Positions 1 through 64,000 of a DNA stretch of 64,000 nt are shown here, one piece after another; the stretch's first letter is position 1, and the number at the start of each line of letters is the position of its first letter. Source of the DNA: Octopus vulgaris (lineage: Eukaryota). The position numbers and the translations under genes were made by a program. The DNA is taken from positions 6,696,001-6,760,000 of the forward strand of contig OX597818.1 in the NCBI GenBank assembly GCA_951406725.2, written 5' to 3'. Under the pieces are notes generated by a model that was given only the letters and a program-made list of their open reading frames with translations, was not told the origin of the DNA and made no database searches.

Positions 1-333
1 TTAAAATTAAGCTTTCATTTTTATATTATACTACGGAAGGCGTTAGGAAATTTACTTCTTGTATGACTTAAAGGATAAGTCGTTGTTTAGTAACGCATTT
101 ATTAGTTGGTTGTAATTTACTTATTGAATTTATTTACCGATACGGTTGTATATAGGGTAAACGTGTTTGAGAGTTTTGGTTTCCTTGGTATGTTTGTTGA
201 CACCGCCGGATTGAATGGTACTGCCTAGGTAACAAAACCATAATGATATCTCTGGGGCAGCCGATGATGGAGGTATATTGGATTCTTGTTTGACTTTTTT
301 CATATATGTGGAATAGTATTATAACATCCTTTT

Positions 334-395
<62 letters not shown>

Positions 396-672
396 ATGTA
401 TGTATAGTATTGTATTGAAAATATTGTTTGTACATTTTTCTATAATTCCGATGGTGGGAACTAGATATATAACAGTTAAGATGTTATCGCTAAGATGATA
501 TTAATGCTGGGAGAAACAACACAAGCTTTTTCTACACACTACATTTTCGGATTTATTTTGTTTTGGACAGTTCATCCATTGCCTATATCAGTATTTTAGT
601 GCTATCATAGGAATGTCGAACTAGCTAGCTATTTTTCCATTTCATTTAATTTCTGCACATTCTTTCTCTCTC

Positions 673-719
<47 letters not shown>

Positions 720-830
720 CCCTCTCTCTCTCTCTCTATCTTTCTCTCTTTAACCTGAGAAGGGAACATGATGATTAAAATAATTAACACTGATTCTTTT
801 GTAATTTCTTTTCCCTAAATTCAGCAGTCC

Positions 831-896
<66 letters not shown>

Positions 897-1122
897 ATGT
901 ATATATATATATATATGTATGTATGTATAGTTATAGATATATATGTGTGTGTTTGTATGCATTTACGTATGTATGTATCAGCTGTAGCTTTAATTAATGT
1001 TTAAATGTTGGTAATATGTGTAAATTACATTTCGCTATTGTTATTTGGATTCGTAGATATTTTGTACTAACTCCACTTCTTCTGCGATGTTTAAGTAAGA
1101 CGGCGAAATGGCAGAATTGTTA

Positions 1123-2383
1123 CGAGGGGCGTTCAATAAGTAATGCCCTTGACCCACTTCCCATAGCGGTAGAGCAACGACACTTGGCACAGTTATTAGT
1201 CTTTTCCTACATAGGAACTACCCAGAATTATGCATTTCTCCCATCGTTTGAGACCGTTTTTGTAGAAGACCCCAGCTTGGTCCTCCAACCACGACGTGAC
1301 TTCAGAAATCAAGGCTGCACCATCTAGGAAACGCTTTCCTTTCAAAATCAACTTCATGACTGGGAAGAGATGAAAATCAGAGGGGGCAAGGGGAGGAGTT
1401 CATAGCTGTACGCCTGTGCTTCTGATCTGGCGACACGCGAGTTGTGGACCGGAGCGTTGTCCTGCAGGAGGAGGATGCCTTTGCTGATCTTGCCCCGCCT
1501 CTTGATTTTGATAGCTTCTCTTAATTTCCTCAAAAGTGAAGCATAATAGGCTCCTGTAATTGTGGTACCCTTTGCCAGGAAATCTGTCATCACTACTCTG
1601 TCTTGGTCCCAGAAGACCGTGAGCATAACCTTGTCAGCGGAGGGCTGCACCCTTGCCTTCTTTGGAGGAGGTGAGTCACGGTGCTTTCACTGCATTGACT
1701 GGGCTTTGGTCTATGGATCATAGTGATGGACCCAGGTTTTATCCTGTGTGATCAGTCTTTTGAAAACTTTTGACTCATCTTCTTGGCACATCTCCAAATT
1801 CATCCTTGAGTACTCGACGCGTTCTTGCTTCTGGAAAGGTGTGAGCAACCTGGAAATCCATCTAGCAGACACCTTTTGCATATGCAAATGGTCATGAATG
1901 ATAGTTTTCACAGACCCGGTATTAATCTTGACCTCAAGGGCTATTTGGCGAATAGTTATGCGTTGACCTTCCAAAATGGCAGCCTCAACTTGACGGACAG
2001 ACGTCTCATCGACGGCAGAAGGGGGCGACCAGATCTGGGAGCTGTTTCTACAGAGTTCCGACTATGTTTGAATTCACAATGCCAGCGTTTTACAAGGTCA
2101 TATGATGGGGCATCATCACCATAAGTTACTTTCATTTCATCAAAAGTCTCCCATGGTGTGCGTCCTTTCAAATACAAAAACCGGATCACTGCTCGACACT
2201 CAACAGGCTCCATTTCACACTTGACTCAGTTCAAACACCTGTAAATCAGAAACCACAATTAGTTCAGAGCTGAAATTCACCATTTAATCTATAGAGGTAT
2301 AAATAAGTGCACATGCAAAATTTCAGCTAGATCATCAAACAACTGCAAGTGGGTCAGGGGCATTACCTATTGAACGCCCCTCG
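1123..2383 (-). mobile_element. mariner (DD34D, irritans/Himar1-like) DNA transposon, full length
   Basis: TIRs CGAGGGGCGTTCAATAAGTAATGCCCTTGACCCACTT (1123..) and AAGTGGGTCAGGGGCATTACCTATTGAACGCCCCTCG (..2383); TA duplicated at 1121-1122 and 2384-2385; ~1.26 kb. Confidence 0.95.
1196..2213 (-). pseudogene. mariner transposase pseudogene
   Basis: ORF fragments MEPVECRAVIRFLYLKG..., ARWISRLL, ITQDKTWVHHYDP, KVMLTVFWD, LQDNAPVH; frameshifts, and the YSPDL motif is missing near 1385. Confidence 0.92.
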
Positions 2384-2726
2384 TAACACGCTGAGCAAAA
2401 CGTTTAACGCCATTTCCTCCATGTTCACGTTCTGAGTTCAAATTCCACTTTGCTTTTCTTCTTTTCGAAATCGATAATGTAACTACCATTTGAACCTTCG
2501 TGCAATATTTGAAGTTTACCTGACGATTTCAAAAAGTCGGATAACGTAAGATATATTCTTGCTGGCATCGTCAGATTATCGAAATATCAGTATTTTATTT
2601 CAGAAGCACCATATTCATGACGATAATATTTTTGTAAATTTCACTCAATAATCGTCATTCCATTTTTGTTTCACAAAAGATTTACAGTAATATCAACATA
2701 TGGAAAAGGCAATCTAAGTAAGGTAA

Positions 2727-3730
2727 TCTAGTATATATACATCACAATATGTGTATGATATTGATTAACGCATACATTTCCACAATTCTCCGATTTTCAC
2801 CAAATTTTACATAAACATTATTTATGTCCCAAGGATGGTCACACACTAAATGGATAAACCACGTAAATGGATAAACCGGAAAAAATGTGGTTCACACGGT
2901 TTGTTTTATCTAATTCGTTGTATGTACATAGCTTTTTTGTATGTAGGGCCTTCAGTACTTTTTAAATCTATATGTTCATATATTGGCATTAGAGAACATA
3001 TGTTTTAGTGGTTTTCACATCTTATTTATTAATTATTTATATTTTGGACTTCTGTATTATCACTTGGCTAGAAAATATTATTAAAAGTAAAAGGATTTTG
3101 TCTATTTATTTCGCCTCTCCATCTACCACAGCGATTAAATTGACTAGGAACATTATTTGCGATGAAAATCGAATACCATACAATCTTAATCTCCATATTT
3201 AATCTGCATTAAACTTTGGCGAGCTTGCCTTTACCTATTCTGAGTTACTTGAAAGGTGATGTTCCCTTTCCTCTCTTCTATTTCTTGATACTTTTGTTTA
3301 CTTACCAATGCGTTGTTTCACTTTAAGGATGCTTATTTTACCCATCCATTATGATATTTCGAACGCGAAATCTTTTCACAGTAAACTGTTAAAGATTAAA
3401 AGCAATATTCGTGAACTGAAGTCAAACTCTTTATGTCTTCTTTTCGTTACCTGAAGTCAATTTCAGAATGGTCGGACACTGTAATTACGTAGTAAATACA
3501 TTCCTTTAACTGTATGTTTAAAGTAGGTATTATATTGCCATTTTTGAACGTACCAGTCATACTTCTCTGAAAACAATAGCACCACTTGCTGTTGAATAAA
3601 ATAAACTTCCAGAGGGAAGTTCCAACGTCTTCCTTCAATTTGCATACACTATTTATGTGGCTGTTTCTGACAGGAAATTTCGCTTTCATGTAAAACAACT
3701 ATATTTTGTAGTCATTATCCGTAATCTACT
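2727..3730 (+). mobile_element. non-autonomous repeat, probably Helitron-like (copy 1)
   Basis: Starts A|TCTAGTATATATACATCAC; long blocks shared with 33795-34950 (CATACATTTCCACAATTCTC..CCGATTTTCACCAAA; TTACCTATTCTGAGTTACTTGAAAGGTGATG; GAAATTTCGCTTTCATGTA); no clear 3' CTAG. Confidence 0.55.
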
Positions 3731-3800
3731 TGAAAATTTAGAGCATATTGGCTTGAGGCTTCCTTGCTGTAGCCTCGTGGACATATTCTCGTCCTAGGCT

Positions 3801-3895
3801 TCTCTGCTGATGAGACACGCCAGTTGTAAGCAAATTTAATTTAATTTAATTAATTTGTTTACCTAAGTTTGTCGAAACTTTGCATAGTCCAGAGA
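3801..3895 (+). ncRNA. type I hammerhead ribozyme
   Basis: Stem I TCTCTG/CAGAGA; core CTGATGA (3807-3813); stem II GACA/TGTC with inner pairing GTAAGCAAATT/AATTTGTTTAC; GAAA (3874-3877); near-palindromic stem III ACTTTGCATAGT; GUC cleavage triplet ending 3889. Confidence 0.8.
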
Positions 3896-4114
3896 TGAAA
3901 AAGGGTAAATGTTTTTATTTCTCTTCCAATTTCAGAATTACAACTATTTAGCAGTTTGAGTTTGGCTGCTCTTTCTAGTGAGTCGAATGGCCTATCAGGG
4001 CCATTCCTATATTGTTGAGTGTATATTATATAGTCTTTGACTATTTTTTCTTTCTCACTAGACCGCTGGTAGCGGAGAATTTTTTCTAGAATTTTTTTGC
4101 TACCCTGATATTTA

Positions 4115-4194
<80 letters not shown>

Positions 4195-4454
4195 CTATGC
4201 TCATATAGGTAATTACATACTCGAAAACAGACGATCAACGTATGGAATTTAATTAGTTCTGAGATATCTGTCCATTTACGTGAATGTGTAATGTAAATCT
4301 AACATGCATAATGCACTTATCGATAAGCATGATGCATTTAATTTACATACGTAATGTGTATGCGCGTGTATGTGTATCTGTTTGTGCCTGTGAGGGACTG
4401 TGTGTCTCTGCGTGGGTACGTGAGCTGGCGCGCGTGTGTATATGCGTGTATTTG

Positions 4455-4620
4455 GTTCAAGATGATGCAAAAAACAAGACAGAGGGAGGTGAAGTAACAA
4501 TAAACAAGGTGTATTATTCCCCGCTTACGACGCCTTATACGTTTCGAGCCTAGGCCCATCTACGGAAACAGAAGAGAGGGGGAAAAAGGTAGGAAGAAAA
4601 AACGTGCATGGATTTACTGT
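4455..4620 (-). repeat. short repeat with degenerate hammerhead-like motif (related to 26624-26825)
   Basis: Minus strand CCGTAGAT-GGGC-CTAG-GCTC-GAAACGT; flank resembles 26760-26805. Confidence 0.45.
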
Positions 4621-4632
4621 TGCACACACAAA

Positions 4633-4724
<92 letters not shown>

Positions 4725-5860
4725 CTAGTGCAATTAGCGATCCAGTAGAGCATTTAGCATCATTTTAAAATAATTTATATATTTCTATATCTTTATAACT
4801 TTATGCACACGATAAGTGAATCAAGCATTACTCAGTCTAACAGAAACCCCAAAAGCGTTTTGCGGTTAAACTAAAAATCGTATTGAAATAAAATGTTATC
4901 TTCGATTTATATTACACATTCTCGTGAGGGGTCAGATTTCCTGGAACTAATTATATTCGATTTGTTGATTATCTATTTAAGAGTATTTAATTACGCATAT
5001 GGGCATAGACAAAAAGTTTTAATGTTAAAACAATGTCGTTTGTTATGTGGCAAGCAGACTTTATGAATTCCAGAAATTCCTGTCCAATATTCAGAGATTT
5101 ATCGCTAATTTGTATAAACTTAATCCTCATTACGCACACTCTTCGCATGTAACAAGTTCTCGAAACTGGTTTAGTTTGTTTCGACAGGGATAAAAATATA
5201 AACCAACCTGTATATAGTAAAACAGTTTTTACAATGAAATTAAGAGTTAATTTCAAATTTCAAAAGAATTTAATTTTAATCCCACTCCTTAAATGGATGT
5301 CCGAGGCCATCTTCCCCCTATGCCTCCTTTGTGTACCCCACTTATGCTACAGACCCTAAGAACTATATTGAAGAACTAAATATCATTAACCTCTATTTAC
5401 GAAAAAGTTATATAAATTTGTCAATATGTATTATCAAACAAAATTTCAAGTTTATATATCAGCGACTACACAACTTGTTTGCGTAGATTCTACATTTCCA
5501 AAAACATGCTAAATGAATAGTGAGTCATATGTTAAAGGTAAGGCAATTATAAATAATTCGATAGTCAGATGACCAAAAATATCGATTGCTTCCGTTAACA
5601 ATATGGATTGCATAAAAATAGAATATCGATCCAATGAACTATTTTCCATATAACTAATATATTTTTATATCAATTAAGCCTAATACTTAATAATACAATG
5701 CGATTGCGAGATATATATTATATTTCGATATTGGTTATCGTCCAGCTGATCAATAAATATAAGCAGACTTTCTGCTCGAATTCCTGGTTTCTTTTCATAT
5801 ATTTGCGCCAGGCTATATGAATAAGATGTATTCAAGACTAGAAAATCTTACATATCTATA

Positions 5861-5909
<49 letters not shown>

Positions 5910-6811
5910 TCTCATTCTCTTTCTCTGTGTGTTTATATATGTATATATATATATCAATAAATAGGTAGGTAGATAGATAGAAACATAGATAGATAGATTG
6001 ATATATACATACATACATACATATTCACGCCATGCTACAAGACTTTAGAAAATGTCCTACCGATGTTTTTAATAAACTCCGGAGAAATTAGAATTTTCTG
6101 AATAATGTAGGTTTGTTTAGAAAACAATAAGCATTAATTTTCATCCAGCCTTTCACCTTCTTGAAAAACTGTCAGGATATATTTTAGTGCTGTAAAATCT
6201 GTATAATTTCATTATATTGTACACGTGTTGATTCGCCATTGCTGAACACATTGTATGCGATCTTTTTCTCGTGACCCCGTTTCATTTTGCCTACATATCA
6301 GGCAAATTAAATTTATTTTATTTAGAATTATAAATTATATTTGGCTTCAAATGCTAAATTCCATTATTCTTCTTTGAATGATATAAGATATAGACAGACA
6401 CACCCACCCCACACACATACACACAGACATGCATATGTGTGTTTAATGCATATATGGATGTGTGCCTAATTGTTGCTATTCACTCTACAAAAACCATCGC
6501 AATCACACACACACATACACACACACAGTTATAATAATAATTGAATTCAACATCTTGAAGCTAAAGTTTGGAAATAACAGAACATAATTCATGATTTGTG
6601 CGCTTGCAGGTTTTTTTAACTATAAACATTTAAGTTTGTGTAGAAATGGATGCAAAATGAAACAGTGAAAGCTATTAGACGCGAACAAGATCGTGTTCAA
6701 ATAGTTTCGAATCAGCTTTAGGCCACCTTTTCTGAAATAATGACTTAATCAAGCTTCCTTCTCCGACTGTATCGACCTGTGCTAATATAACGCAATATAA
6801 ATAGATAAATA

Positions 6812-6839
6812 ACAATGATAATAATAATAATAATAATAA

Positions 6840-6870
<31 letters not shown>

Positions 6871-6971
6871 AAGAAGAAGAAGAAGAAGAAGAAGAAGAAG
6901 AAGAAGAAGAAGAACAACAACAACAACAACAACAACAACAATAATAATGATAGTGAAAATAATAATAATAA
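6812..6971. repeat. compound (AAT)n(AAG)n(AAC)n(AAT)n microsatellite
   Basis: Direct reading. Confidence 0.95.
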
Positions 6972-9900
6972 TGGGGACGTTTAACAGAAAGACACTTGGG
7001 GCATTAAACAAAAGACACCGGGAACGTTTGACATGTGAGAGCGATAAAGTGTGCTCCGAAATCTATCCACAAACATCGGAAATAAAGACATCGCATGGTT
7101 CCAAAAAATAGCTGACAAAGGATTGGACTATATCCGAATAAGTAATACTCATTGAAATTTATTACTATTTTCCAACATCCCCACCTCTCGCACAGCACAT
7201 GTAAACATGCTTGATACATTACGATCCATCAACACCAGACTTTCTCTGGCCCGAAACACCATGTACAAATAAATTAAATACCAGTATTATTCAACCCAAG
7301 AATAACAATCGGGAAGTGCGTACTTTAAACTTGTTACATAAAAAGTACGAAAAACTACACGTGCAAAATATTGTGACAACAGAAATGAACGAACCGTTAC
7401 CCTACGAAAATGACGACCGTCAAAATAAAGGGCCGGATGTTATTCTTCATGTCCCGCAAATAAAAGCAAAAAGCCATAAACGTGAGGAATATATTTCAAT
7501 CCTACACGCTTACTTTACAGCAGTGCTCTACCCACAGAACGAAAACACCTCAACATATACTTCTAAAATCTGGAAGAAAAATAACCAACATAAACACTTC
7601 GATACAACAATGAACCCTAATAAAATAGCTAACATACGAAGATATATTCACAACGCAAAAAAATATCAGAAATAGAAATAGAACATTTAAAAGGAAAAAT
7701 ACATCAGGAAAATGTAGATAGAAGCCACACAACAATGCCAAATAATAAAAGCACTGAGATAGTAAAACACGAAGACAAAAAACAAAAATTCCAGACCGTA
7801 GGGATGCAAAATAATGTACAAAAAGCATCAAACCAAAATATTACAGACAAACATACGAATGAGAAAGAAAGCGAAACAGATCTAAAACCTGGAAACAACG
7901 AAGAGGAACCTAATGATTAAGATACTATAAAAACTAGAATAATCAAAGAACTGAAAACCACAGATATCAGAATGGACCACCGACTATACGTCCCAAAAAT
8001 CAAAATAGACAACAAAACAACATCAATGATAATAGCATAAACCTGGCCGTCAGGGAACTTGTAGTCACTGAAACAAATAGCAATATCACTGAGCTAAATG
8101 ACATAATATATGCAGCAGCCACTGCCGCAACAAAAGAAGCTGGATACTCCCTCAAACCCATCCAAACAGGAGTACCACCATAAATACCCCCCCAATACAA
8201 AAAATTAGAAAAGATCTATCGATTCTTAACGAAATTAATACACAATCAACGCTACTAAGCAACAAAAAGAAAATAAAAATACTGTGCAAATACAACATCA
8301 CAGAGAAAATTTACCTGAGATAAAAGAAAAGCTAAAGCAAGATATCCTTGCCAAAGCACAAAAGATGCGCCGGTATGAGAAGCGGCAACGTTTCTTTGAG
8401 CAAAACAAATAGTTCAACTCCAACCCCAAAAAGTTCTACCAAGAACTTGGGAAAAATAAAATAGACATCACTGCAGCACCAACGGCAGAAGAATTCTGGA
8501 AAGAAATGTGGTCGGTGAATGAACAACCAGAGAAAAGGACTATTAAAACAACAAACTTAGCACCTGAGCAACTCTGGACCCCATAACAACTGAAGAGGTC
8601 ACCCAGGCACTGCAAAGACTTAGCAACTGGAAGGGACCTGGGTACGACAAGATCCCCAAATTCTGGTTGACATATCTGACAGAAATGCAGTAAAAGCTGG
8701 CTAGAAATTTAACGACATACTGGCAGAGCCAGAGACAGTGCCTGAATGGCTCAAGAAAGGGGAAACTATCTTAACTCCCAAACCAATGAAACGGCAAAAC
8801 CACAAATCTACAGACCTATTACCTGTCTCCCTACAGTGTACAAAGCCTTTACTGCAGTAATATCGCAAAGATTGAACAAGCACCTCGACGAAAACAACCT
8901 GTTTCCAAAAGAGCAGAAAGGTTGCTGCAAGGGCTCATATGACTGTAAATATCAACTAATGATCAATAAGGCGATAACTGAAGACAGCCGCAGAAAGAAG
9001 AAAGGCTTCAGTATGGCCTGGATCGACTATTGAAAGGCGTTTGATAGCATTCCCCACACGTGGATCCTCGAAACACTAGCCATTAACAAGGTAGCATCAA
9101 CAATTATAAATAACATAGGACACTATGAATAAATGGCAAACAGTGCTACAGCTCCAAACAAAAGAGGGATTCGTGAAAACCAAAACCATCCCCAGTAGAA
9201 GAGGAATATTCCATGGTGACACGCCCTCTCCACTCCTTTTCCGCTTGGCACTGTCACCTCTATCTGATATGCTAAATGCGGATACAAATGTTATGGCAAT
9301 ACAATCAGCCAACTTTTATATATGGATAACCTAAAACTATACGCTACAAATGACAAACAGCTGGAAACACTACTACAGACATTTCATGGATTTACCAAAG
9401 AAATAGATATGAAATTTGGATTAGAAAAATGCGCCAAAGTAACCATGAAAAGAGGAAAACTAGTTAAGAGTAGCAACATCACACTAGATAAAGCCAATGG
9501 AATAAGAGAATTAGACCAAAGCCAAACTTATAAATGTTTAGAAATCCATGAACTAGATAAGATACAACACACAAATGAAAGAGAAAATAAAGAAAGAATA
9601 CTATAGACGAGTGAGATCAATACTAAAAACAGAGCTCAATGCTAAAAACAAGATAATAGATATTAACACTTTAGCTGTCCCAGTTATAGGTTACAGTTAC
9701 AATATCCTTAACTGGACACTAAATGAACTAACCAAAATAGACAGGAAAACAAGAAAAATAATGACATACACTGTAAGCTATGACAACATTATGGAATAAC
9801 AAGAGAAAAAAGAGTGTATAGGCACACACCAGAAAAAGGTCACAGAAAACGAGAAAGCAACCATACTCTAAGATATGCCAATACACACAGATAGAGAAAT

Positions 9901-10297
9901 TAATGACAACAGGCCAGATAAAGTTGTCAGAGATCATGAAGAAAAAAAATGCTTTCTAATTGACATATCAATACCAGCAGATGACAACGTGTCTCTAAAA
10001 GAAATGGAGAATTTCAAAATACAAAGACTTGGAAATAGAAGTAACTCGAATGTGGAATCTAAAAACAGAAACAATTCTTATCATAGTAGGCGCATTAGGC
10101 ATGATAAAAAATATTCAGACAAATACATAACAAAAACACCAGGACTTACAAATACATATAACATACAGAAAATTGCACTACTATGCATGAAAAAATAGGG
10201 TATAGGCACACACCAGAAAAGGTCACAGAAAACGAGAAAGCAACGATACTCTGGGATATGCCAATACACACAGATAGGGAAATTAATGCTAACAGGC
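6972..10297 (+). mobile_element. R4/Dong-clade RLE non-LTR retrotransposon, degenerate (copy 1)
   Basis: RT motifs YRPITCLPTVYK, MAWIDY, GIFHGDTPSPLLF, MDNLKLYA, MKFGLEKCAK; RLE motif RPDKVVRDHEEKKCFLIDISIP; many stops and frameshifts; internal deletion near 9765; begins right after (TAA)n. Membership of 6972-7350 is inferred. Confidence 0.88.
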
Positions 10298-11555
10298 GTT
10301 TCTTCTCTTGGTCAACGCAGTGGTGGTAACATCGGTCAATAACTGCGGTTGTTCTTCGGTATGTATGCTCAATGGCTGATGTGACGTTGCATATTATTTC
10401 GGGGAATTTGCGTATGTGCTCATGTCATTGGTGCTGTAAATGTTATATGATTTTTATGATGACCAACGTAGGTATATATTTCAGTGATCGTCGAAGGGTA
10501 AGGCTGTGGAAGCACATTGTACTTGTATGTTCCTGATGGTGTTAAGAATTATGTTGCTTATCCGATTTTAGCACGTTTTATTTAATAGTTTGATCACCTC
10601 CCTATTGGTTGCGGACGCGGCCTGACCCAGGCGTAGAAATAGAAGAGTATTGTAGGTAGTTCGCTTGAAGCATTGTGTATTGTTTTTAAACAATAATAAC
10701 AAATAGTAATAATGTGATTTGAATAGCACAGCAATGTACTATAATAACAAAAATGGACTATAATAACTAGTGTAATTTAATCATCCTTAGTCTGATATTA
10801 TATTTCGGAATATAAAAATTCCTCCTTAAGATATCCCTAGGGATTGATCGATCACTGTTACAATCGATTTTCCAACGGATTTTTTCGCCTTTCTTCCTTC
10901 TTCCTTTGTTTTCCTTTTTCTTTCCCCGGAAGTGTCTCTGCACTGGTTGCACGAAGCCCCTTCCGGAATTCCTCGTGAGAAGTGCGTGAGGGCGGCCATA
11001 TCTCAGGCTCGTGTGTGCTGGCACATTCGTAGCTCTTCTTCTAAGTGTTCTAAGTTATGTATTATACGTGCAGTTTCCACTTTTTTTCCTTCTCCTTCCC
11101 TTAAGATGGGAAAAGGGAAGAAGGAAAGAAAAGAGGAAACGTAGAAGCAGCGCTACGGATGTGCCAAATCACACGAGCGTGAGACATGGCCGCCCTCACG
11201 CACTTCTTACGAGGAATTCCGGCAGGATCTTCTTGAGACCAGTGCAGTAACATTTCAGGGGAAAGAAAAAGTAAAAAGGGCACAAAGGAAGAAGGAAGAA
11301 AGGGAAAAATGAAAAAAAAAAACGTCGGAAAATCGATTGTAGCAGTGATCGATCAATCCCTAGGGATATCTGAAGAAGGAATTTTTATATTTCGAAATAC
11401 TATATCAGACTATGGATGATTAAATTACAGCAGTTATTATAGCCCATTGTTGTTATTATAATGCATCGTTGTGCCATTCAAAACAGATTATTACTATTTA
11501 TTATCATTGTTTACAAACAATACAGAATGCTTCAAGCGAACTACAATAATTTCCT
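10298..11555. mobile_element. large inverted-repeat element, probably Penelope-like pLTRs in head-to-head orientation
   Basis: Arms ~10655-11100 and ~11108-11548 are diverged reverse complements; each carries a CTGAAGA-like/hairpin/GAAA motif; right arm ends at (TA)n. Confidence 0.6.
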
Positions 11556-11563
11556 ATATATAT

Positions 11564-11637
<74 letters not shown>

Positions 11638-11640
<3 letters not shown>

Positions 11641-12060
11641 TGTAGGAAGAAATGGAGCTGAACGAAGATTTAACAAAATTCCTTTTTATTATTTTCTACA
11701 TATGTTTGGCTCCTCGTGAGCGTTTGGCGAAAAGCTTGCTGTGCATTTTGTTGGAGAATTAAGTTCCTGGATTTTCCTGAAGAGAAGGCTGCAAAATGGA
11801 CTCCTTATTCAATCCGAATTAGGGACTTTGCAGCTTTTGAAACATATGTAGAAAATAATAAAAAGGAATTTTGTTAAATCTTCGTTCAGCTCCATTTCTT
11901 CCTACACTAAATATATAAAACTTCAAATTTCCGCACTAAGGCACGGATTTTAGGCCCCATGGTCGTAACCTCAACCGTGCTTTTTCTGTTGTGATTTTTG
12001 CTACCCAGGTGTCGGTTATCATTTGAATAATCCGTAATAAGATAATTCCTTTATCTACTT

Positions 12061-12062
<2 letters not shown>
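11638..12062 (+). mobile_element. short hammerhead-containing element with 5' inverted segment, inserted in (TA)n
   Basis: 11638-11708 is a perfect reverse complement of 11840-11910; (TA)n on both sides; both ends recur at 39339-39434. Confidence 0.75.
11771..11856 (+). ncRNA. type I hammerhead ribozyme
   Basis: Stem I ATTTTC/GAAAAT; CTGAAGA (11777-11783); 12 bp stem II GAAGGCTGCAAA/TTTGCAGCTTTT; GAAA (11839-11842); palindromic stem III ACATATGT; GUA cleavage triplet ending 11850. Confidence 0.8.
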
Positions 12063-12132
<70 letters not shown>

Positions 12133-12714
12133 ACTGATGTTTCATTATAATAGGTGTTATGCACGCTGTAAGCCAGGTGAGGTGTGAACATATGGTTAAA
12201 GGACCATAAGAATATATTGATAGTAATAATATATGATGAAACTAAAGAAAACAAGATAATAATATGGTAAGTGCAGTAATTTCATTAAGTGAGCTTATGC
12301 GATCCTCTGAACTAAATAACAGCAAAAAGAAAGTTTTAGAGAGCTATGGAAGGAGGTCATTGTCAAACGACATTTGAATTCAAGGAAATAACTAAAAGTC
12401 TCAAGGAATCTATTACGACGAGACGAGAAGACCTAATGATGCCTATTTCATAATTGTTCTGTAACTGAATAGACATTATAATATGAAGACGAGTGAGATG
12501 TAGAAATGTGAATAAAGGGAGAAATATAAAATCAAACTATATAATAAATTGGTAAAAAAATGTATATTATGCCATTTCCAAAATCTTGGTGTAATGTGAC
12601 ATAAATATGACATCAATTATACTACGTTATACAGTTAACATGGTCTTACCAAATCAATAAGTCATTTAACTGAAAGTCAATGTGACAAAATATATGAAAC
12701 GGAAATAAACGCAC

Positions 12715-12761
<47 letters not shown>

Positions 12762-12900
12762 TGTGTACATATTTATAAATACATATCATTTAATAAATAG
12801 ATATTCACAAACACATACACAGACGCACACACATAATACGCACACATACTTACATTCATACAAGCATTCATATACATGTGTGTGTATGTGTGTGTGTGTG

Positions 12901-12982
<82 letters not shown>

Positions 12983-13744
12983 CGTTTGTCCGTACGTATG
13001 TAGGCATCGGCAGCTCAATTTATGCAAATGATATGACAGAAGAAAAGCTTGATATTTCATTATCGTCATCAATCTTCGCTGTCTTAAATTTTCATAAAGC
13101 TCTACAGCATTTTCTGCTCGGATTAGCCGGTTATAAAATATTTATATGAGATATTATATTAATACGCAACGATGCAACACACACTCGAGACAAACACGGG
13201 GACAAATAGAGATATATATGCTTGAAAGTAACGCAAAATAATATGTTTATATATGTGTCTACATATATAAGTATGTATATATGTGTGTATACATGTATGT
13301 ATGTATGTATGTATGTATGTATGTATGTATGTATGTATGTATGTATGTATGTATGTATGCATGTATGTATATATGTGTGTGTATGTGCATATTATTGTGT
13401 TCTAAATAGTGAAGTCACGATGTAATCATTGCGTGATATAGAAATGCTACACAACATCAAGGACGCAGAACACATTATATTTTCTATGAGGATAATAGAG
13501 GACCTTAGATATTAAAAATGAAACGCAAATAAAAAGAATATACTATTATTACGATATAAACGCACATGCACACATATGTATCATTGAATGTGTGTACGTC
13601 TAATGGGATAGACACATATTCATACATATATGCATACACATAAGCCTATATGTAGACATGAGAATATATATACATATGTATTTGTGTATGTATTCATGTA
13701 CATATCTATATTAATTTATTATAAATATACACAAGCACAAACAA

Positions 13745-13779
<35 letters not shown>

Positions 13780-13801
13780 CATATATATGTATGTATATAT
13801 G

Positions 13802-13868
<67 letters not shown>

Positions 13869-14794
13869 TAATTGATCCGTTTTTTCGATTCATCGATAAA
13901 ATCTAGACAGTATTTGAGAGTAAATTCTTAATGTGTTTGTGTATGTGTGTATTATCGTATTATCGTATTATAAAATATACAAAATTATAATATATATATA
14001 TATCATTTATTTATATATACATAATATATATACATATAATGAAGCATTTATGATATATAATATATATACATATATATACATACATATTTTATGTGAGAGT
14101 GTCTATATATATATATATATGTATACCTCTGTGTCTGCTGTACCTGTGCTAGTGCATGTGAATGTATATATTTGCTCCAGTCTCTGTATGATTGTGCGTG
14201 CGTGTGAGCGTGCCTGTGAGCATGCATGCGTATGTGTGTGTGGTATATATGGGTGTCTTTGTTATGTGACAGAGAATAGGACAAAGTCCAATCTTCAATG
14301 ATGCAGTGAACATCAGTATTTGCATGAATCATTCAAGCAAAAACCATTAAGAGCACTTCAAAAGATTTCACCCGTCTATTTACAACGCATGAGTCTCGTC
14401 GTAAAATAGACTCAATGACTAAAATTTTGTGAAAGAAACTGGGAAAGGAAAAAAAAACGTGATATAAAGCATTAGAAAATGAAAGAATAGCATCTAAGAA
14501 CTCTTATTGAAAAAAAATTCTTAAATATAAAAAATTAAAGAAAAAAGTAAAATAATATAGAAAAACCAAGTATATTAGTCTTTTGAAAAGTTACGTTGAG
14601 AATAGCCCTTTGATTCTATTGCAGTCATTTAAAATGAATGTCAGTCTCTCAAACGAAATATTGGTTAGAAAAATGCAAAATAAGAGAGGAAAAGAAAGAC
14701 AGAAGAAATATGAGAGAGTAATAGATTTTGCCGTATTTCGGTAGATATTATTAGATATTAATAATAATGCTGATGATGAAATGGACAATGGTGT

Positions 14795-14808
14795 TGATGA
14801 TGATGATA

Positions 14809-14840
<32 letters not shown>

Positions 14841-15280
14841 AATGATGACAGGGAGGAGAAGGAAGAAGATGAAGTTGAAAAAGAGAAGTTGAAGAAATTG
14901 AAGAAATAATAGTCGTAGAAGAAGAAGAAGAAGAAGAAGAAGAAGAAGAAGAAGAAGAAGAAGAAGAAGAAGAAGAAGAAGAAGAAGAAAAAGAAGAAGA
15001 AGAAGAAGAAGAAGAAAAGGAATAATTTTGTGTTAGTGTAATTGGTGGTTGTAATGGGAATGGTGTGTATAAGGAAAACGGTGTAGATGAAGACGACGAC
15101 GGTGTTGATGAGGATAATAATAATAATGAAGAGAGGGAGGAGGAGAAGAAGAAGAAGAAGAAGAAAAAGAAGAAGAAGAAGAAGAAGAAGAAGAAGAAGA
15201 AGAAGAAGAAGAAGAAGAAGAAGAAGAAGAAGAAGAAGAAGAAGAAGAAGAAGAAGAAGAAGAAGAAGAAGAAGAAGAAG
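14795..15280. repeat. (GAT)n and (AAG)n microsatellite cluster
   Basis: Direct reading. Confidence 0.95.
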
Positions 15281-15941
15281 AATCTACTGAGTTAGAAAGA
15301 ACTGACATAAAATTAAAAGTAAATGAATACGGTTAAGAAATCTATGGATGTCAGAGAAAGGCTGAAGACAGTACAACTGAACAAATCTGTTCAAAGACCA
15401 TAAAACGTGCGCGCACACTTACACACACACACACGCGCGCACACACACACACAGACACACACACACACGCACGCACGCACACACAGATAGATAGATTGAG
15501 ATTTAAACAGAAATAGATGCATTTAATGTTACGCATTCTGTATTAAGGCGACGTTCGAACTTGAGCGTACACGAATAATTTATTTTACTGTCTGCGTTAT
15601 TGTATGTAAGCACTCATATTTAACACAGGTCATGCAATATTTTCCAAAATATGTTTAGATATTCGTGATAGATTATGCAACAAAGACTGGTCTATTTTGC
15701 TTTTGCTATAATATAGTCATGAATGTAATAATAACAGTTTTTGTTTTCTAATTTTATATCAAGCTCTATTATTCAGGGAGTGTATAGAATTGTTATAATC
15801 GGTCAAAAGTCATAAATGGTACGAAAACGTAGTTGTATTTTATAGTTACTTGATTTGAAATTTCAACGTTGAGAAGTTTTTAGTTTGTGCCTTTTACTTA
15901 CAGACATGGAGCAATCTTGTGATTTCGAGCTTTATCTTATA

Positions 15942-18900
15942 CTAGCAGAATTGCCCGGCGTTGCTCGGGGCTGAATTGCTTGAAAGTACTGTTAATGATT
16001 GCACTGAATTATGATGATTATTCAGGCAAATATTGATATAAGTTTACGGCGAATGAATCTATTTGTAAGTGTATAGAAAGCCGTGTAAAGGTGTTCCTAC
16101 CCCCTCGTAGAATGGTGTAAGAATTGAATGCGAGGTTGCCTTGAAAAGAGCCATGTTATTGTTCTCATAATTGTAAGAATTTGATAGTCGTGGAAGGCGA
16201 TGTAAAACGGTGAATAGGGTCTCTTCGTTTTGCACGAACGGCAGCGGATGTGCTGTTACAAAACTTGATGCTGTGTTAAAAGAGAGTGGATTTCATATGT
16301 AGGCAAGAGAGGAATGAAGCATGGGTAAGTAAATATGTGTAATTTATAAAATATAGAACAATAGCATCAACTCACCATATGTCAGACCGGCAAGACTGTA
16401 GTGGTGCTGATTAGGTGAATCACAATACAGTGGTGGAGATGTTTTCCTTGATGGGCGTTTTGATTAAATTTGTTGTTGTATAAAATGATCTGTTGATTAG
16501 TTTCGAAAGTGTATGTTGCGATCCTGTTGTCGCTCATGTAAACTTTAACAGTGAGAGTGTAGATGTAGGGGGGTAGATGTGTCATGTACGTTGGATATAG
16601 AAGATGAGGCTGGTGGTTTGATGATGAATGGATAGAAATAGAGTTGAGCGAAGGACAGGTGTTGGTTAAGTGTGAATTAATGTTATGAAACGCCTAGAAA
16701 TGTAAATGCCGTCATAAAAGAGAGTCGTATGTAAGTGAAATACTAACGTGTTTGAAAATGATGAAACGTAGTAATCCTATAAAACCTCCTTGTACACAAT
16801 GTTTTTTGTTTTTCGTTGTGGAAGGAATGCGAAAGCATCACTGTTGCTGCCGACACGCGAGCAGCCAACATAAAGCTGACCATGAGAGAAACATGGCTCT
16901 CCCAAATGTATTCCTGCCACAGACAGTGTTTGACCCTGCGCTTTGTTAATTGACATTGCGAAACATGGCCTTACTGGGAACTGGGACCTCCGAAATATGA
17001 AAGGTAGGTCTGCTCCTGATGGGAAAAGATGCATCCTAGGTATGAGCACAACGTTGCCTCGACCGCACCCTGTGATAATGGTGGCCTCAATCAGATTGGG
17101 AGATAAGGACTTAACGATCAAACGTGTGCCATTACATTGTTTTGGGGGAACCAAATTTCTAATGAGCATTATAGGGGCACCAACTTTAAGTTTGAGAATG
17201 TGTGGTGGTAGTCCGGGGGCTCAAAGGAATTGAGTACCTCTATTGGATAATTGATGACGTCGTCTGGGTCAGGAGTTGTATCGATAGACTTATATACATA
17301 GACATCCCCAGGAATGAGTTTTAGCATTTCATCATTAATATGGTGAATAGTTTTATTCCTCGGGGCCAGAATAGCCCTTTGGCCAATCCAATCCATATTC
17401 TGATAATTAGCTTGTAGATCTGGGAATACTGCATCTCTGAGATCAGAAGGCGTGTTAACAATGGTACGAATGGAATTGATGGCAATATTACCATTTTCAT
17501 CCCCTGGTATTTTGCCTTCGCCAAGTGCAAGGAGGGTGTGAGAAAATGCTGCTGATGTGATATCACGTCGCATATGAGCACGCATATTGGTGTGAAGTTT
17601 GAGAGTCTTCACCAGTGGCCACAATGTGGATGACTTAAGACACGCACTTACAGCATCAGCTCTAGTCCCTTTGGGAATAACGGGAAGTATTTGTCGGAAG
17701 TCCCCTGAAAGAAGAAGTGTTATGCCTCCAATGGGAGCTAAAGAGTGTTTGATGTCTCTGAGAGATCTATCTAGTGCCTCAAGAGCACCTCTGTGGGCCA
17801 TCGTGCATTCATCCCAAACGATAAGCTTGCATCGTCTGAAGACTTCTGGCTGATCGGAGCTATTACTGATGTTGCAAATTGGTGTCTCAGTCTTCGCTAA
17901 GTCAAGTGGGAATTTGAAAGTAGAGTGAGCTGTCCTGCCGCTTGGCAACAAAGTAGCCGCAATTCCAGATGATTCCACAGCTAGGGCAATGCCTTGTGTT
18001 CGCCTAATATCAGCCAATATTAATTTGTTGACAAAAGTTTTCCCAGTGCCCCCAGGAATGTCCAGGAAAAAAATGTCCCCAGCTTTGGCCCGGACTGAAT
18101 TAACAACGGAGTTGTAAGCGAACTTCTGTTCTGGAATGAGCTTTGGCTCACTGTCGGCTATGTACTCGGCAAGCTCGTCAACATTAAATCATGTCTCACG
18201 CAGCAAATGTGAAGACAGAGTGTTTGTGCCTTCCCGGTTTGTTGAAGGTAGGCCATAGACCGGCAAGGCACTACCTCCCATATCGAGTACAGTATCTTCG
18301 ATTTCAAGCAGCGCCCTGTTGTAAATGAGGTCAGTGTACCCGACCTCCATTGATGGATGTAGCGATTGAGCGTGACGCAGGAAATCTTCAGACATATCAT
18401 CTTTGTAGGTAAGCCATAAAGAGGCGGGATTAGCCAAGTCACACCATAGTAATAGAATAGCGAAAAGCGATCTGATTTTTTTAGGAGATTTTAATGAAAC
18501 ACCTTGTGCCATAGTGGCGCCCCATTGTGAATCATCCTCCAAAAGTCGACGCCGAAAACAGGCTTCACGGAAAGTATCACATAATACACCATCAACAGTT
18601 CTGATGTCTTGAAAACTTTGTGGGCAGGTGAAAACAGTCATGTTGGTTTGGAGGTACAGTGTAGACTCTTCCTAGACAACTGTTAAACTTGATACCAGGA
18701 TGTCCTTCAACATCCTGACCCGACTTTCTACGCACCCAATTGTTGTTTGACCACACGTAGTAGGACGGGACCTGAGGGTATAAAAGTGTTTTAGCAAATG
18801 TGTCAAGTTGGCAAAGCCTAAAGAAACCGGTCAAAGTTGTTTGTTTTGGATTTGCCGCCAAATCAGCTGCAGTCTGTTCAGTATAGTAAGTTCGTTGGCC

Positions 18901-21696
18901 ATTTTCCAAATGAACCGCTAGTTGTATGATGGCGGGGTGCCTTTGGTGAAGTGGAAACCCGAATATCCGCCAAAAAGCTTCACCACTGCTTATGTACCGA
19001 CCTGCCATGTACTGTGACACCTCGTCCATGCTATTGTCCTTTTGAAGGCCAAACATTGGCAGCGTCAGAACCCTTGTTAACATATTTACATATATACTTT
19101 ATAGACTTGACTGAATGACAGAACTCCACATTTATGTGAGCGTTAAAAGTTTTCATCAGAAATGGACAGTACGGCACTACCCACCTATTATCCACTTGAT
19201 GACCCCGTAACGTTATAGTGAATCCACCATTGTCAGGGTGCCTTCTTCTGTACAGTGGGTATCCGTCGCGGCCGGTCTGGGTCTCGTCCACGAACCTCTT
19301 TGGGTACCGTTTAGTGCACACGTGGTCTTTGTGGCATGAGGAGAACTTTTAAAAACCAGGACCGCACGGACCGTGTACCATGTGCGCCTTCACAATGTCG
19401 TACAGCTGCCGGTCAACAGTTGGGTCCGGAATTTCTGCTGCAATGAGATCATCAAGAACTGTTGGGTCTATTTTGTTGACCAACCAAAGCAAAATGTGCG
19501 CGTGTGGCAACCCTCTTTTCTGCCACTCAACAGTATACATGTGGCAGTTAACAGGCCCAAAAACCTGGCCTTTTTTTATTAAAAGAATGAGCTTAGCCAG
19601 TTTCTATCTGAAAATCCTTGCAATAATATCATGGCGATGACAGTACTGCTGCCCTGGGAGAAGTTCTCGCGTTACCTCAACCCACTTTGGGTTACATGTA
19701 AAGGTAATGAATAAATCGGGTCGCCCATAATGCCGAACGCAAGTCATAGCGTCTTGTGTTCGCTCGTGCATGTACCGTGGGCCCCCTGTATAGGTTGAGG
19801 GGAGAATGCACATTTTGCCGATATTGCGGGCGTCAGTATCATTCCTGATGCCATCACGCAAATGGATGTAGGAGTCTGAGCGCAGCTGCTTCTGATTCAA
19901 TTTGATGAAGCCCAGTCTCTTGGACTCCATCTTTGCAGCCATGTCAACTGCAAATTGGTGAAACAGTTCCCGTGATCTGTGCAGGGGGTTGAAATCATTA
20001 TGCCTTGTCATGAAGCGGTATGAGTAAAAAGCCATACATGAAACAGTTTTAGATGTCGCAGCCGAGGGCTCGTTTGGTTTGTGGTGTGGAATGCCGAAAT
20101 GGTACCCGTCTTCTCCATACGGAAAAAGAAGGGGATACTGCAGGGCGTCATATGACCGATGCGTCTCATTAATACGCTGAAGACCACTGTCGCTGCTTTG
20201 AAGAACTATGTCCCGCTGCTTGTGCTGTTCATCATGGAGAACTATGGCCACTTCATTGCACGAAGGAGCGTTATATCGCCGCGCGTGCTCCCCAGAAGGC
20301 CTTTTGTCAGCATCGATGACAATGGTGAATGTTGGTGAAGGGGCTGTTTCCAAGGCGTATTTGAAACTGCGAATATAGCTGTTGTGGTCATGAAGCATGT
20401 TTTGCAGAGAGAGCAGCACGTCCCTGTCGAAATTGTCAGCGTCAGTGTTTGCAGGTTGTGGAATTACGTTGAAACGCAAATCAAGTTGCCTATTGTAATT
20501 TGTAATGACATAAATTTGAAGGAACGAAGGTTTGCAATTTTGTAGTGGCTGGAGTGACCCAATAAGGTGGTACACCTGGCCCTGGACCTTGAAAGTAGGC
20601 ATCCAACCAGTTTCTCTGACAACGTTAGCCCCGAAAGAAGTCATCTGAAATGCACAATTGTATATCCTGATGAGTTGAAGGAATTTTGATGACCTTGAGG
20701 TGGAACCAGTAAGTAATTCCTTCAAAGGGTCTGGCAGCTCCCGAAGAGGGGGCAAGCTGACCTTACCGTTTAAACAGCACATCGCAGGCGGTTCCCCAGC
20801 CCACTTTTTAGCATTGCAGAATTGGCAATTGAAGCACATTTCCCCAATATTTATGTCAGCGTGCATCGAGTAATTGAAGTTGGGCTCATACTTGAAAGCA
20901 CGTAGATGCCAGTAAGGTCTGTTTGGACTCGTCAGACCGCGGCGTCGACTGTTCCGCTGGAATGTAGAACGTTGCTGGTCTGAGTTGTGGGAATGTGTCG
21001 AAAATGTTGAAGCAGCAGTAGCCGCAGCGTTTGTAGCCAGTCGAGTGGCCCTTTGTTGTGGGTCCTCTGAAGCCCTTTGTGCAGCAACAGCAGAAGCGTT
21101 TATGGCGCTGCGCTTCGCCTTTTTCGCCGCTGCTGCTGCAGTATGGCGGCCGAGGCGACTTCTCTTTTTCGGTGGCATTTTATGTGAAAAAGAAAGGGTG
21201 AAAGTTACTTAAAGATAGAAATTGTAATGTGAATGAAATGTGGAAAAATGTAAACCCTGGAAGGAAAAGAAATAAATATTAGCAGCTGAAAGAAATTTTT
21301 TATGCAAGTATAGCGACAGAGTGTGTAAAATGTATAGACATTTGAGTTAAAAGCCAGAAAAGAAAGTTAGATTTGCAAGTAAGGAAGTAGTTTACGTACA
21401 TGTTCGAAATGTGAAGTGTTTTAGTTGTTTAATCAAATATTTGCGTAAAGTGTATAGAAACGTAAATTGAAAAAGAAAATGAATTGAAATTTTAAAGAAA
21501 GGAATTTGTTTACATACATGTGTGAAATGGCAAATGTTTGTGCAGTTGTCCGAAATGGAACCAGGGTAAATGTGTGGAACTGATGTATTATAATGAATAG
21601 TCCTTCTTGAACTGAAAACCAGTGGTGTAGCATATAAGAGCATAAGGGATCTTCTTCTAGCCAAAATGGATGACCAGTCTGAATGGCTCACCCCTG

Positions 21697-21744
<48 letters not shown>

Positions 21745-22372
21745 ACACACACACGTTAGCTTACAATGTCTGTCAACAATTGACACTGTCGTATATATTA
21801 GCGTGTCTATGTGTCTAAAGAGGAAGTGGGAGTAATAGGCAGAGTAAAGGCTTCAAAGTGAAAGAGTGAAATGTTAAAATATTGAGTTTTCTCGAATTTT
21901 GTCTTAATTGGGGGTGAAATTGAAAGAAATTTTGTATGGCATGACCGAATGGAAGTACTTGTAAAAATCATAGGTAAACTGTAATTGAAGAAATTGTGTG
22001 AGGAGTAAATCGTTATGTATTTATTTGTTTCTGTTTGCTGTTTTTTTTTTTTGAGTAGTGTTGTAAGGTACACTTGCAAAGAGAAAGTAGGAGAAATTAG
22101 GGTGATAGCATGAGTGAAGCAGTTCGCTCCGTTTGTGTGTGTGTGTGTGCTGTAGCACACACAAAGAAAAGCACTTCACTTACACACCACAATGTGAGTT
22201 TTCTCGAAATTTTGCTTAATTGGGAGTGAAATTTGAAAAACTGTACCTGGCACGACCCGATGTATTCTACTCTTAAAAATGCTAGGTAAATTGTAATTGA
22301 AGAAATCCTATATTGTAGATTTCTATAAGAGACAATGGGAGGCAGATAAAATCTGCCTTTTATAATAAGAGA
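15942..22372 (-). mobile_element. Helitron, full length, autonomous-type
   Basis: Minus-strand 5' end A|TCTCTTATTATAAAAGGC at 22372; 3' end CCCGAGCAACGCCGGG hairpin followed by CAATTCTGCTAG|T at 15942; sits between A and T with no TSD; encodes RepHel. Confidence 0.93.
16777..21178 (-). pseudogene. Helitron RepHel (HUH Rep plus Pif1-like SF1 helicase), intronless, about 3 in-frame stops and 3 frameshifts
   Basis: PDLFITFTCNPKW; EWQKRGLPHAHILLWL (HUH); KYICKYVNKG (catalytic Tyr pair); PGGTGKTF Walker A (~18040-18055); LIVWDECTM; GDFRQILPV; [10 protein letters not shown]; [11 protein letters not shown]; N-terminal basic NLS-like PPKKRSR. Confidence 0.95.
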
Positions 22373-22554
22373 TATCGAGTGGATAGATTCGATTATATAA
22401 GGTTAAATAAATCTTGCGTAGATTGAACCCAGAATGTCAGAAACCAGCTAAATGCGTGATAGAATTTTGTCTGTATTGACATGTCTACATAATTATATGA
22501 CTGCAATACTGTGAATGGAAGAGAAATATAATTTTGATTTCAATATTTATATTA

Positions 22555-23105
22555 AGCTGCGAAATGCTTAGCGGTATTTCTTCTGTCTTTACGTTTGAAG
22601 TCGACTTTTGCCTACCATTCATTCGGGGTCAATAAAATAGTACCAGTTGAATACTGAGGTCGATGTAATTGATTTACGCCCTCCCCCGAAATTGCTGCCG
22701 TTGCGTTAAAATTTCAAGTGAACATTTAAATCAATTTAAGGTGCCGAGCTGGCGGGATCGATAACCGCCTGGGAAAAGGTACTTCCGACTTTATGTTCTG
22801 AGTTCAAATCCCGCAGAGTTCGATTTTGCACGTCATCCTTTGGTGGTCGATCAAACAAGTACCATTTGAACATTGGAGTCTTAGAAAATCGACTTACCCC
22901 TCAATATTTATATTATATTTAAGGGAGTTAGTATGCCGGGCAAAATGCTTAGCGCCATTTGGTCCCTCTTTACTTTCTGAGTTCAAATTCCGCCGTGGTC
23001 GAATTAGCTTTCATGCTTTCGACACCGATTAAATAAGTACCATTTGGGCACTGGGGTCGACGTAATCGACTTAGACCCTCTTCTCTGAAACAATTTGAAA
23101 CAAAT
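22555..23105 (+). mobile_element. three adjacent SINE family B copies
   Basis: Repeated AAATGCTTAGCG / TTCTGAGTTCAAAT / GTCGA..AAATAAGTACCA blocks at ~22555, ~22737 and ~22925. Confidence 0.75.
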
Positions 23106-23589
23106 ATTTATATCAATTAATTAATTCAATTGAAATTGAAATTTCAGTACTACAAGTTTCAAGGATAATGACTTAAAAAGTTTGCTCTGATTCAAGGTTT
23201 TGTGAAAATCATTTTTGTTCTTGGTTTTTTAAGTGGTCTTCTGATTTAATTCTAAGTGTGTCCTATGTTTAATGGCAGTACTCGTGTATTTTCTTTTTAA
23301 AGAATAGTATGTCTTCGGTTATATTACACATAAATCTTTCCAAACTGCAGATGATGCGTTTGCATATATTTCACTACTACCTATAGAAAATCAAAGGAAT
23401 ATAAATGCAGATATATTCCAAGTCTTAAGTCTACAGTAAGAATCTCTGACGTGACCACGTTGCGAAAGATGCACCGAAAAGAAGTAGGGCTTAGAATCCT
23501 CGGGATAACATCACCAAACGAATTATGCTACATATGCCTTTGAAGATAACTTTTCGCGCATTTATTCAGCAGAAACTATGCTTGATGAC

Positions 23590-25245
23590 TACGAAGGAAG
23601 AACTGGCAGATATAAGCCTTGCTTAGTAGTAAGGATTCGGAGCGTTGAGAGAGGCCGATAACGGCTCCAGAAATACAAGATACAAAGATGGGCTGCGTGG
23701 ACGGCAAATCGCCTGCTTTGGGTGGTATATCCTATGAGATTTACCTTAATATGCCAGGCTTGTTTCGCGATCTCTTGGCAGATATCTAAATCAACTAGCA
23801 GCAGAATGGGAGATCTCCTAGTTATGTGAGTCGAAAAGCAGTGACACAGCAAAGAAAGGATGCAAGAAGCAGATCAACTATAAACGTTTAAGCCCACAAC
23901 GTTGCTGCAGCAGATTTCCAAATTTTGGCCAACAGATTAGCGATTTGTTCTCAAGTTGTAGTCGAGGAACCGATCTAAAACCACGTGCACCTGGGATACG
24001 TCATCATGCACCTGGGCTACAATGGGGAGAAAAGTTGGCATGTGTGATTAATTTATACCAATCAAAATACCTCGACAGGGACAACCACCAATAAGAGGTG
24101 ACCTTTCTCTCGGCGGCCAATTTTGGTCCCTTTTCCCATGGCTGGATTGGCGCAATCTACATCATCACAACGTACATCAACATCACTTTCGGGTGAATTA
24201 TTACATATTGGAATTATTCAGCATGATGCATTAGGTCCTACAATACTGTCCGCTCTCGTCTGCTCTATATGTGCTGGATCTAGAGTCACTACTGCGCAAA
24301 TTGGAGGTGTTCAAAAGTATTCTGCACGAACTAAACCGCGGGAAACCGTGTCAGATTATGCGGAAAACGTCATAAGTTGAAGAGAACTGCTCTAGAAGGA
24401 TACGAGGCAGTAACAAGTGCAGATATTAACCAAGATATTTCAGTACGTCTGCAGTTCAGCACCAGAAGAGGCAGATGCATGCCGTTGAATAACGTAGTAG
24501 GAGGTTGGATGAATGGGCCTGTTAAACTGCGCGTTTTCTGCTTTCGTTCGGATCTTCAAGTGACAGGGATGAGGTGATGAGCAGGTTGGCCAATCTCACT
24601 CAGAAATGACCCGAGAGAAAGCTATCTTTCAATGGTCGGGCAAAGGTGGCTTACAGCACCTCCGTTATATATTATCCCCTTACTGTCCAGTGTACATCTG
24701 ACCATAGCGGAGCGCGTAATTTTCCGCTTTCTATGGAACGGTCGCATTCCACTGCTCAGACGTACCATTTGCTGTCAGCATTTGCTGAATGGAGAGCTGG
24801 AAATGCAGTGGATGCTGATGAGCAGACATGTGCTGAAGCTACAGCATCTCCAGTGCTCCCGTGATTGTAACCAGGTGCGGTCACCATTTTCCAGACTACC
24901 TCTTGTGCAGCTCGTATCTGACACTTGGAGTGTTCTCGGATGCTCAGTCTTCTGTAATCGATCAATGCGCTTGGTGGAATTCCCTTTAGGGACTCTATAG
25001 AGCGTTACTGGCGGGCAAATCCGACGATATGTTGACCCTAGACACCAACAAGCAACGATATGGAGAACCTAGACGCCAACAAGAGTCAAACGTCTGGTCT
25101 GGTTGCCCATTCTGGATATACATTGCAGGCATGCAACTGCCGTCATCTGGGCTTGCAACGAAGTTGTTCTGCACCCATTCATTCAGTGCCCGAGTGTTGC
25201 TGACTTGGGGGTTTATTTCGAACATTTGGTGTCACGTATAGGACG
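23590..25245 (+). mobile_element. highly degenerate L1/Tx1-like LINE ORF2 remnant
   Basis: QYCPLSSALYVLDLESLLRKLE at 24241 (cf. RQGCPLSPLLY..LEP); VSDYAENV (YADD-like); YEAVTSADIN; IFRFLWNGRIPLLRRTICCQH. Confidence 0.7.
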
Positions 25246-25310
25246 GATATCGAGTGTAAATTCCGCTGAGGTTGCTATTGCTCTTTATTTCGAGGTCAAT
25301 AAAATAATTA

Positions 25311-26022
25311 CGAGGTGATAAAAATATATATTTACCTAAATTTTAACATGATCTCCTTCAAAATAGTCATCTTGCGCCGCAATACACCGGTCCCAGCATA
25401 CCAGCCTCTTTTGGAATGTAGCCTAAAAGTAGTTTTCCGCAATTCAGTTGAGGACCTTCTACGATTTGCTGGATCTCGACAACGGTGTTAAAACGGCAAC
25501 GTTTGTGCTGACTTTTCGCCGAAAGGAAACCAATTTCCCGTGCTCCACACATCTGGTCGCTTTCGCCGAACGTCGTCCCTCAAATGCTACAAAATGTTTG
25601 ACGGTCTAGCCCTGGGGACGAATTCACTATGCACAATAACACATTTCCGATGGTGACTTTCATGGCAGGTCTTCCAGGTCGCTCATTGTCATTTGAAGAG
25701 CTCGTGCCACCGGAAACATTGCGTATGATCCATTGCCACGTCACCGTAAGCTTGCTGCAACATGCTGAATGTCTTTGTAGCAGACTTCCCAGGTTTAATG
25801 CTAAACTTCACGGTGGCTCATTGTTCCAACTTTCTATCCATGGCAAAATTGCAGATTACAGCATACACGTGATCACATAAACAAATTTCACTACTTGCGA
25901 AGTAAACACAGCATATACTGCCTCACGAAGGTCACCGCTTGCTCTCAATGCGTACGCAACTATGTGCTGCCATCTATTGGCGCGCTGCAGAACTAGTGCG
26001 GGAAGTTTTTAATACCACCTCA
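25311..26022 (-). mobile_element. internally deleted mariner element
   Basis: Ends TA|CGAGGTG and CACCTCA|TA; minus strand encodes N-terminal VKFSIKPGKSATKTFSMLQQAYGD..ERPGRP and C-terminal CIAAQDDYFEGDH. Confidence 0.8.
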
Positions 26023-26099
26023 TACCGACTGTTCACGAAGATCAATGTAATCTGCTTACCCCACTCCGAGATTGCTGACTTTGTACCATAATTTGAAAG

Positions 26100-26177
<78 letters not shown>

Positions 26178-26335
26178 CGAGATTGCAGAATCGTTAGCAC
26201 ACCGGACATAATGTTTAGCGGCATTGCGTCCGACTTTCAACTCGAGTTCAAATGCCACATAGGTCGTTTAGGCCTTTTATGATTTCATTTCAGATTGATG
26301 AAATAAGTAACAATCAGTACTGGAATCGATCTACT
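26178..26335 (+). mobile_element. degenerate SINE family B copy
   Basis: GCAGAATCGTTAGCACACCGGAC..GAGTTCAAATG..AAATAAGTA. Confidence 0.6.
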
Positions 26336-26460
26336 AGCATCATTAACAGCGACATGCTAAGCAAAGAGGCTTAGAAGATCACCAACCTCAGCAAATTTTG
26401 CATTATCACCACGACCATCTTCAGCACAATAAAAGTAAATTGTACGGTAGTAACAACAAT

Positions 26461-27038
26461 GGCGCACGAGTGGCTGTGTGTTAAGTAGCTTGCTTACGAA
26501 CCATATGGTTCCAAGTTCAGTCCCACTGCGTGGCACATTTGGCAAGTGTCTTCTACTATAGCCTCGGGCTGACCAAATCCTTGTGAGTGGATTTGGTAGA
26601 CGGAAACTAAAAGAAGCCCGTCGTTCGGCATGATTGATCTTTAGCCACTACACACATTTTTTTCTCTCCTTGTTTCTCTCCTTGTTTTTTCTATGTCCCT
26701 TCTGTAGAAGATCGTAGACTCGAAACGTAAAAGCCTTTTTCTGTTCCTGAGTGTTATACTAATATATCTGTTTGTTTTGTACACCACCTGTCTTCGTCTT
26801 TTGGTCTTTTTCGTAAACTCTCCCTATATATATATATATATATATGTATAAAAAACATATATATAAAAATAATGTGTGTGTGTTTGTGTCTGTGTAACTT
26901 AGCAGACCGGCAGAAGAACCGATAGAATAATACTACGCTTACAAAGAATAAGACCTGGAGTCGATTTGCTCGACTAAAGGCGATGCTCCAGCATGGGAAC
27001 TGTCAAATGACTGAAACAAGTAAAAGAGTATAAGAGTA
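26461..27038 (+). mobile_element. tRNA-derived SINE (family A) with internal insertion
   Basis: Head GGCGCACGAGTGGCTGTGTGTTAAG (A box), GTTCAGTCCC (B box); tail GACTGAAACAAGTAAAAGAGT; colinear with 41440-41831 except for a ~200 bp insert at 26624-26825. Confidence 0.85.
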
Positions 27039-30000
27039 ACACAATCAAGAGTAGAAACGATACAAAATAGTTTCTATTACCAAGATCGCAATTGCTTTCG
27101 ATGGCATACCACGAAAAAACAAGTATAAACATTTAAAAGAGCTAGAAAAACAGGTTAACCGATTCGAAAAGTGAAACGTTACACAGATTATACCAAAACA
27201 CCTTTAGACCTAACACAGGAAAAGAGTACAGTATAGACGCTTGTCGACGATATGACCAATCTTCAGTATATTTGAAAAGCGGAAGAACGTCCCTGGAAGA
27301 CGATGGGCGATCTGGCTGACCTGCTACGATCCTCATTCCCAGAAATGTGGTATTGTGATCGGGAAATGGCAAGACATTTGTTTTGTGGCATTTGCCAAAA
27401 AAATCGGATATATTTGAATTGTTTTCCACCAGGAAAAGATAATCCAGAAGAAGTATGCATTCCATAAAATAAATTTACAAGGATAACGATTTTCCTGGGA
27501 TGGAGAGTAATATGAGTAAAAGTCTCAAGCACTCAACCCGAATTCGACTTCAGATGGGTGTAGAAATATGTGGTTTGGAAGACACCAGCATGCAATAAAA
27601 AGAAAACCCTGAAAAGAAAATTGGATCAGAATAAGATTAAGGTTCTAGTTAATTAGGACTCTGAAAGAGTAACAAAATTGACGTTCATATAGACATCCCA
27701 GGGGAGCAGGGACTGCAAGTGGTTGTGGAAGTCAGTGACTACAAGAAGTTTGTGGAAGTCAGTATGACGTTTTAAGATTGAACCCAACATTTGGTCCATC
27801 CGTTAAACATCCGCATATTTTCTGTCCTAGAGAATATTTTCTGTCCTGTGTTGAGCTTTAAGACACACCTGCTCATTTGTGATGCCGAAAAACGTGATAC
27901 CTGAGATATATCTAGTAGTCTGATCTCATTGTTCATAGTAATTCCCTTAACTCTACATAATAGTTTGTGTTCAGTTAGTACAGTCAATATTTGTGTAGTT
28001 CTTGCAACGTTTTCATATCTCGATACTTTATCATTATTAATGCTCCATCCTATCCTTCAGTATTTGAACTGTTGCACTAGTTCTCGTTCTTGACCGTGTA
28101 CAGTGATTTCTGATATGATAGCAGCGTTGTAATTTGCCATGAGTTTCTTACTTTCGGTAAAAACATCCATACAATACGTAGTGAAGCACTATCTAGTGCT
28201 TACCTAAATTAATCACGTTATCTTCCTAAGGTGCCAATCCATGAATGTCACCAACAAATCTTAGAATTCATGCATTCCTCTCTCCGAATCTGAGATATTG
28301 GGATATTTATCATGATTTGTGCTGATCTATTGTAGAGAACTTAGCTTGAATGTAAAACTAATGTGATTACAGAATTTAGCAAGAATGTAAAAATATATGA
28401 CTATAGAAGTTTTAGATTTCCCTACAAGTCATAAATAGTCTAGAATATTTAAGGAAATAATCCTGCGCTAAGTGTAATGGTAATAATCAGAGTAACTGTC
28501 CTCTTAATGACCAAGACTCAGGCCTATAAGATTCGGGTGTAATACACATATCTTTTATAGCACTACTTATGAAACTTACAGTGGAGTTGCAGAAATCATC
28601 TTCAAGATAATATTTTATGTACACAATATAGCCTTAAAATACCTACAAAACACGTCATGAACCAGTTTTTCAAAGCAGGCATGTCAATTGAATTAAACTC
28701 TCAAAATTGAATGGTCCAATTTGAAAAAAGAAGCAAGTCAATAAAGGGATTGATTTTTCCGCCATTGTATTCCGTTCAATAAAATGTCGCTTTTTCTTAA
28801 TGGAAAAATATTTTACACTGTTTCAAGACAAGTTTTCAATTTTTAATATGAATTGTCGAACTATTGTAGGAATTCTTCGACGTTTCTGATTCCATGAAAG
28901 CTGGCACCGAACATATTAATATTTTGTCACCTCACACTACCATATGCTTTACTGTTTTACCACAACTTCGAATATGTGGAAAGTGCCATCATATTTTTGT
29001 AATTCTGAAGCTGAATTGTTTCCTTCCGACTGTCGCATACGACCTTTATATACTTTCATAAGTGTTTTGTTTCTTTTATATTTTCATTTTTACTATGGAT
29101 ATTTATCGATCAGGATATAAATTATACATGCGTTTATTATATTATTGTCTTTTTTTATTTTATTTTATTTCAGTATTCACTTTCTAAAAAAAAATGACGC
29201 TTCTACTTTGAATTAATTAGATTGATATTTTACGTATATTTTTTCCATTTCAGTAACTTCCTCACTTTTCCATCTTACATATTTCGAAATTGAATTACGT
29301 CCGTTTTATTTTGTTCAAACTTATTTTTCTATCTCGGTCCGTTTTATATATTTTCTTCTTTTCCCTCCTTCGCACCCTTCACTAGTAATATTTTCAGGTC
29401 TCAATCTACCTAATCTATTGCTTCTTTCTAATAGCTTGCACCTCCCCTGTGTGCTGTGTTACTTTGTCTACACAGATTTGATACAAAATGTCAGTTGCAA
29501 ATAATAATTACTCCTATTTCCTCTTCTTTTCTTTCATATTTTTAATGCCCATCTCTTCTAAATTCCTGTCGTTCTCTCTTTGACTTTTTCTTTCTTCCAT
29601 TATTGCCACTCCCTCTTCTCTACGGTTTGATAATTTATCATTTATTTATTTCACTTTCGTGATACTACTTCGTCCGTGTTTTAATTTCTATCTTTTAGGG
29701 CTTATTTTTCTTAAACACTTGTTTTCTAAAAGGGCTGTAATTATTATAAATATTTCCATGTAAGTAGGCGATTTAAATTTGAAATCATTTCGACACATTT
29801 TTAATGTTGGGTATTATGTTAGGGGATAATGCTCATCTAACGGTTTCTTATTTTCAAAAGAAATAACACTCAGTCTAACCATTAATAAATGAGTATCTGA
29901 TGAACTATTAAACAATTATAACTGCCCCATTTATAAGTATTTATAAACGATCTTAATGTGCAAAATACTCACGGTTGTCTAATGATTAGTTCCATGAACT

Positions 30001-30140
30001 TCTCTGTAAAAATTTGTGAAAGCTTTTCAACTTAAAGCTGTATTTTAATCTTTGATATTCTCGTGTTATTTTCTGTGCATTCATTCGTATTTCAGTGCTA
30101 TCTTCATTCATGTATCGGTATATGTACACACAAAAACATA

Positions 30141-30231
<91 letters not shown>

Positions 30232-30257
30232 ACACACATGAATACATATATATCAAT

Positions 30258-30627
30258 GCAGATGAAGCTGTGATGTAAGAAGTTTGTTTCCCAGTCATGA
30301 GTCCGAGGACAGTCCCACTGCAGAACAGTTCGAGCAAGTGTCCTCTACTATAGCCCCAGGCCGACCAGAAACTTATGAGAGGATATGGTGCGCGGAAACT
30401 GAAAGAAGTCCGTAGTATGTATATGTGTGTGAGATAGGAGAGAGAATGTGTGCTAGTTTGAGTGTTCAAGTGTGTGTCGGAATTTCCCCTTATATTTTCC
30501 CCCAGTATCGTTTGACAAACTATGTTGTTTACACCAACGTAAATTAGCGGTTCCATAAAATAGTCTGATATAATGAGTACCAGGCTTTAAATAATAAGTG
30601 TTAGGGTCGATCAGCTCGGCTAAAACT
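30258..30627 (+). mobile_element. SINE family A, degenerate copy
   Basis: CAGTCCCACTGC..GCAAGTGTCCTCTACTATAGCCCCAGGCCGACC..GGAAACTGAAAGAAG. Confidence 0.75.
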
Positions 30628-30728
30628 ATACGCGCGCACACGCGCACACACGTGTATGTGTGTTTGTGTATACATGTATATTCCACTACAATCTTCCATT
30701 CCATCACGCTCATTACTTTCGTCATGTA

Positions 30729-32208
30729 GAGTTGCGGCCAAAATGTTCAGAACGGCATTGTTTTCGTCAGAAAAGTAGATGATCAGAACGGTTGAAAAAT
30801 TAACAAAATAATCAAAAATGACAGAGAATACGGGAATTATTTAATATTTAGTGTGAAGCCCTTTAGCTTCAATCACACTCTGACATCTTCGACTGCATGA
30901 GGAAATTAAATTTTCAATTTCTTGCTGGGTGATCTTATTCCGTTCTTCCTGAAGGGCATTCCATAATTGCTCAGTTGTTTTAGGATTTCTGGCTTTCAAA
31001 CGTTCTCCTAGAATATTCCACACATTTTCAATAGGATTGAGATCTGGGCTTTGAGCTGGCCAATCCATAACAATAACCTTTTCAGCCTTGAGGAAGTTCA
31101 TGACCACCTTAGCCTTGTGACATGGGGCATTGTCCTGCATGAATATGGGTGGTCGCTTAATTGAATTTCTCAGCACAGGCAAGACATGATCTTTTACAAG
31201 TTGTTTATAAACTCCTGCATTTAACTTTCCAAGTAATCGCACCAAAGGGCCCACACCATCTCCAGATATCATTCCCCAAACCATGACACTACCTCCACCG
31301 AATTTAACACAAGTCTTAAGGCATTTAGGCAACAATTTTTCACCTACTTTTCTACGAACGTACCTTTTCCCATCTGAGCCAAATAGCATAAACTTAGATT
31401 CATCACTGAAATGCACCGTTTGCCATTTTTCTTGAGACCACAACACATGTTCGGTTGCAAAGGTAAGACGACACTTTTTATTCTTGGAGCTGATCAATGG
31501 CTTCACTGCAGGTGCTCTTGCTTGTAGGTCATGTTCAACTAAATGACGAGACACAGTTTTTCAAGATAAAGTTTTCTTCAATACAATGCTCATTTTCCGA
31601 GAAACAGCAGCAGCAGTTTTAATTCTGTCCTTTTTAACCAACTTTACCATAGCACGATCTTCTCTCTTGGTCGTTTTTCTTGGCCTCCCTGTAAACTATC
31701 TTGCTTCACACGAACCACAATCATCGTAGACCTTAAGAATACCGTGTACAACACTTTTTGGCTTGTTAACCATCTTTGCAATAGATCCAATACTTAAATT
31801 ATCCTTCCTTCGAAGCTTAATAATCTGCTGACGAATTGATAACGGAGTAAGTGGCATTCTTTAACAAGGTACACTGCAAATATTCTTACTAATGTTTAGT
31901 AAACGAACCGTCACGTAAACAAATTCAAAACATTAGAGTTCGCCGGTTAAATATACTATAACACGGAGTAAAAGCAACCGTTCTGATCATTTTGGCCGCC
32001 ATTGGTTTTGCAGTAAATCACTAAATCATCCATAACTTTTGTATTATCCTCTCAAATTACACCAAAATCTCAGGCAATAACAAATAATATCGTATTTATT
32101 GTCTGTGAAATAATTTATTGTCTATAAAATATAAAACAACTTTGATAAAAAATTATATCTACTTTTCTGACGAAAACAATGTCCTTCTGAACATTTTGGC
32201 CGCAACTG
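30729..32208 (-). mobile_element. Tc1-family (DD34E) transposon of IR-DR type
   Basis: ~52 bp terminal match GAGTTGCGGCCAAAATGTTCAGAA..AAAAGTAGAT / ATCTACTTTT..TTCTGAACATTTTGGCCGCAACTG; TA on both flanks; inner direct repeat at ~31981-32000. Confidence 0.93.
30841..31857 (-). pseudogene. Tc1 transposase, 339 codons including the terminal stop, two premature stops, no frameshift
   Basis: ATG at 31857 (MPLTPLSIRQQIIKL), GRPRKTT, FSDESKF, QDNAPCH, SPDLNPIE with 34 residues between D and E; in-frame TAG (~31696) and TGA (~31561). Confidence 0.93.
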
Positions 32209-32900
32209 TATGTAACATTTTCTTCAAATTGTATGCCACATGCTGCAAATTATTATTTCAATATATAAAGAGAGTGACTTGAAATTTTCTTCTGTAAGTA
32301 TTGTGTTGGTTTGCTCCAAATTCATTAGTGATCTTACTGACAACATTCTAGAATTGTAATAATCATTATGAACAACCAGCTTATGAACACCATTATCAAC
32401 ACCATTATGAACATCCGGCACATATATTTGTATTTTTTTAACAAGGCCTTGTTAATATATATATATTTATGTGTGTATGTGTGTGTGTATACTTTATTAA
32501 AAACCAGCAAAGATATCGCAAAAACTGTTATTAACAACAAATTCGTCATCTCCACTTACAGCCATTAATTTTCAATAAACATTAAATTTTAGTTTATGCC
32601 ACAGGAGCATAATATATGTCTTTCTGAATTCCCTTTAGCAGACTGAATGTTACGGTTTAGGAGTAGCTTGGGCGAGGGGTTTACAGGTTGATTTCAGATT
32701 CATTTATAAAGTATGAATAAAATGCACTCTATTACTTCCATATAAAAATTAACTCACCAATTACTATTTTAAATTTAGTCATTTACTCAATGTTCCAAAG
32801 CAACACGTAAGCAAAATGGTATGATTTGAACATATTAGGCCTTTACTTTTACCTTCATAGCTCTTCTCTTCTCTTTTTTCTTTTATGTATGCATTTTTCT

Positions 32901-33018
32901 TCACTCTGATGAAGCTCCATGTTCCAGATCGATTTATTACCAAATATGATAAATATTATTTTTCGAATACCAGTGGTATTACCATATAACATTGAGAAGA
33001 GAAACAGCTGTTTGGTGG
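32901..33018 (+). ncRNA. degenerate type I hammerhead-like motif
   Basis: CACT-CTGATGA (32906-32912), long loop, GAAA-CAGCTG-TT-TGGTGG; palindromic stem III ACAGCTGT; stems I and II imperfect. Confidence 0.5.
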
Positions 33019-33248
33019 GATACTTTCTAATAGTATTGTATCAAAAATGATAATTGATGTAAGTCAATTGTTGGTGATCAATATTTCTCCATTTTCTGTT
33101 TACCTTCAATTTAATTCCTGATAAACTCCTGTTTATGTATGTCATTACCTGCATATATATGTCCAGGGTTAACATAGGTAATTACACCGGAAGTATAACG
33201 GATACTTTTATCTCTTAGACTGGTTTTCCAACCTCTAATTCTACTAAT

Positions 33249-33293
<45 letters not shown>

Positions 33294-33794
33294 AGTAGGA
33301 ATTATTGTGTTTACTCTATAATCTTTCCTTGTAACGGTTTTGTAAACTTTTGATGCCTAAATAAGCATATGAATATAATAAAATTTCCCACACAGATACG
33401 GATGCGTACATTTGTACGTACAGTTCGTCAAAGATGTACATATACGTACACATACGTCAATATAGAAGCATAAACGCACACATCCACGTATATAATACCC
33501 TCGTACAGACATGTATACATACATAAGCATATATGTGCACGCAGGCACATGGACACACATGTAAATAAAATCTATATGCGTGTATATATACATACATGTG
33601 TCGACATATATGCACATGCTCATACACTCATACATGTATATATATTCCCATACACGTTCATATCTACGCATATATACATTCCTACATATATGCATATATA
33701 CGTACGCACAAATAGGTATATATACACACACACACGCAGCCATGCATTTGTACACTCGCACGAACTAATCCGCATGTGCATATATATATATACA

Positions 33795-34950
33795 TTTAGT
33801 ATATATATATCACAGTGTGTGTGTCTAATGACTAACGTATACATTCCCACAATTCTCAACCGATTTTCACCACACTTAGCATACACAATACTTATGTCCT
33901 AAAGATGGTCATGCATTATAATATTTTGCAGAGTCACCGCGGAAATGAACGTAAACGGACATAGTTATTTGAAAGTAGGATCTTCCATATTTTTCAATCT
34001 TTTTTTAAAAGTGAAAGGATTTTGTCTATTTATTTCCACTGTCCACCAGCAACGGGGATTAATTTGACTAGGAACACTTAAGGCATACATTTCCACAATT
34101 CTCAACCGATTTTCACAAAATTTTACACACACATTACTTATGTCCCAAAGATAGTCATGTACTAAATATTATGCCTAAGTGCTCCAGCGTAAATGGATCT
34201 AAATGGACGGAGTTTTTTTTTGCATGTAGGGTCTTTCATAATTTGTTTATCTTTTTATGCAAGTGAAAGGATATTATCTATTTATTTATTTTCACTGTCC
34301 AACTGCCACGTTGCTTAAATTGACTGGGAACACTGTTCTTGATGAATATCCAATACAAAACAATCTTAATCTCCATATTTAAACTGCATTAAACTTTGGC
34401 AAGCTTAAATTTACCTATTCTGAGTTACTTGAAAGGTGATGTTCCCTTCTCTCTCTTCTATTTGTTGATAATTTTGTTTTCCTACCAATGCATTATTTCA
34501 CTTTAAGGATGCTTACTTACCCATCCATTATGATATTTCTACTGTTGTTCATTGTTTGAAATACGTTTTAACATTTTAGTCCTAGCCTTTTCTAAAACAG
34601 TCACATATAATTTGTTCCAGACAACAAATAAGAGTTTTAAATAAGAGTTTTGCTTCCAATAGCGAAAGCTATACGTATCTTTCAGAAAGCTTCATACCAT
34701 TTTAACTTTATGCAGCATTCGCTGTCAGTTTATGCGTAGGCTATATGGGTAGACAGAATAAAGGGGTTTTGTTAGCTTATCTCTCTGAAAAAATAGTTCC
34801 ATTTGTTGTTGAAAAAAATTAACTCCCAGGGGAGATGTTTCAAAGTCTTCCTTCAATTTACTTACACCATTTATATGCCTATTTCTGACAAGAAATTTCG
34901 CTTTCATGTAGAACAGCAATATTTTGTAGTCATTATCCGAAACCTACTCC
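33795..34950 (+). mobile_element. non-autonomous repeat, probably Helitron-like (copy 2), with ~250 bp internal tandem duplication
   Basis: Homologous to 2727-3730; ATACATT.CCACAATTCTCAACCGATTTTCAC occurs at ~33838 and ~34083. Confidence 0.55.
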
Positions 34951-35429
34951 CAAATCACTTCAGTAGCTCTACTTTGCATCGCGTCCAAACTTATATGTTC
35001 TATGATCATTAAAATGCAATGACTTCCACAATAACTAGCCTGCAATTTGATTTTCTGTTCCTAGGTTAATCGGAAACATAAATTGCCGTGCATCTCATAA
35101 ACCTTCTCGGTAGTTCAAATATTTGGAGATAAATATACCAGCAAAGCAACTTAAACCGTCCAATATATATATATATATATTCATATATGTACACACGCAT
35201 CTACATAAATACACGTATGCTCACATATGCACACTAAAGTACATATGCACATACTCACACATATATATACATATATACACATACACGTACGCACACACAT
35301 ATGCACATGTGTATATGCATATATGCATATTTGTACACATATATAGACACACCTACATACATGCATATACTAACATGTGCTCAAGAAATAGGAGGGAATT
35401 TTGTATAGTTGCATTTAAAAAACTTATAT

Positions 35430-36110
35430 AAGTGTAGAGAGAATTATGTAAGTGGAAGATAAATTATAAGAATAGAAGATGTGCATGTAAATATGCACAT
35501 ATTAATTTAAAATTATATATATATAGTTGATACACAAGAGTTGATTTTTAAAAGATAGGATAAAGTTAGCCAAGTGGGTCTTTTCTTTATTTTCGGTAGA
35601 GCCGATATAAAAATATTCTTTCCGACAGCTTCAACTGTGCATTCAGAGACTGCATTACCTCTCTTACATGAATTCTTGAATTTGCAATTAGTATAAACTT
35701 TACAGTCACAATTTTCATAAACGTTTTCATGTGCGTATTTAGTAGAAGAATTGATATTACAGGAGTTAATATGGGTTATCTGGCTTCCATCAATGGAAAT
35801 TATGTGATCATTATTGTTAGAGATGGTGGAGTTTGGGAAATTCAGGTTAAGTTTAAGAGAATTGGTAGAATTGTTGTCAAGTGTGTTTTTATTGGTGTAG
35901 AATTTATCTTATTGTTTGTTCATGATATAATTGTAAATTAGGTAGAAGTTAGGCTAATGTCAATACTGACGGTATTCTGGTTTATAATTTAATTGTATCT
36001 ATCATCAATGTTAAAATGTTTATGACTGGCCTTAAATATGGATTTAACAATGTTTTTTAATTTGATTTGCATATGGAATAATTAACCAAATCTTATTAGA
36101 TTTTTCAGGG
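35430..36110 (-). mobile_element. Penelope-like element remnant (RT C-terminus, linker and GIY-YIG endonuclease)
   Basis: Minus-strand translation KIWLIIPY..KHF..IINQNTV, then CDCKVYTNCKFKNSCKRGNAVSECTV..FYIGSTE. Confidence 0.6.
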
Positions 36111-37189
36111 TGAAATATATATATATAAATAACTATAAAACAGAGTTTGTATGTGTGTGTGCGTATGTTCCTTACGCATTCCAAAACCGAGTTGCCTTTT
36201 TGACGTATGGAGTATCAAAAGATTCAATAAGGTTTTGTCTACCAACTAAACTATATTTTCATTCACATATTTACGCTACAAAAACTAACATTATCCTTTT
36301 TCGTTTAGCTACCTATCGTAAACGACATTTTATATCATTACCACAGTGATGTCACATTTTCTATATGAAAATTGATTCGCACGTTTGTTACCTACGTTAG
36401 GCCGATAATTGACAAGTATATGTTTGTGACGGTGCATGTCAGTATACATACATATTTGTGATGACTGACACACGCACACACAAAGACAGAGACAGACACA
36501 CACAGGGATAGAAATAGGCTTCAGGTGTGCGATAATGTAAGTGTGTGTGACTCTCTTTCTCTCTTAGTTTATGTATGTAAATTCCTACCATCACCAAACA
36601 GTGAAACGCGCCGATATTGAAAGTTTACTTGTGGCCTGGACTTCAAACAAACAACAAAGTCCACTTTCAAGTACTACTAGCATGAATATTTGACTGATTT
36701 AACACAACTTAAAATACTCGCAAATATAGCTGAAAAAGAAAATATTATTATGGTTATTATAACAAATTCGGAAACTTGGCGAAGTAGAAAGCCCCAACGG
36801 CTCTTTCAATATAATTACATAAATGCTATTCCACTCCTTCTAAGTAGTTTCAAGATAATGTTTTTTTAACAGTCCTTGTATTCTTTTGTATTCAACACAC
36901 TGCTTCCTTAGTTTCTTGATCAATTTAATAACAACTCCCATCTTACCACCACTGCCACATCATGAAACCCCACCCTTAACCACACATTACCATATACTCC
37001 CCCCACCAATCAGCACCTACACTAAATCTTTCAGCCTCTCATTGTCACACAACATTGCGCTGCCCTACCTTACAGACCCTAACCTACATTACAGAATCCT
37101 TTCCTTGTCACACCCTCACATCTCCCTCTTACCCTGTAACGCACAAATACCTAGGTCCTACACTCTACAGTGAACTGGTACTACATTGG

Positions 37190-37350
37190 TTATGACAACA
37201 AGGGTTCCAACTGATTCAATCAATGGAACAACTTACTCATGGAATTAACGTGCAAGTGGCTGAGTATACCACATATATGTATACCCTTAACATAGTTCTC
37301 AGAGAGAAATTGTGTGACACAGAATGTGTCAAGTTTGGACCTCTGAATTT
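37190..37350 (+). repeat. interspersed repeat fragment (SINE-like)
   Basis: GAATTAACGTGCAAGTGGCTGAG..ACCCTTAAC..GTGACACAGA resembles a common octopus repeat (from memory; single copy in this window). Confidence 0.4.
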
Positions 37351-38756
37351 TTTATACAGTTTCATTATTTTGGTATCGTGATTACTTCAACCGCATTTGA
37401 CATTATGAAACAATTCGTTTAACGAATAAAGACACAAGCTACTGATTATAGTTTTGTATGTTTCAGGCTGCTGATATGAACATATATGGGGAGAAATCAG
37501 TTCTTCGAGACAATCTGCAGTGCAGTTTTGGTGGCATAGCCGTACCATGCCTTCAACAATTAAATTTTTTTTCATTTAGATATGAATATAAGCAAAGCCA
37601 CTCTTCCAGTTGTAATGGTGTAATATCATTTCTCGCCTTTTATAAGAAAATAAAACTTATTAAATCTCCCGCATTGTATAGTAAATAGGACAACTACATT
37701 TGACATACTGGACGTGTATTCTGCATATGATTGGTAATGATGCAGAAACATAGCATATTCCTTTTTCACGGACCATTCTCATCTACAAATTTAAGGAGTT
37801 TCTATTTGATATATTTTCCCATTATATATGAAGCAGGAAATTTATGATTAAAGGTTGTGCATGTATTTTACTTCATCTCTTCAGTATATTATTTATTATA
37901 TCTTCCACCTGGATTTCCAGAGATAACCATTTCAAAAGTTACTTTGGAAAAATACTGAATCGCTTTCGCTACAGCTTCTCGGTTTTACGTTAAAAATAGA
38001 TAAATACATTTATCACACACGCGCTCACTTACATACACTGATTTGATATGTGTGTATAAATACAGAATTGTGTGTGTGTGTATTTATACATAAATGCACA
38101 TATGGGATCAGCGATTGATAAATAAAAAAACAATTTTTGATGTATTTGTAAATGTGTATGGGTAGATATGCATAATCGCCCACGTAAAATCATATGTAGG
38201 TATATCTCTGTACAAATATTAAAACACATACGCTATACAGAAATGATTTATCATTTCTATATGTACGTTTGTGTATAAATAGAACATTTAACAGTGCGAG
38301 AGTGTTCGCTATGCTTGTGTTTACAATTGGGATCTTATGATTTTAGCAAACATTGAACCGATCAATTCATCATCCAATAGAAGAGAAAACGAAATAGAGA
38401 ATATTCTAAAACCCCAAGGTCATGCGTTTGAATGAGGTACTGACCTCTGAAAAGTACTCAATCTGCTTTTGCATTAAAGTTTCCAACAATTATATCCATT
38501 CCTCTCCCTTGCACTATTAACGTATGTATGGTCACGATGATGAATTTTATTATATCGATGGTGTTAACAATGATGATGAAAAGCAGGGCAAGGAAGGCGG
38601 CCTTGTTGGGGAAGGAGAAAATGATAGTCATGATGATCAAAATCAACAACTTTGTATTCATCATCAATATAAACAGTAACTTTATGAAGAACACGACGAT
38701 AGCGATAATTCAACTGCTATAAAACAAACACAGTAAGAAAAATAATAGAAATAAGT

Positions 38757-38769
38757 ATCATCATCATCA

Positions 38770-38833
<64 letters not shown>

Positions 38834-38844
38834 TAATATTATTA

Positions 38845-38887
<43 letters not shown>

Positions 38888-38895
38888 TATTATTA

Positions 38896-38965
<70 letters not shown>
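38757..38965. repeat. (ATT)n microsatellite
   Basis: Direct reading. Confidence 0.95.
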
Positions 38966-38967
<2 letters not shown>

Positions 38968-39292
38968 CAAAGTATGATGAACGAGGTGCCAAGATTGTAG
39001 AAACCAGAATTCTTCAGAGAGTAGATAAATGTTAAAAATGGTAGCTGGCTGTTTTAGATGGAGGTGTGATAGTAGGTTCTTTGAAAAATATTGATTTCTT
39101 CTCACAGTGCTCTGGATATGCTACCCCTCTATACAAATTCTTTATATACATGTAATATCTTGTACTTATTGATCTACATATGGATGTAGAAGTAGGAAGT
39201 CAGAAACTTAAGAAACCAACTATTCACAATAAATACCTAGTCATTTTCTCTCACTCTCTCTGTCTCTCCGTCTCAAACGCACATTCATGCAC

Positions 39293-39338
<46 letters not shown>

Positions 39339-39342
<4 letters not shown>

Positions 39343-39434
39343 TGAAGGGAAGAAATGGAGCTGAACGAAGATTCTACAGAATTCCTTTTATTATTTTCTA
39401 CACCGTAACAAGATAATTCATTTATCCATTTCAA
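39339..39434 (+). mobile_element. collapsed copy of the 11638-12062 element
   Basis: Joins that element's 5' end (GAAGAAATGGAGCTGAACGAAGATT..TTATTATTTTCTACA) directly to its 3' end (CCGTAA.AAGATAATTC.TTTATC.A.TTCAA); (TA)n on both sides. Confidence 0.75.
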
Positions 39435-39571
39435 TATATATATATATATATATATATATTCTCCCTCTTTGTTTCTCTATCCTTTCTCATTTTCCCACTC
39501 TCTTACTCTCCCTCGCTTTCTCTTACTCTTTATCTCTCTTTATCTCTCTCTGCCATTTATAAAAAAAATTA

Positions 39572-40680
39572 GATTTCCGCGTTTAAATTACAAATCCGCT
39601 TCCACTTTACCATATTGAGAATTTGATTGAAATCGGGCAAAAGGTGTCCGATCTAGACCACCAATTGCCCCACCCCACCCCCAAATCAATAAAATCCCAG
39701 TTTTTACACCAAAGCAACCACTGTAGCGCCACAAAACGTCTCCCAATCAATTTCCCCCCTCAAGTTATCCCCTCCTGTAAATTTGAATCCCCTTCCAGCC
39801 CCATTTAGACACCTTTTTACATAAAATCCAATCTGTGTCTACGTTCGCCTGCTTCATTTTTTAGATAGGATTAGATGCCAATCGCGCCAATCTGGAGGGG
39901 CTTAGAGCCCCCTTGAATCTTCTCACCATGGCAACCACATCTTTCCAGATGGTGAGTTTTACTCAACTCTGCCTCATACGCCATCTATGCTTGTGTCAAT
40001 TTTCAGCTCGATCTGACCACTGGTGTGGCCGCCAAACTCTGATGTAGCAAAACGTGCACACAATTTTGACCCAAAGCCTCTTTTATATATATAGATAGCA
40101 GAGAAACTCGGTCTTGCTCGGGATTAAACTAGTTTATCATTGTTTTATTTGTTTCGGTATTATACCTCGATTTCATTCGGGTCTACGTTTAAATTACTAA
40201 TCCGCTTCTACTTTACCATATTGAGAATTTGATTGAAATCGGGCAAAAGGTGTCCGATCTAGACAACCAATTGCCTCCCAGCACTTTAAAGATGAGGAAT
40301 TTTGCCCTGGAGGCCATAGCTTTCAATTGAGCAAACTCAAATTTTCCATGCACACTCGCCAGGACTTTTAACATAGGTGTGCAAATTTTCAACTGAATCC
40401 TACCATATTTACTAACACTTTTGCCTGTATAACCGCTTGTGAGACAACGTCTGGCCTTTTCACAAATATGTAGTAGACCTACAGAAATGCCCGACCTTAC
40501 TTGGGATTAAAATGGCATAGTTCTTCATTGTTTTACTTGTTTGGTTAATATAAACCGAATTCATTCGGGTGTAATCGGGCCACATTTTAAAAGATGAGGA
40601 ATGAGAAAAAAGATAGTTGCCATGCAAACTCCCCAGCACTTTTAACATAGGTGTGCATATTTTCAGCTCAATCGACCACA
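39572..40680 (-). mobile_element. tandem non-autonomous Helitron-like units
   Basis: ~90 bp block repeated 606 bp apart (39611/40217); at 40095/40096 a 3' hairpin-CTA end abuts a TCTATATATATAAAAG 5' end. Confidence 0.7.
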
Positions 40681-40748
40681 TAATATATATACGCATTATA
40701 TATATGTGTGTATGTGTGTGTGTACGCATTATATATACAAATGTATAC

Positions 40749-40796
<48 letters not shown>

Positions 40797-40818
40797 TATA
40801 TACCCTTTGTATATATAC

Positions 40819-40863
<45 letters not shown>

Positions 40864-41439
40864 TTATATTTATATATAGATACAGACACACACACACACA
40901 CACATATATATAAATTAACCCAATAAATATCTGATTCATAATATTTGTTCTCATGGTTGTGTGGTGGTACTGGTTGTGGTGGCGATAATAAAACTCTTTA
41001 TGAATGCAGACAGACGTAAAGAAAGAGAGAGAAAGAGAGAGAGAGAGAGTGATAGGGGGAGGAGATGAGGGAAAGAGTGACAGCGCTGGCGAAGGCGGCG
41101 GGGAAAGATAGTAGTATTTATCAAACATCCTTATAGAGAGAAAGTGATTGGAAGGGAGGAAACTGAGAGAGAGACAGAGGAAGACATGCAGATAAGAGAA
41201 TGAGAGGAGACTTGTCAAAGTGTGCGCTTTTTGCCCTAGTAACCACACCTTTTAAGATAGGGATTTCTAACCTAGTCCACTGACATCCTCACCTAACTGT
41301 ACATGTCCCTGTTAATTTTAGAGTCAATCCCACGGGATCTAGTGCCCTTTAACTCGTTCCAATGTCAAAACCAGACAAACAAACTTTTCGCATTTTAGAT
41401 TTATATATATATATATATATTCTTTTTTTTCTTCTTTGA

Positions 41440-41831
41440 CTTCTTTTACTTGTTTCAGTCATTTGACTGCGGCCATGCTGGAGCACCGCCTTTAATCGAG
41501 CAACTCGACCCCGGGACTTATTCTTTGTAAGCCCAGTACTTATTCTATCGGTCTCTTTTTTGCCGAACCGCTAAGTGACGGGGACGTAAACACACCAGCA
41601 TCGGTTGTCAAGCGATGCTACGGGGACAAACACACACACAAACACACACATATATACATACATATATACGACAGGCTTCTTTCAGTTTCCGTCTACCAAA
41701 TCCACTCACAAGGCATTGGTCGGCCCGGGGCTATAGCAGAAGACACTTGCCCAAGATGCCACGCAGTGGGACTGAACCCGGAACCATGTGGTTGGTTAGC
41801 AAGCTACTTACCACACAGCCACTCCTGCGCC
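41440..41831 (-). mobile_element. tRNA-derived SINE family A, full length
   Basis: Head GGCGCAGGAGTGGCTGTGTGGTAAG, B box GGTTCAGTCCC, internal TA/TG microsatellite, tail GACTGAAACAAGTAAAAG. Confidence 0.9.
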
Positions 41832-42048
41832 TATATATAAATATGCGTACGCATGTATGTACGCATATGTGTGTGCTTGTGTGTGTTTATATGTAGATTA
41901 TTGTTACGTTCACTGTTTCTGTAATGGATATAAGACCGCAGATGTTATAACTGTGGATGCACATTCATATAACTTAGGTTACATTCATATGTGTCTCATT
42001 GCTTTAAACGGCATGGTGAGATTGCAAATGATTTTGACTGCTAAATCT

Positions 42049-43511
42049 AGTTACTAACCGAAATAAGATTGTTGAGGAAAATTGACAATAGGATCCCTGG
42101 AAGGGGTCTTTATATATATCTAATACGTTATATTAATAGTCAAGGGAAATAACCCATTCGACCAGATTTTAACAGCCAATGGAAACAACCCATTCATTTT
42201 CCTAAATCATTTGGTATAAATAAAATTGAATATGTTTATTTCTTAGTATTTGAACTGTTAGAGTTATTTTCGTTGGTTTGAGAAACTGCGTGTGAGTTTT
42301 GAATCAGAACCTCGATTATTGTTTTGTTTTACTCATTATATGTAATGATAATTTTTTAGAAATTACACTATGCATATTAGATTTACGTTCTTGAACATTA
42401 AAATTGTGTGATCAGACTGACAATATTACTTCACTGTAAGTATCAAATATAAGAGCACCACCAAGTACTTAGAAATACAAGCTCACGCACAAATACACAC
42501 ACACACACACACACAAATCATTTGCACTATTTAGCCATTGACTTTGATATGCTAACTTTTATTATCTACCTGTTTGTTACTATTTTGAACCGATATCTTA
42601 CTCAGATAAGTGCAGTTAAAATATGTTATATTTGTAATTGGCATTTCTAGCGACTTGTATATACACCCCAACGGCAGTTATATCACTACATGATCGAATT
42701 CTTTTTGCACCAGCAAAAATAATCTATCACATCCGAAACCTTTCAGCTTACAAATCAGCAATGTCATACTACTTCCAATGATTTTCATTGTACTGGCTAA
42801 TCAGATACTTTGATGTGCCTGTAACATGATATGCAATCTATTAACATATATTTGTTTTAAAAATTCGTATTGTCGAAAGTGCATGAATAGGAGAGATTGT
42901 CCTTGAAAACCAAGAGCAACTTTGTGTGATATTCGAAGTTATTTAAAATCCGTTCCATAATTGTCATATTGATTTTAATTGTATATTATTATAAAGCTTA
43001 TAAAGTACATTTCTTTGACTGATTAATCCACTTAGTGATATTGGTTCTCAGATTACACTATCTGGTATAAGTTATAATATGCCTAATTTACTACATATGG
43101 GAAATTCTGTCTGTTGGTATGTTTGTGGAGTTGTTAGCTAACTCCTCCTACATCGTTTTATCGATTTTGATGAAACTTACTTTACACGTCAGTAGAATTC
43201 ATGTCTGGAAACCTCGTGGCATACTCAGATTGTTGAGGAAAATTGACAATAGGATCCCTGGAAGGGGTCTTTATATATATCTAATACGTTATATTAATAG
43301 TCAAGGGAAATAACCCATTCGACCAGATTTTAACAGCCAATGGAAACAACCCATTCATTTTCCTAAATCATTTGGTATAAATAAAATTGAATATGTTTAT
43401 TTCTTAGTATTTGAACTGTTAGAGTTATTTTCGCAATTTATCAACTACAACCATTAAACAAGTAAATAGTATTTTCCTATACAATAGATCCACTTATTTC
43501 GGTTAGTAACT
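42049..43511. repeat. unit with 19 bp terminal inverted repeats and 207 bp direct repeats
   Basis: AGTTACTAACCGAAATAAG (42049-42067) / CTTATTTCGGTTAGTAACT (43493-43511); 42066-42272 appears identical to 43227-43433. Confidence 0.85.
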
Positions 43512-44269
43512 TATTCACGAATATACCAACACTAGCTCCGCTGAGGGTAATATTCTCTGGGAACGCACAAAATCACTTTTCAGAGTTATTTACTTTGAAT
43601 TGTTATCCCGTATCTGATTAACCTGTTATTACGTGATATGTTTCACGATTTTAGCATATGTAACTTATTATTTCCTCCTCAGTTCTTTATGCTCTGGGAA
43701 TACAATTAAGTCCTTTTCGGGGATACTTTATTAGAATCTTTGCTATCGAGTAACTGATTTCATGTTATTACATAATTGACTACATAATTTGTGTATTCCT
43801 AAATCATTGGGAATTCCTAAAAAGAAGATCATGTGTAAGACGGTTCGGTATTCTCTGTAAATGCACAAAACTCATTTTAAGGGCTACATACTTTGTATTG
43901 TTGTTACTTGACTAGGGGAAACAATTATGAGAACGGAACCAAGGGATAAGCCCCGCTTTCTCAGGAATTACCGGGTACGGCATGTAGTGTTATATAAATC
44001 TGTGTGTATATCTGTCTGTATGCATGTATGTGTGCGCATATGTTTACAGATGTGTTTATGTCATGTATAGTTGAGAGAATGTAGAATCTAAGTTTGAAAA
44101 GTGAAAATATTCTGCGGATGACACGGAATAATCAGAGATGCCGATGGATATATCAGCAGAGCAGTGATGGCATGCAATGGGGGCGATCATTACAAACAGA
44201 TGCTACTCGGGTTTTTGGTAAGGCTGTCGGTCAAATGTTCTCTGTTCTGTCTGATTGAAAGTGAGTTAT

Positions 44270-44730
44270 TGAATTGGAACTTTTAAATAGTAAATGACAT
44301 TAGTAGAAGTGTATCTGAAAGTATCAGTTATATGGGAAGTATGGTTGTTGGATCTGCTGAGGTGGGTGATGCTGGAGATGGAAGATGGTTGTTGCCTCAA
44401 AGGGGATGATGGATTCATAGAACAGATAGGCGTTCTGAAGGAGCTGTGGGTTGGAGTCTTTGTGGTAAATGCTACAGTGTGATAGGACTCGAAATGCGCG
44501 TGTGATATCCGATGGAGAATGGTGATTAGTGTGAGAAAAATAAAGATATTTGTTGGCATGTTTAGCGCATAGGAAGGTGATGGATGTGTACAGGTGGTGC
44601 AGACTAACGTGGGGGTAAACATGGGAGGGAGTGTTTGATGGGGATGGATTTTCAAGAGATGAACTCGAGGTAAAAATGAGTCGATGGGCTTATAAAAGTT
44701 GGAAGTAATAAGGGACAGCAAAGGCAGATT
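44270..44730 (-). mobile_element. possible Penelope-like RT remnant
   Basis: LITSNFYKPIDS..YLEFIS..KSIP resembles the YxKPTD..YL..S..HP..SIP motif; very degenerate. Confidence 0.4.
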
Positions 44731-47469
44731 GTTGCTTTAAAATGTCAAAGTTCACCGCTGTAGGATAGATGTATATTGTTTTTATTCTGTTGATTCAAGC
44801 CACTTTTATAGTGATATTTGTTGCGAAATAATCGATAAGGAGGTGAATTTCAATGATGATGGTCGTAATGATCAAAGTGATGAGGGTGGTGGTGGTGGTG
44901 GTGGGGATGATGATGATGATAATGATGATGATGACAGTAATAATAGGGACAGGGAGAACACGAATACGAAGAACAAGACAGACGATAAAATGAGTGATCG
45001 AAGAAATTTAAAATACGGTTGTTTTATTGTTTCTTTAGTAGATGTCACGATGACATTAAGCAATAAAACAAGACAGTATTGTTTAATATAACACTTAAGA
45101 ATTTCTAAGGCCACACATCTCTATATTAACTTTAATTACTAATTAGCTAATAATGCTAGTATCATGTCATTGTGTTACAATCCGTTGGGTATTACTACGA
45201 CTGCAAATATGATGTTTTTAACTAGCTTGATGGATCGATAGGTTAATGTCGAAGGCAGATTTATTACTGTGCCAAGTATTTCGACTTCACAGTTATATTT
45301 CCGTACTGCCACCTTTTCTGTTTATGTTGAGCTGATGTGATCTTCTCACCCATACATTTTAATAAAGTAGCGCTAATTTAGAGTAGGGTTAAAGGGTTAT
45401 CGTCCGTCAGTGGTGCACAGGGTTTTAATTAAATGTTACAATTATAGGAGACACACAACTCTGTATCAGAGTTATTGAAATACCAGATACCTGGTACTAG
45501 ACCCAAAAGATCGAATCATGTTGAAATAGAATATGTTTCTCATTATAGATAGATATAGATAAGTAACTGTGGAGATAGATTCAGTGTTGATCACGCTATT
45601 AGATTACTTAATTGAAATGTTTATTAATTATAAAATACATATTGTATAAACTAAATGGGCTTCTCATTGCGACTTCAATTTTGTTACTAATATTTCATAT
45701 CTGAGCAAATATTCTTTATGAAACAATGATAAACCAGCACTGATATGTTATGTGATCAACTAGTGAAAATGATCTTACACTACAAATGTCATCCATGCAT
45801 TTTATGGACCACTAACAGTTTCATTGCATGTAATAATATGTTTTGTTATCTTATAAAAATATTGTATTTAATAAAATATTGTCTTTCAAACATTCTGGTA
45901 ATTTCTAAATATATTATGGCCAAATCATTTTAAGTTAAGCTGAGACAAGATTTTCAATCATCCAACAGGCCCCAATTCAATTCACATTCATTGATACAAA
46001 AAAGAATTGATAAAGAAAAAAAGTGTTTTTCGTAATACATTTATACCTTTCTCAGAATTCAATGGATTGCATAGTCTAGGAACCTACTTAAAACAGCTTT
46101 GTCCGTTTTCATTATCTACTGAATTAATGTCTTCAATTTGTTACTTTCCTGTAAATGTGAAGCAACTCTATACATTCGTTGCAAATTTCTCTAAAACCAC
46201 AAATTATCGAGTATAGCATGTATGAAAAAGTAGTAATCATGTTTATAGTTGGAATGCTTTTAATTTAAATATACTCAACGATTACTGGCTTGAAACTAAA
46301 CATAACAAAAATACTAAAACTAATAGCATCATACTGTAGCAAACCATCTGTGCCAGATGCATAATGAAAGTTTCTTTTTCACTTTCTCTCAGTTTACTTC
46401 ATGTAGCTAATTCTTGTTTCATTGTTTCTGGATCATAATTCTATCGATTGTCCGTCAAATAATTTGAGAACAAAGAAGGTCACTATATTAACGCTAGCGA
46501 TTCAGATTACTACTGCTACTGGAAGTCTAGAAATAGAGTTTCGTTTTGCTTAAATGCTTGGCAGATGTTCTTGTCACAATAAATTCAACTTGTTTCAAGC
46601 AACATTAAACCAGTTATTGAAATATATCTGGATTTAGTGTTACATGTTAGGATTAAGTAAGGATTCGTATTATATTTATGCTAAACATTCTTTTCAACGT
46701 TATTTCAAGAGCTCAAAGGCAATTTGAATAGCACAATATTTTATTTGCTTAAACATTTCATGAATCAATAGTGAAGTAAGAATGAATAACAATGATGAGA
46801 TAATAAATGCCTTAAATAATTCTTCAATATTATACTTAATGCGCATAATTGGTTATACGTACGATGCTATTGTTGCTATGACACAGTGCAATAACACTAC
46901 ATCGATGAACGCTGGATCGGAACTAACTTAAACATGTTCAAGTCTGAGTAATTTGTAGCACACTTCATAATGCTAGTGGTAATAACTCGTGGCCTTGTTT
47001 ATAGGTATATACCAACAATATGCAGATGATAGCAAGGCTTTTGTTATCATTGTGGTTGCATGATTTTGAAACATGACATTTTCTATTTAATTGGTGATCT
47101 CAGTCCGTTACATGGAATTACTGGACAATCATCTTTCAATTAAGCAAATATATTTCATATCAATTTCTTCAAAGACAGTTAATCACCTGAACTAATCTTG
47201 TTTCATTCTAATAAATCACATCTTGTGACTTCGCTTCTATATTTGTTATATTATATTCAGCTTTAGCTTTCTCTGCTCTAAAACATCTTTCAAAGTACAT
47301 TTCTTGGTATGTGAAAACATTCCAATGGATATAACATATCTAATTACATTTTCATGTTATAGAAATGAATAGTCGAATCGAAAATACATTAATGTCAATC
47401 AGAAAAAAAAAGCAACAATCAAACTCAGGTTCGGAAGAAATTTCAGTTGCATGTTTGACGTGATCACTT

Positions 47470-48525
47470 TGGATGTACGTTTTTAAAACTTACAGTAGAT
47501 TAACCATTAATGTTAACATCCTATCATTTTTTGCTTGTTTTGTTTTTTACTTTGTACAATACAAATTTAGAGCAGACCCATAACATACATTGTATACTGC
47601 ATAGATTGAAGAGGAGTCCCTCAGCAATGAAAGCGGTAGGAACTGCTCGTTCTCTCTATGGAAATGAAGGTTTGACCAGTTACGTTTGGGTAATTTCTAA
47701 TTCGCAGTTTCCCCTTCCATTTGGATGTGTATATTGTGGCAACATTGATATTTTGAAAACCGTATTTGAGGAAAATCGAAAGCAAGCTACACAAGAATTT
47801 ACAAGACAGTTTAATTCAAGTCATATTTCAATCATAATAAAGTCTTGCTTTGGGAAAAGTAAGGTGAGTTGGTTTCTTCTCAGCTTAATGCTTTTATCCT
47901 CGTTGTTGAAGAATAGACTTACTAGCGAACATATCCTAGGTAGAATAATCACAAGTGATGAAACATGATTTGTCTATAATCATATCCAACGAAAACGGCT
48001 ATGGTTAGCCCCAAATGAAAATGGAGAATCCATCTCCAGACCCTGATAAAGTTGTGCTCTGTATTTTATGAGACATGAAAGGCGTTGTCTATCATGAAAT
48101 GTTAACAAGATTCTACGCATTAGTAAAAGTGTTCATGAGGAGAATTATTGTCATCAGTTCGAAGCAATGCACAAAATTTGCAAAACAAAAAGCACCCATC
48201 ATGGACCAATCGTAGATGCACGGCTATGTATTGGATATGTCAACCAGAAAAAAAGATTGTGGTGCTAAGTATATCCGTTCTGCCCTATCCGCCTTACTCT
48301 TCTGCCCTTGTCCCATCTATTATTTTTTCAGAGGATTGCTACATTATTTCTTGGTAACACAGTTTATTAATTGTGAACGTGTCCAAAAGGGTTTATTTGA
48401 CTGATGTGACATTCAACAATATCCATGTTGATGAACTGGAGTTAAGCATAAAGTCGCAAATGTTTCTCTTCACCGAACAAAAATAGGTTGTATACACTAA
48501 AATTACTTAGTTGGACCAGACTTAG
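47470..48525 (+). mobile_element. old degenerate mariner
   Basis: LGRIITSDET; KVVLC..DMKGVVYHEML; LPYPPYSSALVPS; ends not resolved. Confidence 0.7.
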
Positions 48526-48997
48526 CTATCGTATTTCAGAATTGTTTAGCAGTGGGTCTGCTATTGCACATGCTTCGATACCACACTAAAACCATACTAA
48601 CGAGAAGCATAGTCATGTTTAATAATAATAATCTTTACAAACAGTGAAAAGCAATGCAAATGGTAGAGATATCAATGTTTTTTCATGGTTTGATGGGACA
48701 GACGTTTCGAACAAAATCTAGCAGTGCATGATGTTGACTTGGTATTGATCTCTCGCTCTGTGAACATCAATCTCATCATGAAAAAGTTCCACAAATTAAT
48801 GGTTCAATGAGTGAGGTATACACGGTGATTGTGATAAAGTACATAAGTGTCTTTATCCACAGTTGACATTTGTAGATAACCCTGTAAAATATTACCTGTT
48901 TTGGATATATAGTTTTTGATAGAAGATATTACAACCAACAGAATACCGAAACAATACAAACTCCACTCACATTTTGATAGATATACCGGAAACTCAC

Positions 48998-49127
48998 CTG
49001 TAATTTCGAAAGGCTTTGATATGTTAGAAAGTGCCAAAATTAATAACCATGTCGTAGTTCCCACTGTGAGTGAAGAAAGTATCACTATTATGCCGTACTC
49101 AAGAACAGGAACGACACGTTCAATCAT
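48998..49127 (-). CDS. candidate first coding exon (hydrophobic signal/TM segment) of an unknown host gene
   Basis: MIERVVPVLEYGIIVILSSLTVGTTTWLLILALSNISKPFEIT followed by consensus donor CAG|GTGAGT, phase 1; lies in non-repetitive sequence. Confidence 0.25.
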
Positions 49128-49639
49128 GTTTCGTATAAAGTTGTCTCGCAATACAAAAACAAATATGATAGAATCAAGGTGTATAGAAGTTTGAAGAAAA
49201 AGTTTCGATAATCTCCTAAAATTGTTGTCGATGGAGTAATGTTTGTGTGTGTGTGTGTTGCCAGAGACACGCTCCTTCGCAAACGAACAGCTATTATTTT
49301 GTAAACAATGTTTCGAAAATAGGTGTATGTATGTATATGTTTGTGTGTGTGTTGCCCATATATATATATATATACTTAGTTGTGATCTGAACATAACCGC
49401 TTCTCACAGAGAGGATCGGGGGCCCTTTTGGGCGTTCTATTTTCTTTGCTGGAAGGGTTCCCAAACCATGGGCAAAGGGGTGTTACATGATGGGTGGTGT
49501 TTTCAAAAGGGTTGGCATATGCAACCTGATCACCTCTTCTGATCAAACTGCCAACCCATGCGCTCCCGTCGCGACACTGATTCTGCAGAACTGGGTTGGG
49601 TACGAAAACCAGCTTTAAAGTATAAATATAGATGTTTTT

Positions 49640-50113
49640 GAATTAGCAATATTGTGTTCGGTTAAGTCCTATTTGTAGTGAAAAATCAATAAACTGATTC
49701 CTCATCGGGTTTTCTATTTACTCAGGATAAAAAAAAATCGACAAACCGATTCCTTATAGGACTTCCCACTAAAATTGGCTACACCCCATTCTCAACCACA
49801 ACTTTTACCAATTTTTATGTATTTTGTTCAAACTTGATGCCAGCATTACTTAGAACTCGTGGGATCTTTGAATGCTTTAAGTTCTCCAAAAACGAAAACG
49901 AAAATCGATGAGTTGAAAAAAAACGATAAACCGATTCCTTATGGGATCTCCCAATCAAATTGTCAGCAACTCATTTTCAACCAAAATTTTACCAATTTCA
50001 ACGAATTTCACACAAATTTGATGTCGATGTTACTTAGTTTGGTTTGAAATAAAGAGCTTGGTTAGCTTAATAATCCTAACTTAATCCCGAGAAAAACCGG
50101 GCTATACTGCTAG
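49640..50113 (+). mobile_element. non-autonomous Helitron 3' portion
   Basis: Ends CCCGAGAAAAACCGGG-CTATACTG-CTAG|T like the autonomous copy; internal AAAC.GATTCCT motif three times; 5' end not located. Confidence 0.7.
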
Positions 50114-50369
50114 TATTTACATAAACGCCAATAATAATAGATCAAAATCTAGCTTCCCTACAACTGGAAACTGAGAGACGTCTTATGACCCTTTTTAAAT
50201 GCAACCAATTTCTCATCTCTAGTAGAACGAAGACTGTTAAAACCATTTTGTCTGTGCCTCAACTTCGTATGTAAATCATCGAAATTTTTATAGTTAATTC
50301 TATTACCAGTATGGTCCTACATAGTAACATTTTAAAGGTGGCAAAACGTATATTGATTATATATATTCA

Positions 50370-50590
50370 TTCTTTATTGCCCACTGGGGGCAAACACAAT
50401 AAAAATAGAGGGGACAAACACAATAAAAAAAGGGATTAAGTCGATTACATCGACCCTAGTGCGTGACTGGTACTTACTTAATCGAAAGGAAAAGTCAACC
50501 TCGATGGAATTTGAACTCAGAGCGTGACGGCAGACGAAATACTACTAAGCATTTCACCCGGCGTACTAACTATTCTGCTAGCTCGCTTCC
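50370..50590 (-). mobile_element. SINE family B copy
   Basis: Reverse complement GAGCTAGCAGAATAGTTAGTACGCCGGGTGAAATGCTTAG..CTGAGTTCAAATTCC. Confidence 0.75.
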
Positions 50591-51506
50591 CTGTAAGTTA
50601 TTATATATGTAATTGCATTAGTTATCTTCCTAAATATTCCGAATTTAATATCTTCCTAACTTTAAATATTCAGGGTTCAAATTTTGCGATTAGTTGCGGC
50701 CGTATTTATAATGAATCTATTCATAATATTCAATTAAATAATTTATAATTACATCTAAAGTAATATCGCCAATAAGATACAAACAAGTGTCTATAAAATG
50801 CCAGTTTACCAGCAACATGAACCATTCAAAATGCAGATCAATTTAAAACAATTTATAAAATATTGATTCATTTTCTAATTCTATTTTCCATTATTACAAG
50901 AATCCAGCATCTTCCTCATTAAACTTCACATATAAATTAATCTCCGTAACTTTGTTAAATTCACGTTATTTTGTCTATTAAACTATTAATATGTAGGTAA
51001 CGTGTTAATACATTCTATTTTTGTATTGGACATAAAAAGCGTCAATTGGGATCATCTTTGAAGGTTTTTTTCTGTTTTGTAGATGAGCTCATGATTCCAA
51101 ATATCTAGTAAAAATGGCTAGGTTTCCTAATTACTTCCAAAATTCGTTACTCGTTAAGACGTTTCGATTTTAAGCTTAAATAATTCTACTTTAATGATAT
51201 CTGAATGAAATAGAAACTGAGTAAACCACGTTTTGTTGAATAACGTCAGCATGCGTCGGGTGCTATATATTGCGAGAAGGAAACTAATACTAAACAGAAA
51301 CTTTAGGGGAACAAAGAAGACATCATTTTGAGAGTGGCTGAATTCTGAGGTATGAGAGTATTATAAACCGTTTGTGGGCAAAGAATGAATTATGGAAATT
51401 GCCTCAAGTGATACTGTAACCAGACCTGTTAATTGTCTTGAAGTATATTAATTCTTCATAGATTTCGCAAGATAACTAAAACAAACAAAATATAACACGT
51501 GGATAC

Positions 51507-51650
51507 GAAAGTGAGCAAGCAAACGACTTCTTAGTTACCATTATTAAGAAACAGTGATATCAGTATTAGATAAAGCATCAGCTTTATCTAGTACTGATAT
51601 CACTGTTTCTTAATAATGGTAACTAAGAAGTCGTTTGCTTGCTCACTTTC
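51507..51650. repeat. near-perfect 144 bp palindrome (70 bp arms, 4 nt loop)
   Basis: GAAAGTGAGCAAGC..GATAAAGC-ATCA-GCTTTATC..GCTTGCTCACTTTC; single T/G mismatch. Confidence 0.95.
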
Positions 51651-51814
51651 TTCTATTTTATTATTTTACCATTTTTATGCATGTTTTTCTTCAGCAAAAC
51701 TCATAGAAAGGAAAATATTTTGGCTGCCATTCATATACTACACAAAAGTATTCATTAAGGCGGACATATTTTTATGGTAATTATTATTCGTGTTAATGAA
51801 GTTGAAGTTCGTAG

Positions 51815-54800
51815 TTTTCTTGATGATCTCTGACAACTACATCCGGCCTATTGGCCTTAATATCTCCGTCCGTGTGTATTGCAGTATCCCAGAGTATGGC
51901 TGCTGTCTCATTTTCTGTGACCTTTTCTGGCGTGTGCCTATACCATGTATGTCTCTTTTTTTATTCCATAATGTTAGCATAGCTTCCAGTGTATATAGAT
52001 CTCGACTCTGTCATGTCTGTAAACATATTACTTCTTAGCCAGGACTAGGCAGCCAGAGACAATCTCATGTTTTGCTCCTTTTCATTACATGTTTTTTATA
52101 CATTCTGGTGAGAAGGCTTTGGTCTTGTGCTGCAATTAAAAAAATTCTACAGTCTCCGCTTTGAATCCTGAGCTTCTCAACCATTGTTGGGGTTTTGCTT
52201 TATCTATTTCTTTTCTATTTAGTTTAACCCAGTATTTGCCACGAAGAGGCTTTTCTTGCCATCGTTTTATCATGATCTGTTGCTGTTCCAGTTTTAGTTT
52301 AGGACTTCAGTTGTTTTACAGATTTTGTTGTTTCTTCTTTTCGTTCATAGTTGTTAGGTACTATGACTTCTTTCTTTTGTTCTTGTCAGCTTCCTTAAAA
52401 ACTGAAAACAGTATTTTTGTTTTGTTCGTGTTTCGTGGCTATTTTGTATTTGAGTTGATACATATTATCTTGTTTTACACATTGAGCTCTGTTTTCAATA
52501 TTAATCTAACTTGTCTATAGTATTCTTTTCTAATCTTCTCTTTCTTTTGTGTGTGTTGTATCGTCTCTAATTCATTGATTCCTAAGTATTTGTATGTCTA
52601 GCTTTGGTCTAATTTTCTTATTTCATTTGCTTTATCTAGTGGGATGTTGCTACTCTTAACTAGTTTTCCTCTTTTCTAGTTTGCTTTGATTAATTTTTAT
52701 AAGCTAAATTTCATGTTTATTTCTTTGGTAAGTCCATGTAATGTCTGTAGTAATGTTTCCAGCTGATTATCATTTGTAGCATACAATTTTAGATTATCCA
52801 TATATGAGAGGTTTCGAAGTAATAGTTGTATCCAAATCCGCTTTTGTTTAGCATGTCAGATAAAGCTGTCAGTGCCGACCAGAAAATCAGTGTAGAGAGT
52901 GTAGCTCGCTGGAATATTCCTGTTCTAATGGGATGGCTTTGGTTTTTATGAGTCCTTCCTTTGTCTGGATCTGTAGCACTGTCTGCCAGTTATTCGTTGA
53001 ACGTTTTATGTATTTTATGATTATTGGTGCTACCTTGTTCCTGGCTAGTGTTTCTAGGATCCATGTCTGGGGAATACTATCAAAAGCCTTTCGATAATCG
53101 ATCCAGGCCATACGTAGACCCTTTCTCTCATGCGTCTGTCTTCAGTTATGGCTTAATTCATCAGAAGCTGATGTTTACAACCGTATGCATCACTTCTGCT
53201 CTTCTGGAAACAGGTTTTCTTTCAGATGCTTGCTCATTCTCTGTGATGTTATTGCTGTAAAGACTTTGTAAATTGTAGGGAGGCAAGTTATCGGTCTGTA
53301 ATTTTGTGTGTTTGCCGTTTCAGGGGATTTAGGAATTAGGATAGTTTTCCCTTTTGTGAGCCATCCAGGCACTGTCATTGGCTCTGCTAGTATTTCATTA
53401 AATTTCTCAACCAGCTTTTTACGTGTTCCTGTTAGACATTTTAACCAGACTTTGAGAATCTTTTCGTGTTTGATTGCCTTTTATTTGCTTAGATTTTTCA
53501 GTGCCTCTTTGAACTCTTCAGTTGTCATAGGGGTCCAGAGTTGTTTAGAAGCCGAGTTCGTTGTCTTGATCGACATTTTCTGAGGTTGTTCCCTCGCTGA
53601 CCATATTTCTTTCTATAATTCTTCCACTTCTTCTGCTGCTGGTATATTTTATTTTTGTAATTTATTTTTGACAAGTTCTTTGTAGAAACTTTTGGGGTTA
53701 AAGTTGAACTGTTTGTTTTGTTCAAAGAAACATTGGAGTTCCTCATACCGGCGAATTGTTTGTGCTTTCGCGAGGGTATTTTGCTTTATCAGTTCTGTAC
53801 CTTAGGTATACTATGTTTTGTGATTTTGTATTTACATAGTATTTTGTTCTCTTCTGATTGCTTAGTAGTGTTGATTGTGTACTAGTTTCAATACGGCTTG
53901 ACAGATCCTTTCTCTTATCTGTGTTTTTTTCTGGATATTATTTATCCACAGGGTTTATTTGGGTAATGATACTCCTGTTTCGATGAGTTGAGTTTGTGAG
54001 GGTATTTAGCTTCTTTTGTGGCCAGAGAGACTGTTACATATATTATATCCTTTAACCTAGTCATATTGACATTTGTTTTTTTGGCGATTAGTTCTATGAA
54101 GAACAGGTTAATGTTATTTATTATTGATGTTGTTTCATTATCAATTTTAATTTTTGGGAGGAACAGTCGGTCGTCCATACTGAGATCTGTGACTTTCAGT
54201 TCTTTGATTATGCTCATTTTTAGAGTTACATAATCATTAGTTTTACCTTTACTCTTTCTAGGTTTTAGATTTGTTTCGTATTCCCTTCCATTTATATTTC
54301 TGTCTGTGGTGTTCTGATTTGGTGCAATTTGCTCATCATCATACATTCCTACGGTCTGGCTTTGTTGTCTTTCGTTGTTTACTTCGTTTTTGTTAGACAT
54401 GTTACGTTTGTCTTCGTATTTTATAGTCCCAATGCTTATAATATCATGTGGCATTGCTGTGTGGTTACTATCTACATTTTCCTGATGTATATTTCCTTTT
54501 AAGTATTCTATTTCTATTTCGGAGATGTTTTCTTGAGAATATATCTCCGTATATTAGCTGGTTTATTAGGGTTCATAACTGTATCCAAATATTTATCTAG
54601 GTTATTTTTCTTCCAGATTTTATATCTATATGTTGTTGTATTTTCGTTCTCTGGGTAGAGCATTGCTGTAAAATAGGTGTGTAGGATTGAAATATATTTC
54701 TTACGTATCCATTTATGCTTCTTTTGATTTTATTTCTGGGACGTCAGGAATAACGTCTGGTTCTTTATGTTGCTAGACATCATTTTCGTAGGGTACCGGT

Positions 54801-54836
54801 CCGTTTATTTCTGGTGTTAAATGGTTTTACACGTGA
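51815..54836 (-). mobile_element. R4/Dong-clade RLE retrotransposon, degenerate (copy 2)
   Basis: MAWIDYRKAFDSIP, GWLTKGKTILIPK, YRPITCLPTIYK; colinear with copy 1 from about 7357; more diverged. Confidence 0.88.
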
Positions 54837-54864
54837 ATTTCTTCTTATTATTTTTATTTCTTTT

Positions 54865-55415
54865 TATTGTTTTCAGTCGTGTTAGTTTGTTTGCTTGTTT
54901 GTCCATGGACAAGATATCTCAAGAACTGCTGGATGAATTCGGACGAAGCTTTCAGGGTTGTTTGGCCTCGTGACTGACTCGAACGGATTAGATTTTTGGA
55001 TCGATCTGGTACCGGACTAGATTTCTGAGTATTTGTTATATTTACTTTACTCAACTTGATTACGATCTTACGTTAACTTTCAAGCCTTTTTCAATGATCT
55101 CCCTTTAGATTGTAACTATTATGAATGGTGAATTTGTTAACTTTGGCTTGTATTAGGTAAGCATAAACTATTTATTACTGTTATTAAATTGTCTACAGAC
55201 CGCTTCATTGCAAATATGCCGGACAAGAATTCTGGATTATTTTTCCAGTTTTTTTACTAAATTTTTGAGAGCAGTAGGGTTCGTTTTTAGTATTCTTGTC
55301 TGTGAGAGCAGTCGAGGTTATTTCAGAAATGCTCATTTTAAAAATAATCTTTAGGTAATCGTTGAGAGGGCGATGGTGTTGCCTCTGCTGAGGTTTGCGC
55401 TCTCTGAGTGCGCTT
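54865..55415 (+). mobile_element. non-autonomous Helentron-associated (HINE/DINE-like) element
   Basis: GTTT-type microsatellite, core GCTGGATGAATTCGGACGAAGCTTTCAG, 3' GCTGAGGT followed by short hairpin GCGCTC-TCT-GAGTGC. Confidence 0.55.
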
Positions 55416-55429
55416 GTTGTTGTTGTTTT

Positions 55430-55524
<95 letters not shown>

Positions 55525-56399
55525 AGAATAAATTTCATGCTTTATACATAATCGCAACAATTGTAATGATTAATAAACATTCACGTATCTTCCATCTTCC
55601 GTCTCTCTCGTTAGCCAAACACACACACACACACATACATATATCTATATATACATATTTATATGTGTGTGTGTATGTAAGTATATATGTATGTATATAT
55701 GTTTATTCACACAAAAGCACAACGAAATCTTTGACTAGTTTGTCTTTCCAATAGGGTAACGAAATTTCTGTCGAGAAACATAAATATAAGAGATATAAGG
55801 ATATATTTATGGATATATTTCTGTATTCATTGAAAGTTGTACATCTTTTGACAAAATGAGGGATGATAAATATTTCAGGCCTTCAGAAATGTAAATAAAT
55901 ATCCATGTTGAAATTAATATCGATTTTTCTCGTAGCTATTTTGCATGAATAACATTTAATCTGATCAAGCCACGAATTTCGTTATAAATACACATTATTC
56001 TCTTTATTATCTCGTGTACTGGCAAGAATACAAGTAATTATGTTTTGCCTATCTTATGTCTATCATTCACACGTTCATTTTGATTGATAACCAGAGAAAA
56101 TTCTGCCTTACTGAACAGGAGCCAATATAATAAATTTATATATAACAATAACAATGAGAGTCTTTCAATCGAAGCGATGCTCACGTATACACTGCCAAGC
56201 ATACTCATATCAACAGAGATAGATAGAGGATATATTTATATAGACTCACATACATATTCACATGTACACATAAGTGTACACTTAAGTGTATATATACATA
56301 AACACATATGTATGCATGTAGGTATATATATTTTCATATGTATTCGTATGCATATATTTACATCTATACATATATGCATAAATATATATGTGTAAATAA

Positions 56400-56461
<62 letters not shown>

Positions 56462-56789
56462 ATATGTGTGTGTGTCAAGCCTGACATACAATAGTCATGC
56501 CAAATAAGCTCTGAGAGATAACTACCATATACGTTCTCACTAATTGTTTACATATATTGTGTTCATATATATACATGCTTGTGTGTGTGTATGTATGCAT
56601 GTGTATATCTATGTTTGTGAATGTGCACGTGTCTTAGTGTATTCCAATATATTCATCATTATAAACACTTGAATAGCATTTCCACTAAAGAGGAAATATG
56701 AGAAATTTCTATGACACCAACAGTCGTGATTTTTGATATTTTGTTGTTAGTTTCGTTATATGGATGCCATTTATATGCTGGCTTTGCTT

Positions 56790-56817
56790 GTAGTAGTAGT
56801 AGTAGTCGTAGTAGTAA

Positions 56818-56869
<52 letters not shown>

Positions 56870-56990
56870 TGTAGTAGTAGCATCAGCAGCAGCGGCGGCA
56901 GCAGTAGCAGTAGTGGTGGTGGTGGTGGTGGTGGTGCTGGTAGTGGTGGCGCTGGTGGTGACGGTGATAGTAGTAGTAACAGTAGTAGAA
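56790..56990. repeat. (AGT)n/(GGT)n/(AGC)n compound microsatellite
   Basis: Direct reading. Confidence 0.9.
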
Positions 56991-57446
56991 TTACTAACAG
57001 CAGACGCATTAGTTGTGCGCTTGTTGTTTTGTTGTTGTTCTTATTTCAAAAATGCTTTAACTTAATAGGAAGGTATATCAGTAGGAAAAAATAACTGAGA
57101 TGAAGTCAAAGAAATTTCTGGATTAAAATTGATGCTGGACGTTACCTTAAAACAATTGATTACTATTTCAATACATGAATAGAAATTTTGTTTTGGGAAG
57201 TAATATAAGTATGTGCTTAGATACGAATAACATATTGACAGTTGCATGATAAGAAATTATGGCTATACACAAAATTAGATGCTATTCTTCATATATTTTC
57301 AGTATGTTAAATAATTGATTCTTCTAGGCAAGTGGATTTTATTATTGCATCGTTGCTGAAAACATTAATACACAAAAATAGATAAAACGCTTTCTGTTTC
57401 AGTCATTTACACGTACTCATTTCTGTGATGTACACATCACTGTTAT

Positions 57447-57449
<3 letters not shown>

Positions 57450-57544
<95 letters not shown>

Positions 57545-57553
57545 GTATGTATG

Positions 57554-57587
<34 letters not shown>

Positions 57588-57611
57588 AATGTATATATAT
57601 ACATATATATT

Positions 57612-57695
<84 letters not shown>
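57450..57695. repeat. long (TA)n/(TG)n microsatellite, one of many in the window
   Basis: Direct reading. Confidence 0.95.
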
Positions 57696-57696
<1 letters not shown>

Positions 57697-58090
57697 TTAT
57701 GGTATATTCCGTTAAGAATGTGTGTGTTTGTATGAGTGCATATATGTACATGCATACACACACACACACATATATAGATAGATAATGGTTTCAAGTTAAA
57801 TAAAAGTGCTTGGGTTAGATGCACAAATTATTTTGTTTATCTAACCCATTTTATTTGACTACTTGCCTCATTATTTCTATATCTCTTCACCTGGATTCCT
57901 CTTATAGCCACTCTTCACCCAGCAGACATAGTTCTCGCTCCTAGCAAAAGTTTTCGGAGTGTAAGTTCAAGTCATTTGAGTGCTACTTAGTGCTGTCCAC
58001 ATTGAGAATCTCTCGGACTCGTCTCTTGATTCTCTCTCTCTCTTTCTCTATCTCACTCGCTTTTCCTATCCCATAATAATAATAATAATG

Positions 58091-58154
<64 letters not shown>

Positions 58155-58156
58155 TG

Positions 58157-58374
58157 AAAATCCTTTCGGTTATAGGCACTAGGCTCGAAATTTGGAGGGA
58201 GGGGTTTAGTCGATTACATCGAATCCAGTTCTCAACTGGTACTTAGTTAATCGACCCGAAAGAATGAAAGGCAAAACCGACATCGACGGCATTGGAACTC
58301 AGATCGTAGCAACAGGCGAAGTACCGCTAAGCATTTTACCAAGAGTGCTGGCAGTTCTGCCAGCTCGCCGCCTT
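58157..58374 (-). mobile_element. SINE family B, full length, between (AAT)n tracts
   Basis: Reverse complement AAGGCGGCGAGCTGGCAGAAC..AAATGCTTAGCGG..TTTGCCTTTCATTCTTTCGGGTCGATTAACTAAGTACCAG. Confidence 0.85.
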
Positions 58375-58456
58375 AATAAAAACAACAACAATAATAATAA
58401 TGATGATGATAATAATAATAATGAAGATAATAATAATATTAATAATGATAATAATG

Positions 58457-58588
<132 letters not shown>

Positions 58589-58606
58589 TAATAATGATAA
58601 TGATAA

Positions 58607-60856
58607 TAATTTATGCAGCAGCCACTGCAGCCACAAAAGAAGCTGGATACTCCATCAAACCCATCCAAAGAGGAGTAACGACACCCACACAAACCCTGTG
58701 GATAAATAATATCAAAAAAAAAGAAAAGAAGAGAAAAGATTTGTCGATTCTTAAAGAAATCAACGCTACTAAGTAACAAGAAGACAACAAAAATACTGTG
58801 CAAATACATTACAGAAACAGATTTACCTGAGGTAAAAAAAAAAAGCTAAAACAAGATATCCTTGCCAGAGCACAAAGGATCCGCCGATATGAGAAACGCC
58901 AAGGTTTCTTTGAACACAACAAACAGTTCAGCTCCAACCCTAAAATGTTCTACCAAGAACTTGGCAAAAATGAAATAGACATCACTGCAGTACTAACAGC
59001 AGAGGTGGAAAACTTTTCGAAAGAAATGTGGTCAGCGAATGAACAACTTCAGAAAAGGACTATTAAAACAACGAACTTAGCATCTGAACAACTCTGGACC
59101 CCATAACAACTGCATGGACTAATCAACTGTAAGGCAACCGGGCACGACAAGATCCGCAACTTCTGGCTGAAATATCTGACAGGAATACACAAAAAGCTGG
59201 CTGAAATCTTTAACGATATACTAGCTGAGCCAGAGACAATACCTGAATGGCTCACGAAAGGGAAAACTATCTTAACTCCCAAATCCAATGAAACGGCAAC
59301 ACCACAAAACTACAGACCTATAACATGTCTCCCTACAATGTACAGAGCCTTTACTGCAATAATATCACAAAGATTGAGCAAGCATCTGGAATAAAACAAC
59401 CTGTTCCCAGAAGAGCTGAAGGGATGATGCAAGGGCTCATATGGCTGTAAAGATCAACTAATGATCAATAAAGCCATAACTGAATAGAACCGGAGAAAGA
59501 AGAAAGGTCTCAGTATGGCCTGGATCGACTACTGAAAGGCTCTTGATAGTATTCCCCGTACATGAATCCTCGAAACACTAGCCATTAACAAGGTAGCACC
59601 AACAATTATAAAATACGTAGGACACTCTATGAATAAATGGCAGATAGTGCTACAGCTCCAAACAAAAGAGGGACTCGGAAAAACCAAAGCCATCCACATT
59701 AGAAGAGAAATATTCCTGAGAGATACGCTCTGTCCACTCATTTTCCGCTTCGCACTGACACCTCTATCTGATATGCTAAAGAGAACTGGATGAGGATACA
59801 AATGTTATGGCAAAACAATCAGCCACCTTTTATATATGGATGACCTATAACTATACGCCACAAATGATTAACAGCTAGAAACACTACTAAAGACAGTATA
59901 TGGATTTACCAAAGAAATAGATATGAAATTTGGATTAGAAAAATGCGCCGGAGGAACCCTGAAAAGAGGAAAACTAGTTAAGAGTAGCAACATCACACTA
60001 GATAAGGCCAATGAAATAAGAGTATTAGACCAAAGCCAGACATATAGCTATTTAGGAATCCAGCACACACAAATGAAAGAGAAAATAAAGAAAGAATACT
60101 ATAGACGAGTTAAATCAATACTAAAAACAGAGCTCGATGCTAAAAACAAGATAATAGGTATTAACACTTTAGCCGTCCCAGTTATAAGTTACGGCTACAA
60201 TATCCTTAATGAACTGACCAAAATAGATAGGAAAACAAGAAAAATAATGACAGGATCTAGGATGCACCACCCAAAATCTGACATAGTAAGGCTATATATA
60301 CAACGTATTGAAGGTGTTAGGGGACTTATACAGCTGGAAAACTATTATATAATAACCACCATAGAACTTCAAAAATAACTACTTCAGATGCAAGGAGAAC
60401 TAATACAAATAGCCGCAAAACATGAGCAAAACAAAAAAAAACTGTTGTCAGTATTTAAGGAAGCTGACACATACAAATAAGAAATCATACAACCTAAAAA
60501 GTATGAAGAAGAAGAAACAACAAAAGCTATAAAACAAATGAAATCCAAACCAAAACTAGAACAGCAACGGACCATGATAAAACGATGGCAAGAAACGCCC
60601 CTTCGTGGCATATACTGGACTAAAATACATGCAAAAGAAATAGACAGAGAAAAATCCCAGCAATGGTTAAGAAGCTCAGGACTCAAAGCAGAAACTGAAA
60701 GATGTTTAATTGCAGCACAAGACCAAAGCCTCCCCACAAGAAATTACCAAAAACATATGAAAAAAAAAACATAACAAGTTACTGCAGAATATGTGGAGAT
60801 TGACAAGAAACAATAAATCATATTATCTCTGGCTACCCAGCCCTACTTAAGAAGGA
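58607..60856 (+). mobile_element. R4/Dong-clade RLE retrotransposon, 5'-truncated (copy 3)
   Basis: Colinear with copy 1 from about 8105; HLLYMDDL, MKFGLEKC, QWLRSSGLKAETE, CRICG..ETINHIISG zinc knuckle; directly follows a ~230 bp (AAT)n tract. Confidence 0.9.
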
Positions 60857-61094
60857 CAGTTATGATATAGTATTTGGTCTCACGAATAAATAATTAACGC
60901 GATTATTAAGAGCAAACCTACATTCATAGACACGATAATTATGTATACATGTTGATTTTAGTTTCTTTTATTTGAAAACTAAAAAATTTATTAACGTTCA
61001 AAGACATATCGTGAACATATCGATCTGCAGATTTGTGTTTCCATAAATAAAAATTCAACGGTGGAGTGTGTGTATTGCTTGTATATATATATAT

Positions 61095-61176
<82 letters not shown>

Positions 61177-61204
61177 TTGTGTGTATGTATGTATGTATCT
61201 ATCA

Positions 61205-61276
<72 letters not shown>

Positions 61277-61284
61277 TGTACATA

Positions 61285-62553
61285 CGAGGGATGTATGAAA
61301 AGTCTTGACCCTCAAAAAACCAAAACATGGTACAAGACTTCTGATGATTTATTTTTCAACATAGTCCCCCTCGATGGCTGAACACCATGCTGAAGCGCCA
61401 TTATCCCGGCGTACAATAACTCTTGATTGAGACTGCAATAAACTTGCTACAGCGTCTATGATGTCATTGTCACTGGCAAAATGGCGACCAGCCAGGGCTT
61501 TTTTCATTTTGGGGAATAGATGGAAGTCAGAGGGGGCTAAGTTTGGCGAATAAGGCGGATGGGGAACTAGTTTGTATCCACAATCACGAATTGTTGCAAT
61601 GGCAACCACTGAGGTGTGGGCTGAAGCATTGTCGTGAAGAAAAAGGTCTCCTCTGGTGAGCACTTCTGGACTTTTTTCTTTGATTGCTTCTTGGAAGCGT
61701 TTCAGTAGTTGAGAATAATACTGCCCTATCATGGTGTGACCCTTTTCAAGGTAATCGATCAACAAGACACCTTGAGAATCCCAAAAGACGGATGCCATGA
61801 CTTTGCCAGCTGAAGAAATGACCCTGGCCTTATTTGAGGTAGGAGAAGATGTGTGCTTCCACTGCTTCAAATGTTCTTTGGTTCCAGGCTGGTAGTGATG
61901 AACCCAACTTTCGTCCATAGTAATGAAACGAGCAAGAAAATTCTCTTCATTGGCTTCAAACAGTTCCAGATTTCTCGTGAACAAAGTGCACCTGGTGCGT
62001 GTCTGTTCAGGAGTCAAAAGGCGAGGGATCCACCTTGCAAAAACCTGTCACAATGTTGTCTGCTCTTTCACTTGAGATGCCCAGTCTCTCGGCTATCTGA
62101 TGACATGATATTCAGCGATCTTGCATTATCATACCAAGAGCAAGGTCAGGGTTGTCCTTGATGGTTGCATTTGGAGGTTTCTCTGGTCTGGGATCATCTT
62201 CCACACACTCCCTGCCACGCTTGAATTCATTTACATAGCGTTTGACTGTTGCATATTAAGGAGAATTGTCTGTTAAGTTTCTCACCATATCTTCATAGAT
62301 TTCTGCTGGAGTCATGGCTTTCAACTGAAGGTACTTTATGACAGCACCATACTCAGTTTTCTCTATTTTCCTTGTAAACTCGAAACTTGTTTATTCAAAA
62401 ATCTGCAACAAAAAGAAAATTAAAATATCAGAATCATATAAATGAGCAAGAATCCTCCGAAAAAATTGTACTTACCAGAAAAAACTGTTTTAGCTATTCT
62501 AGCTATATAGAAGCCCCGTTTCTAGGTTAGGCTCAAAACTTTCATGGACCCCC

Positions 62554-62556
<3 letters not shown>
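61285..62556 (-). mobile_element. mariner (DD34D, irritans/Himar1-like) with degenerate transposase
   Basis: Imperfect TIRs TA|CGAGGGATGTATGAAAAGTCTTGA / TCAAAACTTTCATGGACCCCCTTG; ITMDESWVHHY, SAGKVMASVFWD, HDNASAH, YSPNLAPSDFHLF; flanked by (TA)n. Confidence 0.9.
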
Positions 62557-62607
<51 letters not shown>

Positions 62608-63017
62608 ATCTACGGACATTTATGTAAGTAAAATTACGTAATATGTTAATAGTGAAACATGTATGCGAATAATCTATATTTTTATTGCTTTTTCTTTTGT
62701 CTTTGCTCGATTACGTTTCGCTTGTTTTGCTAAATGTTTCTTGAGAACATTTCTTAGTGGTAAGACCATAGCGGATCTATTTCTAGCATAAGGGTGTCCA
62801 CATAGTGGTTTCCCTCTAATATATACATGGTATATTCCGTTAGGAACGTAATAGAGTGCAGAATAAAGCCCTTCAGAATTGCTCAATGCTATCCAGTAAT
62901 ATACTTCCAAGTTTATGTTTGGGCGTTCATCTTGCGTGAATATATTTATCTATGTGCGTATGCCTATGCTTATATTCGTATATATACATTTGTGTGTGTG
63001 TGTGGGGGGATATATAA

Positions 63018-63058
<41 letters not shown>

Positions 63059-63071
63059 TGGATTTATTATA

Positions 63072-63400
63072 TACAGGATGCGTAAGCTATTAAAGAACAC
63101 ACGTTATTTTAGTTATTGCTGCATTTTTTGCTAACTCTGTACAATCTTTGTTTCAGTAAATTATAATTGTAGGCCTTCAGCTTACTCAAGAAATGAAGGG
63201 GCATGCTGTTATTGTGGTTATAAAGGCTGAGCAGAGCGATTTAGAAATATCTCGATTTTTCAAAGTTGCCTGATCTTTCGTCTACAAAATGTGTAAGGTG
63301 CTAGAGACTGAAGACGAAAACGTATCACCAGTATCAAAGCATAAAAAAGCATTCTAAACGCCCTGAAATCAGTGTTTTCTTCGGAACATATTTTGGAAGT
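63072..63400 (+). mobile_element. possible Tc1/mariner-superfamily 5' fragment (HTH region)
   Basis: MKGHAVIVVIKAEQSDLEISRFFKVA*SFVYK is HTH-like and follows TA|CAGGATG. Confidence 0.4.
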
Positions 63401-63629
63401 ATAAATATTTGAATTACACCCGCGTTTAACTTCATTTATTTATTTATCTAGCTATATAAAAACATTTCACCAAAACCTGGAGTTTCTACCTATATAATCA
63501 AGCTGTTACATCCTTGGTACTTGTGTGATTTTTGCCACCCTGGTAACTATTTATTTTTTCGTGTTATTTGTAAGCATTGAAAACATACATATACATTTGT
63601 GTGTGTGTGTGTTTACATATTTATATGTG

Positions 63630-63775
63630 TCAATCATTTGACTGCTGCCATGCTGGATCACCACCTTAATGCGTTTAAGTCTACCAGATCGATACAGAAT
63701 TTATTGTGTAAGCGTTATACTTATTCTCTCAGTTTTTTTACCGAATCGCTAAGTTACGGAGACATAACACACACA
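63630..63775 (-). mobile_element. SINE family A 3' fragment
   Basis: CATTTGACTGCTGCCATGCTGGA..CCGAATCGCTAAGTTACGG matches 41460-41585. Confidence 0.7.
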
Positions 63776-64000
63776 CAAAGTGTGCGTGTATATTATGTAT
63801 GTATGACTGTATTGAATTAGATACTGAAGTTGAAGCACCAAGTCGGTCCGGGATTGTCCGCACAGCTTGAAGTAAGGTGAAGAAAATCAAAATCAGCAAC
63901 AGTATATCAAGTAGTGATGCAGTACAACCGTTTCAGATGGTTCCATTTAATTGAACAATGCAAGCCTTGCATCAATTTAAACGCAGTGCTATCTTCAGCT

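What the first reader, a model, noticed from the sequence alone, without database searches (positions are those of the whole stretch)
3801..33250. Recurrent layout of hammerhead ribozyme, short tail and (TA)n: candidate microsatellite-associated Penelope/retrozyme system
Seen: five plus-strand hammerhead or hammerhead-like motifs of unrelated primary sequence (3801, 11365, 11771, 26700, 32901) are each followed, about 90-230 bp later, by a (TA)n tract. Three have palindromic or near-palindromic stem III; two sit in inverted-repeat structures. Established: Penelope-like elements carry minimal type I hammerheads with palindromic stem III in their pLTRs and often have inverted 5' segments. Inference: several non-autonomous ribozyme-bearing families may insert at TA microsatellites, mobilised by a PLE such as the GIY-YIG remnant at 35430-36110.
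Basis: partly seen in the sequence, partly recalled or inferred. Interest (0 to 1): 0.75.

Follow-up and report, generated by a model that had tools for sequence, protein, structure and literature searches.

The report
Hammerhead-bearing ends of Penelope jumping genes
The five motifs are the tail ends of five unrelated, abundant repeat families that carry a predicted self-cutting RNA and end in TA repeats; four belong to Penelope-type jumping genes (a known arrangement) and one is a gene-less repeat that likely borrows such an enzyme, and their back-to-back copies suggest the RNA is copied from two fixed start points, one per side of the DNA break.

Summary
The layout is real, but it is not one new system. 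Each motif ends a separate high-copy family whose copies fit a type I hammerhead with palindromic stem III; three of the five window copies are decayed. B, C, D and E are 3' ends of their own protein-coding Penelope-like elements (C, E Hydra-type; D Neptune-type; E's link is weakest). Only A (470-nt circularly permuted unit) is non-autonomous. The remnant at 35526-36114 is a sixth, low-copy Hydra-type family, not their mobiliser. Hammerheads plus (TA)n targeting are published for Hydra and Neptune, and a hammerhead-free SINE-like repeat also ends in TA (30 of 70). More interesting: families A, C and E have two fixed 3' ends, and 46 of 48 two-armed insertions use one of each. In many, neither arm contains the other, which argues against the published fold-back model. 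In A and C, proximal arms stop at the predicted cut site (14 of 55, against 0 of 35 distal arms); E does not repeat this asymmetry. The scan noted the two-ended footprint before, on other retrozyme families in this genome. Cleavage is untested.

The parts
3730..4117 (+). Family A: 5'-truncated copy of a ~470-nt non-coding, circularly permuted (retrozyme-like) unit ending at its distal 3' site
   Evidence: 2629 first-look candidates; copies 89-97% identical
3801..3895 (+). A hammerhead, type I; predicted cut after 3889; palindromic stem III with one mismatch in this copy
4095..4105 (+). 11-nt tail motif TTTTGCTACCC shared by A, C and a divergent Hydra-type family; candidate recognition element
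4118..4191 (.). (TA)n at the distal end of A
10640..11075 (-). Family B inverted arm with a second, decayed hammerhead; not followed by TA
11132..11554 (+). Family B direct arm: 3' end of a Penelope-like element with C-terminal GIY-YIG (CCHH present; clade not resolved). Minimal hammerhead at 11365-11406, with U16.1 changed to C in this copy
11555..11637 (.). (TA)n shared by the end of B and the inverted arm of C
11638..11707 (-). Family C inverted arm ending at the proximal 3' site
11708..12062 (+). Family C direct arm ending at the distal 3' site; intact type I hammerhead 11771-11856, predicted cut after 11850, proximal site ~11910; 3' end of a young Hydra-type element
   Evidence: copies 97-99% identical
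12063..12126 (.). (TA)n at the distal end of C
26625..26824 (+). Family D: 3' end of a Neptune-type element; minimal hammerhead 26699-26733 with core CUGUNGA (U at position 6), stem II damaged in this copy; (TA)10 at 26825-26844
32727..33250 (+). Family E: 3' end of an older Hydra-type element with a long 3' UTR; hammerhead 32901-33020 with a ~90-nt stem II insert, decayed in this copy; proximal site ~33111; (TA)20 at 33251-33290
35526..36114 (-). Decayed linker and start of a Hydra-type GIY-YIG endonuclease (CxCX5C motif) between two TA tracts; separate low-copy family, not linked to A-E
39340..39433 (.). Miniature two-armed C-type insertion without hammerhead core: proximal-ended inverted arm plus distal-end stub between (TA)22 and (TA)13
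4465..4604 (-). Decayed D-like hammerhead end on the minus strand, with no adjacent downstream TA

Best explanation
The five units are the 3' ends of five unrelated high-copy repeat families, four continuous with their own Penelope-like RT/GIY-YIG genes and one (A) a gene-less 470-nt unit, each carrying a predicted type I hammerhead and likely inserted into (TA)n by target-primed reverse transcription. Shown: family membership, gene linkage (strong for B, C, D; one chained locus for E), palindromic stem III, two fixed 3' ends per family (about 145 nt apart in C, 85 in A, 165 in E, 45-65 in B), and the pairing of one proximal with one distal end in two-armed insertions. Inferred: the enzyme cuts both strands of a TA tract; one DNA end primes at the proximal RNA site and the other at the distal site; the two cDNAs join head to head. 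This gives the inverted 5' arm and the one-sided 'tail'. The 90-230 nt 'short tail' is simply the distance from the hammerhead to a start site. Inferred more weakly: the hammerhead cuts part of the template RNA in vivo, probably as a dimer through stem III, and A is copied in trans by a C-like Hydra enzyme that recognises a shared tail motif.
For: Gene linkage. C: endonuclease upstream on the same strand in 6 of 20 loci, RT plus endonuclease in L167 and L170. B: its end lies behind the endonuclease in 17 of 20 loci. D: endonuclease upstream in 8 of 20 loci, with RT motifs. E: L412 chained through overlapping UTR copies. Hydra marks DKT, no CCHH and CxxC..E..N..CxH in C; Neptune-type CX4CxxC plus CCHH in D. 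TA follows the main arm in 63 of 65 C and 40 of 48 A insertions, and lies at both outer ends in 35 of 44 and 17 of 25 insertions with an inverted piece. Mixed proximal/distal ends in searches not biased for the tail: C 25 of 26 (p 4e-7), A 10 of 11 (p 0.005), E 11 of 11 (read by eye). Neither arm contains the other in 15 of 36 C and 8 of 18 A mixed insertions; 8 and 4 of them do not overlap. 5' ends within -7..+3 of the predicted cut: proximal arms 14 of 55, distal arms 0 of 35 (p 6e-4), against 5 of 155 in the next four windows. In vitro, a Poseidon enzyme cuts and extends both strands and starts at two internal RNA sites (PMC11167929).
Against: No empty target site was seen, so TA made or lengthened during insertion is not excluded. 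8 of 36 C junctions are symmetric within 5 nt, and in 13 the proximal arm is contained in the distal arm; fold-back copying would also give these. E does not show the proximal-only stop: two distal arms end at +3, and six arms of both kinds end at +5 to +14. The -7..+3 window was chosen after seeing the data, contains the stem III palindrome centre, and includes one internal jump (L294). D showed no inverted arm in 20 loci. B ends often lack a clean TA tract. Only C's proximal site resembles (TA)n; A's sites do not. Monomer folding does not give the hammerhead as the lowest-energy fold for B-E. The anole hammerhead was dispensable for insertion in vitro. Clades rest on motifs, not on a tree.
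Confidence: 0.78

Rival explanations
1. Inverted arms arise by self-priming (fold-back) of one cDNA or antisense template, as proposed for rotifer Penelope elements; the second end is set by endonuclease resolution, not by a second priming.
For: Published model (PMC3846280). 8 of 36 C junctions are near-perfect palindromes, and 13 of 36 proximal arms are subsets of the distal arm.
Against: In 15 of 36 C and 8 of 18 A insertions neither arm can be a copy of the other; 12 do not overlap, and some distal arms stop at the proximal site itself (L197, L205, L373).
Confidence: 0.15
2. One reading: all five are non-autonomous ribozyme families moved in trans by one Penelope element such as the remnant at 35430-36110.
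For: A is non-autonomous: fixed-register repeat, two cores in tandem in 4 of 48 insertions, no contiguous gene. Most copies of B-E are short and gene-less.
Against: B, C, D and E join their own genes of at least three kinds. The remnant family is low-copy, 65-92% diverged among hits, and not followed by A-E ends.
Confidence: 0.05
3. The TA tract is not a target: it is part of the element, made by the telomerase-related RT at priming, or grown later from A/T-rich ends.
For: No empty site tested. A hammerhead-free repeat also ends in TA (30 of 70). C's proximal site is followed by a TA-like template run.
Against: TA also lies at 5' truncation points of single-armed copies (A 11 of 20, C 4 of 14) and at two different 3' sites per family. 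(TA)n targeting is reported for Hydra elements.
Confidence: 0.15
4. The motifs are chance look-alikes next to dense microsatellites.
For: 40 TA tracts in the window; 11-16% of positions have one within 250-400 nt; three window copies fail the strict descriptor.
Against: All five belong to families with 1600-4400 first-look candidates and conserved cores; 0 descriptor hits in shuffles against 13 in real sequence; 9 of 12 ends have TA against 4.7%.
Confidence: 0.01

Closest known systems
Hydra-clade Penelope-like elements (Craig et al. 2021, PMC8557442; section 11 and passages read, supplements not opened)
   Same: C, E and the window remnant: C-terminal GIY-YIG without CCHH, CxxC and CxH around E and N, DKT (C), CxCX5C linker (remnant; decayed in E), canonical hammerhead, (TA)n insertion.
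   Different: C has lost the linker cysteines inside an Asn-rich insert yet still sits in TA. Tails are 145-165 nt, not 30-40. E has a ~2-kb 3' UTR. No octopus Hydra family turned up in my searches.
Neptune-clade elements with minimal hammerheads (Cervera and de la Pena 2014, PMC4209133, parts 1-2 of 4 read; PMC8557442 passages)
   Same: D: CX4CxxC linker, CCHH, minimal type I hammerhead with extra base between 9 and 10.1 and palindromic 15.2-16.2; microsatellite bias.
   Different: Position 6 of the core is U (CUGUNGA in 11 of 13 unselected D-type copies, N7 varying). A6C is a described low-activity natural variant (PMC3088659, passages); the search for 'A6U' listed two papers on other RNAs (listing only).
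Metazoan non-LTR retrozymes (PMC7229834, passages; bioRxiv 10.64898/2026.07.22.740005, part 1 of 5 and passages)
   Same: A: non-coding, 35% GC, type I hammerhead, fixed-register repeats longer than one unit, dispersed copies.
   Different: 470 nt (described range 150-450); no array of two full units among 48 insertions; Penelope-type two-armed insertion into TA; circular RNA not shown.
Poseidon element of the green anole in vitro (Frangieh et al. 2024, PMC11167929, parts 1-2 of 4 read)
   Same: Both strands cut and extended, two internal RT start sites that define the tail, AT-rich targets.
   Different: That work does not assign one site to each end of a single insertion in the parts I read; it saw no reads at the hammerhead cut site, whereas genomic arms of A and C pile up there.
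LINE-1 twin priming (recalled; no paper read)
   Same: Two target ends prime on RNA and give a 5' inversion; 12 non-overlapping arm pairs look like it.
   Different: The second site is fixed, not chosen by chance homology, and most arm pairs overlap, which needs strand displacement or two RNAs.

Membership tests
EN+ Penelope-like elements (B, C, D, E) | RT followed by C-terminal GIY-YIG on the same strand upstream of the terminal repeat | tested here: met
   C; B (PF01541 E 8e-4, below cut-off); D; E thumb plus endonuclease in one locus. Pfam support is weak throughout; the call rests on motifs.
EN+ Penelope-like elements (B, C, D, E) | Type I hammerhead with palindromic stem III near the 3' end | tested here: met
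   full core pattern intact in C 18 of 20, D 12 of 20, E 6 of 20, B 2 of 18 loci.
EN+ Penelope-like elements (B, C, D, E) | 5' truncation, inverted 5' copy, tail at one end | tested here: met
   B, C, E. D shows truncation and tandem copies but no inversion in 20 loci.
EN+ Penelope-like elements (B, C, D, E) | RT groups with PLE clades in a phylogeny | not tested
   No reference set on hand; no tree built.
Hydra clade (C, E, remnant) | CCHH absent; CxxC and CxH flank the conserved E and N | tested here: met
   against the definition.
Hydra clade (C, E, remnant) | CxCX5C linker | tested here: inconclusive
   Met in the remnant and L248; one cysteine changed in the single E copy; absent in C.
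Hydra clade (C, E, remnant) | DKT in place of DKG; RWK motif | tested here: inconclusive
   DKT present in C (L170); the N-terminus bearing RWK was not recovered; E and remnant RTs not recovered.
Neptune clade (D) | CX2-5CxxC linker plus CCHH | tested here: met
   (L346, L347, L356, L359). Nematis shares these marks, so 'Neptune' also leans on recalled RT motifs.
Non-LTR retrozyme (A) | No coding capacity; type I hammerhead in each unit | tested here: met
   Longest ATG frame 69 codons; no contiguous PLE gene in 48 insertions.
Non-LTR retrozyme (A) | Tandem repeats with at least two consecutive hammerheads | tested here: met
   4 of 48 insertions, spacing 456-470 nt; never two full units.
Non-LTR retrozyme (A) | Accumulates as linear and circular monomer RNA; self-cleaves | not testable with these tools
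   No raw-read RNA run on hand.
Hammerhead ribozyme (function) | Self-cleavage at the NUH site | not testable with these tools
   Only indirect: 5' ends cluster at the predicted site.

The most novel reading that the evidence does not exclude
Penelope-type enzymes insert by fixed two-site priming: a dimeric enzyme primes both ends of one TA break at a proximal and a distal RNA site, often on two RNAs held together by the palindromic hammerhead helix, one of them already cut. This single mechanism would explain the tail, the head-to-head inversion and the role of the ribozyme across clades. A short tail motif would let retrozyme A hijack Hydra enzymes, and Neptune family D would run on an undescribed U6 core.
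Probability: 0.3. Interest if true: 0.75.

Novelty: new member of a known kind. Interest (0 to 1): 0.47.

Why it matters
The layout itself is known biology: it adds octopus-like members to Hydra, Neptune and retrozyme groups. The value lies in the footprints. Why Penelope elements have a one-sided tail, head-to-head inversions and a hammerhead is still open, and young family C (97-99% identical copies, near-complete gene recoverable) gives a clean genomic test and an obvious in vitro system. A paired with C gives a concrete retrozyme-mobiliser candidate with a motif to mutate.

Tried and rejected
Rfam scan: no hammerhead among the rows shown, only microsatellite-driven miRNA look-alikes below cut-off. 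Window repeat search was swamped by microsatellites. An RT gene beside an A copy (L101), and endonucleases beside L242, L221 and L238, first looked like A's partner; each is a separate insertion beyond a TA tract. C, E and the remnant were first labelled Nematis-like from memory, then moved to Hydra after reading the definition. Naiad and the rewired hammerheads of earlier scan notes were considered for B and E and rejected: the endonuclease is C-terminal and the folds are ordinary type I. General TA-like homology at RT start sites holds for C proximal only. A proximal-only stop at the cut site as a general rule is not repeated in E. Sequencing runs: no RNA holder listed; contigs gave no ends and no empty allele. 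Protein search gave 6 hits, the only named one mis-annotated as myb-like. Literature searches for twin priming or two-ended priming in Penelope elements, octopus hammerheads or retrozymes and A6U found no paper stating these points. Subscription journals, Repbase/Dfam and all supplements were not seen, so octopus families may already be catalogued there.
Full report
SETTING. The window lies at G000:C5:6696001-6760000 in a 2.8-Gb genome. It is 35% GC, with 40 TA tracts of six or more units. The only named protein hit for one element comes from Octopus sinensis, so an octopus-like host is inferred.

OBSERVATION. The five motifs are where stated, and a TA tract follows 223, 148, 207, 91 and 231 nt later. 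A strict type I descriptor finds only A (3807) and C (11777). Genome searches show each motif in its own large family: first-look candidates A 2629, B 1779, C 2662, D 4393, E 1628, of which 40 each were scored. The five 3' regions share no alignment beyond 15 nt. Aligned copies (20 per family, 18 for B) give type I folds, all with a palindromic stem III: A GAAA-CUAUGCAUAG-UC, B GAAA-UA-UU, C GAAA-CAUAUG-UA, D GAAA-CG-UA, E GAAA-CAGCUG-UU. B, D and E carry the extra base after A9 described for Penelope hammerheads. The full pattern is intact in 12 of 20 A, 2 of 18 B, 18 of 20 C, 12 of 20 D and 6 of 20 E loci; of the window copies only C matches it.

IS IT CHANCE? In 68 position-chosen 10-kb stretches, family profiles gave 15 hits. 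Three were dropped as cut off or truncated; 9 of the other 12 have (TA)5 within 40 nt, against 4.7% background. The descriptor gave 13 hits and none in shuffles, but seven were one 359-nt array, and only 2 of 5 loci had TA within 300 nt downstream. A hammerhead-free SINE-like repeat ends in TA at 30 of 70 ends. So the link is real, but it belongs to element ends in this genome, not to hammerheads as such.

WHAT EACH FAMILY IS. C: a GIY-YIG endonuclease lies upstream on the same strand in 6 of 20 loci, with RT in L167 and L170. It has DKT, lacks CCHH and has CxxC..E..N..CxH, the Hydra marks, but its linker cysteines are replaced by an Asn-rich insert. B: the hammerhead end follows a CCHH-type endonuclease in 17 of 20 loci, with RT motifs upstream; clade unresolved. 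D: RT, CX4CxxC linker and CCHH endonuclease lie upstream in 8 of 20 loci, Neptune-type. Its core reads CUGUNGA in 11 of 13 unselected D-type copies. A6C is known as a weak natural variant; I found no A6U hammerhead paper (listing only). E: a Hydra-type thumb and endonuclease in one locus (L412) chain to the hammerhead end through overlapping UTR copies; this is the weakest link. A: a ~470-nt unit whose longer copies run upstream into their own 3' part at one fixed register. Four of 48 insertions hold two cores 456-470 nt apart, none holds two full units, the longest ATG frame is 69 codons, and nearby PLE genes are separate insertions. It fits a non-LTR retrozyme except that RNA circles are untested. 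The remnant at 35526-36114 has a CxCX5C linker (Hydra-type) and 58 candidates; none of its 14 fetched relatives ends in A-E, though one has an unrelated D-type insertion ~750 nt further on.

INSERTION ANATOMY. Families A, B, C and E each have two fixed 3' ends, proximal and distal. TA follows the main arm in 63 of 65 unique C and 40 of 48 unique A insertions. Many insertions are head-to-head pairs, with TA at both outer ends in 35 of 44 (C) and 17 of 25 (A). In searches whose query excluded the tail, the pair has one proximal and one distal end in 25 of 26 C (p 4e-7 against free pairing), 10 of 11 A (p 0.005) and 11 of 11 E (by eye). One pair each in C, A and E with an end at neither site was left out, as were irregular cases. 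No distal-distal pair was seen. Across all sets, neither arm contains the other in 15 of 36 C and 8 of 18 A mixed pairs; 8 and 4 of these do not overlap. Such arms cannot be copies of one another, which the self-priming model for head-to-head repeats would require. Against this, 8 C junctions are symmetric and 13 proximal arms are subsets of the distal arm. D showed no inverted arms in 20 loci.

CUT-SITE FOOTPRINT. Among arms not forced across the hammerhead by the query, 14 of 55 proximal arms of A and C end within -7..+3 of the predicted cut, against 0 of 35 distal arms (p 6e-4) and 5 of 155 in the next four windows. Four end exactly at the site (L022, L040, L279, and L294, which is an internal jump). 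Caveats: the window was chosen after seeing the data and includes the palindrome centre, so a structural block would look similar. In E, eight arms of both kinds end at +3 to +14, two of them distal arms at +3, so the cluster recurs but the asymmetry does not.

A POSSIBLE MOBILISER FOR A. The 11-mer TTTTGCTACCC lies in the tails of A, C and a divergent Hydra-type family whose endonuclease is 45% identical to C's. Followed by TA within 38 nt, it occurs 639 times on the forward strand against 12 for the reversed control, with varied neighbouring sequence (reverse-strand counts are inflated by overlapping matches). The pairwise A-C match alone is weak (E 0.009 among ten comparisons), so this is a lead.

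MECHANISM. Shown: the structures above. Established: Hydra elements have canonical hammerheads and insert into (TA)n; a tail is often found at only one end; a Poseidon enzyme, predicted to be a dimer, cuts and extends both strands and starts at two internal RNA sites. Inferred: each end of one TA break primes at one of the two sites and the cDNAs join head to head; some templates are ribozyme-cut; stem III palindromes may pair two RNAs (duplex energies -15.9, -7.0 and -11.1 kcal/mol for A, C, E; negligible for B and D).

PRIOR NOTES OF THE SCAN. I proposed twin priming and counted the end pairing. One search then showed that other agents had noted the same two-ended footprint for 359- and 485-495-nt retrozyme families of this genome; these are unchecked AI notes, not independent support. 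Notes seen pointed me to PMC7229834 and to checking 5' ends at the cut site. What this window adds is the same rule in protein-coding Hydra-type families, the cut-site tally, the shared tail motif and the U6 core.

VERDICT. Real, mostly known biology (new members of known kinds), with mechanistic footprints worth a genome-wide and bench test. Papers seen: PMC8557442 (section 11, passages), PMC4209133 (parts 1-2 of 4), PMC11167929 (parts 1-2 of 4), PMC3846280, PMC7229834 and PMC3088659 (passages), bioRxiv 2026.07.22.740005 (part 1 of 5, passages). No supplements were read; family lists there could already include these octopus elements.

Noticed in passing
window 16780-21208 (-): Broken Helitron: Helitron_like_N (E 7e-39) and PIF1 helicase (E 4e-64) frames.
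   Followed up: partly
window 30844-31560 (-), 61352-62047 (-), 1357-2061 (-): Tc1/mariner transposase fragments; Pfam DDE_3 or Transposase_1 for the first two, the third by resemblance only.
   Followed up: partly
window 9268-10195 (+), 59872-60375 (+), 52536-54553: Related LINE-like RT fragments in several copies; type recalled from motifs, Pfam gave no RT hit.
   Followed up: no
window 26462-26622 and random sample: Very abundant SINE-like repeat (83 hits in 680 kb) whose 3' end is followed by TA in 30 of 70 cases without any hammerhead; its mobiliser is unknown.
   Followed up: partly
L107:2700-4800 (G000:C1:20002700-20004800): Array of a 359-nt unit with intact canonical hammerheads, five on one strand and two on the other, ending in TA; matches the retrozyme family of earlier scan notes.
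   Followed up: partly
L242 (G000:C10:28103678-28106860), minus strand beyond the A insertion: Another Hydra-type family: endonuclease 45% identical to C's, its own hammerhead, the same tail motif and a C-like distal end.
   Followed up: partly
L169:1007-2647 (-), L102:2372-3673: Asn-rich insert between RT thumb and endonuclease of family C, like the N-rich inserts of rotifer Penelope elements; a relative is annotated as myb-like protein.
   Followed up: no
L221 (G000:C2:6558107-6561307) and L104:7281-8142: Two-armed insertions of a further GIY-YIG family; in L104 its inverted endonuclease end is joined directly to a C arm, suggesting a template switch between families.
   Followed up: no
L130, L134, L163, L119 (random sample): Four further hammerhead families with palindromic stem III unrelated to A-E.
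   Followed up: no
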